A stretch of DNA of 63,634 nucleotides, filler included, from an uncultured Methanosarcinales archaeon (GCA_964472345.1; 4 parts of 4 records of this genome joined end to end with filler, not necessarily neighbours in it), one strand, 5' to 3'; positions 1 through 63,634 are shown, counted from the first letter of the whole stretch. Numbers and translations are program-made. Notes: a model not told the origin generated them from the letters alone.

Positions 1-157
1 ACAGAGAATTAACATTTCTTTTTCCCATCTTATAGCAAATTGCAAAAATTTACAAGCTTTTTACTTGCAATTTGCTATTATCCCGAATTGTAGGATAGTC
101 TAACCCATGAGACTCAATTTCGCTGTCGCAAAACCTGTCTCCGTTCCTCGCCCTGTC

Positions 158-583
158 TCATGAGTCTTCATTCATCATCCTCTCCTTAAGGATGCTCGAC
201 TTGTACCTCTCCGGTTTGAACGGCCTCATGCGCAGGATCCGGACCTGTCCAAGACCCCGCTCGCGCAGCGCCTGCCGCAATGCGTGCTCATCAACGGCCT
301 GGTCATAGCCAAGACAGATGGCATCGGGCATAATCTGCTCCACGATTGCCAGCTTGTCCCCCGCATTTCCCAGCACCGCTTCATCAACAAGCTCAACCCG
401 CTGCACCGCACGCAGCCGCTCGCGCTCATCATGCAGCGGCTTCCTTCCGCGCTCCCGCTCGACCGTTGCGTCGCGCGCAACAACCACAATGAGCTCATCA
501 CCCTGGCGTTTTGCCTGCGCAAGATAGGCAAGATGCCCCGCATGCAGCACGTCGAATGTGCCCATGGCCATCACTTTTTTCAT
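158..583 (-). CDS. ribL: archaeal FAD synthetase (cytidylyltransferase fold)
   Basis: GTFDVLHAGH (HxGH) motif, ICLGYDQ, terminal KSS; last gene of the riboflavin cluster. Confidence 0.9.
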   Translation of the reverse strand: MKKVMAMGTFDVLHAGHLAYLAQAKRQGDELIVVVARDATVERERGRKPLHDERERLRAVQRVELVDEAVLGNAGDKLAIVEQIMPDAICLGYDQAVDEHALRQALRERGLGQVRILRMRPFKPERYKSSILKERMMNEDS

Positions 584-1803
584 AAGAACAGCAGCTTCTC
601 TTTCACATCAAGCACATGCCCCATCTTGAGCCGCTTTGTTTCAAGATACTGGATGTTGTGCTGCGTCGGCATGCTCTCGAGGGGGACGCGCTCTGTGACC
701 GTAATTCCGAGTGCGGCGAGCGCCTCTGCCTTGTGCGGATTATTGCTCATAAGCTTAACGGAGCGCACCCCCAATGCGCGCAGGATCTGGGCCGCGACCC
801 AGTACTCACGCGCGTCAGCAGCAAACCCCAGCGCCATGTTCGCCTCAACCGTGTCAAGTCCTTCATCCTGAAGCTGGTACGCCCTCATCTTGTTCAGCAG
901 GCCGACGCCTCGTCCTTCCTGCTGCAGATAGATAAGGGTGCCCGCACCAGCTTTCTCAATGGCGCACAGCGCAGTCTGCAGCTGCTCGTCACAGTCGCAG
1001 CGCAAAGAGCCGAACGCCTCGCCGGTGAAGCAGGCGGAATGGACACGGACAAGCACGCTCTCCCCAGCGACATCGCCCTTGACAAGCGCGTATTCCTCGT
1101 TTCCGGTGAGGGTGTTCGTATAGGCATGCAGCGTAAACTGGCCGTGGACGCTCGGCAGATTAGCCGCGGCAGCGTGCATCAGCAGCAGCTCATGCCGCAC
1201 CCGATGGCGGACGATGTCTGCGATGCTCACAAGGGCAAGATGGTGCTTTTCGGCGAACGCGGCGAGATCAGCGCCATGCGCCGCCGTCCCGTCTCCGTTC
1301 AGCACCTCACAGATGACACCTGCAGGAGCCAGGCCTGCGAGGCGCGCAAGATCAGCAGCAGCCTCCGTGTGGCCGCGCCGTGTTAAAACGCCGCCCGTGC
1401 GCGCAATGAGCGGAAACACATGCCCTGGCCTTCGGAAGTCGCTTGGCTGCGCAGCCGATTGCATCGCCTTCCGGATCGTCGTGGCGCGGTCCTGTGCGGA
1501 GATGCCGGTGGTTATCCCTTGCAGCGCGTCAATGCTCACGCCGAAGCGGCACCGCTCCCGCTCCCTGTTCTGCTCGTCAGCGACCATCGGGACGATGCCC
1601 AGCGCCGCAGCACGATCTTCCGTCAGGGGCATGCACACGATGCCGCGGCCATGCGTCACCATGAAATTGATGTGCTCCGGCGTCACCCGCTCCGCCGCCG
1701 CGAACAGGTCGCCTTCATTCTCCCGCTCCGCATCATCGAGGATGAGGAGCATCCGGCCTGCACGGATCTCTTCCAGCGCGTCCTCGATCTGCGTCGTTTT
1801 CAT
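580..1803 (-). CDS. ribBA: bifunctional DHBP synthase / GTP cyclohydrolase II
   Basis: DDAERENEGD and RRGHTEAA (DHBPS); RVHSACFTGEAFGSLRCDC and QEGRGVGL (GCH II). Confidence 0.97.
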   Translation of the reverse strand: MKTTQIEDALEEIRAGRMLLILDDAERENEGDLFAAAERVTPEHINFMVTHGRGIVCMPLTEDRAAALGIVPMVADEQNRERERCRFGVSIDALQGITTGISAQDRATTIRKAMQSAAQPSDFRRPGHVFPLIARTGGVLTRRGHTEAAADLARLAGLAPAGVICEVLNGDGTAAHGADLAAFAEKHHLALVSIADIVRHRVRHELLLMHAAAANLPSVHGQFTLHAYTNTLTGNEEYALVKGDVAGESVLVRVHSACFTGEAFGSLRCDCDEQLQTALCAIEKAGAGTLIYLQQEGRGVGLLNKMRAYQLQDEGLDTVEANMALGFAADAREYWVAAQILRALGVRSVKLMSNNPHKAEALAALGITVTERVPLESMPTQHNIQYLETKRLKMGHVLDVKEKLLFL

Positions 1804-2861
1804 GGATAGCCCTCGACCAGCACGTCCTCCCCTGCCGGAGAGGCAGTAAGCTCTTTCGGCATTAAAACCTTTCCGTCGAGCAGCTCAAAAAACCCTTTCC
1901 CATCCTGCCGCGGGAACGGCGCGATGAAGAACACAAATTTCCTGACAAGCCTCCCGTTGAGGAATGACGCGATCACCGCCGCTCCTCCTTCGACCAGGAC
2001 GCTCGTGATGCCGAGTTTCCCAAGCTCCTCAAGCACCGCGCCAGGCTCAACTCCTTTCCGTCCTGCCGCCACTGCAATGACCTCGCATCGCTTTTCCAGC
2101 TTCATTCTCTTTTCGCGGTCATGAGCGCCGGTGCAAAAAACAATCGTTTTCCCTTCCTCGTTCAGCAGCCGTGCGCCGGGAGGGATGCGCAGCCGCGAAT
2201 CAAGCACTACCCGCAGAGGATTCCTTCCTTTAACCAGTCTGCACGTCAGCTGCGGATCATCCTTCAGCACCGTTCCTATGCCGACCAGCACCGCATCATG
2301 CTGCCTCCGCATCAGGTGCGCGAGCCGCTGCGCCTCCTCGCCGCTGATCTTCTTGTGCTTCCCATCACCCCAGCTCATCTTGCCGTCAAGTGTCATTGCT
2401 GCCTTCACCGTCACAAACGGCCGCTTTGTTGCAATCCAGTGGAAGAAGAACTCGTGCGCTTTCTTCGCCTCCGCTTCCAGCACCCCTTCAACAGCATCAA
2501 TGCCTGCTCTTTTCAGCGCGGCGATGCCCTTGCCGTTCACTGCGGGATTCCGGTCGCGCGTCCCTATCACCACCCGCCTGACTCCTGCTTTGATGATTGC
2601 ATCAACGCACGGCGGCGTCCGCTTGTCCGCGTGGCAGCAGGGCTCCAGCGTCACGTACAGCGTTGCGCCACGCGCTTTCTCACCCGCTCCGCGCAGCGCC
2701 TCGAGCTCCGCATGGCTGCCGCCGGGGGGCTGCGTCACGCCTTCCGCGATTATTTTTCCGTCACGAACAATCACGGCTCCCACGGAGGGATTCGGGCTCA
2801 CGTTGCCAAGCTGAGAATACGCCAGTGCCAATGCAGGGCGCATAAAGAGTTCATGGTTCAT
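1800..2861 (-). CDS. ribD: bifunctional pyrimidine deaminase/reductase RibD
   Basis: PNPSVGAVIV, HAE, TLEPCCH...PPC, AMTLDGK, VLVEGG; start moved to the ATG at 2861. Confidence 0.95.
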   Translation of the reverse strand: MNHELFMRPALALAYSQLGNVSPNPSVGAVIVRDGKIIAEGVTQPPGGSHAELEALRGAGEKARGATLYVTLEPCCHADKRTPPCVDAIIKAGVRRVVIGTRDRNPAVNGKGIAALKRAGIDAVEGVLEAEAKKAHEFFFHWIATKRPFVTVKAAMTLDGKMSWGDGKHKKISGEEAQRLAHLMRRQHDAVLVGIGTVLKDDPQLTCRLVKGRNPLRVVLDSRLRIPPGARLLNEEGKTIVFCTGAHDREKRMKLEKRCEVIAVAAGRKGVEPGAVLEELGKLGITSVLVEGGAAVIASFLNGRLVRKFVFFIAPFPRQDGKGFFELLDGKVLMPKELTASPAGEDVLVEGYP

Positions 2862-2911
2862 ATGATAAACCCGCGCAAAGCTATTTAAATACCTATGCAA
2901 ATATGCTCCGT

Positions 2912-3103
2912 ATGGCATTATTATTCAAGCATAGGGAGAAAGACTTGGAAAAGCTGAAACAGGATGTAGCAGTTATCAAGCATATCCTGTCTGAAGAAGG
3001 TAAGTTAAACGCCCATGCGCAACAGGCATTGGAAGAAGCACGCAAAACCCACGACTCACAGTATATCCCACATCACGAGCTAAAAAAGCGCATTCTCCGA
3101 TGA
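2912..3103 (+). CDS. putative antitoxin of RelE toxin
   Basis: Small ORF overlapping the relE start (ATGA), with a YIPHHELKK C-terminal motif; TTTAAATA box upstream. Confidence 0.65.
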   Translation: MALLFKHREKDLEKLKQDVAVIKHILSEEGKLNAHAQQALEEARKTHDSQYIPHHELKKRILR

Positions 3104-3345
3104 CCTGGGAGATCTCTTGGCATCCGAAAGCAGCAAAATTTGTTGAGAAGCTTCCACGATTGACGGCCGAACGTATTCTTTCTAAGTTTGATGAAGTCAT
3201 TCTTGACCCATTCAAGTATCTTGAGCATTTTGAGGGCGATTATTACAAGTTACGGATTGGAGACTATCGCGCGCTCATTGATATAAGCTTTGAAAATAAA
3301 ATCCTGAAAGTTCGCGTATTCGATAAGAGAGGAAGAATATACTAA
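3100..3345 (+). CDS. relE: RelE/ParE family toxin
   Basis: 81 aa; WEISWHPKAAKFVEKL, YKLRIGDYRALI, KRGRIY. Confidence 0.9.
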   Translation: MTWEISWHPKAAKFVEKLPRLTAERILSKFDEVILDPFKYLEHFEGDYYKLRIGDYRALIDISFENKILKVRVFDKRGRIY

Positions 3346-3410
3346 CCTATCCTTCTCACAATTCCTTTCGTTGCGTCAACCTCTACCAAGTCCCTGTCTT
3401 TAAACTCTTT
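3342..3410 (-). pseudogene. 3' remnant of a PEP-utilising mobile (swivel) domain gene
   Basis: Translates KEFKDRDLVEVDATKGIVRRIG*, matching the C-termini of the three full paralogs (e.g. [20 protein letters not shown]); no start codon. Confidence 0.8.
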
Positions 3411-4466
3411 TTAAAACAACGGGCCTTTGAGTGCTTTTTGTATGTTTACCGGCGGCACCTTCGCCAGACCATCCTCCTGCGCGTCCACAAGAGCAAATAT
3501 CTCATCAAGGTGCGTAAAGTTTTCTGTCACAATCCTTCGCGAAACAGAAGAAATGCTCTTCTTCACCCGCTCATGGAGAAACGGCACGCGAGCCTCTCCG
3601 AACGCCCGCCCCCAGAGAACCGGTCCGAAATGAGGGATAATGGCGGAGAGCGACACGTCCGGAATCGCCGACGCTTTCTCGTATGCTTCCCAGCCGCCCA
3701 TTATTGCACCTAAGTACGCCCTGCGATCCCTGAAATTGATCAACGCAGAAAGCAGGTAATGGGCAAGGAGGTTGCTGACGTCAAATGCCGGGTCACCGTA
3801 GTGCGCCAGCTCATAGTCGATGAGCATGAACGTGGCATTAAAGATGAGGATGTTCTTGGGGTTGGTGTCGCCGTGGACGAGCGCGATCCTTCGGCTGAGC
3901 GTTTCACTGATAATGTGATCAAGTGCGGAGCGGACAGTCGCTCGCGTTTCTGCGCCCCTCATCGCCTCGGAGTACAAGCCGATTTTGAGCTTCTCGAATG
4001 CTGTCCGATCACTGAATTCACGCTCAAGGGCCTTCCGGACGAATCGACTCCGGCCGTCGAGACGATCGACCTGGGCCCCTTCGGGCTTCCCCTCGTCGTC
4101 GACGTTCCCCCGCAAGAGATCGGCGGTGAGCAGGCGCGCCCCTTCCGGCGCAGAGCGGAACACCAGGATGCTGTTCTCTTTATCGTAAAGAATGGGGACG
4201 GGGACGCTCCTCGAGCCGCTCAGGAGGCGAAATCTCCTTATGGCCTTGTACTCAGTTTGTGTCCGGCGGGGATTGAGGGAGATGTGCGGAAAACGAGGCA
4301 GCTTCCCAAGCGATTGGCGCACGATAAGCGTCTGCGACGCGGTCTTCACGCGGAAGATGCGGTTGACGTTGCTCGGAATCGAGCTGATGCGGATCCCTTC
4401 TTCATGGGTGATAAGCGCATTGGAGCGAAGGTACGCCCCGATGCCGTCTTCAGTGAGCGCTTTCAT
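3411..4466 (-). CDS. APH/choline/methylthioribose kinase-like phosphotransferase
   Basis: NVNRIFRV, LVHGDTNPKNIL, LIDYELAHYGDPAFD. Confidence 0.8.
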   Translation of the reverse strand: MKALTEDGIGAYLRSNALITHEEGIRISSIPSNVNRIFRVKTASQTLIVRQSLGKLPRFPHISLNPRRTQTEYKAIRRFRLLSGSRSVPVPILYDKENSILVFRSAPEGARLLTADLLRGNVDDEGKPEGAQVDRLDGRSRFVRKALEREFSDRTAFEKLKIGLYSEAMRGAETRATVRSALDHIISETLSRRIALVHGDTNPKNILIFNATFMLIDYELAHYGDPAFDVSNLLAHYLLSALINFRDRRAYLGAIMGGWEAYEKASAIPDVSLSAIIPHFGPVLWGRAFGEARVPFLHERVKKSISSVSRRIVTENFTHLDEIFALVDAQEDGLAKVPPVNIQKALKGPLF

Positions 4467-4534
4467 TCTTTTTGCGCACGGAGCGCCTGCGTCGTTTTTA
4501 CCATTCCAACGCGCACCTTGGGCGCATCAGCAGC
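4463..4534 (-). pseudogene. degenerate 3' remnant of ribH
   Basis: Translates AADAPKVRVGMVKTTQALRAQKE* versus the ribH end AADATKACVELVKRLRER*; its TGA overlaps the kinase ATG. Confidence 0.6.
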
Positions 4535-4544
4535 CATCGCGTCG

Positions 4545-5024
4545 TCACACGACCTTCACCTTGAAGTACTTTTTGTAATAGCCGCGGTCGCGCGTCGCGA
4601 GGTACTCTGCGTGGTTCTGCGCATGAGCGCCAATCAGGAAATCGGTGACGATGTGGTTTCTCCAGGAAAGTTTTGAGCCGCACCCCCTGCAGGAGAATGC
4701 CTGCTCCTTGCTGCAGCGCGGGCAGCGTATGCCTCGATCATTCCTGAATGCTGCCCACGCTTCTGCGGCAAGCGCAAGATCGCGCTCATCGAAGTTTATC
4801 ACGCGAACACCCATGTCACGGAGAAACTCGTTCAATTTTGAAACCGCGATGCTGGTTTCGTGCTTGCGCAAAAAGAAAACAAGCAGCTCAGTGTACACCA
4901 CAGGGGAGATGATAAGTGCTCCCTCAGCCGCGTGCTTTTCGAGGAGTTCTCCGCTCAGACCGCCAAACCGCGGATCGTTGCCAAGCACATCGAGAAGGAT
5001 GTTGGTGTCAACGGCCGTTATCAT
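4545..5024 (-). CDS. vapC: PIN-domain (VapC) toxin with zinc-ribbon insertion
   Basis: VDTNILLD, VYTELL, DFLIGAHA, LATRD; CPRC and CRGC insert. Confidence 0.88.
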   Translation of the reverse strand: MITAVDTNILLDVLGNDPRFGGLSGELLEKHAAEGALIISPVVYTELLVFFLRKHETSIAVSKLNEFLRDMGVRVINFDERDLALAAEAWAAFRNDRGIRCPRCSKEQAFSCRGCGSKLSWRNHIVTDFLIGAHAQNHAEYLATRDRGYYKKYFKVKVV

Positions 5025-5227
5025 CGGAGCTCTGCCATGACCTCATCCGTCTTAAGCCTTCCAAGATAGCCCACCCATTTATCAAGGGGCAGTTTCTTCT
5101 TTTTCTTGTGCAGAACGACCGTGCTGTTGTTAACCCCGAACTCCACCTCATCACCGGGCCCGACCCCCAGCGCTTCACGTATCTGTTTGGGGATGGTGAC
5201 CTGGCTTTTTTGGGTGAGCGTTGGCAT
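5021..5227 (-). CDS. AbrB/MazE family antitoxin
   Basis: LTQKSQVTIPKQIREALGVGPGDEVEF; overlaps the vapC start. Confidence 0.88.
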   Translation of the reverse strand: MPTLTQKSQVTIPKQIREALGVGPGDEVEFGVNNSTVVLHKKKKKLPLDKWVGYLGRLKTDEVMAELR

Positions 5228-5228
5228 G

Positions 5229-5263
5229 GTAATACTTTTAAGTAATACGTAATACTTTATAAA
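5229..5263 (-). promoter_or_regulatory. TATA box plus three GTAATAC direct repeats (putative AbrB operator)
   Basis: gtaatac occurs three times between TTTATAAA and the abrB start. Confidence 0.55.
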
Positions 5264-5274
5264 TCTTCCTCTTC

Positions 5275-5688
5275 TCAGCGCTCCCGCAGCCGCTTCACGA
5301 GCTCCACGCACGCCTTCGTCGCATCTGCCGCTCTCCCGATCCGCGCAATTGCCTGCTCCATCGTCATCCGCGGGCCGTTCACCCCAAGCACGACAGGCTT
5401 CCCAAATTCCAGCGACAGCTCCGTGAGCGCTTTTGCGACCGCGTGGGCGATTACCTCGTCGTGGGCTGTTTCGCCCTGCACAACCGCCCCGAGCGTCACG
5501 ACGCCGTCGATGTCCTTGCGCTGCAGCAGCCTCTTCGCCGCAAGCGGAATGTCGAAGCTCCCAGGCACTTTCACAACATCAGCAAGAGCACCGGCATCCT
5601 TTGCTGCCAAAAGCGCCACGTCCAGCATCTTGCCCGTCACCTTTTCCCAATAGTATTCCGATACGACGATGCCGAGTTTCATTTTCAT
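5275..5688 (-). CDS. ribH: 6,7-dimethyl-8-ribityllumazine synthase
   Basis: VPGSFDIPLA, GVVTLGAVVQGETAHD, KPVVLGV. Confidence 0.95.
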   Translation of the reverse strand: MKMKLGIVVSEYYWEKVTGKMLDVALLAAKDAGALADVVKVPGSFDIPLAAKRLLQRKDIDGVVTLGAVVQGETAHDEVIAHAVAKALTELSLEFGKPVVLGVNGPRMTMEQAIARIGRAADATKACVELVKRLRER

Positions 5689-6104
5689 CACTTGAGTATT
5701 AATCTTATAAATTCTTCTGCGTTTAGTGTCGTAAAGTCAGTCCGCATCTCTTTTAAGAAATCCCTGTTTTCTGTGACTAAGCAGTCTGCTTTAATCCACT
5801 CAGCAAATGCGGCAATGACTCCGTCCCCTTCTTTTGCGCCTCTTTTATGGTATTTCTCAATCAGCTCGTGGGGGATAAGCTCATCGGCAATTATTTCAAG
5901 GTTTAATGATTTTATGGTATGGGCTGCAAAAGCCGCAAAATCCTTGCCTTCAAGGCTCTTTAACCGTTCAAAAACCTCGTAAAAAACCATTCGGGGAATA
6001 AAACAGTTAAACCGCATTCCAGCAAATTTTAAAATTTCCGCAAAAACTTCCTTGTCGCTTCGCAGCGCAAAGATAAAGATATTGGAATCAAGAACGGCGC
6101 GCAT
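5688..6104 (-). CDS. PIN-domain toxin
   Basis: VLDSNIFI, VFYEV, GDGVIAA, LVTENRDF. Confidence 0.85.
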   Translation of the reverse strand: MRAVLDSNIFIFALRSDKEVFAEILKFAGMRFNCFIPRMVFYEVFERLKSLEGKDFAAFAAHTIKSLNLEIIADELIPHELIEKYHKRGAKEGDGVIAAFAEWIKADCLVTENRDFLKEMRTDFTTLNAEEFIRLILK

Positions 6105-6363
6105 GGTACACTCTTTCTCTGGCCTTTTTAAGTTCCCTTAACTCTTTTTCAGGCTCAAACAGCTCTTTTCGTTTCTGCATTCGCTGGCGTGCCATCTTTC
6201 TCAACAGGTCGATTTTTGCCGCGTGGGGGAGGAGGTCATGTCGCGACAAAAGCCGAACAATCGATGAACGGACAAACTCCCCTGTAGAACGGTACTCTTT
6301 TTGTGCAAGCCGCGCCATTCTCTTTTCAAGCTCTTTTGGCACGCTCACATTAACCAGCTTCAT
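6088..6363 (-). CDS. ribbon-helix-helix antitoxin
   Basis: MKLVNVSVPKELEKRM...YRSTGEFVRSSI; overlaps the PIN gene. Confidence 0.75.
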   Translation of the reverse strand: MKLVNVSVPKELEKRMARLAQKEYRSTGEFVRSSIVRLLSRHDLLPHAAKIDLLRKMARQRMQKRKELFEPEKELRELKKARERVYHARRS

Positions 6364-6514
6364 GCGACTCCCCCAGATTATGCCTGATAGCTTCCCTGAT
6401 AGCTTCATTCCTATTCCCATAGATGCCTGCTTTAATCAGAAGATCGAGGTCGTTGAGGAGCTCTTCGGGAATTTTCACTTTGATGGTTGACAGGCGGTTT
6501 TTTAATGTAACCAT
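6350..6514 (-). CDS. small CopG/RHH regulator (54 aa, not in the ORF track)
   Basis: Manual translation: MVTLKNRLSTIKVKIPEELLNDLDLLIKAGIYGNRNEAIREAIRHNLGESHEAG*. Confidence 0.8.
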   Translation of the reverse strand: MVTLKNRLSTIKVKIPEELLNDLDLLIKAGIYGNRNEAIREAIRHNLGESHEAG

Positions 6515-6582
6515 AGATATACCAGAAGTATACCTTCTATTTAAGTGTTATGGTGATAATTCCGAAACGACAATGCTGAGTT

Positions 6583-7068
6583 TCATTCCAGTTGTTCCAT
6601 CATATGAAGCACGTACCTCCAAAGTGCCCCACCAAGCCAGCCCCTAGTGCGGAGTATTGCTTGCATATCGATGAGAAGATCCTCTTTTTTAATGTTCCCA
6701 TTTTTGTACAATAAGAAAAGAAGAGAGAAGCTCGGTCTTGTCCGCAACCGTAATCGCTCATAAGCGACACGTGCCGCATGGACATCATCGGTAAGAGCAG
6801 GCAGCTTCTCTTCCTTTGCGAGCATAAAGACCTCAGTCTCCGCCAATGCAAGGCCGAGAGCGATGCAAGTCCTTGGCTTCCTTACACGAAACTTTCTTTT
6901 TAAGAGCTCTTTCGCTTTCATTCCTAAGAGATCATCATAGTGAGCGAACGATTCAAGCTCTTTTAAAACGGAATCGGTAATAATGAACGTATGCTCATCA
7001 AATACCATGCGGGAATGCCGCGAGCACGCAAGAGAAAGCAGTGCGCCCGTGTCAGCCACCAATCTCAT
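6583..7068 (-). CDS. PIN-domain protein
   Basis: LVADTGALL, VLKELE, ETEV, ALTDD. Confidence 0.75.
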   Translation of the reverse strand: MRLVADTGALLSLACSRHSRMVFDEHTFIITDSVLKELESFAHYDDLLGMKAKELLKRKFRVRKPRTCIALGLALAETEVFMLAKEEKLPALTDDVHAARVAYERLRLRTRPSFSLLFLLYKNGNIKKEDLLIDMQAILRTRGWLGGALWRYVLHMMEQLE

Positions 7069-7342
7069 GCATGATCTCCTCTACCCAGCGCTTGCCAAAG
7101 GTGAGATCGTTGATCTCTTCTTCACTGAGAACATTCTTCAGCTTCGTTTCAGAAATCTCTCCTTTGAGCCAGAGCTCAGCAGCCAGCTTCTTTAGTTTTT
7201 CTTTCTCTTCTTTCTCTTTCAGCAGTTTCTGGACTGCTTCTTTGATGAGTTCGGTGCGGGTCTTATACTCCCGCTCAGCCTCTTCATCGATTTTCCGGAT
7301 GAGTTCCGGTTCGATCCTCATCGAAAATTGTGTCGCATGCAT
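7052..7342 (-). CDS. RHH/CopG antitoxin
   Basis: QFSMRIEPELIRKIDEEAEREYKTRTELIKEAV; palindrome aacccattgtatatacattgggtt immediately upstream. Confidence 0.8.
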   Translation of the reverse strand: MHATQFSMRIEPELIRKIDEEAEREYKTRTELIKEAVQKLLKEKEEKEKLKKLAAELWLKGEISETKLKNVLSEEEINDLTFGKRWVEEIMHEIGG

Positions 7343-7495
7343 AACCCATTGTATATACATTGGGTTTATAAAACTTCCGCAGAATGAAGCTTCTTCACAA
7401 CCCAGTCATAACTATCTGTCTTTCCCACCATCTATCTGCCCCACGCGCCGCCACGATGCCCAGTACCAACACTTCTTGGATGACATTGCTGGGGT

Positions 7496-7966
7496 TCATC
7501 CTAGCGCTCCCGCATCCCCTCCCCCTTGCCTCCTTCCTTTCCCCGCAAACGCCGCCAGCTCTTCTTTCCCCTTCAGCAGCGCCAGCGCGTTCAGCGCATG
7601 CTTCGCTGCCCTGTCGCAGGCAATTTCCCGCAGCCTCTTCTCATCGCCCGCTTCCCGCTCATGGACAAACACTTTCAGGATGTGGGTGTTCGTCATCAGC
7701 TCCGCAGTGATCAGCCCGGTATTCGCCTCATGCGCGCACGTTTCATCAATCTCCTCTTTCCCGACCCACCCAAATGCGAGCACGATCTCACACTGGTGCT
7801 CCTCGATCAGCTTCTTCGCTGCCACCGGCAGGTCTTTCATCCCCGGCACCGTGGAGCGCTCGATCTCAAGCTTATCATCACCGATGTTCGCGTTTCTGAG
7901 CGTTTCAATCGCGGCTGCAGCCATATCAACCCGCGCAAACGTCGTATCCGCTACACCAATTCGCAC
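7496..7966 (-). CDS. ribC: archaeal-type riboflavin synthase
   Basis: IGVADTTFARVDM, TVPGMKDLPVAAKKL, VFVHE, GKGRRQG. Confidence 0.95.
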   Translation of the reverse strand: MRIGVADTTFARVDMAAAAIETLRNANIGDDKLEIERSTVPGMKDLPVAAKKLIEEHQCEIVLAFGWVGKEEIDETCAHEANTGLITAELMTNTHILKVFVHEREAGDEKRLREIACDRAAKHALNALALLKGKEELAAFAGKGRRQGGGDAGALG

Positions 7967-8310
7967 ACAAACTCATCCCCGTCCTTCAGGCCAAGGCTCT
8001 CCCGCAGATCAACCGGCGCGACGATCTCAAGAATGTCCTTCCCGTGCCTCGTCTTCTGCGGAATGGTGATTGCACCATCATGTTCACCGTTGATCCGCAC
8101 GAGATAGCAGTCCACCGGAACCAGATCCGCTTCCTTTGGTGTAATTGTCAGCTTCTGGAACCCTTCAAAAACCGGCAGCTGCGCAACCTTCACATTGAGC
8201 GTCCCGGGATGGCACGTGAACCCGAGCGTCTCCTCGAAATACGGCAGGTACTTCTCCACGTACCACTTTCCCTCTCCGGCGCCCGAGACGACGGTGCCGC
8301 GTATTTCCAT
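7951..8310 (-). CDS. ribK: CTP-dependent riboflavin kinase
   Basis: GTVVSGAGEG, PGTLNV, LEIVAPVDLRESLGLKDGD. Confidence 0.92.
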   Translation of the reverse strand: MEIRGTVVSGAGEGKWYVEKYLPYFEETLGFTCHPGTLNVKVAQLPVFEGFQKLTITPKEADLVPVDCYLVRINGEHDGAITIPQKTRHGKDILEIVAPVDLRESLGLKDGDEFVCELV

Positions 8311-8441
8311 AGGTATATGCCGAACATGGGGGGTTATAAAGATTTCTTTCTTTGGGTGGCGCCGGGCGTTTGCTGGCATCGGATGGTTGCTGACTGGAGC
8401 AGGCGCCAAAAGGATAAATATCCCCTCGCTATCGAACCCCC

Positions 8442-9131
8442 ATGATCCCCCGGCAGCCCCCCATTCCCGAGCGCCCTGCGGTGCTCATCCTCCATGCCGT
8501 AAAAGAGCACGAGCGCCTGATCGGCATCGGCATGCTCGCGCTCCTCCTGAAGGGCTCGCACGACAAGCGCATCTTCAGCCGCCGGCTTCACGAGTCGCGC
8601 TTCTTCGGCGCATTGTTCTACCATCCCGTCGACGTGCTCCAGAATTTCATCAAGGAGCTTCTGGCCATGGGGTTCCTCACCGCGATTGATATCGGCAGCG
8701 CCTATCCCATGCCGGTCCTCCAGCTCACGCCCGCAGGAAGCTATGCGCTGGAAAACAGGACGGAAATTTCCCTTCCCACCGAGCGCACCTACAAGCCGCT
8801 GGTACTGAACGAAACGACAAGAGCGACTATCGAGCTCTTCCGCCAGCTCCGGAACATCCCGGCGGTCGCTCAGCAGCGCACCTTGGCGGAAAGCACGATT
8901 TGGATGCACCTGACAACGGCCGTGAAGCTCGGGCTGCTGACGCCCGAAGAGATTGTTGATGAGAAAGTCATCCGCCTGATCCGCACGGCGAGAGACAAGC
9001 TCAAGCCGAAAGGATTAAAAGAGCTGAAGGCAGCCTTGCCGGAGAGCATCAGCTATGAGGAGATACGGTGTGTTACCGCAGCACAAGAAGGGGCATCAAC
9101 CAGCGAGCCGCGGGACGTGCAGGATATGTGA
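8442..9131 (+). CDS. RQC-like winged helix plus C-terminal HTH protein (RecQ accessory domains, no helicase core)
   Basis: IGMLALLLKGS...FFGAL...LQLTPAG (RQC-like); RTLAESTIWMHL...LKELKAALPESISYEEIRCV. Confidence 0.7.
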   Translation: MIPRQPPIPERPAVLILHAVKEHERLIGIGMLALLLKGSHDKRIFSRRLHESRFFGALFYHPVDVLQNFIKELLAMGFLTAIDIGSAYPMPVLQLTPAGSYALENRTEISLPTERTYKPLVLNETTRATIELFRQLRNIPAVAQQRTLAESTIWMHLTTAVKLGLLTPEEIVDEKVIRLIRTARDKLKPKGLKELKAALPESISYEEIRCVTAAQEGASTSEPRDVQDM

Positions 9132-9150
9132 AGAAAGCCGCGAGGAAGAC

Positions 9151-9540
9151 ATGATGAACGTCCGCCAGGGGCTCCCCCCACGAAAGCTCTACCGCTTTTC
9201 CCACTCGACCGCAGCGGGCGGCTGGCTTTTTGCTTGGAAGACGAAAGAGGGCGCGGAGGTTCAGCACAAAGCCGAGCTGCGCGAGCGCCTCGCCTTCATC
9301 GTCCAGCGTTTCAGCCTGATCGACGCCACCATCAAGGTCTATCCCTCCATCGTTTTCCTGTTCTTCACGGCAAAGCCTTCAATCAACCAGCACGACGTCG
9401 TTGCTGCAGTGCTCGAGAGCCTCGGCAGCCTTGAGCGGTGGAATGCGCAGTACCTGCTCACCGGCGCCTACGACCTTCAGGAGGCGTACATCCGGAGGGA
9501 TCTTGCACAGATGGGGTTTGCGTACGATAAAGGGGAATAA
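9151..9540 (+). CDS. IS200 TnpA-like protein lacking catalytic residues
   Basis: YRFSHS...FAWKTK, LRERL, YPSIVFLFF at the usual MPDHVHLL position, WNAQYLLTG...EAYIRRDL. Confidence 0.5.
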   Translation: MMNVRQGLPPRKLYRFSHSTAAGGWLFAWKTKEGAEVQHKAELRERLAFIVQRFSLIDATIKVYPSIVFLFFTAKPSINQHDVVAAVLESLGSLERWNAQYLLTGAYDLQEAYIRRDLAQMGFAYDKGE

Positions 9541-9619
9541 AGAGGTATGCTCATTTTTGCCTCTTTTTTCATTAGAACCACCCAACACGCTTAAAAACTA
9601 CTGCCACATTTCTCTGCGT

Positions 9620-10975
9620 ATGTCCCTCTCCCCGTTCTTCAGCGCCAAATCCATCGCCGTCATCGGCGCCTCCCGCACCCCGGGCCACGTCGGCCATGTT
9701 ATCCTGCAGAATTTCCTCAGGAGCGGCTACAAAGGCAGGCTCTTCCCCATTAACCCGAATGCCGATACCATACTCGGCCTTGCCTGCTTCCCTTCCGTCA
9801 ACGCAGTCAAAGAGCGTATTGAGCAGGCCATCATCGCCGTTCCGGCAGAAGCGGTCCTGCAGGTCATCAGGGACTGCGCGAGGAAGCGCATCCGCAGCGT
9901 GGTCATCATCACCGCCGGCTTCAGCGAAGTGGGCAACCGCCAGCTCCAGGAAAAGCTCGCCGCGTTGCTCAGCAAGCACGGCATCCGCGCCATAGGCCCC
10001 AACTGCCTCGGTGTCTACGACGCGCAAACCGGGATCGACAGCGTCTTCATCCCCTGGGAGCGGATCCGCAGGCCGCCTGCCGGCTCACTTACGATTCTTT
10101 CCCAGTCAGGCGCATTGGGCAGCACGCTTCTCGATCTTGCATCACTGGAAAACATCGGCATCAACAAGTTCGTCAGCTATGGCAATGCGGTTGACATCGA
10201 TATCACGGACCTGCTCATCTACCTCAGGGATGACCGCTCAACCGGGGCAATCTGCGCCTACATCGAAGGCCTCAGGGACGGCCGTGCCTTCCTCAGGGCA
10301 GCAAAGGCCGTCACGGCAAAAAAGCCGCTCATCGTCCTCAAGGGCGGCACAACAAAAGCAGGAAGCAGGGCTGCCCTCTCGCATACGGCGAGCCTGGCCG
10401 GCAGCGCGGAGGTCTACCGCGGCGCTTTCCAGCAGGCAGGCTGCATCATCGCCAAGAGCTTTGAGGAATTTGTCGACCTTGCGGAGATTTTCGCGAAAGC
10501 CCCTCCGTCGGGCGGCAGCAGCATCGCGATCATCACGAATTCCGGCGGCCATGCGATTCTCGCAAGCGATGCCATGGATCGCCACGGGCTGCCCTTTGCC
10601 CCCTTCACCACGCAGACAAGGAAGGCGCTGGGCAGGACGCTCGCTCCGGTTCCCGTGAAGAACCCGCTCGACCTCCTCGGCGACGCGACCGCAGGGCGCT
10701 ACCGCATCGCGCTGGACGCGTGCATCCACGACAAGACCGTCGATATCATCCTGCTGATGTGCATGCCTCAGACGCCCCTCATTGAAGTCCCCGATCTGCT
10801 CACCGCCATCAGGGAGGCGACAGCAGGAACGAAGAAGCCAGTCATCTGCGTCACCTCCGGCAGCACGTTCGCCGAGCAGTTAAAGGGAGAGCTTGAGAAG
10901 ATCGGCCTTCCCTGCTACCATTTCCCCGAGGAAGCGGTGAGGAGCATAGCGAAGTTCGTGGCATATCATAATTAA
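9620..10975 (+). CDS. acdA: acetate-CoA ligase (ADP-forming) alpha subunit
   Basis: SIAVIGAS, IGPNCLG, SQSGALG, ALSHTASLAG, NPLDLLGDA. Confidence 0.92.
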   Translation: MSLSPFFSAKSIAVIGASRTPGHVGHVILQNFLRSGYKGRLFPINPNADTILGLACFPSVNAVKERIEQAIIAVPAEAVLQVIRDCARKRIRSVVIITAGFSEVGNRQLQEKLAALLSKHGIRAIGPNCLGVYDAQTGIDSVFIPWERIRRPPAGSLTILSQSGALGSTLLDLASLENIGINKFVSYGNAVDIDITDLLIYLRDDRSTGAICAYIEGLRDGRAFLRAAKAVTAKKPLIVLKGGTTKAGSRAALSHTASLAGSAEVYRGAFQQAGCIIAKSFEEFVDLAEIFAKAPPSGGSSIAIITNSGGHAILASDAMDRHGLPFAPFTTQTRKALGRTLAPVPVKNPLDLLGDATAGRYRIALDACIHDKTVDIILLMCMPQTPLIEVPDLLTAIREATAGTKKPVICVTSGSTFAEQLKGELEKIGLPCYHFPEEAVRSIAKFVAYHN

Positions 10976-11055
10976 GGGGTGATCGTGGCATCCCCTTACT
11001 CTTCTCATCCAACCATTAATAAAAAAAGAGAAAAATGAAGAAAAAAAAGAGATGG

Positions 11056-11898
11056 TTACGCTGTCTCTACACAGCTGCAGAGCACAGATCCTTGCTCACT
11101 AATCTTGACTTCGTTGCCGTCAAGCAGCGTAAAAGTCTTCTCTGCAACACGTGCACATGCCTCAGCATCGCCCTCTAAGCAAGGCCCACATTCTGCAGGA
11201 TTAGGTCGCTGGAGGCAGAGCGCTTGTCCACGCTCAACGAGGTGCCGCTTGATCATCGCTGGCATCGGGTTGTCCCCCTTGAACTCATAACAAGCGCGTT
11301 CAACGGTTGAGGCAGCAATCGTCGCCTGCTTCAGCGTGCAGGACTCCCCCTGCGCTTCGCAAAATGCAGTGCACTCATCAGCTGCAAGCTCTCTTCCTGC
11401 ATCATCCATCTTGCCTGCAGTCATTTGCTCTTCTGCTTCCTTGCAGGTGTGGACCGTGACGCCATGCCTCATCTCACCATCATAGGTGATAAGCCGGCTC
11501 GTGCATCCATCAGTGAAACCTATCGGCGAATACGGGAAGCCGAAATCCTCTGCTGCCTGGCGCCCGAGCGCATTCACGCGGAACAAGTGCGCGACTGCCG
11601 GAAAAGGGTTCATGCCATCCTGGGCAGCGAAAAGGCCGTCTCGTGTCTCGCTCGAATAAAGCGCCCCAAAAAGAGAAGAAAGTTTCTCAGGCGACTGGCG
11701 TGAAACCAGCGAACATGCCTCAACTGCAGCCTGCTTGTATGCCGCAGCTTCTGCTGCCTCTTTCGTAACAGCATCTCCTTGCGGAGTATCCTCCTTCGAA
11801 CGCAAAGATTCGGCTACCGTCAGCGACATGACAAGCAATGCGCTGACAACAGCAATAAGCGCAAGCGCTCCAAAACGACGAACTTGGTTCATAGACAT
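11056..11898 (-). CDS. hypothetical membrane-anchored cysteine-rich protein
   Basis: N-terminal hydrophobic segment, many Cys residues; TTTATAAA upstream. Confidence 0.65.
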   Translation of the reverse strand: MSMNQVRRFGALALIAVVSALLVMSLTVAESLRSKEDTPQGDAVTKEAAEAAAYKQAAVEACSLVSRQSPEKLSSLFGALYSSETRDGLFAAQDGMNPFPAVAHLFRVNALGRQAAEDFGFPYSPIGFTDGCTSRLITYDGEMRHGVTVHTCKEAEEQMTAGKMDDAGRELAADECTAFCEAQGESCTLKQATIAASTVERACYEFKGDNPMPAMIKRHLVERGQALCLQRPNPAECGPCLEGDAEACARVAEKTFTLLDGNEVKISEQGSVLCSCVETA

Positions 11899-12016
11899 CC
11901 CTCCAAAGCCACCCATTAGAGCACTCTATAGTAGTACTTGTTTATAAACCTTCCTATAGAACCTCTACAGCTCTGCGAGCGCTACAGCTGTTTTCGATGG
12001 TTGCGGACGATGCCAT

Positions 12017-13150
12017 CTACCTTCGCTCCATCGGCACAAACGTCCGTCTCTCCACTCCTGTATACACCGCAAGAGGCCGTATCAGCCGGTTATCCGCGTA
12101 CTGCTCGATCAGGTGCCCCATCCAGCCTGCGATGCGGCTGCACGCGAACACCGCCGGAAACAGCCGCTCGTGCAGCCCAAGGTAATGATAGACGCCGGCA
12201 GCATAAAAATCAACGTTGGCAAACAGCTTCTTCGCTGCAAGCTCCCGCTCAACGATGCGCTCAACCTCCTCCAGGATCAGATGGGCTGTGGGAGCGCCCC
12301 TCTCCTGCGCAAGGCTTCGTGAAAGCTTCTGCAGTACATGCGCCCGGGGATCCTTAACCTTGTACACCCTGTGGCCAAAGCCCATGATGCGCTCCTTCCG
12401 CTTCAGCTTGGCGAGGATGTACTGCTCGGCCTTGTCCGGCTTCTCGATCTCGCGGATCATGCGCAGCACATGCTCGTTCGCCCCCCCGTGCAGAGGACCT
12501 TGCAGCGTTGCAAGCGCAGCGGTAACTGCCGCATACGGATCAGCGAGCGTCGAGGCAGCGACGCGCGCGGCAAATGAGGACGCGTTCAGCTCATGCTCCG
12601 CATGCAGCACAAGGCAGGCATCCATGACTCTCTCCTCAAATGGCGTCGCCCGCTCTCCGCGAAGCAGGTACAGGAAGTTCGCCGCATGGCTCAGTTTGGG
12701 ATCAGGCTCAAGCGGATGCTTCCCCTGCCGCAGCCGCTCGCATGCCGCGACGATGGCCGGAAAAAGCGCAGTCAGCCTGATGGCCTTGGTGATGACGCTC
12801 TCGCGCGAAACGTCCGCCGCAGCCGGATCAAGCAGGCCGAGCGCGCTCACTACAGTGCGCAGCACGTCGAGCGGTGCGGCGTTCCGCGGCAATGATACGA
12901 TGAGCCTCGTGAGAGAAGCGGGCATTGTGCGTTGCTGCCGGAGCTGCGCGTCGAATGCGGAAAGCTGCTCCTTTGCCGGAAGCTCGCCGAACCACAGCAG
13001 GTACGCTGCTTCCTCGAACGTCGCGTGCTCCGCAAGCTCGCCTATAGCATAGCCGCAATAGCGCAGGATGCCGTTCACGCCGTCCACAAAAGCGAGTCGT
13101 GATGCTGCTGCGGGGACGCTCTCAAGCCCTTTGCCGATGTTCTCAGCCAT
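12017..13150 (-). CDS. gltA: citrate synthase (or 2-methylcitrate synthase)
   Basis: HAEHELNAS, GPLHGGANE, IMGFGHRVYKVKDPR, NVDFY, RLIRP. Confidence 0.95.
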   Translation of the reverse strand: MAENIGKGLESVPAAASRLAFVDGVNGILRYCGYAIGELAEHATFEEAAYLLWFGELPAKEQLSAFDAQLRQQRTMPASLTRLIVSLPRNAAPLDVLRTVVSALGLLDPAAADVSRESVITKAIRLTALFPAIVAACERLRQGKHPLEPDPKLSHAANFLYLLRGERATPFEERVMDACLVLHAEHELNASSFAARVAASTLADPYAAVTAALATLQGPLHGGANEHVLRMIREIEKPDKAEQYILAKLKRKERIMGFGHRVYKVKDPRAHVLQKLSRSLAQERGAPTAHLILEEVERIVERELAAKKLFANVDFYAAGVYHYLGLHERLFPAVFACSRIAGWMGHLIEQYADNRLIRPLAVYTGVERRTFVPMERR

Positions 13151-14111
13151 GGTGCGCCCCTTGCTGATCACCGCGTCGCGCGAGCAGCTCGCGGCAGCGC
13201 TCAATCATGGCATGGACATGCTCAGCCGCCGTGGCGAACTGCTGTCGCTCCTCATGCTCAAGGGGGATCTCAACGATGCGCTCAGCGCCTGCTCTCCCCA
13301 CAACCACCGGCACGCCTGCGAAACCATCGGTGACGCCATATTCTCCCATGAGCTGGACAGAGCAGGGGATGGTTTTTTTGGCATCGCGGAGAACGGCCTC
13401 AGCAGCCTCGCCGATGGCAGCCGCCGGCCCGAAGAATGAGCTCCATGCAGTCAATGCAGTGATCTGAGCGCCGCTCTGCTTCACGCGCTCCGCGATTTCA
13501 TGGAGCCGCTGCGCCCCGAGCACGATGCTCGCCGGCCTGCCGTGGATCGTCGCTCTGCCAAGACAGGGCACCATCGTTTTTCCGTGGTTGCCGATCACCA
13601 GCGCATCAGCCTCGGTGACGGGAACTCCAGCCTCCTGCGCGAGCAGCGCGCGGAACCTGGCGCCGTCGAGGCTTGCGCCGATGCCAAGCACACGCTCGCG
13701 CGCGAATCCCGACGCGCGCAGCGCCACCCAACTCATCGCGTCAACAGGATTGGTCACAATAAGCAGGATGCTCTTTGGCGCAACCTGCGCAACACGCCGT
13801 GCAACGTCAGCGACAATGGGGGCATTCACTTCAAGCAGATCCTCCCGCTTCATTTCCCGTGCGGCGCGCGCAATTCCCGCGGTAATAATCACGATGTCTG
13901 CGTTTTTCAGCAGTGAGAAATCGCTGCCTCCCGTGATCGGGACGGCCGCGTTTGCGAATGGCAGCGCGTGCAGGATATCAAGGGCTTTTCCTTTCGCAAG
14001 ACCTCCGTTGATGTCAACGAGTGCGATATCCCCAAGGCCGCGCAGCGCCAGCAGGAACGCCGCCTGGCTGCCGACCATGCCCGCGCCGACAATGCCTATG
14101 AGTGGCTTCAT
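13143..14111 (-). CDS. mdh: malate dehydrogenase (LDH-like)
   Basis: IVGAGMVG, GKALD, ITAGIAR..MKREDL, VTNPVD, LDGARF, GNHG. Confidence 0.9.
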   Translation of the reverse strand: MKPLIGIVGAGMVGSQAAFLLALRGLGDIALVDINGGLAKGKALDILHALPFANAAVPITGGSDFSLLKNADIVIITAGIARAAREMKREDLLEVNAPIVADVARRVAQVAPKSILLIVTNPVDAMSWVALRASGFARERVLGIGASLDGARFRALLAQEAGVPVTEADALVIGNHGKTMVPCLGRATIHGRPASIVLGAQRLHEIAERVKQSGAQITALTAWSSFFGPAAAIGEAAEAVLRDAKKTIPCSVQLMGEYGVTDGFAGVPVVVGRAGAERIVEIPLEHEERQQFATAAEHVHAMIERCRELLARRGDQQGAHHG

Positions 14112-14167
14112 GAAGTAAAGGATGGGCTTCTCCATCTATTTAATGGTTTTTGAGGCAGCAACGTCCA

Positions 14168-15802
14168 TTACTCCACCTTCCCAAGCGGTGCGGGGAAATA
14201 ATCAGGGTACCAGGTTCCATAACCCATGATGCTAAACCCTGAGAACGGACCAACCTTATTGTTTTCGGAATAGTCACTGGGCATGCCCAGGCAATACTGG
14301 CCTTCGCCAAATTTAGGAGATTGCGCGAGGCACGCAGTATTTACTTCGGGGCAGTGAGGTTCTTTCTTCTCAGGGCAACAGCATTGCGGCCAAGGATTTG
14401 GACAGCTAAGCCCCTTCGCTTCATAGGTATCTTGTTGTCCATACCACGCAGTAAATGTATATTCATCGCAGGCAACAGGCTCGCTCGGCCAAACTGCATG
14501 GCCCATCTCATGGGCGAGTGCGAATGGGCGGCTCTTGTAGAGGATGTTACCGCTTTTATCATCGAAAACCGCAACCAAATGCTCGCCAGGAGAATTGACA
14601 ATAATATAAAATTCCCCTGCTAAGGTGTGTCCTCCAATACTCCTGCCAACTTGCCAACGCGCTCGTTCGTCCTCATCGAAGCGCGCTTCAAGCGGCGTTG
14701 CACAGTCCTTTAAATCCAGGATGAGTTCTGGTGATACGGCAATAAGCAAATCATCCCCATCGGGGACCCCTATGGTGTAAGGGGGTGTTTTTTTTGCATT
14801 CAGTAACTCAAGTACCTTCTGGAGATGGTCTGGCTTCAGCACGCACCATGAAGATCCATCCACCTCCCGGCGCTTCTCAAACTGGTCTGGATTCATTACA
14901 ATACCATTATGGAATACCAGCTTCCCCAGTTTTTCTTCACTGGTTAATTCATCGAGCTCTTCTTGGGGTCGAACGTAACTTAACTGAGTAAAAAAATCAT
15001 ACTGCTTCTGAACATTCCCATAAAAATCACTTTCAGCATCAGAGATGGTTGTGATGTGATAGTTTAAGTCTGCCAACACAACCGGCTTTTCCGAAACAGC
15101 GGTTTCTTCTGCGATAATCCTCCCTTCAGCGTCGCGCAGCCTCACGGTCATCTCACAGGAGAAGCGGTTGCCGCGGAGCTGTTCCACCGCGAGCTCGGCA
15201 GGAAGCAGTTGATAATGGCAGGCATACTGGTTCTCCCTGAGGTAGTCCCGCGGCCTGCAGTTTCGCTCGGACGCTTCGTGGGCAATATTCCCTTGCGCAT
15301 CAGTGATCTTGACATCGAACGTCACACGCCCCGTCGCTTTCCGGAGGCGCTCGTCCCCCGCAGCCCCCTCCTTGGAACCATCTTCAACAACCGCATAACA
15401 TAGCAGGGGATCCTTATCAGTCACAAGCCGGTAGTGCACGGTTTTCCCGTCTTTTTGATAAAACCGAGAGTTGGTGTACACCTTGATTCCCCGCTCATTG
15501 TAGTTCGTGTCGGAGCCGAAATAGATATTTCCGATGTCGCTAAAGGGCTCTACCGAGCTTGGATCATACGTGAACAATTCCGACCCGTGGGCAAACTGTA
15601 TGGTGTAGTCATACGGAACATTGATCGGCGTGACGAAACGCAGTTGCCCGGCGGCGGTCGCAAGGCCGGCACGGTTTCCGGCAGATGGCGCAAGCGAGAG
15701 GAACAACAACACGAAACCGGAAACTGCAACAAGCGCGACAACGAGCACGATGGCGGCCGAAGGAGGCAGTACTTTCTTATAGTCATCGCTCTTCTTTCTC
15801 AT
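14168..15802 (-). CDS. secreted/membrane-anchored zinc metallopeptidase-like protein
   Basis: Basic N-terminus plus TM segment; ALAHEMGHA (HExxH); Cys-rich tail; SIMGY Met-turn-like motif. Confidence 0.65.
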   Translation of the reverse strand: MRKKSDDYKKVLPPSAAIVLVVALVAVSGFVLLFLSLAPSAGNRAGLATAAGQLRFVTPINVPYDYTIQFAHGSELFTYDPSSVEPFSDIGNIYFGSDTNYNERGIKVYTNSRFYQKDGKTVHYRLVTDKDPLLCYAVVEDGSKEGAAGDERLRKATGRVTFDVKITDAQGNIAHEASERNCRPRDYLRENQYACHYQLLPAELAVEQLRGNRFSCEMTVRLRDAEGRIIAEETAVSEKPVVLADLNYHITTISDAESDFYGNVQKQYDFFTQLSYVRPQEELDELTSEEKLGKLVFHNGIVMNPDQFEKRREVDGSSWCVLKPDHLQKVLELLNAKKTPPYTIGVPDGDDLLIAVSPELILDLKDCATPLEARFDEDERARWQVGRSIGGHTLAGEFYIIVNSPGEHLVAVFDDKSGNILYKSRPFALAHEMGHAVWPSEPVACDEYTFTAWYGQQDTYEAKGLSCPNPWPQCCCPEKKEPHCPEVNTACLAQSPKFGEGQYCLGMPSDYSENNKVGPFSGFSIMGYGTWYPDYFPAPLGKVE

Positions 15803-16013
15803 AAGCCCTCTTTTTTCTCTTCCATGGCGGGGGAGGGCACTCCTGCTTAAATAGCTTATGCAGTGGAAAGCGAGGACGGCAGCAATCGCAAGAATGACCA
15901 TAGCGACGGCAGGCTCAACCACATCAGCATAAATCATATATCTTAATCCAGACATAGGAACCGTTCTCCCTCAATCACCCCCACCACATCTCTCCCGTCG
16001 TGCTTTAGCAGAG

Positions 16014-16430
16014 CTACCCCTTCCGGTATCTCATGGTCTTGATGGCATTGTCCTCGGGGACGTACTCGTTGAATATCAGCTCGTCTGTTCCGTCGCCGTC
16101 AAGGTCAGTAACTCCCGGCTCGTAATTGCCGGTGCGGAGATGGTAATCAAACGAACTAAACGGCGGAATCGGCTCGAGGTGATACCAGAGCGGCTGATAC
16201 TGCTGCGGATACGCCGGCTGATCAGGGCTTTCAAGGATGTAGGTCGTTGGCCCGAGCTTGAAGAGGATATCCTTCTTCCCGTCGTTGTCGAGATTCCCGT
16301 AGCTGAAGCCGCGGAAGCCGTATGTGTCCCATGGGTCGTCGTGGGCCTTGAGAAACTTCAGGGCCCCCGTGGTTTCCAGCTGCGTCCCTCCGTTCTCGAT
16401 GATGTAAAAGAAGAAATCCCCGGCGAGGCT
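16014..16430 (-). CDS. FG-GAP/VCBS-repeat protein, C-terminal fragment
   Basis: Manual translation contains GNLDNDGKKDILF and TDLDGDGTDELIF; 5' end is lost at the gap. Confidence 0.75.
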   Translation of the reverse strand, partial: SLAGDFFFYIIENGGTQLETTGALKFLKAHDDPWDTYGFRGFSYGNLDNDGKKDILFKLGPTTYILESPDQPAYPQQYQPLWYHLEPIPPFSSFDYHLRTGNYEPGVTDLDGDGTDELIFNEYVPEDNAIKTMRYRKG

Positions 16431-16431
16431 C

Positions 16432-16531
16432 NNNNNNNNNNNNNNNNNNNNNNNNNNNNNNNNNNNNNNNNNNNNTTAATTAATTAANNNNNNNNNNNNN
16501 NNNNNNNNNNNNNNNNNNNNNNNNNNNNNNN
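16432..16531. other. assembly linker (contig join)
   Basis: N-run, TTAATTAATTAA, N-run. Confidence 0.97.
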
Positions 16532-16594
16532 CCCAGTATACAAATTAGTAACATTTATATACTAAAGCTGCTTTCTCCAAAAAAGAAAAATGAG

Positions 16595-17350
16595 GTGAAC
16601 CCCATGGATGAACGGACGTCTTTTGCCCACCAGGTTGTTGCCAAGCTCGCGGAGGAGAGCGCCCCATTGCTGCAAGTCGTGGATACGACGGGATTCCGCA
16701 AGCTGGTTCCCGCACTCGTGCAGAAAGGGCTTGATCACCTCAATCTTTCGATGTTCAGCGCTGAGATGCGCACCACGATCCTGAACGCGGTCGCTGATGA
16801 GTACCTGCGCCGCGGCAACCTGCATGATGCGACGAAGGCCTTCCTCCTTGCCGGCAACAAGGTGAAGCTGACGGCGGTCGGGCAGGACTTTGAGCGCATC
16901 GGGCTCGTTGACTATGCGATTGAGACCTACAAGCTCGCGGGCGACAACAGCCGCCTCCTCACCGTGGGCACGAAATGCATGGAAGACGGAAGATTTTCGA
17001 GCGCCATCCGCGCGTTCACGGCAATCAACTCTGCGGAGATGCTTGGCAAGCTCGGCAAGGAATGCTTCGACAAGGGCAAGTTCGACTATGCGTTCGAGAT
17101 TTTCAGCACCCTGAATGACGACGCGAAGCTGAGCGAGGTCGGTGAGCGCTGCCTTGCAGAAGGGCAGTACAGCTACGCGATTAAGGCGTTCGCCACCGTG
17201 CGCGACGCAGAGAAGCTGAACCATGCGGGCGACCGATGCCTGCGCGAGGGACTGCTGCGCTCTGCGCTCGAGGCGTACACGCTCGCGAAGAATGACATGA
17301 TGATCCAGTTCATCCATGAGAACTTCGCGGGTCAGACAACGGTGATCTGA
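16595..17350 (+). CDS. alpha-solenoid (TPR/coatomer-like) repeat protein
   Basis: About 29-aa repeats of the form L..VG..C...G....AI.AF. Confidence 0.7.
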   Translation: MNPMDERTSFAHQVVAKLAEESAPLLQVVDTTGFRKLVPALVQKGLDHLNLSMFSAEMRTTILNAVADEYLRRGNLHDATKAFLLAGNKVKLTAVGQDFERIGLVDYAIETYKLAGDNSRLLTVGTKCMEDGRFSSAIRAFTAINSAEMLGKLGKECFDKGKFDYAFEIFSTLNDDAKLSEVGERCLAEGQYSYAIKAFATVRDAEKLNHAGDRCLREGLLRSALEAYTLAKNDMMIQFIHENFAGQTTVI

Positions 17351-17737
17351 ATGGAAGCGATGGCGATGAGCATCAGTGCAGCGAACGGACAGGCGCAGAA
17401 TGGCGCGGGAAGCCTTTTCGAGCAGAGGCGAATGGAGGTCATGCTTGACATGGCGACAAAGCGCGTGCTCGCAGAGGTGCAGAAGCTTGCGCAGGACGTG
17501 CATGACGTGAAGCAGCTTGTGCAGGCCATCCAGAAGCAGGCTGCGGCAGCGCCGTCACCTGCAGTGGCGTATCACGCACCGGTGCAGGCAGCTCTCCAGG
17601 GAATGCAGCAGCCCGTGCAGCAAAGCCAGCCGCGGGCGCCGCAGCAGCAGCCCGCAGGGAGCATGCGCTACGGCAACTACACGTCGCAGGATGTTTCCAT
17701 CGAGAAGTTCTTCAGCTTCAGCGGAGGGAAGCGGTGA
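17351..17737 (+). CDS. hypothetical protein (coiled coil, Q/P-rich linker, YGNYTSQDVSIEKFF tail)
   Basis: Abuts the upstream gene; genome-typical codon usage; T-rich tract follows. Confidence 0.7.
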   Translation: MEAMAMSISAANGQAQNGAGSLFEQRRMEVMLDMATKRVLAEVQKLAQDVHDVKQLVQAIQKQAAAAPSPAVAYHAPVQAALQGMQQPVQQSQPRAPQQQPAGSMRYGNYTSQDVSIEKFFSFSGGKR

Positions 17738-17785
17738 GCTCTTTTTTCCTTTCATTTCTTCCTGCAGGAAAGAGGCATCGGTAGG

Positions 17786-19783
17786 ATGCGCTGGCGCCCG
17801 TTGGAGGTTGTTGCAAAATTCGCTTCGCGGCACTGCCAGTTCGCTCCGCCGATTTCTCGCAGTTCATCTTTGCCGTACTCCCCTTGCTCTCGTCGAGGGA
17901 AATCGGGCCCAACGAGCGTTGCAAGCAATGGACAGCGTCGCTCGCAAACCAAAGGCAGTGCACCATTTCGCAACAACCTCCGTCCATTGAGTCTTCTGGT
18001 TATTTTGCTGCTCGCCGTGAGCGGCATTTCCGCGCAGGAAGAAGCGGCGGAGGAAACCCTCGCTGCTGATCCGGGGATCCTGCCCGACAGTGTGTTCTAT
18101 TTCCTTGACGAGTTTTTTGAAGGGCTGTCCGTGGGCGATGATCCGGAAAGGGCGCTGAGGTACAAGGAAGAGAAGATCATGGAAGCGCGCGTCATGGCCG
18201 AGCGCAGGAAGGCGGAATTCGCGAAGGAAGCGCTCGCGCGGGCTTCAGGCTATAATACAATTCTCGAGAGGGAAGTGACACCGGAGATGGAGGTCCGGAT
18301 CAAGCAGCGCTCCGGGGTGTATGAGCAGGTGCTCAGCAAGATCTCATCAGACATTCCCGAGCTGAAAGAGGCGGTCGAGCAGCAGCGCGCGCAGGAAGAG
18401 CGCATCAGGCTTGCCGCCGAAGTCTCATCAAAAATCAAGCAGCTCTGCGAGACGCTTGCGCAGCTCGACGCGGAGCAGTACGAGCGGACATGCAAGACGG
18501 AAGATGCGCCGCGATGGCAGCAGAAGCTCGACAGGGAGCTGACGCAGGAGCAGCAGGCGCATGCGCGCGTGTTTGCGGAAAAGCTGCGCGAGTGCTTCGC
18601 CAGCAATGGTGTGGAATGCGACTGCGAAGGGATGCGCGTGCCGTCGTTCGAGGCGGCCTGCATACAGGATCATGAGAAGGCGGTGCTCTGCAACGATGGC
18701 AATCAGGATGCCTGCGAGAGCATGACGGGTCCGATGGAGGCCGGGAAGTACCTGCCGGCATATCTGCTTCCCGTCCTCGAGAAGGTCCAGCGGGAATTTT
18801 CCGAGAAAGCATTCTCCGAAGCCATGGAACGGGCGCAGCGCGATGGTGCAGAAGGCGGGGTCGCGCTGCCGCAGCCGTGCCGGGACGCAGGTGCCAGCTC
18901 ATCGGATGGATGCATGAAGCTCATGGAGGAGAAAGGGCTGACGCAGGGCACCGGCGGCGAGCGCTTTATGTTCACCTCAATGAAAGAGTTCATGGAAGCG
19001 TGCGAACAGCGCATGAGCGAGGACGAGTGCGTGAAGCAGGCGGAGGAACTACAGCGGCAGGGCTTCACGGAGCAGCCGCAGGCAGGGGCGCCGGCGCGGA
19101 TCGGGGAGTTTGGCAGGGATTGCCATGCGGTGAAAGACCTTGCGGAGAAGTCGCGCTGCTTTGAGCAGTTCTACGAAAAGGCGAAGCAGTCCGTTGAGAT
19201 GAGAGTGGAGTGGAAGTATGAAGGCTCATCTGCCGTTCAGGATGACTGGGTGAGCAACATCGCGAGCAAGTGGTTCGACACGCAGACGGATGAGGAGCGT
19301 GCGCAGCTCAGGGAGCTTCTGATGGAGGAACTGGGGGCGCGGGGCATCGACGCGGACAACGTGAAGCTTGAGCTGGACGATGAGCGCTTTGAGCTGCGGT
19401 ATGCTGACAGCAGCGGAGCAGAGTACCGCCATGAGTACAAGCGCGACAGCAGGTTCGGGGAGGAGCGTTACGAAGAGAAGCATGAGCAAAAAGATGACGA
19501 CGACGCGGCGGAAGCCGGCGCGCCGGCCGCGGAGGACGAGCGCGCCAAATGGGAGCAGTACCAGAAGGAGCTCGGGGAGAGCTTCACGAAGGAGCTTGAA
19601 GATTCGTATGAGAAGTACCGCAAGGAGCATGAGCGGCGCGAGGAGGCTGAGAGCGCGCCGGATAAGTCAGGAAGCGACAGCGGATCGGATAGCGGCAGTT
19701 CAGGGAGCGGCGGCGGTTCGGACAACGGCGGCAGCTCAGGCAGTGATGGAGAAAGCGGATCAGGAAGCGACAGCGGAAGGTAG
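17786..19783 (+). CDS. secreted DUF5667-like protein with Cys-rich helical region and Gly/Ser tail
   Basis: Signal-like SLLVILLLAVSGISA; DPGILPDSVFYFLD motif; N-terminus carries an in-frame insertion. Confidence 0.75.
   Translation: MRWRPLEVVAKFASRHCQFAPPISRSSSLPYSPCSRRGKSGPTSVASNGQRRSQTKGSAPFRNNLRPLSLLVILLLAVSGISAQEEAAEETLAADPGILPDSVFYFLDEFFEGLSVGDDPERALRYKEEKIMEARVMAERRKAEFAKEALARASGYNTILEREVTPEMEVRIKQRSGVYEQVLSKISSDIPELKEAVEQQRAQEERIRLAAEVSSKIKQLCETLAQLDAEQYERTCKTEDAPRWQQKLDRELTQEQQAHARVFAEKLRECFASNGVECDCEGMRVPSFEAACIQDHEKAVLCNDGNQDACESMTGPMEAGKYLPAYLLPVLEKVQREFSEKAFSEAMERAQRDGAEGGVALPQPCRDAGASSSDGCMKLMEEKGLTQGTGGERFMFTSMKEFMEACEQRMSEDECVKQAEELQRQGFTEQPQAGAPARIGEFGRDCHAVKDLAEKSRCFEQFYEKAKQSVEMRVEWKYEGSSAVQDDWVSNIASKWFDTQTDEERAQLRELLMEELGARGIDADNVKLELDDERFELRYADSSGAEYRHEYKRDSRFGEERYEEKHEQKDDDDAAEAGAPAAEDERAKWEQYQKELGESFTKELEDSYEKYRKEHERREEAESAPDKSGSDSGSDSGSSGSGGGSDNGGSSGSDGESGSGSDSGR
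17804..17980. mobile_element. MITE-like element (177 bp) inserted in frame in a CDS
   Basis: TIRs gaggttgttgcaaaat / atttcgcaacaacctc (1 mismatch); flanks cgcccgttg / cgtccattg (7/9 identical). Confidence 0.75.
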
Positions 19784-19805
19784 GTTTGTTCGTTCTGGAA
19801 TATAG

Positions 19806-19843
19806 AGAAATGCGTTGATTGGTGTAAAAAATAACGCATTTCT
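19806..19843. repeat. 11-bp perfect inverted repeat (terminator or operator)
   Basis: agaaatgcgtt ... aacgcatttct just after the 19783 stop. Confidence 0.5.
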
Positions 19844-19964
19844 AATATGAATCTTTGCCTAAAAACTTAACTTATTAACGCAAAGATTCATACTTTGGAG
19901 TGGTGACGAGGGGGAATTTTTAAATAGGGGTGTCCACTTCTCGCTGGCCGCAGGGTAGGTTTGC

Positions 19965-20966
19965 ATGGACATAGATGATGTTACCGCCAACATAAGAATT
20001 ATCACCAAATCTAGGAACAGGAATCTGATCAATGCGGCTGAGGCAGGAAAGAATAAGGACACCTCTTATCGGTTCCCCTTCACGTGGCGCAGGGCCGCGT
20101 CAAAGAATTTACGTAAGGCGTACGCGCTCGGTGTTGCCATCCTGCTCGAAGAGTATGGAATAGAAGGCTTTAATCAACTGCGTCTGAGCCACCCCAAACT
20201 TCTCGAAGGTTTCATTGGGGGGTTAGAGAGCGAGGGCCTTGTCTTCGATGAAGAGGTTCCACTCACCACGCAACAGAGCCGCGCGTTGTTAGGGCAGCAA
20301 CGTCTCGAAAAGGCGCTTGCCCTGTATGGGCGTTTCAGTCTTTTTCCATCAAAGAGGAAAAACGGGAAATTCTATAGAATGGGTGTGCGGCTCGCGCGTT
20401 GGTATGCTGATACGAAACGAAGGGAACTGTTCGGAAACTGGTGCGGGTGGTCGCTCGAAAAAGCGACAATGGAAGAAGTAAGAACCTACCACTGGATGTA
20501 CACAGATATCGCAGCGACGCTTGAAGAATCATCGAAGGGTGATTTTGGTGAGCGGGTCAATGCTCTTTATGAGGAAATGGTAAGAACGGTCGATGAGTTT
20601 GATAATGCTGAACAGTACGACCACGCACTCATGGCGTGCAAGTACCTTGACCTCCTGTTGAGCCACCTTGGCGAGCGGGAGCTGACAGGGGAGTACAAAG
20701 AAGAGGGTGATACAACATTCGAATCGGCAAGTGAGCTCGAACGTACGTTCCTTAGCGGATTTGGTCTGGTGGAGAAGCGCGAGGCGTTAGAAAGGCTTGT
20801 CCCTGAGCTAGAGCACAGCAAGCGAGATAAGGAGTATGCGATGCGGCGGAGAATTCAAAGATGCACCCAAAGAGGGGAATACGAAAAAGCAGGGGAAGTA
20901 AAAGCGGCGTTGGAGGCATGGCAAGCACAAGAATCCGGTGCGCACCATGTGAACCGAGCGAAGTAA
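19965..20966 (+). CDS. hypothetical protein with possible C-terminal UVR-like coiled coil
   Basis: 333-aa ORF; IQRCTQRGEYEKAGEVKA near the C-terminus; lower GC than flanks. Confidence 0.65.
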   Translation: MDIDDVTANIRIITKSRNRNLINAAEAGKNKDTSYRFPFTWRRAASKNLRKAYALGVAILLEEYGIEGFNQLRLSHPKLLEGFIGGLESEGLVFDEEVPLTTQQSRALLGQQRLEKALALYGRFSLFPSKRKNGKFYRMGVRLARWYADTKRRELFGNWCGWSLEKATMEEVRTYHWMYTDIAATLEESSKGDFGERVNALYEEMVRTVDEFDNAEQYDHALMACKYLDLLLSHLGERELTGEYKEEGDTTFESASELERTFLSGFGLVEKREALERLVPELEHSKRDKEYAMRRRIQRCTQRGEYEKAGEVKAALEAWQAQESGAHHVNRAK

Positions 20967-20997
20967 ATTTATAAAAGCACCCCCAAACTGAGCCATC

Positions 20998-21291
20998 ATG
21001 CACTCCATCATCACCGAAAAAGTCCCCGGCGGGAAGCTCGTGCGGCTGAAAGTTGACTTCGATAAGGTCATCAACAGCGTGCAGATCACCGGCGACTTCT
21101 TCCTGCACCCTGAGGAAGCGGTCGAGAAGCTCGAGCGATGCCTGATCGGCTGCGCTGCCGCTGAGCCGGAAGCACGTTTCGCGCAAAAGCTCAACGCAGC
21201 CATCGCAGCGGACAGCATCACGCTGATCGGCGTCTCTGCGGAAGACATCGCGCGGCTCACCAAGAAGGCGACGGAGGAACAGCAAGCATGA
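20998..21291 (+). CDS. lplB: lipoate-protein ligase accessory subunit (C-terminal domain)
   Basis: KVPGGKLVRL, ITGDFFLHPEEA..LE. Confidence 0.88.
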   Translation: MHSIITEKVPGGKLVRLKVDFDKVINSVQITGDFFLHPEEAVEKLERCLIGCAAAEPEARFAQKLNAAIAADSITLIGVSAEDIARLTKKATEEQQA

Positions 21292-22034
21292 ACTGGCGCG
21301 TCATCCCGCTTGAGGCGAACGATGCATTCACCAACATGGCCATTGACGAGGCTGTCGGCGAGGCCGTCGCAGGCGGCAAATCGCCCGCAACCATCCGCTT
21401 CTACCGGTGGAAGCCTGGCGCGGTCTCCATCGGCTACTTCCAAAGCATGCACGATGAGGTTGATGTCGCGAAGTGCAAAGCGCGCGGCGTTGATGTCATC
21501 CGCAGGATTACGGGCGGCGGGGCCGTCTACCATGACGAGAACGGAGAGATCACCTACAGCGTCGCCGTGCCGGAAAAGCTGCTGAGCCTCGGCATCACCG
21601 AAAGCTACCGGCTCATCTGCGGCTGGATCGTGGGCAGCCTTGCGAAGCTCGGCATCGCCGCGGAATTCAAGCCCATCAACGACATCATTGTTGGCGGAAA
21701 GAAGATCTCCGGGAATGCGCAGACACGCAGGAACGGCGTGGTGCTGCAGCACGGCACGATCCTGTACGATGTTGATGTCGACACGATGTTCTCGCTGCTC
21801 AAGGTGCCGGACGAGAAGATCAGGGACAAGATGATCGCGGCGGTGAAGGAGCGCGTGACGCGCGTGCTCGATTTCGCGCAGGTGTCGAAGCAGGAGCTCT
21901 CCGGGGCGCTGCTGAAGGGCTTCACGGAGGGGAAAGTGTGGAGCTTCGGGGCGCTCACGGCGCAGGAGCGGCAGCGGGCGCAGGAGGTTGCGGCAGCGAG
22001 ATATAAGACTGATGAGTGGAATTTCAGGCGGTAG
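21288..22034 (+). CDS. lplA: lipoate-protein ligase A catalytic subunit
   Basis: NMAIDEA, RRITGGGAVYHD, KKISGNAQ, QHGTILYD. Confidence 0.93.
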   Translation: MNWRVIPLEANDAFTNMAIDEAVGEAVAGGKSPATIRFYRWKPGAVSIGYFQSMHDEVDVAKCKARGVDVIRRITGGGAVYHDENGEITYSVAVPEKLLSLGITESYRLICGWIVGSLAKLGIAAEFKPINDIIVGGKKISGNAQTRRNGVVLQHGTILYDVDVDTMFSLLKVPDEKIRDKMIAAVKERVTRVLDFAQVSKQELSGALLKGFTEGKVWSFGALTAQERQRAQEVAAARYKTDEWNFRR

Positions 22035-22080
22035 GGGGATACAAAGACGGTACGAAAAGGAAAGCAGGGATTCAGAGTGA

Positions 22081-22857
22081 TTACCGACTCAAAGCGGCGG
22101 CCTCAAGCGGTTGGGAAGACGCAGTACGGGCCGGAGGCGTGGGCCGTATGGGCTCGAGTTGGTGTACTTCGATTATTGGAGCGTTCTCCTTTGTCGTTTC
22201 CGCAAACGCTTGTACCATCTTCTCCATTGCATCATCGGGGTCGATTTCCCTCTGAAGGATGTCTGCAAGTGATGTAACCTGTTGCTGCGGCTCACCGCAG
22301 AGATCAACAATATCATTTTGAGGAGCTTTATCCACATAAACTGCCGCACCGTGCAACGTGGTACAAGACCCCAACGGAAATGACCTGAACTCAACGCCAA
22401 TCGCCGCGACTTTCTTCCGCTGCCCGTTGGAAGAGAAAAAGACCCCCGGATGCCCAAGGTGCTCTGACGTGGAGAAACTCCCATCAATAAGATTATCAGA
22501 GACATAATCCTGCAGGAATCGCACTATCGTCTCCTGCATCAGTTTGAGATATCCGACTTTTGCACGGATGGTATCAGGGATGAGCGTGAGGTAATAAGCC
22601 ATCAGCTGATGTTCATCATGCACTGTTGCTTGCCCTGAACGATCAATATCAAACGTGGGAATCCGCCTCCCGTCACGATAAAGAGCATGGTCGCGCTTTT
22701 CCGCAGGTGTATCCATTCCGTACGTAACGACGAGCGGGTGGCGCATCACCAGAAGAGCATGTTCACCAGTATCAGCGACGGCCCTCGCAGCCCGATCCTG
22801 CTCAAGAAGCGCAGAGGAATAGCCGTACGGCCGCCCGGTGTAAAGCCGCACCCTCAT
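22081..22857 (-). CDS. lipB: divergent octanoyltransferase LipB-like protein
   Basis: HPLVVTYG, DRSGQATVH...QLMAY, KKVAAIGV, TLHGAAV, DLCG. Confidence 0.7.
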   Translation of the reverse strand: MRVRLYTGRPYGYSSALLEQDRAARAVADTGEHALLVMRHPLVVTYGMDTPAEKRDHALYRDGRRIPTFDIDRSGQATVHDEHQLMAYYLTLIPDTIRAKVGYLKLMQETIVRFLQDYVSDNLIDGSFSTSEHLGHPGVFFSSNGQRKKVAAIGVEFRSFPLGSCTTLHGAAVYVDKAPQNDIVDLCGEPQQQVTSLADILQREIDPDDAMEKMVQAFAETTKENAPIIEVHQLEPIRPTPPARTASSQPLEAAALSR

Positions 22858-24197
22858 TTCAGGCCCTTCGGCTCCTGCAGCCCCGCAATCACGTCGTTCA
22901 GGAACCGTGCTGCCTCTGCCCCGTCCACGACGCGGTGGTCAAAGCCGACGACGAGCGGGAGCATCCTGCGGATGACAACCTTGCCGTCAATCGCAACGGC
23001 CTTGTCCTGCATCTTTCCGACGCCGAGGATCGCGGCTTCCGGCGCGTTGATGATGGGCGTGAACATGCTGCCGCCGAGGATGCCGATGTTGGTGATCGTG
23101 AAGCTGCCGCCCTTCAGCTCCGCAAGGTCAATCTTCCGGCTCTTGGCGCGCTCCGCAAGCCCGGCGATCTCCTTCGCAAGCGCGTACAGGTCCTTCTTCT
23201 CGGCTCCCTTGACGACGGGGACGATCAGGCCTTCGCCCGTGTCCACTGCGATGCCGATGTTGTAGTACTTCTTGACGATGATGTCGCCGTTCTCCCTATC
23301 GAGCGTTGCGTTGAAGCGCGGGTATTTCTGCAGCGCGGCGACCAGCGCCTTGACGATATACGGCAGGTACGTCAGGTGCACATCCTGCTTCTGCGCCTTT
23401 GCCTTCTCCCGCTCGCGCAGCGCAGCAAGCTCCGTCACGTCAGCCTCATCCATATGCCACACTGTCGGGATGCCCCAGGCAGCTTCCATGTGCTCCGCGA
23501 TCGTCTTGCGCATGCCTTTCAGCGGCACGTGCTCCACATAGCCCCAGAAGTCGTATTTCTTCACCACCTTCGGCCTGCCTGCTTCCTGCGCGGCGGTTTC
23601 CTGCGCCCGTGGCGGGGTGGATGGCGCAGTTGCCGGCACGGCTGCTGCCGCCGCTTTTCGTGCGGCTGCGCCTGACGGCGCTTTCGCTCCCGCCTTGGCC
23701 GCCTTCATGACGTCCTCTTCCGTGATGTGGCCGTAGGCGCCCGTTCCCGCGACCGCAGCAAGCGCAACGCCGAAGTCGGCTGCGAGCTTCCTCACCGCGG
23801 GGGCCGCGAGCGCGCCGCCTCCGCCGGCCGCGCGCTTCAGCGTGTCTTCGCCCGGAAGGAACCCCACGACGCCTCCCGCCTCCTCGCCTTTCGCCGGCTG
23901 CGGGGGCTTTGCTGCCTGCTTCTGCGTCACGCTTTGTGCTGCCTCTCCCTTCACCTCAAACGTCACCATCGTCTCCCCCACCCTGATGGTGCCGCCTGCG
24001 ACGGCGTGCAGCCTGAGAATCTTTCCTGCCTTGGGAGAAGGGATCTCGACGACCGCCTTGTCGGTTTCTACCTCGCCAAGGACCTGGTCAACCGTGACCG
24101 TGTCGCCTTCCTTCACCTTCCAGCCGACGATGGTGCCTTCATGGATGCCTTCGCCGACGTCAGGGAACCTGAATTCGAATGTTGCCAACACCACCAC
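22854..24197 (-). CDS. pdhC: 2-oxoacid dehydrogenase E2 dihydrolipoamide acyltransferase
   Basis: PDVGEGIHEG, VETDKA lipoyl-Lys, PAVRKLA, FDHRVVDGA; exact start uncertain. Confidence 0.95.
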   Translation of the reverse strand: MVVLATFEFRFPDVGEGIHEGTIVGWKVKEGDTVTVDQVLGEVETDKAVVEIPSPKAGKILRLHAVAGGTIRVGETMVTFEVKGEAAQSVTQKQAAKPPQPAKGEEAGGVVGFLPGEDTLKRAAGGGGALAAPAVRKLAADFGVALAAVAGTGAYGHITEEDVMKAAKAGAKAPSGAAARKAAAAAVPATAPSTPPRAQETAAQEAGRPKVVKKYDFWGYVEHVPLKGMRKTIAEHMEAAWGIPTVWHMDEADVTELAALREREKAKAQKQDVHLTYLPYIVKALVAALQKYPRFNATLDRENGDIIVKKYYNIGIAVDTGEGLIVPVVKGAEKKDLYALAKEIAGLAERAKSRKIDLAELKGGSFTITNIGILGGSMFTPIINAPEAAILGVGKMQDKAVAIDGKVVIRRMLPLVVGFDHRVVDGAEAARFLNDVIAGLQEPKGLK

Positions 24198-24251
24198 CTG
24201 TGGCGGAGGCTTTTGGCGCTGCTTTTATAGTTTACGGTGGTTGATGCCATT

Positions 24252-24665
24252 TCACCGCGAAAGACCAAAAAGCCGGAGAAGCTCATGGGTAGTGTAAACA
24301 ATTACGGAAGGCTGATTGCGCAATGCCTTTTCGCTCGTCCAGAGAGGACACTGAAGAAAGAGCGCCAAGGCGAAATAGGTGGTATCTTTCTTGTCGGGGC
24401 AGATCGCTTCGGCCTGCTCCCTGAATTTCACAAAAGCGCTTTCTGGTACGATAGTCATCCGCTGCCGTACGATGGCGAGGAAGGTTCCCACCTCTTCATC
24501 TTTCAGGTAAGACTTCGCGAGGATAATCCCCCTGTTGCGCTCAATCTCTTCTATGAGCAGCTGCGGCGCGAAGAGCTCAATTTCCTCCCTGAAGAAAAGG
24601 TCCACGGGCTTTCCAGGCCTGATGAGCATTGCGATGATAACATTCGCATCAACGACGAGCCGCAT
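24252..24665 (-). CDS. PIN-domain toxin
   Basis: LVVDANVII, PDKKDTTYFALAL, LWTSEKAL. Confidence 0.88.
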   Translation of the reverse strand: MRLVVDANVIIAMLIRPGKPVDLFFREEIELFAPQLLIEEIERNRGIILAKSYLKDEEVGTFLAIVRQRMTIVPESAFVKFREQAEAICPDKKDTTYFALALFLQCPLWTSEKALRNQPSVIVYTTHELLRLFGLSR

Positions 24666-24893
24666 CTACTCCATCTCTCGGAACCGTTTTGCAATCCCTT
24701 CGCTGATCCGGCGGCTGATTTCCCGCGCATCCTTTTCCGTGAGCGCGCTCTTCTGCGCGAGCCGCTTGACGAGCGCAATCTGCCGCATCCGCTCCTCGAA
24801 AGCGTGCCGTGCGACGGCCGACCAGTTGACCTCGTCAAGCTTTTCCATATTTTGCTTCAGCTCGTCAGGGACCGAAACCGACACGGTTGCCAT
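24666..24893 (-). CDS. RHH antitoxin
   Basis: MATVSVSVPDELKQNMEKLDEVNWSAVAR. Confidence 0.82.
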   Translation of the reverse strand: MATVSVSVPDELKQNMEKLDEVNWSAVARHAFEERMRQIALVKRLAQKSALTEKDAREISRRISEGIAKRFREME

Positions 24894-25093
24894 GAAAACC
24901 ACCTGAGTTGTTATTTTTATTATAAAAAACATTTGTAGTATTTAAGCGTTGCGGTCGGTGAGGAGTTGTGTGCGTGACGGCAGGCCACAGCCCAAAGGCA
25001 ATGAGGACGTCATGATATCAAAGGCGTGAGGGTGCGGAATCCTGATTGAGGCTGGGGCTGCTCCAGGGAAGACATTCCCAGATTGTTCCCTAT

Positions 25094-25777
25094 TCAGTGA
25101 GGGAACCTATCACCTGCTCGGCCTGTTCGCCCTTTCCCCACCGCCCCGTGCAGCTGCTTCAGGTACTTCTCCTCAACAAAGAGGTACTTCTTCAGCTCGC
25201 GCAGCATCTTCTCCACGTCAAACAGCACCCATCCGTCGCCGTGCCGGAACTGCCAGAGCGTCTCGTCGATGAGGTACTGCCAGTCGAAATTCTTCGTATT
25301 CTTCACAATAGTGAGGATATCCTCAAAGTCCCTGTCCCGTTCCGTTACCGCTTTCAGGACCACAATATGCTCGGTACGGAGAACATTGACGGTGAGAGTA
25401 TGCTTTCCCTTGAACTCGTGCACCGCGTATTTGTCCTCTTTCATCTGCGGGCTCAGCTTGGTCTGGAAGATGCACTTCACGAACAGGTCAAACCTGCTGT
25501 CATCGCGCCTGTACATCAGCGGCCGGTGCCTGTCGAGCAGCTTCTTGGGGATGTACAGCCTGAACGGGCTCGCCTCCGCGAAGCCGAGCGCCTCGATGGC
25601 ACGGATGAACTCCTTCCGCTGCGGCTCGTCCTCAAAGAGCAGATCGATGTCCTTCGTTTCATCCTTGTAGCCGTAGAACAGCATCGCGGTGCCTCCAAAC
25701 GCGTAACAGGTGAGATCCCGCGTGAGGGCGTTCGCAACAATCCGGAATACGTCCCGCTGGTCGTTGTGCGTTATCAT
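25094..25777 (-). CDS. AbiEii-like (DUF6036-type) nucleotidyltransferase toxin
   Basis: FGGTAMLFYGYKDETKDIDL, LKAVTERDRDFED. Confidence 0.8.
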   Translation of the reverse strand: MITHNDQRDVFRIVANALTRDLTCYAFGGTAMLFYGYKDETKDIDLLFEDEPQRKEFIRAIEALGFAEASPFRLYIPKKLLDRHRPLMYRRDDSRFDLFVKCIFQTKLSPQMKEDKYAVHEFKGKHTLTVNVLRTEHIVVLKAVTERDRDFEDILTIVKNTKNFDWQYLIDETLWQFRHGDGWVLFDVEKMLRELKKYLFVEEKYLKQLHGAVGKGRTGRAGDRFPH

Positions 25778-26382
25778 GTGATGGCCTTTAGGTCGTGCTC
25801 ATTGAACGGGAGATAGACGGACCAGTGCCGTGCAATTGCGGGGAAATTGTCCTTGCGCAGCTGGGTGAGAGGCACCCTCCCCCGGACTCTTTCCGCCTTC
25901 CGGTACCTTTCGGGCATCGTTCGCACCCTGAAGAACATCCGTGCGACGTCGTAGAGCGCTCCGACTTTCCTCCAGCAGCCTTTCTCCTGCGCGTACGCAT
26001 AGAGCCGCGGCCAGTCCCTGACGTGGGAAAAGAGCCTGAGGCTTGCGAGGATCACGCGGAACTTCTGCGTCTCAACCGCGTCCACGATCGCCTCTTCCGG
26101 GCCATAGCGCCCGTGGACCTGATGGTCATACCAGGGCAGGATCTTCATCGGCGAATGCCTGTTGATGATGTCGAACATCCCCGGCACCCGCGGCAGCTGC
26201 CTGCGCATCGTGACATTGTAGATCCGCTTCCTCCTGCCGCCGCCGTCCACCGTGACGTGCCCTTCTTTCCGGAGCCTGCACAGGAGGTTGAGCGCGGACT
26301 GCCGCGTGATGCTGAGCAGCTGTGCAGCCGTTTCGACGGTCTGGAGGCCTTCGAGCTTGCGGAGGGTTTCGTAGGGGTGCAT
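25774..26382 (-). CDS. HTH-containing AbiEi-like antitoxin/regulator
   Basis: N-terminal wHTH (AAQLLSITRQSALNLLCRLRKEG), PEEAIVD; overlaps the NTase gene. Confidence 0.65.
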   Translation of the reverse strand: MHPYETLRKLEGLQTVETAAQLLSITRQSALNLLCRLRKEGHVTVDGGGRRKRIYNVTMRRQLPRVPGMFDIINRHSPMKILPWYDHQVHGRYGPEEAIVDAVETQKFRVILASLRLFSHVRDWPRLYAYAQEKGCWRKVGALYDVARMFFRVRTMPERYRKAERVRGRVPLTQLRKDNFPAIARHWSVYLPFNEHDLKAIT

Positions 26383-26508
26383 GATATTATTTTAGAATAG
26401 GTGATATATAAAGATTTCTATTTTTGTGTTATCTTATACGGAAAACGACCAAAGCAAGAAGCACCAATCAAGCGATTGCACGGACGAAGGAAGCGATACG
26501 CGCGCACC

Positions 26509-27102
26509 CTAAACGCCAATGCCCAAGGCGGCAAGTTCTTTTTTCAATTGAGCAGTTCTCTCAAAAAGGATTACCTGCATCCCTAGTTCCTTTGGGATGG
26601 TTAAGTTTTCTTCTTTATCATCAACAAATACACATTCCGATGGCTTCTTGTTTAATTTTGTGAGAACAATCTTGAATAATTCCTTATCTTTTTTCCATAA
26701 ATGCATCTCATTTGAAAAGTACATCTCCTCAAATAAGTCCTTCAAGCGTTTATCTTTTCTTATAGTTGTGGTTACTGCATCAAAATTATCCGAGAGTACG
26801 ATGAGCAGATGATCATCTTTCAATTTTTTAATCGACCCCAGCAATTCTTCGTTCAATTCGTACCAAGCAGAAAAGATAGTCTCGAATTCGCGGTAAGGAA
26901 CCCCTAAGTCCTCGAGGGATCTTCTCCAAAAATCTTGAGTCGATTCATTGCCCAAGAGATATCCCTTTTCATTTGCATATAATCTTTTTTGTATACGCTT
27001 CTTATTTATGTTAAATCGAGTGCTAAGCCTTTTTGCGAGTGCAGGAAAGCATCGTTCGGTTGTTAAAACGCCCGCAAAATCAAAGATTAATACATTTATC
27101 AT
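26509..27102 (-). CDS. HAD-superfamily phosphatase
   Basis: IFDFAGVL, VLSD, WKKD, CVFVDDKEEN; AT-rich. Confidence 0.85.
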   Translation of the reverse strand: MINVLIFDFAGVLTTERCFPALAKRLSTRFNINKKRIQKRLYANEKGYLLGNESTQDFWRRSLEDLGVPYREFETIFSAWYELNEELLGSIKKLKDDHLLIVLSDNFDAVTTTIRKDKRLKDLFEEMYFSNEMHLWKKDKELFKIVLTKLNKKPSECVFVDDKEENLTIPKELGMQVILFERTAQLKKELAALGIGV

Positions 27103-27256
27103 GCACTTAAAGAGAACCGGTCTCTATTTAAATCTAGCCAAAATCCAACTCGTTTCAGGCGTCGCCTTCGCGTCCTCATTGGCATTTGGAGAGTTTAACG
27201 CACCAGGCTGTTTCATAATTCCTTTTTAATCGCGTGGGAATAGCTTTCGAGAACTC

Positions 27257-27319
27257 CTAATACCCCATCACTTCCTCAATCGCCTTCCCGATCCGCTTCA
27301 CGCCCGGCAAATAATCGTT
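27257..27319 (-). pseudogene. duplicated 3' end of pdhB
   Basis: NDYLPGVKRIGKAIEEVMGY* versus pdhB DEYLPSVKRIGKAIEEVMGY*; near-identical DNA to 29502-29564. Confidence 0.92.
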
Positions 27320-27365
27320 TTATCGTTGGTGTTTTGACTTACGGGCGGTTAATGGCTTGAGAAGC

Positions 27366-27544
27366 GGCGTTATTGAAAAGTTCCCGTTCGCTGCGCTCGA
27401 TTCAATGGTCCTTCGGACTGGCATCGAGCTGGAGCCTGGCAGGTGTCCCACTTACGCCGGCACGGAGAACGTGCAGCGTCCTCCTGGGTGTCGTGCCGAG
27501 CCCGACACGCTCACTGGCCCATTGGCGAACTTTTCAATAACGCC
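27366..27544. mobile_element. MITE-like element (179 bp)
   Basis: 18-bp perfect TIR ggcgttattgaaaagttc; perfect 8-bp flanking duplication tgagaagc (27358-27365 and 27545-27552). Confidence 0.85.
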
Positions 27545-27590
27545 TGAGAAGCGAAAAGCTTAAATATGATGAAAATATAGTGAAAATGTA

Positions 27591-27851
27591 ATGAAAGTTC
27601 CATGGCAGACAGCAAGCGTCAAGTTGGTGGTGACGAAACACTTTGCATTGAAGTATATGCGAAGATGGGGATGGGACTTTCATGAGTTACGTGATGCCAT
27701 TCGTGATGCATACACGGTGGATAAGGTCGGTAAGAATAAGTTTGAAATCTCTGTGCAGGAATCAGGGTACAAGAAGATCATTACCGTTTATCACGATGCT
27801 GATGATGAACTGATATGCATTAGCGGCTCACAAGGAGGGAAGCGAACATGA
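27591..27851 (+). CDS. DUF4258/RelE-like putative toxin
   Basis: LVVTKHFALKYM; 86 aa; overlaps the downstream zinc-finger gene. Confidence 0.6.
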   Translation: MKVPWQTASVKLVVTKHFALKYMRRWGWDFHELRDAIRDAYTVDKVGKNKFEISVQESGYKKIITVYHDADDELICISGSQGGKRT

Positions 27852-28186
27852 AAACGTGCCCGGTCTGTACTGATGGAAGAATGGTTGAAGCAGAAGATAT
27901 TGTGAGTGAGATGGATGGTTATCTCTTTGTTGTGAAAGGAATGCGCTGTACTGCCTGCGGAGAGGAACTGATTGATGAGCATGAAGGCCAGAAGATGATT
28001 ACCCTTGCGAAACGGTTCGGCGTGTGGGGCGAGCCGCTGAAACTGCACCGGAAGCTGAGTAAAAGTGCGCGCGGTACGGTGCTGCGCATTCCTGTCGATC
28101 TGGAGAAAGAGCTGCGGCTGAAGGGGAATGAAGAGGTTGCAATCTCAAAAGTTGGGAAGCGGAGGTTTTTGGTGGAGATGGAGTGA
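27848..28186 (+). CDS. YgiT/MqsA-type zinc finger fused to AbrB-like domain (antitoxin)
   Basis: CPVC...CTACGE; RKLSKSARGTVLRIPVDL...LKGNEEV. Confidence 0.78.
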   Translation: MKTCPVCTDGRMVEAEDIVSEMDGYLFVVKGMRCTACGEELIDEHEGQKMITLAKRFGVWGEPLKLHRKLSKSARGTVLRIPVDLEKELRLKGNEEVAISKVGKRRFLVEME

Positions 28187-28342
28187 GAGGAAGGGTGAGA
28201 GTGGTGAGGGTGGTGAGGTTGGGGTGGGGTAGTCAATTTGTTATTCGCACTTCCTTTGAGTTGACCTTTTAAAATAAACCGAAGTAAGGACTAAAAATAA
28301 GATAGAAGGTGCAAGCGCGGAAGGGTTTGGGTTCTTGGGGAT

Positions 28343-28765
28343 TTAGCTCTTTCCTTTTTTGCATACGTTCCTTACAGCTCTTATAAACTTCAGAGCATCT
28401 CGCTCAAGCTCTTCCGTCAGCGCCGCAAAAACAACCCCATCATCTATTTTCCCGTACTGGTGGGCAATAATATTTCTCATGCCCTTTGCGTTCCTGAGCT
28501 TTGCGGTGAGGGCATCATCGATAATCTTATTCTCCAAAAGAACGGCAAACGCGTCGCTGTCGTCCTGTGGGATGCGCAGCTTCTTGCCTTTGATGACAAA
28601 AAATGCGAGATCGGTGGCCGCTTCAACAATCCTCTCTATGTACCGTTCGCACGCTGCTTTTTTTTCTTTGTTTGCGGTGTACTCTTCAACACTGTCCGGA
28701 ACGATTGATTGGAGCTCGTCAAGGAGTTCGTTAATTTCATCTATCTTATCGTCTATCCGTGTCAT
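28343..28765 (-). CDS. hepT: HEPN (DUF86) ribonuclease toxin
   Basis: GMRNIIAHQYGKID (Rx4HxY motif). Confidence 0.9.
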   Translation of the reverse strand: MTRIDDKIDEINELLDELQSIVPDSVEEYTANKEKKAACERYIERIVEAATDLAFFVIKGKKLRIPQDDSDAFAVLLENKIIDDALTAKLRNAKGMRNIIAHQYGKIDDGVVFAALTEELERDALKFIRAVRNVCKKGKS

Positions 28766-29376
28766 GCTGCTGCCCCAAACACGCGTTCCATTCTCATAAA
28801 ATAATCCTTATCTTTTATGTATTGGGTGGTAAACTGCACATTATCGAAGCCCGGTGATTTGTAGAGTACCCTATGGTTGCTGGCGATCTCCCTTTTTATT
28901 TTCTGCGGGAGGATATTGAACACCTGCACATCCAGCCTGTCAGGGAGCTGACCAAGCATCCGTATCCGGAATCGCGTCGCCTCACGGAGCGAGAGGCTTG
29001 CCGTAAAAACGACGCAGATATCGATATCAGATCTCAGTGTAAAAGTATGGTCTGCAAAAGAGCCAAAAAGAAGAACTGCACGAATGGTGTCCCTTAGCTT
29101 GTCGTTGAGGATAGTCCTAACTGCTTTTTCCATCAGCTCTTTATTCTCATGACCATGGGTAAGCGCAAATTCATTGTGATGGAATGCTGCATCTTTGATG
29201 AACGCCAGCTTAGGCCGGATGTCCCTGCTCAGGCGGTTTCGCTCTGATTGCGTGAGCAGCATGCCTTTGAGCTGCTTTGCGATAATCTCAAGTTCTTTTT
29301 TGCCGAATATTTTCCGCGTGCCTTGATGCGATACAAGGAATGGAAGCAGACCCCGGGCGATAATCTTATTTGACAT
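28762..29376 (-). CDS. mntA: minimal nucleotidyltransferase antitoxin with N-terminal extension
   Basis: LLFGSFA...RSDIDICV, LDVQVFNILP; palindrome aatataacc..ggttatatt upstream. Confidence 0.85.
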   Translation of the reverse strand: MSNKIIARGLLPFLVSHQGTRKIFGKKELEIIAKQLKGMLLTQSERNRLSRDIRPKLAFIKDAAFHHNEFALTHGHENKELMEKAVRTILNDKLRDTIRAVLLFGSFADHTFTLRSDIDICVVFTASLSLREATRFRIRMLGQLPDRLDVQVFNILPQKIKREIASNHRVLYKSPGFDNVQFTTQYIKDKDYFMRMERVFGAAA

Positions 29377-29501
29377 AGAAATAACCCATATTAAGGTTAT
29401 ATTTAAATATTTCTATCGGGCTGTTCAAACGAGCAGGAAAAGCTCAGGCATTCGAATGGGTCAATTCCTTTGCGTTTCAACTCGCTGGCCGTGTTGCAGG
29501 C

Positions 29502-30479
29502 TCAGTACCCCATCACTTCCTCAATCGCCTTCCCAATCCGCTTCACGCTCGGCAAATATTCGTCCTCGAGCTTGGCGAGCGGGAAGATCGTGTCAAAGCC
29601 CGTCACACGCTTCACCGGCGCTTTCAGGCTGAGCAGCGCCTTGTCAGCGATCTGCGCAGCGATCTCCGCGCCGACGCCGCAGGTCAATGGCGCCTCGTGC
29701 ACGATCACGCACCTTCCCGTCTTCTTCACCGAAGCGATGATGGTCTCCACGTCCAGTGGATACGGGCAGCGCAGGTCGATGATCTCCATGCTCACCTTGC
29801 TGCCGTATTCCTGAAACGCCTGCACGGTTGTCAGCATCATGCTTCCCCAGCTTATGATGGTTATGTCAGAGCCTTCGTTGACGACGTTCGCCTTGCCCAG
29901 CGGAATGGCATATTCTTTGCCCGGGATCTCCTCTTTCATCGCGCGGTACAGGCGCTTGGGCTCCATGAAGATGACGGGGTCGGGATCGCGGATGGCGCTC
30001 AGCAGCAGGCCGTATGCCTCGGCCGGCGACGACGGCATGGCGACCTTCAGCCCCGGCGTGTGCGCGTAGAGCGCTTCCATGCTCTCCGAGTGGTGCTCCA
30101 GCGCCTTGATGCCGCCGCCGTAGGGCATGCGCAGCACCATGGGACAGCTGTAGACGCCGCGCGAGCGCGTGCGGATGCGGGAGGCGTGCGAAATCAGCTG
30201 GTCAAAGGCGCCGTACGCAAAGCCGCTGAACTGGATCTCCGCAACGGGCCTGAGGCCGGCGATGGCCATGCCCACGCTCCCCCCGACGATGCCCAGCTCA
30301 GCGAGCGGCGTATCCAGGACGCGCTCCGGGCCGAACGCATCAAGCAGGCCCTCCGTGACGCGGAAGACGCCCCCGTCAACGCCGACGTCCTCGCCAAGGA
30401 CAATCACGCTCCTGTCGCGCTGCATCTCATAGCGCAGCGCCTGGTTGATGGCCTGCACCATGGTGAGCTGCTCTGCCAT
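29502..30479 (-). CDS. pdhB: 2-oxoacid (pyruvate) dehydrogenase E1 beta
   Basis: LGEDVGVDGGVFRVT, DTPLAELGI, EIQF, EHHSES. Confidence 0.96.
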   Translation of the reverse strand: MAEQLTMVQAINQALRYEMQRDRSVIVLGEDVGVDGGVFRVTEGLLDAFGPERVLDTPLAELGIVGGSVGMAIAGLRPVAEIQFSGFAYGAFDQLISHASRIRTRSRGVYSCPMVLRMPYGGGIKALEHHSESMEALYAHTPGLKVAMPSSPAEAYGLLLSAIRDPDPVIFMEPKRLYRAMKEEIPGKEYAIPLGKANVVNEGSDITIISWGSMMLTTVQAFQEYGSKVSMEIIDLRCPYPLDVETIIASVKKTGRCVIVHEAPLTCGVGAEIAAQIADKALLSLKAPVKRVTGFDTIFPLAKLEDEYLPSVKRIGKAIEEVMGY

Positions 30480-30483
30480 GCCC

Positions 30484-31557
30484 TTACCCTCCCTCAGACT
30501 GCCGCAGGTGCGCAAGCTGCTCACGCAAGCCAGCGGGCATCTCTTTGAATGTATACCTGAAGATGTTCTCGGGCGGCGGCTTCGGGAACTCCTCGAATTC
30601 CTTCACCGCAGCCTCGACTTCCTGCTTCAGCCTCTCCTGCAGCGCGGATTCGTCCTTCGCGGACCACCGCTTCCGCTGCTCAAGGTATTTCCGCAGGCGG
30701 CTGATGGGATCGCGCCTCTTCCATTGCTCGACTTCCGCTTCGCTGCGATACTTCTTTGCCGCGTCGCTTGTCGTGTGATCCGCAATCCGGTAGGTGAACG
30801 CCTCGATCAGCGTGGGCCCCTTGCCCGACTTTGCCTTCTTCAGCGCATCGGCGGCAGCGGCATACACCGCGAACACGTCGTTGCCGTCCACCTGGATGCC
30901 CTCAAAGCCGTAGGCGATGGCCTTCTGCGCCAGTGTCTGGGCGGCGGTCTGGTGCTCTCTCGCGACGGAAATCGCCCACTGGTTGTTCTGGCAGACAAAG
31001 ACGACGGGCGCGCGGAACACTCCGGCGAAGTTGAGCGCCTCGTGGAAATCGCCTTTGCTGGTCGCGCCGTCGCCGAAGAAGCACAGCACCGCGGCCTTCT
31101 TCTTCTGCAGCTTCAGCGCCATCCCGATTCCTGCGGCATGAAGCGTCTGGCTGCCGACGGGGATCGCGATCGGAAGCGTGAAGGGAGGCGGCCTGACATC
31201 ATGGCCGCGCTCATCGCCGCCCCAGAACTGGTAGAGCTTTGCCATGGGATGGCCGCGCAGGATCATCGCACCGCACTCGCGGAAGCTCGGGACGAGCCAG
31301 TCGTCTTTCTCCAAGGCGTACGCAGCGCCTATCTGCGCCGCTTCCTGCCCGAGAAGAGAAGCGTACGTTCCCATCCTGCCCTGGCGCTGCAGTGCGACTG
31401 CCTTTGCGTCGAACGCGCGCGAGCGCTGCATGGCCTCGTACAGCTCAAGAACCTGCCTGTCCGTGAGCGTGGGCATCAGCTTCTCATCTGCCGTGCCGTG
31501 CTCGTCGAGGATCTGCAGGTAGTCAACCTGAAATGTCGCGAGTGTCTTGCGGACCAT
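30484..31557 (-). CDS. pdhA: 2-oxoacid (pyruvate) dehydrogenase E1 alpha
   Basis: LQRQGRMG, GQEA, GDGATSKGDFHE..N (TPP motif), NNQWAIS, YRIADHTTSD. Confidence 0.96.
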   Translation of the reverse strand: MVRKTLATFQVDYLQILDEHGTADEKLMPTLTDRQVLELYEAMQRSRAFDAKAVALQRQGRMGTYASLLGQEAAQIGAAYALEKDDWLVPSFRECGAMILRGHPMAKLYQFWGGDERGHDVRPPPFTLPIAIPVGSQTLHAAGIGMALKLQKKKAAVLCFFGDGATSKGDFHEALNFAGVFRAPVVFVCQNNQWAISVAREHQTAAQTLAQKAIAYGFEGIQVDGNDVFAVYAAAADALKKAKSGKGPTLIEAFTYRIADHTTSDAAKKYRSEAEVEQWKRRDPISRLRKYLEQRKRWSAKDESALQERLKQEVEAAVKEFEEFPKPPPENIFRYTFKEMPAGLREQLAHLRQSEGG

Positions 31558-31763
31558 ACGGCTTGCTACGGGTGAACCTGCTTTATATAAATGTTTTTGT
31601 GGCTTTTCTGGCTCTGGAATGATGGGGGCTTTTTATCATAAACGGGGCCGGGTGGCGTGAAAAGACGTGCATACGGAAATGTTCCTCGAGGAATGTTTTT
31701 GCGCGGAGAGGCTCCGCTTTCTTCCGGCGAAGAGCTTCCCCTCGCGCTGTTCGGCCTTCTGTA

Positions 31764-32645
31764 TTAACCCATGTGCTGCCCGCGCCGCAGCAGGCCCTTC
31801 ATGAACAGCTCCCCCGCCCGGTACGAGCTCCGCACGAACGGTCCTGCTGCGCAGTAGAGGAACCCCAGCTGCTCCGCGAGCTGCCTGAAGTAGTCAAACT
31901 TTTCGGGATGCACATACTCCTGCAGCGCGATGTGGCGCGGGCTCGGCCGCAGGTACTGCCCCAGCGTCACGATGTCGACGCCCGCAGCGCGCAGCTCCCG
32001 CAGTGCCTCGATGACCTCATCGTCCTTCTCGCCGAAGCCCAGCATGATGCTTGACTTGGTGTAGGTCGCGGGTGAGAGACGCTTGACGGCCCGCAGCACG
32101 CCAAGGGACTGCTCGTAGCCGGCGCGGATGTCGCGCACCTTCCGCTGCAGGCTGCTGACCGTTTCAATGTTATGCGCAATCACTTCCGGCCCTGCGGCAA
32201 TGATCATCCTGATGCACTCTTCGCTGCCGCGGAAATCAGGGATAAGCACTTCAACGATGATGGAAGGGTGCTGCTTCTTTATTTCCCGGATGCAGGCGGC
32301 GAAATGGGCAGCGCCCTGATCCGGCAGGTCGTCGCGGTCGACGCTGGTGATGACGACATAGTCAAGGCCCCACTCCTTCACCGCCTGCGCAAGCTTTTTT
32401 GGCTCTTCGGGATCGATGGGCCTGCCGGCGCGCGCATGCGCAATGCTGCAGAAGCGGCACCCGCGGGTGCAGGTGTCGCCGAGGACCATGAACGTGGCGG
32501 TTCCTGACGACCAGCACTCAGGGATGTTGGGGCAGTGCGCTTCCTCGCAGACGGTGACGAGGTTGAGCCTGCGGAGCGTTTCCTTCACCTGCGGGAACTT
32601 CTCCGCCGGCGGCCGGATCTTCAGCCACGGGGGCTTGACGAGCTG
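31764..32645 (-). CDS. lipA: lipoyl synthase (5' truncated by gap)
   Basis: KPPWLK, TVCEEAHCPNIPEC, CTRGCRFC, VRSSY. Confidence 0.96.
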   Translation of the reverse strand, partial: QLVKPPWLKIRPPAEKFPQVKETLRRLNLVTVCEEAHCPNIPECWSSGTATFMVLGDTCTRGCRFCSIAHARAGRPIDPEEPKKLAQAVKEWGLDYVVITSVDRDDLPDQGAAHFAACIREIKKQHPSIIVEVLIPDFRGSEECIRMIIAAGPEVIAHNIETVSSLQRKVRDIRAGYEQSLGVLRAVKRLSPATYTKSSIMLGFGEKDDEVIEALRELRAAGVDIVTLGQYLRPSPRHIALQEYVHPEKFDYFRQLAEQLGFLYCAAGPFVRSSYRAGELFMKGLLRRGQHMG

Positions 32646-32745
32646 NNNNNNNNNNNNNNNNNNNNNNNNNNNNNNNNNNNNNNNNNNNNTTAATTAATTA
32701 ANNNNNNNNNNNNNNNNNNNNNNNNNNNNNNNNNNNNNNNNNNNN
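32646..32745. other. assembly linker (contig join)
   Basis: N-run, TTAATTAATTAA, N-run. Confidence 0.97.
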
Positions 32746-32806
32746 AAATTTCGGTGCTGGAGTATCCACATCAATGTTACGTGAATTCGGTACTATACAT
32801 TGAAAA

Positions 32807-33451
32807 TCACACATCGGCCCCCGCCAGCCGCTTGATGACTTGGTATGCCTTCAGCACGGCGTCTCCCTTCACGTAGATCAGCAATTCGGGCGTCGCGGTG
32901 AGCATCTCAAGGACGAGGACATCATTGAGGTAGAGCTCACGGCTGATGAAGGAGATGATGCCTTTGGTCTCGATCGCCTCTTCGGGAAACAGCATGCTGA
33001 TCTCGGAGATGTTCGGATAGCGGTTCCTGAGTGTGAAGCGCTTGGTGAGGTCGCTGATGATGTCCTTGCCGCCCTCGTCCATGAACAGCTTGATCGCCGA
33101 TGAGCCGACGACGATCTTGAGGGTTTCCCCCTTGTCATAGCTGACCGCATCAATAACCCTCTTGAGCTCCTGAAGCAGCTGCTTGCTTTTCTCAAAGTCG
33201 AAGAGCGTGATGCGGTCCTTGATGCGCACGTTTGCCTGCCGGAAGAGCGCCAGCGAGCCCTGCTCGTGCTTCTGAAACGGAAACCGCCGCAGCATGGCAA
33301 CAACCGCCTCAAGCTGGTTGCTTTTTGCAATGCCGTGCCTGATGAGGTAACGAGCAAGCGAGCGGCGGTTGATGAGTTTTGCCTGGTAGCACTTTTCGAT
33401 TTCCGGGCGCTGGCTGAGGAATTGCCGGAACTGTTGTTCTATTTGTGACAT
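32807..33451 (-). CDS. archaeal hypothetical protein, N-terminal HTH-like and C-terminal ACT-like domain
   Basis: LINRRSLARYL...AVVAMLRR; GIISFISRELYLNDVLVLEMLT..ELLIYV. Confidence 0.7.
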   Translation of the reverse strand: MSQIEQQFRQFLSQRPEIEKCYQAKLINRRSLARYLIRHGIAKSNQLEAVVAMLRRFPFQKHEQGSLALFRQANVRIKDRITLFDFEKSKQLLQELKRVIDAVSYDKGETLKIVVGSSAIKLFMDEGGKDIISDLTKRFTLRNRYPNISEISMLFPEEAIETKGIISFISRELYLNDVLVLEMLTATPELLIYVKGDAVLKAYQVIKRLAGADV

Positions 33452-33692
33452 TTTTAAAATAAAAGTGTCTTTTCTTTATAATATTTTCTATTTGTGGCAC
33501 AAAGTTTATCTACGGAAGCATGAATTGGTGTTGAGTGATGATCGATGATACATAACACCGTGCAAGGCGAGTGCCTTTGGCAGCGCCCTCGAAACAGTCC
33601 TTTGCAGCGCCCCTGACAGCAACGGCTTCATCCGGCTTGTCACCCATCGCTTAGGAGACCCGGAAGCGCAAGCGACACAGGACCCTGCACTC

Positions 33693-34322
33693 TTGAGGAC
33701 GCGCAGCTACCTGCTCAGCGTCCTGCACGGCGACGGAACACGACCGTACTGCCCGTTCGTCGCGCTCATCGAGAAGAGCAGTGGCTATTATGTCAGAGTC
33801 TTCAGCGAAAGGCCGGATAGTATCGATCTCGGATCTGTTGCGGAAACGTTAAGAAGCGAATTCCGTGCCATCTCTCCGGCACAAACGCACGCAGCGCAGG
33901 CAGTTGATCCAGCTGCAGCAGTCGCGGCCTTCAGCCATCCTGACAGCGGCCGGCAGGAGTTCTGCATGCGGCTGGATGCGCTCCGCGACCTGCGTCGGCA
34001 GTCATTTCTCGACGAAGGGCTGATGATCTCGCAGATGCATCCCTACCATGAGCGGGGCTCAAGAAACAATCGCAACCATGCCGATCCTGGAGCGCAGCCG
34101 CTCTACGTCGCCGGAATCCCCTTGCTCATCGTCCGCAGGATGCACCGGGAGGACGTCTGCTTCATGGGCAAGCCGGAGGAAATGGGAGCATATGGGTGGT
34201 TTTTTGGAACAGACCGTGCCATCCGTCCAACAGGAAAATGTGAAGAGGCAGATCTCAAGCAAAAAGGCGGGATGCACAACGGGTGGTCTGCTTGTTATGG
34301 AGAGCCATTCACAGTCCCCTAA
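33693..34322 (+). CDS. DUF6875-like hypothetical protein (start uncertain)
   Basis: PYCPFV, GLMISQMHP, IPLLIVRRMHRED; frame stays open upstream without an ATG. Confidence 0.55.
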   Translation: MRTRSYLLSVLHGDGTRPYCPFVALIEKSSGYYVRVFSERPDSIDLGSVAETLRSEFRAISPAQTHAAQAVDPAAAVAAFSHPDSGRQEFCMRLDALRDLRRQSFLDEGLMISQMHPYHERGSRNNRNHADPGAQPLYVAGIPLLIVRRMHREDVCFMGKPEEMGAYGWFFGTDRAIRPTGKCEEADLKQKGGMHNGWSACYGEPFTVP

Positions 34323-34323
34323 A

Positions 34324-34953
34324 ATGAACCAGCCACCTTATCGCCGTGCTCTTGTAGAAATCGTGCCGCCCGGGTCATTTTGTGTGAAGTACGCTGCGCT
34401 GCTCTATGGCGTTGCAGAAGTTACGGGCAGTGCTCCTCACAATCTGGCTGGCATTATCTGCGCGGGGCTTGCTGGCGCTGCAGCCCATTACCTTGAGAGA
34501 GTCGTCGCGTCTGTGGAATATGGGAACTTGAACCCGGGGGGTACTGGACCGGAAGGCCAATTAGAAGCTTCATTAATGGAAATAAAAACTATGGGGGAGC
34601 GTGGACCGCTGGTGCCAAGCGAACCGATGAAGAAACGCCGCCGCCCACCCTCACCAAACCATCCTTTCGTTCTCGCTAACTACGTGCGCGACCGACGAGA
34701 GGCGCTTGGCCTGACGGTAAAGAAGCTTTGCGAGCGACTCGCAGACAAGAAGCGAGGGACAACTCCTCTCGGAAGAGCGAAGAGATACAATGAGGCATGG
34801 ATCACGCATCTGGAGAATGATCATTTCGAGCGCCCGATTGGCAATGGGCAGATCGACCCTCTTCTCGAAGCGCTCGAAACAACAAGAGAAGTTTATGATG
34901 GCTTCGCACAGCAGTTTATCAGGCAACAGAGCCTAGACCCTCATCTCCCGTAA
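34324..34953 (+). CDS. hypothetical protein with hydrophobic N-terminus and XRE-like HTH
   Basis: LANYVRDRREALGLTVKKLCERL...WITHLEND. Confidence 0.55.
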   Translation: MNQPPYRRALVEIVPPGSFCVKYAALLYGVAEVTGSAPHNLAGIICAGLAGAAAHYLERVVASVEYGNLNPGGTGPEGQLEASLMEIKTMGERGPLVPSEPMKKRRRPPSPNHPFVLANYVRDRREALGLTVKKLCERLADKKRGTTPLGRAKRYNEAWITHLENDHFERPIGNGQIDPLLEALETTREVYDGFAQQFIRQQSLDPHLP

Positions 34954-35790
34954 CCTTCTCACTCGTTCGGCAGTCGGTGGGTGCGTGCTCAGCAAGGCGA
35001 GCAGCGCATTCGCGCGGAATGGATTTGAGATAAATAAATGCGCCGTGCTCGTCGTGCTCGCGTGCATCGCAAACGGATGATGCCGCACGCTTCCTGCGAT
35101 CTTCTCCAGCGCGCTCGCCAGCTGCAATGGCTGCCTTGTCAGCTTCGCTCCGCTCGCATCCGCAAGGTATTCGCGTGAGCGTGAGATGGCAAGCTGGATC
35201 AACGTCGCGACCAGCGGCGTGATGATGGCGAGCACGATCAGCTCAAGCACGTTGCCGCCGCGCTCATTGTCCCTTCCGCCAAAGCCTCCAAAGAGCGCGG
35301 CCCAGCGCGCCATCATGGCAACATAGGAAATCACGCCTGCGATGGCGGCAGCGACGCTCGAAACAAGGATGTCACGGTTCCTGACGTGGCTCAGCTCATG
35401 CCCAAGAACAGCACGAAGCTCGTCCTTGTCCAGCAGCTGCAGGATGCCGGTCGTGCACGCAACAACCGCATGCTTCGGGTTCCTCCCGGTCGCAAACGCA
35501 TTCGCCTGCGGCGTGCTGACGATGAAGACGCGCGGCTTCGGCAGTCCGGCGTGTGATGCAAGCTGCGCAACCATCTGCTCCAGCCATGCATACTCTTTTC
35601 CCGCAGGCTTCGCGCCGTACAGCATCAGCACGATCTTGTCCGAGAACCAGTAGCTCACGAAATTGATTCCCAGCGCAATAACCAAACCGATTGTCAGTCC
35701 CTGATACCCGCCGATGAGCCACCCGACGCCGAGCAGCAGGCCTGTCAGCAGGCCGAGCAGCACCGCGGTCTTGAGCTGGTTTTTAATCAT
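34933..35790 (-). CDS. htpX: zinc metalloprotease HtpX
   Basis: NAFATGRNP, VLGHELSHV, ISRSREYLADA, STHPP. Confidence 0.95.
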   Translation of the reverse strand: MIKNQLKTAVLLGLLTGLLLGVGWLIGGYQGLTIGLVIALGINFVSYWFSDKIVLMLYGAKPAGKEYAWLEQMVAQLASHAGLPKPRVFIVSTPQANAFATGRNPKHAVVACTTGILQLLDKDELRAVLGHELSHVRNRDILVSSVAAAIAGVISYVAMMARWAALFGGFGGRDNERGGNVLELIVLAIITPLVATLIQLAISRSREYLADASGAKLTRQPLQLASALEKIAGSVRHHPFAMHASTTSTAHLFISNPFRANALLALLSTHPPTAERVRRLREMRV

Positions 35791-35860
35791 ACAATCATAG
35801 ATAGCCCGAACTTTAAAAATGTTCCTTTGCTCAGGAAGAAGAAAGCACGAAACGAGCCAC

Positions 35861-36277
35861 TCAGCGTTTTGCCATTGTCACTGCCCGCGCGCATGGGCCT
35901 TCACGGTTACCCGCAGCCTTGCCATCCAGCCTGCAAAAATAAGAATATAAGCCTTCAATCTGCCGCACCGGTGTCTCCTTCAGCAGGAATTCGCGCAGGT
36001 GATTATCAACCTTCACCCCATGCCGCGTCAGGTCCTGGTGCAGGCGATGGTACAGCTTCCTCCCATGCCGGTCAAGGTCGACCAGCAGGGCAACCTCACG
36101 CTCACCGGCGGCATTTTCGACCGTCTTGTAATGCGCATCCAAAAGCGCAATGCGCCGGACGCCGAGCTTCTCGAGCGCCGCCTTGTCATTTTTCCCTTCG
36201 ACGATGACCAGCAGCTTGCGCGCAGCGGTCTCAGAAAGGTGCTTCATCAGCGCCGAGCGCAGCTCGAGGGGGCTCAC
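35861..36277 (-). CDS. TOPRIM-domain protein (RNase M5-like)
   Basis: IVEGKNDKAAL, LLVDLDRHG, RQIEGL; GTG start inferred from TATA position. Confidence 0.82.
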   Translation of the reverse strand: MSPLELRSALMKHLSETAARKLLVIVEGKNDKAALEKLGVRRIALLDAHYKTVENAAGEREVALLVDLDRHGRKLYHRLHQDLTRHGVKVDNHLREFLLKETPVRQIEGLYSYFCRLDGKAAGNREGPCARAVTMAKR

Positions 36278-36339
36278 CTGCTGCTGGGGGCGCCCGATTC
36301 TTTTAAAGCTTGCGCCGATGGCGGCCGGGGGACGGGATG

Positions 36340-36535
36340 GGCTGCATCCCAAAAAAAGCAGGCGAGCGGGCGCGGCGCCCTTTCCGCGCTGTCGCGGAGC
36401 CCCGCAGTCCGCTTCTCAGCTTCGCGCTCCTTTCGTCGCGCTTCAGGTTAAATCGCTCCTTCTGCGAAGCACGTCGGCGGGGCAAACAACGCGGCAGCGC
36501 CGGACGCCGCGCCCGCCGGATTTAGGGATGCAGCC
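36340..36535. mobile_element. MITE-like element (196 bp)
   Basis: TIR ggctgcatccc / gggatgcagcc; inner IR gcgggcgcggcg / cgccgcgcccgc; perfect 9-bp duplication gacgggatg. Confidence 0.85.
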
Positions 36536-36594
36536 GACGGGATGAAAGGATTTAAATAAAAAGAAAAAATGTAGCCGTCGAAAGAGGCCCGCTC

Positions 36595-37545
36595 ATGCTC
36601 ATCCCAAACCTACTGCTCTTCTGCGCTGCGCTCGCACTGCTCATCATCAGCGGATCATGGCTGGTCAAGAGCGGCATCAAGATCGCGAACTTCCTGCGCC
36701 TGCCGGAGTTCCTGCTCGGCTTTGTCCTGATCGCAGTCGCGACCTCGCTTCCGGAATGGTTCGTCGGCATCGCGTCTGCCCTGAGCAAGGAGCCGGAGCT
36801 TTCCCTCGGAACGGTGCTCGGCTCGAACATCGCGAACATCTGTCTGATCTTTGGCGTGGGCCTGCTCTTGGCGAAGAAAATCCGCTTCACCATAAAAGAA
36901 GCGAAGACGGACAGCATCGTGATGCTCATCACCGCCATCCTGCCGCTTGCGCTCATGATGCTCGGCAGGCAGCTCTCGCGCATTGACGGGGCGGTCCTCC
37001 TCTTCATTTTCTTCGCCTATTATATGTATGTGATTCGCCAGCGAAAGCGCTACCACAAGCGCTCCCATGAGCAGGTCAGCAGGGCTGCGGCGATCCTGTC
37101 CTCGTTCATCTTCATCGCAAGCATGGTGCTGCTCTTCTTCAGCGCACGCTGGACCGTCGAGTCCGGGACTGCTCTTGCGACTGAGCTCCAGCTCCCCCCG
37201 CTGCTGATAGGCCTGTTTTTTGTTGCCATCGGCACGTCACTTCCCGAGCTGGTTGTGACGATCCATGCTATGCTGAGGCACGAAACGGACATCGGCATTG
37301 GCAACATCATCGGCTCGAACATCACCAATGTCGCGCTCGTGCTTGGAACGACAGCGCTGCTTGCCCCCATCCCGATTGACTCGCTGTTCTTCGTCAGCAG
37401 CGCGCTCTATGTCATTGTCGTCAGCCTGGTCTTTACCGCGTTCCTCGAGTCCGGCCGCCTGACATGGCTGAGCGGCCTTGCCCTGATCATGCTCTATATC
37501 TTCTTCCTCTTCCTCGAAGTCGTCATCAAGGCCATTCCGATATGA
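36595..37545 (+). CDS. calcium/sodium antiporter (CaCA family)
   Basis: Two alpha repeats: ATSLPE..GSNIAN and GTSLPE..GSNITN; multiple TM segments. Confidence 0.92.
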   Translation: MLIPNLLLFCAALALLIISGSWLVKSGIKIANFLRLPEFLLGFVLIAVATSLPEWFVGIASALSKEPELSLGTVLGSNIANICLIFGVGLLLAKKIRFTIKEAKTDSIVMLITAILPLALMMLGRQLSRIDGAVLLFIFFAYYMYVIRQRKRYHKRSHEQVSRAAAILSSFIFIASMVLLFFSARWTVESGTALATELQLPPLLIGLFFVAIGTSLPELVVTIHAMLRHETDIGIGNIIGSNITNVALVLGTTALLAPIPIDSLFFVSSALYVIVVSLVFTAFLESGRLTWLSGLALIMLYIFFLFLEVVIKAIPI

Positions 37546-37613
37546 TGTGGTGAATGAGATGCGGCCGGTAAGGAAACCAAACGATTTTAAACCGGAAGCG
37601 CCCTGACGCAGGA

Positions 37614-39119
37614 ATGCTCCCCATCGGCACCATCTTAAAGCACTACAAGCGGAAAGACATCCAGCAGGCGATCGTCGATCATGTGCGTGACCGTGAGGTG
37701 GCTGCACGATTTGATGAGCAGTTCGGGAAGCGGCCCGATGCGCTGCAGTATGGGGAGGATATCCTCGAGCTCGCAAAGCAAGGGGCCACCTCATTCCACT
37801 GCTCGGAAGAGCGCTGGCGCAATCCCCTCCAGCTGGTGCCTGAGATGCGGGTGCACGAGCTGGATGCGCTGCGGAGCGGATGGGACCTGATCCTTGATGT
37901 TGACTGCAAGAAATGGGAGTATGCGAAGCTGATTACGCATCTGCTCGTGAAGCTGCTGCAGGGGTTCGGCGTCTCAGCCATCAGCGTGAAGTTCAGCGGC
38001 AACAAGGGGTTCCACATCGGCGTGCCGTTTGAGGCGTTCCCGCGCAAGCTCCACGGCAAGGAAACGAGGCTGTACTTTCCGGATGGGCCGCGCAGGATTG
38101 CGGCATATCTCGTGCATCTGCTCGGGCAGCGGTTCCTTGCGATGGTGCCGGAGAAAAACGAGCGCACGCTCGCGGAAGCGCTGGGAATGAAGCCGGAGGA
38201 GCTTGTCGTGATGGAGTGCAGGGCGTGCGGGATGAAGCAGCAGGAAGCACGGCAGGAGCTCATCTGCCCCAAGTGCGAGGAGCGCATCGCGAGCGGGGAG
38301 CGTTATGCAGCATGCCCCAAGTGCGGAAAGCTGATGGTGAAGCAGCAGTTTGGGATTGCGGGCTGCATCGGGTGCGGGAAACGGGAGCTGGCGAAGCGGA
38401 TTGCAGTTGAGCGGATCCTTGAGGTCGATACGCTGCTGATCTCCTCGAGGCACCTGTACCGGGTTCCCTACTCACTGCATGAAAAATCAGGGCTGGTGTC
38501 GGTGCCGGTTGCTGTCGATAATGTCCTTTCGTTTGAGCGCGATGCGGCGCGGCCGGAGGCGATTACGGCCGTACCGCAGTTCCTGCCGAGGGCTGCGCAT
38601 GCGGAGGAAGCGAGCCCGCTGTTCGTGCAGGCATTTGACTTTACGCAGCGCAGGAGCGAACCTGCGGAGCGGCGCACGGTGGAAGTGCCCGCGACGGCAA
38701 TCGGAGAGGAGCATTTCCCGCCGTGCATCCAGCGAATCGCGCAGGGGCTTGAGGACGGGCGGAAGCGGGCCGTGTTCGTGCTCATCAATTTCCTGCGCAG
38801 CGTCGGATGGAGCATGGAGCAGGTGGAGCAGTACCTGCGCATGTGGAATACGCGCAACACGCCGCCGCTGCGCGAGAAATATCTCGTGGGGCAGCTGCGC
38901 TTTGCGAGGCTGAAGAAGCCGATGCTGCCGCCGAACTGCGGGAACACCGCCTATTACCAGAGCATGGGCATCAAGTGCGCGGAGAATATATGCATCAAGT
39001 GCAAGAATCCGGTGCAGTATGCGAAGAGGAGGGTGAGGATGGCGCAAACAACAAGAAAAGAGAAGAAAAAGAAAGAAGAAATGGTGTCCATCCCGGAGAA
39101 AAATACTGTAAACGAGTAG
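37614..39119 (+). CDS. priS: fused archaeal DNA primase PriS-PriL with zinc-ribbon insert
   Basis: WDLILDVD, FSGNKGFHI, RVPYSLHEKSGL; C-terminal FPPCI...PPNC...C..C. Confidence 0.88.
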   Translation: MLPIGTILKHYKRKDIQQAIVDHVRDREVAARFDEQFGKRPDALQYGEDILELAKQGATSFHCSEERWRNPLQLVPEMRVHELDALRSGWDLILDVDCKKWEYAKLITHLLVKLLQGFGVSAISVKFSGNKGFHIGVPFEAFPRKLHGKETRLYFPDGPRRIAAYLVHLLGQRFLAMVPEKNERTLAEALGMKPEELVVMECRACGMKQQEARQELICPKCEERIASGERYAACPKCGKLMVKQQFGIAGCIGCGKRELAKRIAVERILEVDTLLISSRHLYRVPYSLHEKSGLVSVPVAVDNVLSFERDAARPEAITAVPQFLPRAAHAEEASPLFVQAFDFTQRRSEPAERRTVEVPATAIGEEHFPPCIQRIAQGLEDGRKRAVFVLINFLRSVGWSMEQVEQYLRMWNTRNTPPLREKYLVGQLRFARLKKPMLPPNCGNTAYYQSMGIKCAENICIKCKNPVQYAKRRVRMAQTTRKEKKKKEEMVSIPEKNTVNE

Positions 39120-39332
39120 AAGACATCGTGCCCAGCCCTATCTCTGCTTCAACTAAGTGTGTGCTGGCGGCCTCTACTTCCCCCCTACAACCGCCTTAAA
39201 TCGGGCCTGTTGAAGAAACCTTTATAAACAACTGCCGTCCTCGATGCGCAGAGCCCGAGTCCTCGCGGCGCACAGGGCTGGGAAGCGCGTTCTCAGCTAT
39301 CGCCTGCCGCAACTCGATGTTGATCATTTATC

Positions 39333-39866
39333 ATGGCAGAGCAAACGTTAAAGCATCTCGTACGGATCGCAAACGCCGACCTCGAGGGAGCGAAGCCGCT
39401 GGGGCACGCGCTGCTCAAGATCCATGGAGTCAGCTTTCCGTTCGCGCAGATGGTATGCACGCTGGCGAAGATCGACCGCACCGCGACAACCGGGATGCTC
39501 AGCGACGAGCAGATTGCGCTGATTGACCGGATCCTGAAAGCGCCCCTGCAGCATGGAGCACCGGTGTGGATGGTGAACCGGCGGCGCGATTACGAAACGA
39601 ATGAAGATCGCCACCTCGTCGGGGCGGACATCGCATTTGTCCAGGAAAATGACATCAAGCGGCTGAAGAAGATACGCTCGTACCGCGGCATCCGCCATGG
39701 ATACGGCCTGCCGGTCCGCGGGCAGCGCACGCGCTCAAATTTCCGCAAGAACAAGGGCAAGGTGCACCTCGGCGTGCAGCGCAAGAAGGTCGAGGCGACA
39801 GCGGCTGCAGAAGGCAAGAAAGGAGGGAAGGAAGCAGGAAAGAAAGAAGGGGGGAAAAAGGAGTAA
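39333..39866 (+). CDS. rps13: 30S ribosomal protein uS13
   Basis: VRIANADLEG, PVWMVNRRRD, SYRGIRH..GLPVRGQRT. Confidence 0.97.
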   Translation: MAEQTLKHLVRIANADLEGAKPLGHALLKIHGVSFPFAQMVCTLAKIDRTATTGMLSDEQIALIDRILKAPLQHGAPVWMVNRRRDYETNEDRHLVGADIAFVQENDIKRLKKIRSYRGIRHGYGLPVRGQRTRSNFRKNKGKVHLGVQRKKVEATAAAEGKKGGKEAGKKEGGKKE

Positions 39867-39869
39867 ACA

Positions 39870-40442
39870 ATGGGAGATCCACGACGGCTGCGGAAAAAGT
39901 ACGAAACGCCAATGCATCCCTGGCGGCGCGAGAACCTTGGGGAGGAGAAGGTGCTCGTGAAGGAATTTGCACTCAAGAACAAGCATGAGCTCTGGAAGAT
40001 GCGGTCGGCCCTGCGCGCGTTCAAGAACCAGGCGAAGAAGCTGATTGCGGCGCGGGGCAGTCAGGCAGCGCGTGAGCGCGTGCAGCTGATCCAGCGGCTG
40101 GAGCGCCTTGGGCTGGTACGCGGCGACGCGCCGCTTGAAGACATCCTGGGTCTGACGGTCCGCGACATCCTCGAGCGGCGCCTGCAGAGCATTGCGTTCC
40201 GCAAGGGATTCGCACGGAGCATGGAGCAGGCGCGGCAGTTCATCGTGCACCGCCATGTAACGATTGCGGGAAAACGCGTCACGGCGCCGGGCTACCTCGT
40301 CCAGCGGGCGCAGGAAGCGGTGATTCAGTTCGCCGCGCGGTCGAGCTTAGCGAATGCGGGGCATCCGGAGCGGGCGCGGCCTGAGCAGGCAGCACCCCCG
40401 CCGCAGGCAGCAAGCGAGGCACCAACGCCGGAGGCGGCATAA
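39870..40442 (+). CDS. rps4: 30S ribosomal protein uS4
   Basis: [35 protein letters not shown]. Confidence 0.97.
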
Positions 40443-40443
40443 T

Positions 40444-40857
40444 ATGATACCAAAGCGCACGCAGCAGGGCGGAGAGCGATGGGGGATTGCCCACATCTAC
40501 TCAAGCTACAATAACACAATCCTGCATGTGACCGACATCACCGGGACTGAGACGCTGGCGCGATCATCCGGCGGGCAGGTCGTGAAGGCAGACCGGCTGG
40601 AAAGCAGCCCCACGGCAGCCATGCTCGCCGCCAAGAAAGTCGCGGAGCAGATCCGTGACAAAGGCATCAGCGGCCTGCATGTCCGCGTGAAGGCGCCGGG
40701 CGGGCATCAGGGGCCATCGAATCCCGGGCCTGGGGCGCAGGCGGCGATCCGGGCGCTGTCGCGTGCCGGACTGCGGATAGGGAAGATCGAGGATGTGACG
40801 CCCGAGGCGCACGACGGATGCAGGGCCAAGGGCGGGCGGCGGGGGCGGCGCGTATGA
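40444..40857 (+). CDS. rps11: 30S ribosomal protein uS11
   Basis: [33 protein letters not shown]. Confidence 0.97.
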
Positions 40858-41645
40858 ACATTGAGCTGCTGGGCTGGAGCAAGAAGCGGCAGATTATGCA
40901 TTTCCTGCTCAAGCAGAGCACCGACGCGTTTGCGAACCTGATCCGGCGGTGCATCATAGATGAGGTTCCGACGCTTGCGATCGAGGACGTGGAGTTCAAG
41001 GAGAACAGCTCCGCACTGTATGATGAGATCATCGCACACCGGTTAGGGCTGATGCCGATCACGACTGACCTTAAGAGCTATGTGCTGCGCGAGCAGTGCA
41101 GCTGCAAGGGACAGGGCTGCGCATCGTGCCAGCTTGTCATCACCCTGAAATCATCGAAGAAAGGGATCGTCACGGCGGGCGAAGCGAAAAGCAGCGACAG
41201 CGGGTGCACCTTCGTGTTCGGGGGGATGCCGGTCGTTGAGCTTATCGCGAGGCAAAAAATTGAGCTGGCGGCAACGGCAGTCCTCGGCAAAGGAAAAGAT
41301 CACGCCAAATGGGCGCCGGCACTTGCCTATTACAGGAATGAGCCGAGCATCAAGATTGAGAAGGCGCTCAGCGAGGAACAAAAGCGGCGGATTGCCCTCA
41401 CCTGTGGTGATGCGGTCACCGTGAACGGAAAAGTGAAGGTAGATACGGAAAAACTGCACACCAGCGCGCGGTTTGATGCCTGCATCGGCGCGCTTGAGGA
41501 TGCAGGCGCCATCGTCACAGAAACAGGCAACCACATCTTCACTGTGGAGAGCTGGGGCCAGCTTGACTGCAAGACGATCCTTGAACAGGCTGCAGATGCC
41601 GTGTTGCGTTCGCTCGATGAGGTGGAGCAGCAGCTTCCGAGCTGA
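40854..41645 (+). CDS. rpoD: RNA polymerase subunit D (Rpo3)
   Basis: ANLIRR...[41 protein letters not shown]. Confidence 0.96.
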
Positions 41646-41660
41646 CGGCACTCGATCCAT

Positions 41661-41792
41661 GCGGGGGTGCCGGAGTGGCCAATGGGAATCGGAAACGATT
41701 TCCGACCAAACGGGCTAGGTTGAGGGAATGGCTTGCCATTGCAGACGCCTAGTGGCTTAGTGCCTGCGAGGGTTCGATTCCCTTCCCCCGCA
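41661..41792 (+). tRNA. tRNA-Leu(GAG) with two introns (41683-41709 and 41726-41746)
   Basis: Acceptor GCGGGGG/CCCCCGC, D-stem CCG/CGG, anticodon stem CTAGG/CCTAG, long variable arm, T-loop TTCGATT; 84 nt after splicing. Confidence 0.93.
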
Positions 41793-41823
41793 TTCCATTC
41801 ATTGACATTGAACCTGAGGAACC

Positions 41824-42186
41824 ATGAAGAGAACAGGACCAAGCGACCCTTCGCTGCAGCGGCTCATCGCCGAGCTGAAGCAGACCGCGCACGCACAGGA
41901 GGCACCGCTCTGGGGCAGGGTCGCTTTTGACCTCGAGAAGCCGACGCGGCAGCGGCGCGCCGTGAACGTTTACCATATCGAGCGGTTCGCGCGGGACGGA
42001 GAGACGGTCCTTGTTCCAGGAAAGGTCCTCGGGACGGGGACGCTCAACCGGAAAGTGACGGTGGCCGCGTTTACCTTTTCGCAGCAGGCTGCCGAAAAGA
42101 TCGCGAAGACCGGCGGCAAGGCGCTTGCGATTGATGATCTCCTTCGGGAAAACCCGAAAGGCAAGAATGTGAGGGTCCTGGGATGA
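41824..42186 (+). CDS. rpl18e: 50S ribosomal protein eL18
   Basis: LEKPTRQRRAVNV, VLVPGKVLGTG, VAAFTFS. Confidence 0.96.
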   Translation: MKRTGPSDPSLQRLIAELKQTAHAQEAPLWGRVAFDLEKPTRQRRAVNVYHIERFARDGETVLVPGKVLGTGTLNRKVTVAAFTFSQQAAEKIAKTGGKALAIDDLLRENPKGKNVRVLG

Positions 42187-42608
42187 AAGTGATTGATGGG
42201 GCGGGGCTGATCATTGGGCGCGTCGCGACGGCAGCTGCAAAAGCGGCGCTCCTCGGGGAGGATGTTGCCGTGGTGAACTGCGAAAAGCTAGTCATTACCG
42301 GAAGCAGGGCAGTCATTTTTGCGCGGCAGCGGTTCCTTGCGGACCTGAAGGGGAAGCCGACAAAGGGAAGATTTTATCATACGCGACCAGAGTTTTTCGT
42401 AAAGCGGGCAATCCGCGGGATGCTCCCGCGCAGCACCCGGGGGATTCACGCGCTCAAGCGGATCCGCTGCAGCATCGGCGTCCCTGCGGTGCTGCGGGAG
42501 AAGCCGCACGAGCGCGTTCCGGGAGCAGATGTCTCCAAGGTTACTCAGTCGCGGCATCTCAGCGTCGAGGAGATCTGCAAGCATGCGGGTGGAACATGGC
42601 AAGCGTGA
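42183..42608 (+). CDS. rpl13: 50S ribosomal protein uL13
   Basis: IDGAGLIIGRVA, VVNCEKLVITG, KRAIRGMLP. Confidence 0.96.
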   Translation: MKVIDGAGLIIGRVATAAAKAALLGEDVAVVNCEKLVITGSRAVIFARQRFLADLKGKPTKGRFYHTRPEFFVKRAIRGMLPRSTRGIHALKRIRCSIGVPAVLREKPHERVPGADVSKVTQSRHLSVEEICKHAGGTWQA

Positions 42609-42997
42609 TTGTCACAACGAGCGGAAAGCGGAAGCGGGCAATCGCGCGTGCGACGCTTGCTCCAGGGAAGGGCGTGGTCCGGGTGAACCGGCGTCGGCTT
42701 GAGTTCTTTTCCAATCCCCTTGCGCGCCTGAAGATCCAGGAGCCGTTGGTGCTTGCCGGCGAGCAGCTGAAGGATATTGATATTGATGTGAGGGTTGCCG
42801 GAGGGGGGGCAAATGGCCAGACTGAGGCCGCGCGGCTTGCGATCGCACGGGCTCTTGTCGCCCATGACGAGAAGCTCAAGCAGGTGTTTGACGCGTATGA
42901 CCGCCTGCTGCTCGTGGCCGATGTGCGGCGGAAGGAGCCGCGCAAGCCCGGAACGCACAGCAAGGCGCGGGCAAAGACACAGAAATCCTACCGGTGA
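42596..42997 (+). CDS. rps9: 30S ribosomal protein uS9
   Basis: GKRKRAIARA, GGGANGQ, YDRLLLVAD.RRKE, QKSYR. Confidence 0.97.
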   Translation: MASVIVTTSGKRKRAIARATLAPGKGVVRVNRRRLEFFSNPLARLKIQEPLVLAGEQLKDIDIDVRVAGGGANGQTEAARLAIARALVAHDEKLKQVFDAYDRLLLVADVRRKEPRKPGTHSKARAKTQKSYR

Positions 42998-43058
42998 TGA
43001 AAATGGAACATGCCCAGCACCTCCAAAAATCCGAAAAATGTCTGACAGGTGATGCACT

Positions 43059-43256
43059 ATGATGATTCCGATCCGCTGCTGGAGCTGCGGGAAGCCCGTC
43101 GGGCACCTGTGGGAAGAATACAAGGAGCGCATCGAGAAGGGGGAGGAGCGCAAGAAGGTGCTCGACGAGCTCGGGCTGGAGCGCTACTGCTGCCGCGCGC
43201 TGTTCCTCGGGCACGTTGATCTGGTGGGCACGATCGCGGAGTTCAAGAAGTTTTGA
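43059..43256 (+). CDS. rpoN: RNA polymerase subunit N (Rpo10)
   Basis: MMIPIRCWSCGK, LGLERYCCR. Confidence 0.97.
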   Translation: MMIPIRCWSCGKPVGHLWEEYKERIEKGEERKKVLDELGLERYCCRALFLGHVDLVGTIAEFKKF

Positions 43257-43368
43257 TGAGGTCTGTACAGGAAGAAGCAGCGTAACCGTGAGCATGCACT
43301 GAAACACAAACAGGCATAGGGCGGGCATAACATAAAGCATTTAAAGCGACTTCTTTTCCGTTTTTGTC

Positions 43369-45893
43369 ATGGTCGACCTCAATGCCGTCGCAAAGAAATG
43401 GCAGGCAGCGTGGGCTGCATCCGGCATATTCCGGGCCACGGGGAAATCAAAGAAGCCGAAGCTGTACTGCCTTGAGATGCTGCCATACCCTTCCGGAAAA
43501 CTGCACATGGGCCACGTGCGCAACTATTCTATCGGTGACTGCTACGCCCGTTTCAAGCGGATGCAAGGCTACAACGTTCTTTACCCTATGGGGTTTGATG
43601 CCTTTGGGCTACCGGCGGAAAATGCCGCCATCGAAAAGGGGATTCATCCCGCACAATGGACGTTCCAATGCATTGGTCAGATGCGCGAGCAGCAGAAGCA
43701 GCTCGGTTTCAGCTACGACTGGTCCCGCGAGGTGATCACCTGCGTCCCTGAGTACTACCGCTGGAACCAGTGGATCTTCCTCCAGTTCCTCAGGAATGGG
43801 CTGGTGTACAAGAAAGAAGCGCCGGTCAACTGGTGCGATGGATGCCAGACCGTTCTTGCCAATGAGCAGGTTGAGGATGGGGGGTGCTGGCGCTGCAAAA
43901 GCGAAGTCACGACAAAGAATCTCAGCCAGTGGTTCTTCAAGATCACGCACTACGCAGAGGAGCTGCTGAACGATCTCAGCAAGCTCGAGCACTGGCCGGA
44001 GCGCGTCAGGACCATGCAGCGCAACTGGATCGGGAAGAGCGAGGGCAGCCTCTTTACNNNNNNNNNNNNNNNNNNNNNNNNNNNNNNNNNNNNNNNNNNN
44101 NNNNNNNNNNNNNNNNNNNNNNNNNNNNNNNNNNNNNNNNNNNNNNNNNNNNNNNNNTCTGGGTTGCAAGCTACGTTCTTGCTGAGTACGGCACAGGAAT
44201 CGTCAAATGCTCAGCGCACGACGAGCGCGACTTCCGGTTCGCAAAGAAGTATGGGATACGCCTCAAGGTTGTTCTTGTTCCCAATGACCCTGCGCGCCGC
44301 AAAAGAGTTGAGGCGTTTGAAGAATTCTTCAGGGAAGATGATGGAGTGCTGACAGAGCCAAAAGAAATGGAGGGCAAAAGCTATCTCGAAGCGAGGGAAC
44401 CCATGCTCGATTACCTTGAAAAGCGGGGTTTTGCGAAGCGGACAGCCAACTACAAGCTCCGCGACTGGCTCATCAGCAGGCAGCGCTACTGGGGCACCCC
44501 CATCCCGATTGTGTACTGCGGCGCCTGCGGAATCGTGCCGGTGCCCGAGCAGGAGCTGCCGGTCGTGCTGCCCAACGACGTGACATTCACTTCCAGCGGG
44601 AATTCGCTCGCCAGCAGCGAATCATTCGTGAATGCCGCGTGCCCGCGCTGCAGCAGGCGGGCCCGGCGCGAAACTGACACCATGGACACATTTGTCGACA
44701 GCAGCTGGTATTTTTTCAGGTATTGCGACAACAAAAACGACAAGCTGCCCTTTGAGAAGGGAAAAGCGCACGCCTGGATGCCCGTTGACCAGTATATCGG
44801 CGGCATCGAGCATGCCATCCTGCACCTGCTCTACGCGCGCTTCTTCACCAAGGCGCTGCGCGACCTTGGCCTGGCTTATGCTAGCGAGCCGTTCACACGG
44901 CTGCTGACCCAGGGCATGGTGCTGAAAGATGGAGCGAAGATGTCGAAGAGCCTTGGAAATGTGGTCGATCCTGGCGAGATCATTAACAGGTACGGGGCAG
45001 ACACCGCCCGCGTGTTCATCCTCTTCGCTGCGCTGCCGGAAAAGGAGCTCGAATGGTCCGAGCAGGGCGTCGAAGGCAGCTACAGGCTCCTGCAGCGCAT
45101 TGCGGCGCTGTTTGAAGAAAGCCCATCAGTAGGGGGCAATACAAGGACCCTCCGCGACCGGCATCTCCGGAGCCAGACGCACCGCACGATAAAGCTTGTC
45201 ACCAGGCATATGGAGCGCTTTGAGTTCAGCTTTGCCATCGGCAAGATAAACGAGCTTGCCAGGGCGCTCACGCGCTACAGGAGCGCCGGCGAGCTCAACA
45301 GCGCACTCTACGCGGAATCGCTCACAGCCCTTACGCTGCTCATCAGCCCCTTTGCACCCCATCTCGCGGAAGAGCTCTGGGAGAAGCTTGGGAAGAAGCC
45401 ATTTGTTTCAGCGCACCGATGGCCGAAGGCAAACGAAAAATACATCGATCCCTTGGTGGAAGCTGCGGAAGGGCTTGTGGACGCGAGCATCGCAGACATT
45501 GACGGCATCCTGAAGCTTGCTGCCATCAGGAGGCCGCAGCGCATCTCCATATTCATTGCAGAGAAGTGGAAGTACCTATTTATTGGTGCGGTGCGGCAGC
45601 AGCTTGCGAAGACGCGCAACACCGGCGAGATCATCAGGGCAGTCCTGAAGAATGCTGCGCTCAGGAAGCACGGCAACGAGATCGCGAAGCTCGTCCCGAA
45701 ACTGGCAGCAGACCCGAGCAGGCTGCCTGCGGCTGAGCTTGAGCAGAAGACCGAGCTGAAGGCGCTGAGGGAGAGCCGGCAGCTTATCGAAAAGGAATTC
45801 AAGTGCACGGTTGAGATTGCCCGGGCAGAAAAGAGCGGCGAGCAGAAGGCGAAGCAGGCGATGCCGGGAAAGCCGGGGATTGTGGTTAAATAG
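43369..45893 (+). CDS. leuS: leucyl-tRNA synthetase (interrupted by 100-N gap at 44058-44157)
   Basis: [44 protein letters not shown]. Confidence 0.96.
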
Positions 45894-45951
45894 TCATTCT
45901 TTAGTGGTAAATTTAGAAAGATTTATATAGTCGAAATTGTGCGAGGCGCGC

Positions 45952-47052
45952 ATGACTGAGACATTAAGAATACCCTCCTATGTGCCACGTGTGCTTATTC
46001 CGCAAACAGTGCATACGTCGATTGCTCCACTTATAGAAGCAGTTACTGCCGCAGGTTTGTGGGTCAACGATACGTATGAAGCTTGGTGTGCCGCGAGACG
46101 TAAAAATAAAGATGTTTATGAACTTGCTGAACATAAAGAAGGCAAAGATCTTGTCAGTCGACTCGACCGTACATCAGAAGAAATCATGGCTCACTTCTTG
46201 AGAAAAACAGGATTTACCGGCAGCATTTTTGGAGAGGAGCATGGTGTAACCTTCCCAAATCAAGACGGAAAGCGGATAAAACTTGTAGGCGCCGGTGGCC
46301 TCATTGCATTGCTGGACGGTGTTGATGGTACTGAGCACCTCCTAAAACAAACACGGGGACCGGAAAGCCCGTATGGCACTTTTTGTGGGATTGTTGAGGA
46401 GAGTCCTGAAGGAGTGCTTCGCCCTGCCGCCGGAGCCGCATACTTGCCACGCCAACGTCAAGGATTTGCAGCTTCAGTAAAAAATGGAATTGCCATAACC
46501 TACAAAATCACAAACACTCGGGGTGGTGCACACATATCTGGAAGCGCGCTCGAACCATTCAGCCAAGACAGAAAAGACTTTATTTACAACTTAGGTTTCT
46601 TCCCTACAAAGCCGGGACAGGAACTTCCAGAATGGTTTAAAAATGTGCAGCAGCACGGCACACGTCCCGAGTGCTTTGGCGAGCAAAGGTCATTGGTAAA
46701 TACAATCGGGCCTGAATCGTTAGCATATTTAGTCGATAATTACTCGGCAGGCCGCGAGGCGGGCGTGGGCCCGTCAGTTGTTGTTATGGGGGGCCCAATG
46801 CTTCACGATATCGCTGCATTCGCCCCAGTTATTACCATTCTCGGGGGTGTTATCGGTGATGAAAATGGGAATCTTCTCGGAAGAGATGCTGCTTTTGTGC
46901 CGCCTCTCGTTCATGGCGGCCGCACTCTCGATACTGTCGCAAAAATCATAAAAGCAGAAATTCTCCACAAGACCTCACTCGGACTGGTTATTCTTGCCCA
47001 AAATGAAGGTCTCTACAAGACTGCATTAAACTATGTTAAAGGGTTTCCATGA
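45952..47052 (+). CDS. divergent inositol monophosphatase/FBPase-superfamily protein
   Basis: DLVSRLDRTSE, IFGEE, LDGVDGT, HDIAAF. Confidence 0.7.
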   Translation: MTETLRIPSYVPRVLIPQTVHTSIAPLIEAVTAAGLWVNDTYEAWCAARRKNKDVYELAEHKEGKDLVSRLDRTSEEIMAHFLRKTGFTGSIFGEEHGVTFPNQDGKRIKLVGAGGLIALLDGVDGTEHLLKQTRGPESPYGTFCGIVEESPEGVLRPAAGAAYLPRQRQGFAASVKNGIAITYKITNTRGGAHISGSALEPFSQDRKDFIYNLGFFPTKPGQELPEWFKNVQQHGTRPECFGEQRSLVNTIGPESLAYLVDNYSAGREAGVGPSVVVMGGPMLHDIAAFAPVITILGGVIGDENGNLLGRDAAFVPPLVHGGRTLDTVAKIIKAEILHKTSLGLVILAQNEGLYKTALNYVKGFP

Positions 47053-48023
47053 GCTCGTTAACACCTTTGATATCTGAGCAACAGGCTCGCGATATTCTTG
47101 CGGATCACTTTAGCCTGAACATTCAAGAACTAAGAAAAATGCACGGGTACGAAGATGTCAATTACTATGTTTGTGCATCCAATGCTGCCGGAAGCATAAA
47201 AGAATATGTTCTCAAGGCAACTCTTCGTGACAGTGCCGAAGATCTCGACCTTCAAAACACGGCAATGGATCATCTAAGAAACTCCGGCTTCGTGGTGCCA
47301 GAACTGATTGTCTCTCGTGAAGGAAAGGCGATTCTTTCGTTCAACAATATGCGTGTGCGTCTCTTGACATATCTACCAGGAACACTTCTGTGTGGTATAC
47401 GGCTCAATTCAGGTTTACTTCAGCAGCTAGGAGCGCTCGCAGCGCGTATGGATAAAGCATTGCGATCGCTACATCATCCAAGATCCAATCGCGAGCTCGT
47501 ATGGGACTTAAAGCACACCCCGAAAATAAGAGAAGTTATGTGGTCATTAAATGCCCAGGATTCGGTGCTTATCCTCTACGTCCTCAATAAGTTCGATCAA
47601 GTAGTTCAGCCCCGTCTTTCTCTCCTCCGCGAGTCGATCATCCACAACGACCTGCATGCGATGAACGTGCTGACGGATGGCACTAAACTCACAGGAGTTA
47701 TTGACTTTGGGGATATTGTACGTACACAGACCATCAATAGTCCTGCGATTTGCATCGCACATTTAATGATGAACCAGCCAAACCCAATTGAAGTAGCTCA
47801 AACAATCTACCATTCCTACAATTCCGGGTTCCCGCTAACGCCTGACGAACAACAAGTGCTGCCTTATCTCATTCTCTCGCGGTTAGCGATGCTGCTTGCG
47901 TGGTGTACTTACTATTTCAATGAAGACCGACAGAATGTATACATAGCATCTTTCATTGCGCCATCGCGCATGCTTCTTACTCAATTAAAATCAAATCTAC
48001 TATTCTTTGATATATTCAAATAA
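47049..48023 (+). CDS. APH/hydroxylysine-kinase-like phosphotransferase
   Basis: GYEDVNY, YVLK, LLTYLPG, IIHNDLHAMNVL, GVIDFGD. Confidence 0.85.
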   Translation: MSSLTPLISEQQARDILADHFSLNIQELRKMHGYEDVNYYVCASNAAGSIKEYVLKATLRDSAEDLDLQNTAMDHLRNSGFVVPELIVSREGKAILSFNNMRVRLLTYLPGTLLCGIRLNSGLLQQLGALAARMDKALRSLHHPRSNRELVWDLKHTPKIREVMWSLNAQDSVLILYVLNKFDQVVQPRLSLLRESIIHNDLHAMNVLTDGTKLTGVIDFGDIVRTQTINSPAICIAHLMMNQPNPIEVAQTIYHSYNSGFPLTPDEQQVLPYLILSRLAMLLAWCTYYFNEDRQNVYIASFIAPSRMLLTQLKSNLLFFDIFK

Positions 48024-48025
48024 AA

Positions 48026-48297
48026 CGGGCAGGCGTACCATCGGTGGCTGAGGCACCTGTCACTCGCTGACCCCGGCGTATCCTCAGTTCTGCGACCCCA
48101 TAAACATCGCGAGCCATGCTGAAGGCTGCTCCCGTCAAGGCCTGACCTGATTCGCATGATCGTGATCCCATGGGACAGAACGTCGACGGACGACACCGGG
48201 ACGAGCTCCATGCACCACAACGCCCTCAAGCTTCGGCCGCGCGTGAAGCCCGTTTGCGCTCACAGGAGAGGGCTAACCTCCCGGCCTAGCCTGCCCG
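48026..48297 (-). ncRNA. ffs: archaeal SRP (7S) RNA
   Basis: Terminal helix cgggcaggc/gcctgcccg; Alu-like 5' GGCTAGGCCGGGAGGTTAG..TGTGAGCGC; helix 8 GTCAGG-CCT-TGAC-GGG-AGCAGC; TTTAAA box about 25 nt upstream. Confidence 0.88.
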
Positions 48298-48340
48298 TGA
48301 GGCACAGGCTCCCGCTGGTTTAAAAACATTTTGCCTGAAG

Positions 48341-48472
48341 GGCTCTGTAGAAAAGTGGCCGTAGACGTCAGCTGGAGCAGCACCGGAGCCGCATGGCGGA
48401 GGCCTGCTCGACGGCTGACGCGCCGGGGATGCCCCATCCGGGGTGGCGCGTAGGCCACTTTTCTACGAAGCC
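48341..48472. mobile_element. MITE-like element (132 bp)
   Basis: TIR ggctctgtagaaaagtggcc / ggccacttttctacgaagcc (18/20); perfect 8-bp duplication gcctgaag. Confidence 0.85.
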
Positions 48473-48516
48473 GCCTGAAGCCAGCATCGTTTCCCAGGCC
48501 GCGGGAATGATGCATT

Positions 48517-48783
48517 TTATCCCCGGGTTGCGGAGATAGTTATCCCCCGTTTCCTCAATTCGGCAAAAAAACGCCCGGGGTCGACGCATCTCTCCGGCGG
48601 CAGTACGCCGCGCTGGGTTATCCCGCCGTTCATGAGCATCTGCGCGATAATTGACGGCGGGACAGCGGTATCATAGGTTCCGGCAGGGATGTTATATCGC
48701 TTATTGCTGGCTGCCCTGCAGAAGAGCACGATGCGCCTGGCTTTTCCGCGCGCTGCCCCTTGTATCTCGACGCGGAGGTATTC
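48517..48783 (-). CDS. saccharopine dehydrogenase-like protein, C-terminal fragment
   Basis: TAVPPSIIAQML..GGITQRGVLPPERCVDPGRFFAELRKRGI. Confidence 0.75.
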   Translation of the reverse strand, partial: EYLRVEIQGAARGKARRIVLFCRAASNKRYNIPAGTYDTAVPPSIIAQMLMNGGITQRGVLPPERCVDPGRFFAELRKRGITISATRG

Positions 48784-48883
48784 NNNNNNNNNNNNNNNNN
48801 NNNNNNNNNNNNNNNNNNNNNNNNNNNTTAATTAATTAANNNNNNNNNNNNNNNNNNNNNNNNNNNNNNNNNNNNNNNNNNNN
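48784..48883. other. assembly linker (contig join)
   Basis: N-run, TTAATTAATTAA, N-run. Confidence 0.97.
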
Positions 48884-49375
48884 GCGGAGACCGGCATCGG
48901 CAAAGGAAGTGTGGTGCTTGACGCAGGCGGCGGCTCCGGCGCGCTCGCATTCTTCCTCGCCCACCTCTGCAGGAAAGTGACAACCTATGAGCTGCGCAGC
49001 GACTTTGCCAAACTGCTGGAGTCAAACAAGCGTTTCCTCGGCATGAAAAATATCACCATCAGGAACAAGGACGTTTCCCAGGGCATTGACGAGAAGAACC
49101 TCGATCTGATTACCCTCGACCTGCCAGAGCCATGGAACGTGCTTGCGCACGCGGCCATGGCGCTCAAGCCCGGCGGCTTCCTCGTCACCTACAACCCCTC
49201 CATAACCCAGGCAGCGCAGCTCGTCGAGGCCGTGAAGCAGTCACCCGGCATGCAGTACCTCAAGACCAAGGAGGTGCTCGAGCGCAAATGGGAGATTGAC
49301 GGCAGGAAGGTGCGCCCCTACAACCGCATGCTCGCGCACACCGGCTTTTTGGTGTTTTGCAGGAAAACCGGCTGA
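48884..49375 (+). CDS. trmI: tRNA m1A57/58 methyltransferase TrmI (5' truncated)
   Basis: VLDAGGGSGAL, TYELR, LDLPEPW, RP..RMLAHTGFL. Confidence 0.92.
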   Translation, partial: AETGIGKGSVVLDAGGGSGALAFFLAHLCRKVTTYELRSDFAKLLESNKRFLGMKNITIRNKDVSQGIDEKNLDLITLDLPEPWNVLAHAAMALKPGGFLVTYNPSITQAAQLVEAVKQSPGMQYLKTKEVLERKWEIDGRKVRPYNRMLAHTGFLVFCRKTG

Positions 49376-49404
49376 TCGGCGCAGCACACAGCGCGCAGCC
49401 CATC

Positions 49405-50877
49405 TCAGCGCACCTCATACACCTGCTGCTTTTTCAGCAGCTCCCGCGCAAACGCAAGCTTCGCTTCATTCTCCGCGAACAGCGTGAACAGCGTCTCCCC
49501 CTTCCGGACCCGGTCACCAGCACTTTTGTCGAGGAAAAATCCGGCGCCCTTGTCGAGCGGCGCCCCTGCTGCACGCGCAAGTTTGTTGATTATGGTGTTG
49601 TTGATTGCCCGCACCCTGCCGCCCCGCGTGCTCCGCACCTCATGATGATATTCACCGACGGAAAAGCGCTTCTCCTGCTCGCCCTGCGCCCGGATGATCT
49701 GCTGCATCTTCCTCCAGGCTGCGCCGCTCTCAAGCAGCTCGCGCGCCGTGCGATGCCCTTGGTTGATTCCTCCCATTCCAAGGAGCATGCCGGCCATGCG
49801 CAGCGCCTTCTCGCGCAGATCGGGGGGAGCTTGCTCATCATTCTGCAGCACCCACAGCACGTCGCGCGCCTCGAGCACCGGCCCGATCCCGCGGCCGATG
49901 GGCCCGCTGCCGTCCGTGACGATGACTCGGCTCCGGATGCCCAGTTTCCTCGCAAGCAGGTGGAACTGCCGCGTGAGATGCGCAGCATGCTTCACAGTCT
50001 TGCACTTGCTCTGCGGGCCGCAGGGGATGTCAATCAGCACGTCCGTCGCGCCGACGCTCGCCTTCTTGGCCATGACGCTCGCAAGCATCTGCCCTTCCAC
50101 GTCGAGCGAGAGCGGATGCTCGACGGCGATGATCTTGTCGTCTGCCGGCGCAAGCTTGAGCGCCCCGCCCCATGCGATGCACGCGTTCGTCTTTTTCACC
50201 ACGCGCTTCAGCTGCGGTATGCTGAGCTGCACATTCGCCAGCACTTCCATCGTGTCTGCAGTTCCCGCCGGGCTGGTGATGGCGCGCGAGCTCGTCTTGG
50301 GCATGAGCAGTCCGGCAGCGGCAACGATGGGCACGATCAGCATTGTCGTCCGGTTGCCCGGCACGCCGCCGATGCTGTGCTTGTCGAACACTTTCCCGCG
50401 GAAGGAAAGCCGCTGTCCGGTGCCGACGATCGCCCGTGTCAGGTGCACGATTTCATCCATTCGCAGCCCCACAGCGTACGTCGCAGAAACAAAATAGGTT
50501 TTCTCGACCGCAGTCAGCCGGTCATGCACGATATCATCGACGATGCGGTACAGCTCACCGCGGCTGAGCCGCTTCCCGTGCAGCTTGTCGCGAATCGAGC
50601 TCACGGATTCCGGCTTTGCCGCAAGCTCGATGCCGACATGCTCGCCACCGCGGACGCCGAGCGCAGCGAGCACCTCTTCAAAAAGGCCGACGGAGCCCCG
50701 CGGCACTGCCCGCGTGCTCTCCGAAATGTCAAGCACCGCCACAACGCTCCTGCGCGCCCAGCTCACCTTGATGCGGTCCTCCGGATGCAGATCAAGCTGC
50801 GCAGCATCGTCCTGATGCATGATGGCCACAAAGATGCCGCCGGTGGCGATGTCCATGTCCTTGACGGTTAGTCTCAT
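49405..50877 (-). CDS. deoA: AMP phosphorylase
   Basis: N-terminal double-psi-barrel-like extension, DKHSIGGVPGNRTT, PKTSSRAITSPAGTAD, LAPADD. Confidence 0.95.
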   Translation of the reverse strand: MRLTVKDMDIATGGIFVAIMHQDDAAQLDLHPEDRIKVSWARRSVVAVLDISESTRAVPRGSVGLFEEVLAALGVRGGEHVGIELAAKPESVSSIRDKLHGKRLSRGELYRIVDDIVHDRLTAVEKTYFVSATYAVGLRMDEIVHLTRAIVGTGQRLSFRGKVFDKHSIGGVPGNRTTMLIVPIVAAAGLLMPKTSSRAITSPAGTADTMEVLANVQLSIPQLKRVVKKTNACIAWGGALKLAPADDKIIAVEHPLSLDVEGQMLASVMAKKASVGATDVLIDIPCGPQSKCKTVKHAAHLTRQFHLLARKLGIRSRVIVTDGSGPIGRGIGPVLEARDVLWVLQNDEQAPPDLREKALRMAGMLLGMGGINQGHRTARELLESGAAWRKMQQIIRAQGEQEKRFSVGEYHHEVRSTRGGRVRAINNTIINKLARAAGAPLDKGAGFFLDKSAGDRVRKGETLFTLFAENEAKLAFARELLKKQQVYEVR

Positions 50878-50951
50878 AGTGAATCACCGGTAACCGTCAA
50901 GGGCTTGAAAACAGGGAAGTTTTCATTGTCCTTGACTCTGAGTTTCATTTT

Positions 50952-51653
50952 TTAGGTGGATTCCGAAAGCGCCGCAGCGTACGCTCGCCTCCCGATTGAA
51001 CGGCGGAGCTGGCCATTGACGGATGAATTCATAAGCGAATGATAACAGTCGACAGCTGCCCCGATATCAGGCCGTGCAAGGATGCCGGAAACCATGGCAA
51101 TGTAATCAGCTCCCGCAGCGACGACATCGCGGATGTTCTGCTCGTTGATGCCGCCGATAGCTACGACGGGAACATTGACTGCTCTCCTGATTTCTGCGAC
51201 GAGTCCAACCCCGACAGGCTTGCCTGCATCGCGCTTTGTTGAGGTCTTGAAGATAGGACCGACACTGACATAGTCCGCTTCCGCCTCTTGCGCAGCAATT
51301 GCCTCATCAACCGACGAGACGGAGACGCCGATGATCGTGCCTGCGCTGAGCAATGGACGCGCTTCAGCGCAACCCTTATCCTCCTGGCCGAGGTGGACTC
51401 CATCTGCATTGAGTTTCCGTGCAAGCATAATATCATCATTCACGATAAACAACGCATCATCATATTTCCTGCAGAGCATCTGTACAGCTTGCGCCATCGA
51501 TTCGTAGTATTCATATTTCCGATCCTTCTCCGGCTTCTCCCGGTACTGCACAATCCGTACGCCTGCGTCGAGCGCCTGCTTGACGAGCTTGAGGAGGCTC
51601 TTCCCTCCCACCGCAAACCGGTCCGTCACCAGATAGAGCCTGCTTTCCATCAT
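50952..51653 (-). CDS. thiE: thiamine-phosphate synthase
   Basis: LYLVTD, VQYREK, IVNDD, GVHLGQED, GPIFKTSTK, VAIGGI. Confidence 0.93.
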   Translation of the reverse strand: MMESRLYLVTDRFAVGGKSLLKLVKQALDAGVRIVQYREKPEKDRKYEYYESMAQAVQMLCRKYDDALFIVNDDIMLARKLNADGVHLGQEDKGCAEARPLLSAGTIIGVSVSSVDEAIAAQEAEADYVSVGPIFKTSTKRDAGKPVGVGLVAEIRRAVNVPVVAIGGINEQNIRDVVAAGADYIAMVSGILARPDIGAAVDCYHSLMNSSVNGQLRRSIGRRAYAAALSEST

Positions 51654-52844
51654 CTAGTTCACCACATCCCGTTCGACGAGCGCATGCGGCGCGATGCAGG
51701 CGTTGGGCCAGATCCTGACGCCGGGCATGATGCTCACGTTGATGCCGGTCTGCACCCCGTCGCCGATGATTGCTCCCAGCTTCTTCTGGCCGCTGCTGGC
51801 GCGCTCCTTGTTGATGTTCATCTTGATGTCGCCGTGGTCGAAGCGCAGGTTTGCCGTGATCGTGCCCGCGCCAAGGTTCACGCCGCCGCCGATCACTGAA
51901 TCACCGACATAACTGAGATGAGGAACGGAGCTGTTATCGAATATCACGCTGTTCTTGATTTCGACTGCATTGCCGATCCTGCACCCGTCCCCGATGCTCA
52001 CCGGCCCGCGGAGGTACGCGTTCGGTCCGATGATGCAGCCCTTTCCGATGAGCACGTTGCCTTCGATGCGCGTCCCGCCCTTGACGACGCTTCCCGCACC
52101 GAGCTGCAGCGTTCCGGTGACTGCGGCATTGCGCTCAACCGTTCCCTTCACCTGTGGGGTGATGCGTCGGAGGAGGAACGCATTCGCCTCGAGGATGTGC
52201 CACGGGTAGCCGACGGGAATCCAGGAGCCCCGCACGGCCTCGCACCGGATCTGTTTCCCCCGCTTGAGCAATGCCTGGAGATGATCAGTCGCCTCATACT
52301 CGCCGCGCGGGCTTTTTTTCAGCTTCTCCTGGAAGATGCTTGCATCAAGGAGGTAAAGGCCGGTGCTTGCCAGCCGTGACGCTGCTTTTTTCGGCTTTTC
52401 CGTGAATCCGGTGAGCAGGCCCTTCCGAACCTCGAGGATGCCCCACTTTTCCGGATCCGGCACTTCCTGTGCCATGACGCAGAGCGGAAACCTCAGGCAG
52501 CGCTCGATGTCCTCGCGCGCATACAGATCGTCCCCGTTGAGCACCAGAAAACGCTCACGGAGCAGCGGCTTGCACCGCATCAATGCATCACCAGAGCCTT
52601 TTTGCTCCGGCTGCTCGACATAGGTCAGTTTGATCTTCCCGAAGTTCATGCCCAGCAGCTTCCTGACCATCTCGCCGCGGTAGCCAATAACAATAATCAC
52701 CTGGTCAGCGATGCCTTGCAGCTGCCGAAGGTTGTGCTCGAGCAGCGTAGTGTTCGCAACCCTGAGCAGCACCTTCGGCCGCGTCAGTGTCAGCGGCTCA
52801 CAGCGCGTTCCTTTCCCTGCGGCAAGAATGACGGCCTGCATCAT
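51654..52844 (-). CDS. glmU: bifunctional sugar-1-phosphate nucleotidyltransferase/acetyltransferase (archaeal GlmU)
   Basis: ILAAGKGTR, SPRGEYE, hexapeptide repeats, HLSYVGDS, TANLRFD. Confidence 0.9.
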   Translation of the reverse strand: MMQAVILAAGKGTRCEPLTLTRPKVLLRVANTTLLEHNLRQLQGIADQVIIVIGYRGEMVRKLLGMNFGKIKLTYVEQPEQKGSGDALMRCKPLLRERFLVLNGDDLYAREDIERCLRFPLCVMAQEVPDPEKWGILEVRKGLLTGFTEKPKKAASRLASTGLYLLDASIFQEKLKKSPRGEYEATDHLQALLKRGKQIRCEAVRGSWIPVGYPWHILEANAFLLRRITPQVKGTVERNAAVTGTLQLGAGSVVKGGTRIEGNVLIGKGCIIGPNAYLRGPVSIGDGCRIGNAVEIKNSVIFDNSSVPHLSYVGDSVIGGGVNLGAGTITANLRFDHGDIKMNINKERASSGQKKLGAIIGDGVQTGINVSIMPGVRIWPNACIAPHALVERDVVN

Positions 52845-53326
52845 GCGCGGATAATCTCCAGCACCTCACGGAGCGTTTTGATGGTGTAATCCGGAACCTC
52901 AAACGCGTCTTTCGGTTTTAAATCTTTGTACTTGCCGTGCAGCAGCCGTATGGTGGTGAAGCCGAGCATCTTGCCGGCGCGGATTTCAGAGTCGAGCCGG
53001 TCGCCGATGACCACAATGTCTTTTGGATCGGTGATGTGATAGTTGTCCATCAGCCGCTTGAACAGTGCCTGCTTCTCCTCAGGGCTCGCACAGACGCAGA
53101 TCTCCTCAAAATAGGGGCGGATGCCGAGGACGTCAACCTTTTGTTGCTGGATGCCCGGCTCGCCTTTGCTGATGAGCACCTTCGGAACCTTGATGGCGTT
53201 GAGTACCTGCAGCGCATCAGGAAACAGCGTGATGTTCGGCAGGTTCCGGTATGTTTCGTCCAGCTGCCCCCAGCGGTCGTACAGGGTGTCGTCAAGGTCG
53301 AAGATGACGAGCCGGACAGTGGTCAT
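52841..53326 (-). CDS. HAD-superfamily hydrolase
   Basis: IFDLDDTLYD, VIGDRLDSEI..G..LG. Confidence 0.88.
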   Translation of the reverse strand: MTTVRLVIFDLDDTLYDRWGQLDETYRNLPNITLFPDALQVLNAIKVPKVLISKGEPGIQQQKVDVLGIRPYFEEICVCASPEEKQALFKRLMDNYHITDPKDIVVIGDRLDSEIRAGKMLGFTTIRLLHGKYKDLKPKDAFEVPDYTIKTLREVLEIIRA

Positions 53327-54267
53327 AGTCCCACCAGAATCTCCGCCAGCTTCTCTGAATCGTGCCGGATCAGCTCAGGCTCCCGCACCAGCTCCTCTGC
53401 GATGATGCGCTTCGCGAGCTTTTCCGCAGCGGCATCGGGCTGCACCGGATACGCATTCTCCTGTGCATACTTCCGCAGCAATGCCGCGTCCGCCTGCTTC
53501 CCGTTGCAGATGATTGTGTCAAGCATCAGCAGGCCGCTGTACCGCAGGATTTCCCTGGCATGATCAGAAACCGCAAAGCCGTTCGTCTCGCCCCATTTTG
53601 TCATCAGGTTGCAGACATACACCTTTTTTGCATGGCTCTTCTGGATGGCTTCCGGCACGCCCTTGACAAGCAGGTTGGGGATGATTGAGGTGTACAGGTC
53701 TCCCGGACCAATGACCAGAATGTCAGCCTGCTCGATGGCACGCCTCGTCGCTTCATAGACTGCAGCTTCCGGCTCGAGAAAGACACGCGTGATGCGCAGG
53801 CTGCCATCGTGCTTCGGCACGTCGATGTTCGTCTCGCCGCGGACGATCTGGCCATCTTCAAGCTCCGCGCAGAGGTGCGCATGGTCAACCGAGACGGGGA
53901 GCACCTTGCCTTTGATCTTCAGCACCTTGGACGCCTGCCGGATCGCCTCCACCTCGCTGCCGGTGATGCGCGTCAGCGCTGTCAGGAACAGGTTGCCGAA
54001 GCTGTGCCCCTTCAGCGAGCATTCCGCATCAAAGCGGTAGCTGAACAGCTCGCGCAGCACATTCCTTCCGTTCTCCTCCGCGAGCGCGACAAGGCACCGC
54101 CGGACATCACCAGGTGGAAGGATGCCGAACTCATCGCGCAGCATGCCCGTTGAGCCGCCGGAATCGAACATGCTGACGACCGCGGTGATGGCGACGTCAT
54201 GCTTCTTCAGGCCGCGCAGCACCGTGTAGCTGCCCGTCCCGCCGCCGATGACGACGAATTTTTTCAT
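53323..54267 (-). CDS. yvcK: YvcK/GlmR (CofD-like) family protein
   Basis: [50 protein letters not shown]. Confidence 0.92.
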
Positions 54268-55322
54268 GATAGTTTCCTCACGATGCCTTTATTGGCGTCA
54301 ACTTCAACAATATCGCCATCCTTCAGCACTTTCGTCGCTATCTTCGTCCCAATCACGCACGGCTTGCCGAGCTCGCGTGCAACGATGGCTGCGTGGCAGA
54401 GGATACCTCCCGCGTCAGTCACAATAGCGGCAGCTTTTTCCATGAGGGGAACAAACTCAGGACGCGTCATGCCGGAAACAAGGATATCACCTTTGATAAA
54501 CGTCTCTGCGTGCTCAGGATCAGAGATTACTCGGGCAATCCCCCGTGCTTTTCCCGGGTAAGCTGTCTGACCTTTCAGCTCGTTGCTTTCTAACGGGCGA
54601 GCGACTGCCTCCTCGATAGGGAGCACATCTTTACCTATAAAAAGGCTGTAATCCCCATCTTTGAAAACAAAGGCAGCGTCGTTGTACCTTTGTTCCAATA
54701 AGCTCTTGTTGGGTAAACGCCCATCTGCGAGGTAATCAATCATCTCTTCTTTGGTCATGCACAAAACATTCTCGCTTGTAGAGGCCGTTTTCTTGCCAAT
54801 GGCTCGAGCAAGTCCAGCCATAAAATCTTCTGTTCTTTTAAAGACCGATTCTGCGTACACGCGAGCTTCTTGGAGCGCCCCCAGATGCTTCTCAAGGAGC
54901 TCTTTATCAAGGTAGTCGACAACATATTTGCAGGTGATGTGGGGTATGTAGTAGTCGTCAACGTGCTGCCAGAATTTTGTATAAATATCAAGACTGATAT
55001 CCGCAGTTTCATATCTTTTTATAAACGCAAGAATCTTGTCGGCTTCTTTCTTAAAAGATTTACACAAATCTCTTATTTTTTCGTCAGGGCTTTTGCGTAC
55101 AACCGATGCGATATGCCTTCCAAATGCCTCTTTCTCCTTCAATGGGAGAAATGCAGAGCTTTTCGCTTCGTGGACGATGAAGACTGCATGCTTCACAAAT
55201 CGGGCCCCTTCTACCCTAAGCGTTTTTGTATATTGCTCGCCGAAATGAGAACAGGTGAGAAAACTCCAATTTCCGGCCCAGATGGTTACCCATTCTGCCG
55301 ATTCAAGTTCGTTGATGTTCAT
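54264..55322 (-). CDS. PEP-utilising mobile (phospho-His swivel) domain protein with unknown N-terminus
   Basis: [36 protein letters not shown]. Confidence 0.85.
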
Positions 55323-55335
55323 CTCACCGTAACCC

Positions 55336-56772
55336 TCAGTTCAATTTCCTCACGATGCCTTTGTGGGCATCAACCTCAACTACTTCACCAGTTTTTAGTA
55401 TCTTGGTGCAATTTCCTGTGCCATTGATAGCTGGAATTTTCATTTCTCTGCTTATCACTGCAGCATGGCTTAAAATACCTCCTTCTTCAGTGATTATTGC
55501 TTTAATATTGGTTAAATAAGGAACAATATCGGGGGATGTTGCATGAATTACGAGAATTTCTCCATTTTTGATGTTTTTATAGTCTTCTTTGTTATGAATA
55601 ACTATGACTGTTCCTGTTACTTTTCCAAGATAGGCAGGAGTTCCTTTAATATCATTTCCTTTGTGTTTATGTATGTTTATTTTCTTGAAAAAATCAATAG
55701 CTTCTTTTCCTTGTAAAACAATATCCTCGCTATCTTCCTGTGTAAGATAAACAAATGCATGTTTTCGTTGTTCTATCATTGTTTTACTTGCTTTTTGTTT
55801 TGTTGTTAAAAATCTTGTTATTTCATCAGGTAATAACCATACCACCTCTCTTTTATCCTGAAGCTCCAATCTTTTTGCGATTTCTTTGAACATGTTTTGT
55901 ACATAATAAGATGTTTGTTCAATATGTTCAACACGCCAGCTTCTGAAATAAATAGATTCATTTACAGTTCTTATTATGTCTTGATCCTGAGGAATAATTT
56001 TTTTTACGATTTGTTCTAAAACCTGTTTTCGTTTTTGTTCTTCCTCTTCTAATTTTTTTAGTTCTTGCTCTGGATTTTCTATTTGTTGTAATCGTTTTTG
56101 ATAATAATCTTCATCATAAAAATTCATGAACATGCCCTTCTCTTTTAAGAATGAAAAAGCTTTAACATGTTCTTTTATATCCTGGTCTATATTTTGATTC
56201 AGTTTTTGTTTAATAGCTATTTTTACCAATGATTTTCGTTCTTCTAATTGGACTCCTAATTTAACTGGCGTCATGATGTGGTTAAAATAATCATTCCAGG
56301 TATTTGCAAAATATTTTTTTAGAATGTTTTTTGTTTCTTCTTCCATCAACGGTTCAATGCATAATGGTACATAAATAAATGGACCATAATTTTCTACAAT
56401 GGTTTTAACATATTCTTGATATAATTTAGCGATCGCATTGTTGTCAAGCGTTGAATAATGTGTTTTTTCAATTTTTTTTAGATATTTTTGGTCTTTCTTG
56501 TATTGTTGGTATGCATTATTGAGATGCTTTAGGACAAAATCTGGTTGTTGTCGTAATTTTTCCCAAAGTTTTATTCTCAATAATCCAAGTTCTGATCTCT
56601 TTGTAAGAATATGATCAACTGCCGAACCATTAGTTTTAATATAATATTTGAAATCATTCAACGCTGTGTAATTCGGAGCTTTGTAATAGAAATACAAGAC
56701 TAATGGACTTCTCTTTCGTAAATGCCAGAAATGCCAGTCAGTAGATATTATTTTCTTTTTCATTTCAACCAC
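55336..56772 (-). CDS. PEP-utilising mobile domain protein (very AT-rich)
   Basis: [35 protein letters not shown]; start may be 56763. Confidence 0.85.
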
Positions 56773-57386
56773 TCCATCTTGAATTCTTTTAGATTGCTGA
56801 TAACATGGTCAGCTTGGGAGAAGTCCTGGTTTTTGGAATAAATTGTAGGAACGACCACAACTTTCATGCCGGATTTTTTAGCTGCCAGCATGCCCAAGGC
56901 AGTGTCTTCAAAGACAAGGCAGTTTTGTGCTGGCAATTTAAGCTTTTTGGCTGTTAGGATATAGCCTTCTGGATCCGGCTTGCGCTTTTGGTATTCTTCA
57001 AACGTAACGATAGCATCAAACAAAAGAGTTAGGTGGAATTTTTCTAAGATAAATTCAGTGTCACGAATATTAGCGGCAGTGGTCAAGCCGATCTTTAGGC
57101 CGCGTTTTTTGAGATCAAGAATAAAATCCCGCATATAAGGAAAAACGAGCTTGATGGTGTTGAAGTAAAGCTCGTTGAAGTGCCGGCTGTCAATCTTTAT
57201 AGTTCTATTATATTTTTTTTCAAGCAAGGGGATGAAATCAGCAGGGTGACGGCCGAGAATAATCTCAAAATCTTCTTTAGCCATAGTTAATCCGGCTTCG
57301 GCCAGGCATTTTTTGTTGGCTTCCCATTGGATGCGGGGAGTGTCTACCACGATGCCGTCTTTGTCGAAAATAAGGGCATGGATCAT
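56760..57386 (-). CDS. HAD phosphatase (beta-PGM-like)
   Basis: IFDKDGIVVDT, KPDPEGY, CLVFEDTALG. Confidence 0.88.
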   Translation of the reverse strand: MIHALIFDKDGIVVDTPRIQWEANKKCLAEAGLTMAKEDFEIILGRHPADFIPLLEKKYNRTIKIDSRHFNELYFNTIKLVFPYMRDFILDLKKRGLKIGLTTAANIRDTEFILEKFHLTLLFDAIVTFEEYQKRKPDPEGYILTAKKLKLPAQNCLVFEDTALGMLAAKKSGMKVVVVPTIYSKNQDFSQADHVISNLKEFKMEWLK

Positions 57387-59119
57387 CTGACAGTCACCGA
57401 TTTGGCCAGGTTTCTCGGCTTGTCGATCGGCAGCCCCTTCTCCTTCGCCAGGTAATACGCCAGCAGCTGCCCCACAACTGTCGCCAAAATCCCAAACGTC
57501 CCGTCATTCGTTGTTGGCACGATAAAATCCCCCGTTTCGCTGCCGATGGTGATCACGTGCGCCCCCCGCGCCTCGACTTCCTTGATGTTGGACAGCATCG
57601 CTGTGTCATGGTTGCTCACCAGCCCTATCACCGGCGTCCCCTGCTCGATGAGCGCGATCGTCCCATGCTTCAGCTCGCCGCCCATCATCCCTTCGGCGTG
57701 GATGTAGGAAATCTCCTTGATCTTGAGCGCGATCTCGCGCGCCACCGGATAGCTCAGGCCGCGGCCGATCACATACACATCACGGTGGGGTGCAGTCTCC
57801 CGTGCGATGCGCTGGATCGCCGGCAGCTGCTCAAACACCGCCGCGATCTTCTCCGGCAGCTCACTGAGCGCAACCGCAAAGCCGAACCGCTCCGCAACCT
57901 TCAGCAGCAGCGTGACCTGGTTCACAAACGACTTCGTCGCCGCAACACACACTTCCTGCCCCGCAAGAATATTGAGCGACAGATCCGCCATGCGCTGGAT
58001 AGTGCTGTACGGCACATTGACGACCGCCGCTATCTTTGCCCCTTTTTGTTTCGCGTATTTCAGCGCATCGATAACGTCCATCGTCTCCCCTGATTGAGAA
58101 AATGCAATCACAAGCGACTCAGCGTCGAGTGCAGCGAAATGCTCGAATTCCGACGCGATGAGCGTCTGCGCCTCGACGCCGCACTTGTGCAGGTAGTACG
58201 TTCCCAGCAATGTTGCATGATAGCTTGTTCCTGCGGCGACAAACACCACCTTATGTGCATGTTTGATCATGGCCACCAGTTTTTCAAAAGGTTCCTTTTG
58301 CTCAGTATCGAGCGAAAGGAGCAGCCTCCGCACCGCCGCAGGCTCTTCCATGATTTCCTTGAGCATGAAGTGATCGTACTTCTTCTCCTCGGCGGGCTCA
58401 TGCCACTCAAACCGCATTGGCTTTTTTCCGATCAGGTTTTCCTTTGCATCAAGGAACAGGTAGCCCTGTGCATCCACGATGGCAGCCTCGTCGTTCTCAA
58501 AGAAGATGGCCCTGTCCGTCAACTCGGAAAACGCATAGATGTCAGAGGCGACATAGTACTCCCCCTGGCCGATGCCGAGCACGAGCGGCGAATCGCGGCG
58601 CAGCGCATACAGCTTGTCATCCCCTGCGACAAGAAGAAGGATCGCGAAAGTCCCTTGGGCATCGCGCATGAGCTCAGCGAGCGCCTGGTGCATCTCCTTC
58701 CCCGCGGCGAGCTTCCTTTCAACATAGTGGGGTATGACTTCCGTGTCCGTCTGGCTGATAAACACGCACCCTTCCTGCTCAAGTTTCTTCCGCAATGCCT
58801 CATAGTTCTCAATGATTCCGTTATGGACCGCAGCGACCTTCCCTCCGCAGGAAAGGTGGGGATGGGCATTCGCCTGCGTCACGCCGCCGTGCGTCGACCA
58901 GCGGGTATGGCAGATACCAATGGTGCCCGGCAGGTCCAGAAAATGCAGCTTCTTGTCAGCCTCGCCCACATCGCCGATGTCCTTTTTTACGGCGATGATC
59001 CCGTCGTGGAGCGTCGCCATGCCGACCGAGTCGTACCCGCGGTACTCAAGCCGCTTGATGCCGCGCAGGAGCAGCGGCGCCGCCGTTCTCCGTCCAACAG
59101 AGCCCATGATGCCGCACAT
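57383..59119 (-). CDS. glmS: glutamine-fructose-6-phosphate aminotransferase
   Basis: MCGI, LEYRGYDS, HTRWSTHG, SQSGET, ELKHG, PRNLAKSVT. Confidence 0.97.
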   Translation of the reverse strand: MCGIMGSVGRRTAAPLLLRGIKRLEYRGYDSVGMATLHDGIIAVKKDIGDVGEADKKLHFLDLPGTIGICHTRWSTHGGVTQANAHPHLSCGGKVAAVHNGIIENYEALRKKLEQEGCVFISQTDTEVIPHYVERKLAAGKEMHQALAELMRDAQGTFAILLLVAGDDKLYALRRDSPLVLGIGQGEYYVASDIYAFSELTDRAIFFENDEAAIVDAQGYLFLDAKENLIGKKPMRFEWHEPAEEKKYDHFMLKEIMEEPAAVRRLLLSLDTEQKEPFEKLVAMIKHAHKVVFVAAGTSYHATLLGTYYLHKCGVEAQTLIASEFEHFAALDAESLVIAFSQSGETMDVIDALKYAKQKGAKIAAVVNVPYSTIQRMADLSLNILAGQEVCVAATKSFVNQVTLLLKVAERFGFAVALSELPEKIAAVFEQLPAIQRIARETAPHRDVYVIGRGLSYPVAREIALKIKEISYIHAEGMMGGELKHGTIALIEQGTPVIGLVSNHDTAMLSNIKEVEARGAHVITIGSETGDFIVPTTNDGTFGILATVVGQLLAYYLAKEKGLPIDKPRNLAKSVTVR

Positions 59120-59194
59120 CCGCCGCACGGGACAAACATTTATATATAAGCCTTACTAAAAATATATTACTACTAGTAAAAATAATATCATACT

Positions 59195-60106
59195 ATGTAC
59201 CTCATCAGGCGCCAGCGGAATGAAACATTAAGCCTGCCGTGCAAGGAGCTGACGCCGCAGCAACTGAAAAGCGCAAGCTCCCTGCTCGCCCAGCGCATCC
59301 TGAAGCGGCTTGCAGACATACCAAGCTATCCGAAGGAACTTGCGCGGCAGCTCCACGTGCACGAGCAGAAAGTCTACTATCACATCCGCAGGCTTGAGAA
59401 GGGAGGCATCATCCACATTGCACGGGCCGAGATGCGGCAGGGCGCCAGCGCGCGCTATTATGCACTGAGCCAGCCGAGCTTCAGTGTCCGCTTCAGGGAG
59501 TTCCAGCCGACGGCGCAGAAGGCATCGTTCGCCAACGAAAGCTCCTATCTTGAGCCATTCGTGCAGGACGGCGAGCTGAAGGCGCTGATTGTCGTGGGAA
59601 GCCCGGATCCACACGGCCCCGAGAAGGCGCGGAGCCGCGACGGCTATTATGGAATGGACCTTGCGCTCTTCCTCGGCACCTTCCTGAACTACATTCCGGG
59701 GCTGAACGTGCGCCTTGACACCGAGATGCGCGATGAGGAGCTGAAGCAGAACCTGATCATCATCGGCGGCCCCATCGTGAACACTGTCGCTGGAAAGGTC
59801 AACGATGCGCTCCCCGTCCGCTTCACTCCCAAGTCAATCATCAGCATGGTTTCCGGAGAGGAGTACTTCAGCGACGAGATCGGCATGATCGTGAAAGCCG
59901 AGAGCCCGTTTGCCTCTGCAAGCAAAATCCTGCTCGTTGCCGGCAGGCGCCATGCGGGCACCCGCGCATGCATCATCGCCTTCATCAGGCACTTCAGCGA
60001 AATCAGCGCAGGCAACCGGCACAACGGGAGCGTCCAGGCAAAGGTCATTGAAGGGGTTGACCTTGACAGCGACGGGGTGGTGGATGAGATTGAGCTCAAG
60101 GAATGA
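59195..60106 (+). CDS. ArsR-like HTH regulator with C-terminal alpha/beta domain
   Basis: YPKELARQL.VHEQKVYYHIRRL; GSPDPHG; NLIIIGGPIVN; divergent from glmS. Confidence 0.75.
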   Translation: MYLIRRQRNETLSLPCKELTPQQLKSASSLLAQRILKRLADIPSYPKELARQLHVHEQKVYYHIRRLEKGGIIHIARAEMRQGASARYYALSQPSFSVRFREFQPTAQKASFANESSYLEPFVQDGELKALIVVGSPDPHGPEKARSRDGYYGMDLALFLGTFLNYIPGLNVRLDTEMRDEELKQNLIIIGGPIVNTVAGKVNDALPVRFTPKSIISMVSGEEYFSDEIGMIVKAESPFASASKILLVAGRRHAGTRACIIAFIRHFSEISAGNRHNGSVQAKVIEGVDLDSDGVVDEIELKE

Positions 60107-60135
60107 AGACTGCAGGCGACGACAAACGCACGCAC

Positions 60136-60477
60136 TCACTCCACAACAATCTGCAGCCGGTTCCTGTCGAGCGGCTCGAGGATGACCTCTTTCCCTTTCT
60201 TGAGGGACAGGAACGTCGCGAGTGCCTTGGGGATGCGGACATCGAGCGCATTGCCGACGGCGGACACTCTCGTGCGTGCCCGGAGGCCCCAGAGCCCGCG
60301 CTTCTTCACTTCTTCCTCGATCTTTTGCGATGCCGCAGCCTCAAAGAGCGTCTCGCCGCAATGATTGCAGACGAGGGCGTCAAAGGTGCCGATGGGCTCG
60401 CCTAAGAAGGCGTAGGGCACATCTTTCTTCTCGTACTTCCCCATGTTGCAGGCGGTGCATCTCATTTTCTTTTCCAT
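60136..60477 (-). CDS. YgiT/MqsA-type zinc finger fused to AbrB-like domain
   Basis: CTAC...CNHCGE; VGNALDVRIPK...LKKGKEV. Confidence 0.8.
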   Translation of the reverse strand: MEKKMRCTACNMGKYEKKDVPYAFLGEPIGTFDALVCNHCGETLFEAAASQKIEEEVKKRGLWGLRARTRVSAVGNALDVRIPKALATFLSLKKGKEVILEPLDRNRLQIVVE

Positions 60478-60698
60478 CCTCGCGGCCGGCCCAGGTGGAC
60501 AGTGATGACCTTGTATCTTCCGTCCGCCAGCATTTCATACGCGACGGTGAAGTGCCGGTAGACGGTGACGAAATGGCCTCCCTCGGGAATGCGCGGCCCG
60601 CGGCTTATCGCTTCTGCGATTTCGACCCGCGAAATCCCGTCATCCATGGCCTCGCCCTGTGCGTGCTTGGTCATGACGAGGTCGTCGCTCGTTACCAT
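60462..60698 (-). CDS. DUF4258-like putative toxin
   Basis: MTKHAQGEA..GIS..EI.EAI..G, YKVITV. Confidence 0.7.
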   Translation of the reverse strand: MVTSDDLVMTKHAQGEAMDDGISRVEIAEAISRGPRIPEGGHFVTVYRHFTVAYEMLADGRYKVITVHLGRPRGWKRK

Positions 60699-60842
60699 AC
60701 GGCCGTATATACAGGTAATTACATTACCTATTTATATCTTCCGGTACACGGACGGTAAACCCGACCAATGCTGGTGATGCGAAAAGGGAATGCTGCACCT
60801 GCAGGAGTTGGCGGCAGAGCCCGCCAGGAGGAGACGGGGTGA

Positions 60843-62159
60843 ATGGGACTGAGCGTCATGAACGGCTACGAGCACCACTGGGACCGTGAGTACAGCCTCT
60901 TCTACGGCACCGCAGCGCTCACCGGCCTCCGCAGCTGGGCGAAGGAGATCGGCATCAGCATCGAGGCCCGCGGCGAAGGGCGCAGCGGATGGTTCTCCTC
61001 ATTCTCGAAGCCTGCCATCAGGGAGCGGCTGCTCGCTGCATTCCCGGACTCGATGAGCGCACCGGAGATCCTGCAGCAGGTGGGCGCGTTCGAGGCTGAT
61101 GGGGAGGCATTCATCACGTTCGCCCGAATGATGGGTGTATCACCGGCAATGTCAGACGACGAACTGCGAAGGCAGTACCAGCAGCTCTTTGACGCCTATG
61201 CGGTTTACTGCGCCAGCCTCTGGAAGAGCTTCTATTTCGCGGAGCGCGCATCGCAGGTGTTTGAAGCCGCGCTCCGGGCAGAGCTGCCTCCGGAGCGCAT
61301 CAGTGCTGCCATCGGCTCCTGCTCAAAGCCCCTGAAAAAGACCGCACTGGTGCTCATCTCAGACTACTTCGCGCAGGAGCAGGAAAGGGAAAAAAGAATT
61401 GCATACATCGAAAAGAGCTTCCCGTGGATCGGAAGCAAGGACCTGTTCGTCGAGCCATGGGGCAGGGAGCATGCCGCCGCGTTCGTTGATGCATTCGCCT
61501 CACCAAAAGAAGATGTCGAGCCGAGCGTCAATCTCCGGAACCGTGATGCGCTCCTCTTCTACCAGAGCGCGCTCTACGTCAAGGACAAGCGTGACGAATA
61601 CCGCCGGCAGGCTTTTTATCTCGCCGCATCGCTCGTCCGCGATCTGGCACAGCGCTCCGGGGCCGGTGTTGGCTTTTCTGGCATGGGCTTCTTTCTTCCG
61701 TCAGAGCTTCCCAGCGCAGCAGAACTCGCCAGGCGAAAGAAAGGATATGTTGTTTCGGTGAGCGGTGACAGTATCATGATTACATCAGGCGACGGCGCAC
61801 GTGCCAAGTTCCTCCCACGGCCTGCGGTCCAGAGCACAGAAGAACTCAGGGGCACGGTTGGCTGCGGCGGCGTGGCGCGCGGCATCGTGCAGCGAGTGAT
61901 GGGTGCGGCAGACATCCAGCGATTCGTGCAGGGAAAAATCCTTGTGGCGCCCACCACTGACGCATCGCATGTCATCGCGATGCAGAAAGCCGCTGCGATC
62001 GTCACCGATGAAGGGGGCATGACGTGCCACGCGGCAATCGTCGCACGGGAGATGAAGAAGCCATGTGTCGTTGGCACAAAGACTGCAACGAGTATGCTCA
62101 AGGACGGCGACAGGGTCGAGGTGGACGCAGACAATGGCATCGTTCGGATAATTACTTAG
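60843..62159 (+). CDS. PEP-utilising mobile domain protein
   Basis: [40 protein letters not shown]. Confidence 0.85.
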   Translation: MGLSVMNGYEHHWDREYSLFYGTAALTGLRSWAKEIGISIEARGEGRSGWFSSFSKPAIRERLLAAFPDSMSAPEILQQVGAFEADGEAFITFARMMGVSPAMSDDELRRQYQQLFDAYAVYCASLWKSFYFAERASQVFEAALRAELPPERISAAIGSCSKPLKKTALVLISDYFAQEQEREKRIAYIEKSFPWIGSKDLFVEPWGREHAAAFVDAFASPKEDVEPSVNLRNRDALLFYQSALYVKDKRDEYRRQAFYLAASLVRDLAQRSGAGVGFSGMGFFLPSELPSAAELARRKKGYVVSVSGDSIMITSGDGARAKFLPRPAVQSTEELRGTVGCGGVARGIVQRVMGAADIQRFVQGKILVAPTTDASHVIAMQKAAAIVTDEGGMTCHAAIVAREMKKPCVVGTKTATSMLKDGDRVEVDADNGIVRIIT

Positions 62160-62238
62160 AGCTTATCCCCATGGGCGTTGCGACACTCTTAGCTTCGTCG
62201 AACTTGGCTCGTCGAACGTGTCTGCCGGGATAGGTTCT
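62158..62238. repeat. short imperfect inverted-repeat element
   Basis: agagcttatccc / gggataggttct (10/12); no target duplication seen. Confidence 0.4.
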
Positions 62239-62317
62239 CGGCTTTAAGCTTCTGCGCCAGAACATTTAAATAACAATCTGTTATATTCAGTTACAAAAAA
62301 TAACATTCGGAGGCACC

Positions 62318-62554
62318 ATGGCACAGGCACTGATCCATCTTGACGAGCACGAGGACCGCATCCTCACGATCGTAAAGGGCAAATACGGCTTCAAGAACAA
62401 GTCGCAGGCAGTCAACTTCGTCATCCACAAGTTCGAGGAGGAGCTGCTTGAGCCCGAGCTGCGGCCGGAATATGCACGGAAGCTTGAAACGATCAGGAAG
62501 GGGAAATATGCGAAGTTTCGCTCTATCGAGGAACTGAGGAGAGCCACAAGCTGA
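62318..62554 (+). CDS. DUF2683-like antitoxin
   Basis: RILTIVKGKYGFKNKSQAVN, LEPELRPEY, FRSIEEL. Confidence 0.78.
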   Translation: MAQALIHLDEHEDRILTIVKGKYGFKNKSQAVNFVIHKFEEELLEPELRPEYARKLETIRKGKYAKFRSIEELRRATS

Positions 62555-62563
62555 GGATGCAGC

Positions 62564-62833
62564 ATGCGTACGTTCCGGGTGAGCGAGCATCTCCAACGTG
62601 TTATGAGAAAGCTCTCCAAAAAAGACCCCGTTCTCCATGAGCAGCTGCTGAAGAAGATGGATGAGATTGTGCAGAGCACTGACATCAATCACTACAAGAA
62701 CCTGAGGTACAGCATGAAAGACTCCAAGCGCGTTCATGTTGGCTCTTTCGTTCTTATTTTCCAGCACAACCAGGCAAAAGACGAGATCTCTTTCGATGAT
62801 TTCGACCACCACAACACTATCTATAGAAGATGA
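62564..62833 (+). CDS. RelE/YafQ-like toxin
   Basis: KLSKKD, HYKNLRY.MKD.KRVHVGSFVLIF, FDHH..IY. Confidence 0.82.
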   Translation: MRTFRVSEHLQRVMRKLSKKDPVLHEQLLKKMDEIVQSTDINHYKNLRYSMKDSKRVHVGSFVLIFQHNQAKDEISFDDFDHHNTIYRR

Positions 62834-63408
62834 CCCCCATGAAACCCGAAATCCGCATCCTCGGCATCGACGACGCGTCCTTCAACAAGGAGCAGGATGA
62901 TGTGCTGCTCATCGGCGTCTTCTTCCGCGGCGGCAGCTTTCTCGATGGGGTGCTTACGACAACGGTCAGGCGTGACGGTGACGACGCGACCATAAAGATC
63001 ATCGAGATGGTCAACCGGTCAAAATTCCGCTCACAGCTCCAGGCCATTCTGCTCGACGGCATCGCCTTCGGCGGCTTCAACGTCGTGAACATCCATGCCA
63101 TCGCACAGCACACCGGCATCCCCACCATCACCGTCATCCGCCGCTTCCCTGACTTCACCGCGATCAGGGCAACGCTCAAAAAGCTCGGCATGGGAAAGAA
63201 ATATGGGCTCATGCAGCGCGCAGGCAGGCCGCAGAAGGTCACGCTGGGCAGCGGTCAGGTGTGGATCCAGCACGCCGGCTGCACTGGCGGCCAGGCACGG
63301 CAGTTCATACGGCTCACCGCAACCCGCAGCTTCATCCCCGAGCCGGTCCGCGTTGCGCACCTGATTGGCCAGGGCATCGTCATGGGAGAGAGCAAGGGCA
63401 GGGTGTAG
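62830..63408 (+). CDS. DUF99 endonuclease V-like protein
   Basis: RILGIDDASF, DGDDAT, LDGIAFGGFNVV, IPEPVRVAHLI. Confidence 0.88.
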   Translation: MTPMKPEIRILGIDDASFNKEQDDVLLIGVFFRGGSFLDGVLTTTVRRDGDDATIKIIEMVNRSKFRSQLQAILLDGIAFGGFNVVNIHAIAQHTGIPTITVIRRFPDFTAIRATLKKLGMGKKYGLMQRAGRPQKVTLGSGQVWIQHAGCTGGQARQFIRLTATRSFIPEPVRVAHLIGQGIVMGESKGRV

Positions 63409-63634
63409 TCTGGTGTGCCTCTAAAAAAGTTGGGAGAGCGTGAGCGAACCGTTTAGCGACTGTTAGACTGAGTTGCGAAGCAATTTGGTACGTTTTTGTT
63501 TTTACTGCTAAACGAAGGAAAGTCCATCAGGTGCTCAGGTTACTTTGAGGTACGGAAAAGGAGAATTGGAAATTACGCCTAACGTATCGGATTAAGAGAA
63601 GTTTTGCCGCAGCAAAATTTCCCCGAGCAACACA

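Follow-up and report, generated by a model that had tools for sequence, protein, structure and literature searches.

Four contigs of an archaeal genome of 1.26 Mb (G000) make up the window, a stretch of 63,634 nucleotides with filler included, and are separated in it by runs of N and TTAATTAATTAA spacers (Table 1). The original prediction placed in it three operons, on three different contigs, in which an intact core gene is followed by accessory genes and then by a short, diverged copy of the core gene's 3' end; the contig boundaries agree with that assignment. No integrase or transposase had been recognised in the window, and a domain scan of its ORFs of at least 130 aa likewise found none. 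Judged from the sequence, two of the five listed copies ("scars") are real, the pdhB end and the tail of a PEP-swivel gene.

Table 1. Contigs, genes and gene-end copies of the window, in window coordinates.
Feature	Position	Strand	Basis or remark
Contig C23	1-16431
Contig C24	16532-32645
Contig C25	32746-48783
Contig C28	48884-63634
ParE upstream partner ORF	2903-3103	+	further cargo, ribH-ribD gap
ParE toxin	3100-3345	+	Pfam ParE_toxin; further cargo, ribH-ribD gap
Stranded end of PEP-utilizers (swivel-domain) gene	3342..3410	-	last 22 codons and stop, in frame behind APH stop codon
APH-family kinase	3411..4466	-	older accessory gene; Pfam APH, weak NCBIfam kinase matches
Probable old diverged ribH 3'-end copy	4463..4534	-	stop overlaps next gene's ATG (ATGA)
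PIN toxin	4545-5024	-	cargo after ribH; domain scan
MazE/AbrB-type antitoxin	5021-5227	-	cargo after ribH; domain scan
ribH (lumazine synthase)	5275..5688	-	anchor; Pfam DMRL_synthase
TA-type genes between ribC and ribH	5688..7321	-	insert; Pfam/NCBIfam scans
PIN	5688-6104	-	ribC-ribH insert
RelB-like	6088-6363	-	ribC-ribH insert; weak match
RHH	6350-6514	-	ribC-ribH insert
ORF	6583-7008	-	ribC-ribH insert
RHH	7052-7321	-	ribC-ribH insert
E2 dihydrolipoamide acyltransferase	22854..24197	-	Pfam; ancestral downstream neighbour of pdhB
Older inserted block, scar to E2	24252..27102	-	Pfam/NCBIfam; missing between E1 beta and E2 in G003
PIN_2	24252-24665	-	older block
VapB-like	24666-24932	-	older block
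ORFs	25094-25777, 25774-26382	-	older block
HAD hydrolase	26509-27102	-	older block
Stranded pdhB 3'-end copy (scar)	27261..27318	-	reaches 27257 with Tyr and stop codons
MITE, 21-copy family	27366..27544	.	18-nt terminal inverted repeats; 8-bp target duplication TGAGAAGC at 27358-27365 and 27545-27552
Two small cargo ORFs	27591-27851, 27881-28186	+	no Pfam/NCBIfam match
HepT RNase	28343-28765	-	Pfam HepT-like; newest cargo with MNT (28343..29376)
MNT nucleotidyltransferase	28762-29376	-	Pfam Polbeta/NTP_transf_2; TA pair with HepT
pdhB (pyruvate dehydrogenase E1 beta)	29502..30479	-	intact anchor; Pfam Transket_pyr and Transketolase_C on ORF 29502-30524, start refined by own gene model
Proximal repeat copy, 58 nt	29506..29563	-	functional pdhB 3' end; 55/58 identical to 27261-27318
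Claimed AMP phosphorylase 5' copy	50924..50948	-	5/7 residues; 21/1149 controls score as well
Claimed glmS scar	55319..55333	-	5-residue match, RVTVR* vs SVTVR*

The pdhB locus

The end of pdhB and its stranded copy form a direct repeat of 58 nt (identity 55/58, spacing 2245 bp) that has only these two copies in the genome. The stranded peptide ends in ..DYLPGVKRIGKAIEEVMGY and that of pdhB in ..EYLPSVKRIGKAIEEVMGY, the mismatches are A/T, A/G and T/C, and the score of the scar in its gap was equalled by none of 1149 control gene ends; the scar predicted at 27257-27319 is thus real. One of the two small cargo ORFs (27881-28186) has a 62% identical relative in G007. The MITE entered the cargo as a separate insertion and has an 8-bp duplication of its own. 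In all four runs the contigs break at its edges (27364 and 27544), and the target duplication indicates that the assembly join across it is correct. An independent contig of run X3 spans the scar region (26781-27382) with zero differences, and contigs from each of X1, X2 and X3 run from the pdhB stop into the MNT gene, so that in this check, made for the pdhB locus only, both junctions lie on independently assembled contigs. Among the contigs listed at pdhB none joins across without the cargo, which is not evidence against an empty-site form.

In relatives, the anchors adjoin their operon partners. In G003 pdhB is adjacent to E2 and the older block is absent, E2 adjoins E1 beta in 44 of 80 metagenome loci, ribH is followed directly by ribD in G005, and ribC adjoins ribH in both G005 and G017. 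We tested 25 further E1-beta loci from metagenomes, 17 of which carry an insert ahead of E2 while the other 8 had no E2 downstream, and none of them had a scar; scars are therefore not the rule for such insertions. Older scars were likewise absent before E2 and among the older cargo genes of our locus, where scores of 15-16 did not exceed the control median. The 80 loci held no same-species copy with a 3' end; L100, the only 95% match, ends inside the gene. All relatives found belong to other genera, and no donor sequence, same-species empty site or circular form was seen.

The ribH region and the remaining copies

The copy claimed for ribH at 4463-4534 is less clear. It matches in 8 of 13 residues (AADAPKVRVGMVK vs AADATKACVELVK), at the positions that are conserved among the ribH ends of relatives, and only 2 of 1149 controls equal its score in this small gap, but it is weak at the nucleotide level and not significant in a search over 5 kb. 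As a reading of the sequence, an old copy of the ribH 3' end is plausible but weak. A ribK C-terminus match inside the MazE gene (score 47) was judged a shared AbrB-like motif and no scar.

The predicted PEP-swivel tail reads KEFKDRDLVEVDATKGIVRRIG* against the 22-residue PEP-utilizers end and is a real stranded end. Three of 1149 controls reach its score; since the family is large, we presume these to be other, paralogous members. An intact parent gene is absent from contig C23. We also considered that the APH gene might be a PEP-utilizers member truncated by internal deletion, and rejected this because it resembles none of the 13 paralogues.

The remaining two claims fared worse. The AMP phosphorylase 5' copy is marginal at best: the short residue match is there, but too many controls score as well (Table 1) and no cargo lies between gene and copy. 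The glmS scar is not supported, as 137 of 1149 controls score equally. The described ATGA overlaps are present, at 4463-4466 and at the start of 54264-55322.

Stranded gene ends across the genome

Repeat pairs within 10 kb of each other were direct in 66 cases and inverted in none across the whole genome. When 42 short pairs were inspected, the upstream copy proved to coincide exactly with a long gene's 3' end in 15 contiguous loci and in one more beside an N gap, all with the same layout of intact gene, cargo and a stranded 28-103 nt copy of the 3' end. These copies always lie downstream of the gene and on its strand. The 5' mirror image occurs at three loci, and internal fragments occur too; of the 5' cases, the recent ones, 99% and 98.6% identical, are uninformative on the route. 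Comparing the last 30 aa of each gene with 5 kb of same-strand sequence downstream of it gave scores of at least 50 in 29 of 1105 genes, against 5 of 3252 unlinked regions and 0 of 1105 on the opposite strand, and about 15 of the 29 represent stranded fragments rather than paralogues. The predicted recurrence on many different anchor genes therefore stands, far above controls. Repeats are 28-180 nt long overall, very recent pairs are 98.6-100% identical, and each repeat is a different gene end; among 20 of them no common motif emerged that exceeded shuffled controls. Behind the scar of five loci lies a further toxin-antitoxin (TA) module, consistent with the proposed serial insertion in which the newest cargo adjoins the anchor. 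At two loci (C43 and C8) the junction forms a gene fusion.

Similar pairs occur in G004, a 4-contig assembly (14 unique direct pairs in 415 kb), and the cargo of the five examined there had no Pfam match. In 400 kb of the one-contig genome G024 we found three unique weak direct pairs and one inverted pair, near background.

The pattern could also be an assembly artefact in which strain variants of one gene end were joined in a contig or scaffold. An exact 55-nt duplicate does flank an N run (C12 1856/2011), the C29 scar follows directly after one with almost only synonymous differences, and related populations of 90-95% identity coexist in the samples. We nevertheless consider such an artefact very improbable, since all 15 main loci are contiguous and without N, the pdhB junctions recur on independent contigs of three runs, G004, assembled in four contigs, has similar pairs, and a graph assembler would presumably need junction-carrying reads to join cargo and gene fragment.

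Cargo and recombinases

The cargo is accessory, as predicted, and mostly consists of TA modules. Cargoes span 0.3-2.2 kb and hold one or two genes each. Of the 15 loci, nine carry TA-type Pfam domains (MNT/HepT/HEPN, AbiE, HicAB, RelE-like, MazE, UPF0175), two carry AAA_14-DUF4143 ATPases and four have no domain. GC is lower in the cargo than in the flanks in 17 of 21 cases. The genome as a whole has 24 MNT-type and 26 PIN matches. Apart from MITE pieces, no other genomic copies of the cargoes were found, and the cargo genes scanned at the examined loci matched no recombinase family.

The whole-genome search for recombinases and DNA-uptake genes, proposed with the original prediction, found a single tyrosine recombinase on C36, away from the arrays, and a single IS200-type Y1 transposase on C75, but not the uptake gene ComEC; rve, DDE_Tnp_1 and the TnpB zinc ribbon also had no match genome-wide. 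The C36 frame, at 277 aa, has what we take to be the size of the chromosomal XerA.

Several familiar mobile elements could be discarded. The abundant MITEs do not account for the scars, given that the one at pdhB has its own inverted repeats and 8-bp duplication, and MITE pieces lie at cargo edges in three loci only. Nor does the cargo itself look like a DNA transposon or MITE: its ends are unrelated between loci, other copies are lacking apart from MITE pieces and the duplications vary from 28 to 180 nt, in contrast to the 18-nt inverted repeats and 8-bp duplication of the genome's true MITEs. A diversity-generating retroelement was rejected because the mismatches are not adenine-specific and the anchors are housekeeping enzymes, and no reverse-transcriptase domain was found among the genes scanned at these loci.

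Divergence between the copies and the origin of the insertions

We read the scars as genuine footprints of accessory, mainly TA, cassettes inserted at the termini of housekeeping genes, each insertion having preserved the anchor intact and left a 28-180 nt copy of its terminus beyond the cargo. As the likeliest route we hypothesize, at about even odds (a probability near 0.5), an entry by way of donor DNA and one-sided short homology. DNA of a related strain, already bearing the cassette beside the same gene, would have integrated by homology at a single side, that of the short gene end, either by single crossover of a small circle or by homology-facilitated illegitimate recombination of a linear piece, and an element-encoded recombinase would be unnecessary. 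Of the two copies of the gene end, one would then be the donor's allele and the other the native one. Repeated events at one anchor would stack cassettes, the newest adjoining the anchor. Events that truncated the anchor or deleted a neighbor would be removed by selection, which would be why only duplications are seen.

Two lines of evidence suggest that the cargo brought one of the copies along from a related strain. First, the differences between copies are mainly synonymous (36 synonymous and 27 non-synonymous over 15 pairs, pN/pS 0.24; 14, 10 and 39 at codon positions 1, 2 and 3). Two contiguous C12 pairs have synonymous to non-synonymous ratios of 4:0 and 3:1. The strongest signal, 16:1, comes from C29, where the scar begins directly after an N gap and the scaffold may be strain-chimeric. 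Secondly, several tails beyond the nucleotide repeat are diverged yet alike (for example ILRKRYA* vs VTRRKYG.. and IRHEK* vs QRRKEK*), as would be expected of two alleles both evolving under selection. The first line should be interpreted with some caution: without C29 the pN/pS is 0.39, which by a hand calculation is not significantly different from the roughly 0.55 expected of a neutral scar and a constrained gene, and gene conversion between the copies could also produce a synonymous bias. The mostly synonymous differences fit the predicted supply of a new gene end by incoming DNA.

The same data bear on an in-situ insertion with long target duplication, in which a break with widely staggered cuts, or a pair of sister chromosomes broken at different positions, takes up foreign DNA by ligation, so that 28-180 nt of native sequence come to lie on both sides and the outer copy decays. 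This route would explain 3', 5' and intergenic duplications alike, as well as the spread of repeat lengths, the missing common motif and the near-identity of very recent pairs, and the ratios in older pairs such as C1 (2.5 synonymous to 8.5 non-synonymous) and C50 (2.5:4.5) resemble those of neutral decay. We nonetheless regard it as the less likely route. Against it, the pooled differences lean towards synonymous even without C29 (7:1 in the C12 pairs together), identity falls sharply in the less constrained tails and not evenly along the scar, and selection alone would have to explain why the end of the repeat so often coincides with the stop codon or lies just a few codons from it.

Comparison with known systems

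By analogy, the closest known case comes from bacteria, in which restriction-modification genes were inserted with long target duplication; Nobusato and colleagues reportedly described this for restriction-modification gene units (Gene 259:99, 2000). Furuta, Abe and Kobayashi 2010 (PMC2853133) document such units in bacteria by means of same-species empty sites, and report no archaeal case that passed their filter. The geometry described there is the one seen here and favors the in-situ route: a small selfish or addiction-type unit, a unique target-derived direct repeat of more than 30 bp and of variable length, an insert without transposase or integrase, some repeats that overlap the neighbor's 3' end, and gene fusion at junctions (here C43 and C8). 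Repeats there are unique and exceed 30 bp, and inserts are below 20 kb without a responsible mobile element; here the pdhB repeat has 58 nt, 13 of the 15 contiguous 3' loci exceed 30 nt and inserts measure 0.06-2.2 kb. Our loci differ in carrying mainly TA cargo in an archaeon, at no fewer than 15 sites in 1.26 Mb, and in repeats that are anchored on gene termini with a synonymous-biased divergence that hints at a donor allele. A genome-wide version had been thought unusual; with this published analogue it is less unprecedented.

The linear form of our preferred route has a counterpart too. De Vries and Wackernagel reportedly described homology-facilitated illegitimate recombination in 2002 in naturally transformable bacteria, usually with deletion of recipient DNA. 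It shares with our loci the homologous anchor, the illegitimate join and the lack of an element-encoded enzyme, but duplication of the anchor end, as here, would be its less usual outcome, and ComEC was not found. The synonymous bias is compatible with this process, not decisive for it.

Integrative elements and genomic islands with att repeats at the 3' ends of tRNA or protein genes (for Thaumarchaeota see PMC6563490), and tycheposons, resemble our loci in that incoming DNA rebuilds an intact end, the old end persists as a partial copy beyond the cargo, and one anchor can accumulate an array. They differ in carrying or depending on a site-specific recombinase with a defined core site, in contrast to the many unrelated sites, tiny cargoes and missing integrase seen here. 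None of the cargo genes scanned encodes a recombinase and the repeats have no common core, which speaks against a site-specific integrative element. Decayed elements, with the repeats as attL and attR and the integrase lost or acting in trans, are improbable. Their classic signature is a direct repeat by which the 3' end of a gene is restored (stated also in PMC2853133), and the genome has one tyrosine recombinase. Against this stand at least 20 different repeat sequences with no common core, the absence of an integrase from any cargo scanned, the tiny cargoes, the 5' and internal fragments, and the position of the sole recombinase (277-aa frame, similar in size to the chromosomal XerA) on another contig.

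Integrons, including archaeal ones (bioRxiv 10.1101/2022.02.06.479319), likewise form small, promoter-poor cassette arrays, often of TA genes, with the newest cassette at the entry point, but our loci have no intI, attI or attC, and their repeats are different gene ends. The integron-like mechanism originally proposed is therefore not upheld, with no integrase beside the arrays and no attC-like or common motif in 20 repeats.

Modules of the pdif type often carry TA genes. On Acinetobacter plasmids (PMC13141974) they are small and mobile without a recombinase of their own, as here, but are bounded by Xer recognition sites, and no such common site was found at our loci.

Conclusions

To our knowledge, TA modules are among the most mobile prokaryotic genes, yet carry no mobility enzyme. 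The accessible text of a 2009 comparative survey of type II systems contains neither "flanked" nor "repeats" and does not describe TA movement, and our search of the literature outside subscription journals found no paper that describes long target duplications on either side of TA modules, whether archaeal or not. The present loci take insertion with long target duplication, so far described for bacterial restriction-modification genes, into archaea and into another class of addiction module, and with at least 15 insertion footprints that have both junctions readable, the entry route of TA modules becomes directly testable. They also carry a warning for annotation: next to such cassettes, a short ORF or an "ATGA-coupled" start can be a remnant of the neighboring gene.

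More tentatively than the insertion model itself, and with the odds somewhat against it, we propose that TA-like cassettes in small archaeal genomes may spread between strains with a few dozen bases of a neighbor's gene end as their address label. Host homologous recombination would then place cassettes behind the same housekeeping gene and build the stacks, in a transfer that is recombinase-free and addressed by homology. If true, this would answer how TA modules move without mobility genes.

Results

Self-comparison of the whole assembly (G000; 1,264,057 bases in 120 contigs) returned 66 direct repeat pairs within 10 kb and, at equal thresholds, 0 inverted ones; 42 short pairs (28-250 nt, identity 80% or more) were examined. 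In 15 of these, on contiguous sequence, the upstream copy coincides exactly with the 3' end of a long gene (the anchor), and the second copy, the scar, lies 0.06-2.2 kb downstream on the same strand, beyond the accessory genes that form the cargo. One more, in the H+-pyrophosphatase gene on contig C29, has this layout with the scar directly after an N run. Three pairs are the 5' mirror image, in which the promoter and the initial 10-23 codons are stranded on the upstream side of the cargo (C4, C22, C6); one is a gene-internal fragment (C9), and two flank HEPN/MNT or small genes and have no assigned anchor (C62, C96). The others were about 9 multi-copy pairs (MITEs), about 8 tandem paralogues or internal protein repeats, one exact 55-nt duplicate spanning an N run, classed as a scaffold artefact, and three pairs of unclear class.

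The gene-end search suggested in the original prediction confirmed the excess when run as a protein scan, in which the C-terminal 30 residues of each of 1105 genes were compared with the following 5 kb of that strand. Twenty-nine genes scored at least 50. Among the controls, 5 of 3252 downstream regions that were unlinked did so, for an expectation of 1.7 per 1105, as did none of 1105 on the opposite strand and 13 on the upstream side. Removal of matches extending into full paralogues left 15 stranded fragments, among them loci on C18 and C11 that the nucleotide search had missed; the H+-pyrophosphatase tail on C29 is one fragment beyond these. The trait seems to vary between lineages: in 415 kb of one relative (G004, four contigs) there are 14 short direct pairs that are unique, five of which were examined, and in 400 kb of another (G024, one contig) 3 weak ones. 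One 45-nt duplication in G004 runs from a gene's end into the start of its neighbour, and the ORF inserted there (132 aa) apparently begins at the duplicated start codon.

Five scars had been proposed in the window, and they fared unequally when the C-terminal 30 residues of 1149 other genes were scored against the gap of each. The pdhB scar is secure: a 58-nt direct repeat, recovered by two independent methods, with 18 of 20 residues and the stop in agreement and a score of 90 that no control reaches (0/1149; maximum 40). The PEP-swivel tail also stands, as a clear terminal piece of a PEP-utilizers domain (score 71); the score is reached by 3/1149 controls, which we took to be other members of the 13-copy PEP-utilizers family. 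Since the kinase gene in front of this tail has no relation to that family, we read the tail as what a displaced gene left. At ribH the match is weak (8 of 13 residues), and 2/1149 controls equal its score on the 78-nt gap; the matching positions (AAD..K...V.MVK) are those conserved in the ribH ends of four relatives, and the scar is probably real and old. The 5' piece of AMP phosphorylase is marginal, with 21/1149 controls scoring equally and no cargo between piece and gene, and the glmS scar is not supported, its five-residue match being at chance level (137/1149).

A similarity (score 47) between the C-terminus of the CTP-dependent riboflavin kinase, ribK, and the N-terminus of a MazE/AbrB-type antitoxin was rejected as a scar and read as a shared fold motif. 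The PEP-utilizers family comprises 13 proteins of 335-480 aa with the swivel domain at the C-terminal end and variable N-terminal parts that lack a Pfam match.

Features of the window, of G000 and of related genomes
Feature	Location	Strand	Remark
Contig C23	window 1-16431		
Contig C24	window 16532-32645		
Contig C25	window 32746-48783		100-N gap at 44058-44157
Contig C28	window 48884-63634		
Contig joints	window 16432-16531, 32646-32745, 48784-48883		N runs and TTAATTAATTAA spacers
PEP-swivel tail	window 3342-3410		
ribH scar	window 4463-4534		
ribK end and antitoxin (rejected)	window 5147-5203, 7951-8310		
pdhB repeat	window 27261-27318, 29506-29563		55/58 identical, 2245 bp apart
Fused primase	window 37614-39119	+	small- and large-subunit primase domains within single 501-aa frame
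Class I aminoacyl-tRNA synthetase gene	window 43369-45893		interrupted by the 100-N scaffold gap
Archaeal SRP RNA	window 48027-48296	-	118 bits; ORFs listed across it are spurious
Interspersed repeats	window 27366-27544, 32-88, 17804-17982, 19801-19894, 36379-36503, 48337-48472		
PEP-utilizers family	window 54264-55322, 55336-56772, 60843-62159		ten more genes in G000; several in tandem
AAA_14-DUF4143 ATPase genes	G000:C43 7957-9354, C50 1345-2842, C1 33253-34503		
Exact 55-nt duplicate	G000:C12 1856-1910, 2011-2065		on both sides of N run
Gene-end copy	G000:C29 7463-7472		directly behind N run
RtcB ligase gene	L031 (G000:C6) 59-2986		intein with LAGLIDADG domain
APH-family gene	L032 (G002:C62) 1007-1942	other strand	in ribH-ribD gap
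45-nt duplication	L120 (G004:C1) 134177-134701		

The window, of 63,634 bases, is not one molecule but four joined contigs of G000. Its source runs are groundwater metagenomes. The organism is an archaeon with a small genome, as argued by the archaeal SRP RNA, the two-domain primase and the archaeal-type ribosomal protein and RNA polymerase genes in the window, and, in other parts of G000, by TFIIB, Nre and an RtcB that bears an intein.

Pfam scans covering 20 loci (137 genes) and the window found toxin-antitoxin-type domains (MNT with HepT or HEPN, AbiEii, HicA/HicB, RelE-like nuclease, MazE-like, UPF0175) in 9 of the 15 cargoes of contiguous 3' loci and AAA_14-DUF4143 ATPases in two, one of them frameshifted; four gave no Pfam match. 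At two loci the ATPase genes resemble the toxin-antitoxin cargo in behaviour: one is inserted behind enolase, the other behind a glycosyltransferase, and in both cases a stranded anchor end follows. On C43 the ATPase frame continues into the stranded enolase end. A third copy adjoins the C1 locus, outside the repeats. Besides these two genes the anchors include pdhB, SRP54, OGG glycosylase, Ogt, M24 peptidase, an RFC-like ATPase and NAD(P)HX dehydratase. Cargo is lower in GC than its flanks in 17 of 21 loci, and no other copy of any cargo was found in G000 except MITE pieces. The module load of the genome is heavy (24 MNT-type and 26 PIN matches); from a comparison of the lists with the loci, only about one in five MNT modules, and a smaller share of the PIN modules, still shows a footprint.

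Short interspersed repeats are abundant in G000 (197 regions under at least 3 self-hits), the three largest families having 45, 30 and 21 copies of 100-250 nt, and many contigs terminate in them. The family with 21 copies consists of MITEs, which carry terminal inverted repeats of 18 nt and have a target duplication of 8 bp; a search of the assembly found no DDE transposase.

Relatives keep together genes that are apart in the window. In G003, of the same family, the genes for E1 alpha, E1 beta, E2 and lipoate ligase lie side by side, and 5.3 kb separate E1 beta from E2 here. Of 80 related metagenome loci, 44 have E2 immediately behind E1 beta and 20 have an insert of 0.25-3.6 kb between the two; a scar was present in none of the 25 that were tested, of which 17 had inserts and 8 gave no downstream E2. 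Similarly, ribC, ribH, ribD and ribBA are contiguous in G005, and the window has gaps of 1.8 kb (ribC-ribH) and 2.4 kb (ribH-ribD) filled nearly entirely by toxin-antitoxin genes and a kinase. The ribH-ribD gap of another relative, G002, holds a distant APH-family gene (25% identical), and the kinase may have long been established in this gap or have entered it repeatedly.

The pdhB structure is not an assembly artefact. Independently assembled contigs of three metagenome runs (X1, X2, X3) span pdhB into the MNT gene, a contig of X3 covers HAD, scar and 44 nt to the MITE edge with no difference, and the identical 8 bp on both sides of the MITE imply that the join across it is right. Contiguous contigs, moreover, could presumably not link cargo to a gene fragment unless reads carried the junction. 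The C29 scar, which begins directly after the N run and just beyond a highly conserved motif, differs from its gene by 16 synonymous and 1 non-synonymous change; C29 may be a scaffold of two strains and was counted separately. This gene-end copy and the 55-nt duplicate on C12 are likely scaffold artefacts, worth flagging in the assembly. As a general explanation of the footprints, we give artefact almost no credence.

Discussion

This type of footprint is already known. Its geometry is that of the "insertion with long target duplication" of bacterial restriction-modification units where, according to the study describing them, unique repeats of variable length above 30 bp flank small units without mobility genes, some repeats overlap the 3' end of a gene, the mechanism was unknown, and no archaeal case passed the filter (PMC2853133). 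A 2000 paper on long target duplication appears in two toxin-antitoxin reviews, in both among the references only. Our search, with supplements and subscription journals outside its scope, found no literature on such footprints for toxin-antitoxin modules, in an archaeon or at such density, about 2 footprints per 100 kb here. The synonymous-leaning differences between copies described below go beyond the restriction-modification case.

Three observations make it unlikely that one site-specific enzyme lies behind the footprints. First, no motif common to the 20 repeats exceeded shuffled controls. Secondly, no recombinase family was matched among the cargo genes scanned. Thirdly, the search of the whole assembly for recombinase and uptake genes, as originally proposed, yielded a single tyrosine recombinase frame (277 aa) and a single IS200-type transposase, and no match to rve, DDE_Tnp_1, TnpB zinc-ribbon or ComEC. 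That the footprints are decayed integrative elements is, in our estimate, highly improbable.

According to the original prediction a homologous gene end arrives together with the cargo. Our results lean that way. Copy against copy, 15 pairs (a set that leaves out C43, C56, C35, C62, C96, C22 and C6-cobW) carry 36 synonymous and 27 non-synonymous differences, a pN/pS of 0.24, with 14, 10 and 39 differences at codon positions 1, 2 and 3; without C29, however, the ratio is 0.39 and by hand calculation the lean is not significant. By our own reckoning a freely decaying native duplicate should give about 0.55. The contiguous C12 pairs have synonymous to non-synonymous ratios of 4:0 and 3:1, and several tails are diverged yet still alike past the nucleotide repeat. 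These comparisons somewhat favor a pair of alleles each shaped by selection, in which case the cargo would have brought one copy along from a related strain. Gene conversion could mimic the synonymous lean, and duplication in situ is a possible but less probable origin.

We therefore favor, at a probability of about 0.5, a homology-anchored route, in which a small circle would integrate by single crossover or, alternatively, homology-facilitated illegitimate recombination would act. What the data show directly is the footprints, their excess above controls, the rule of strand and direction that they follow, the kind of cargo and the neighbourhood of the genes in relatives; the route of entry, the identity of the newcomer copy and the sequence of stacked events are what we infer. 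At pdhB, inserted DNA continues beyond the scar, which separates a proximal block (MNT/HepT, two small ORFs, MITE) from another (HAD, two ORFs, VapB/PIN_2), which would be the older insertion if events stacked in that order. A scar followed by another module is also found behind ribH, SRP54, enolase and a C12 gene, and this order at pdhB and the four other anchors fits serial insertion beside the anchor.
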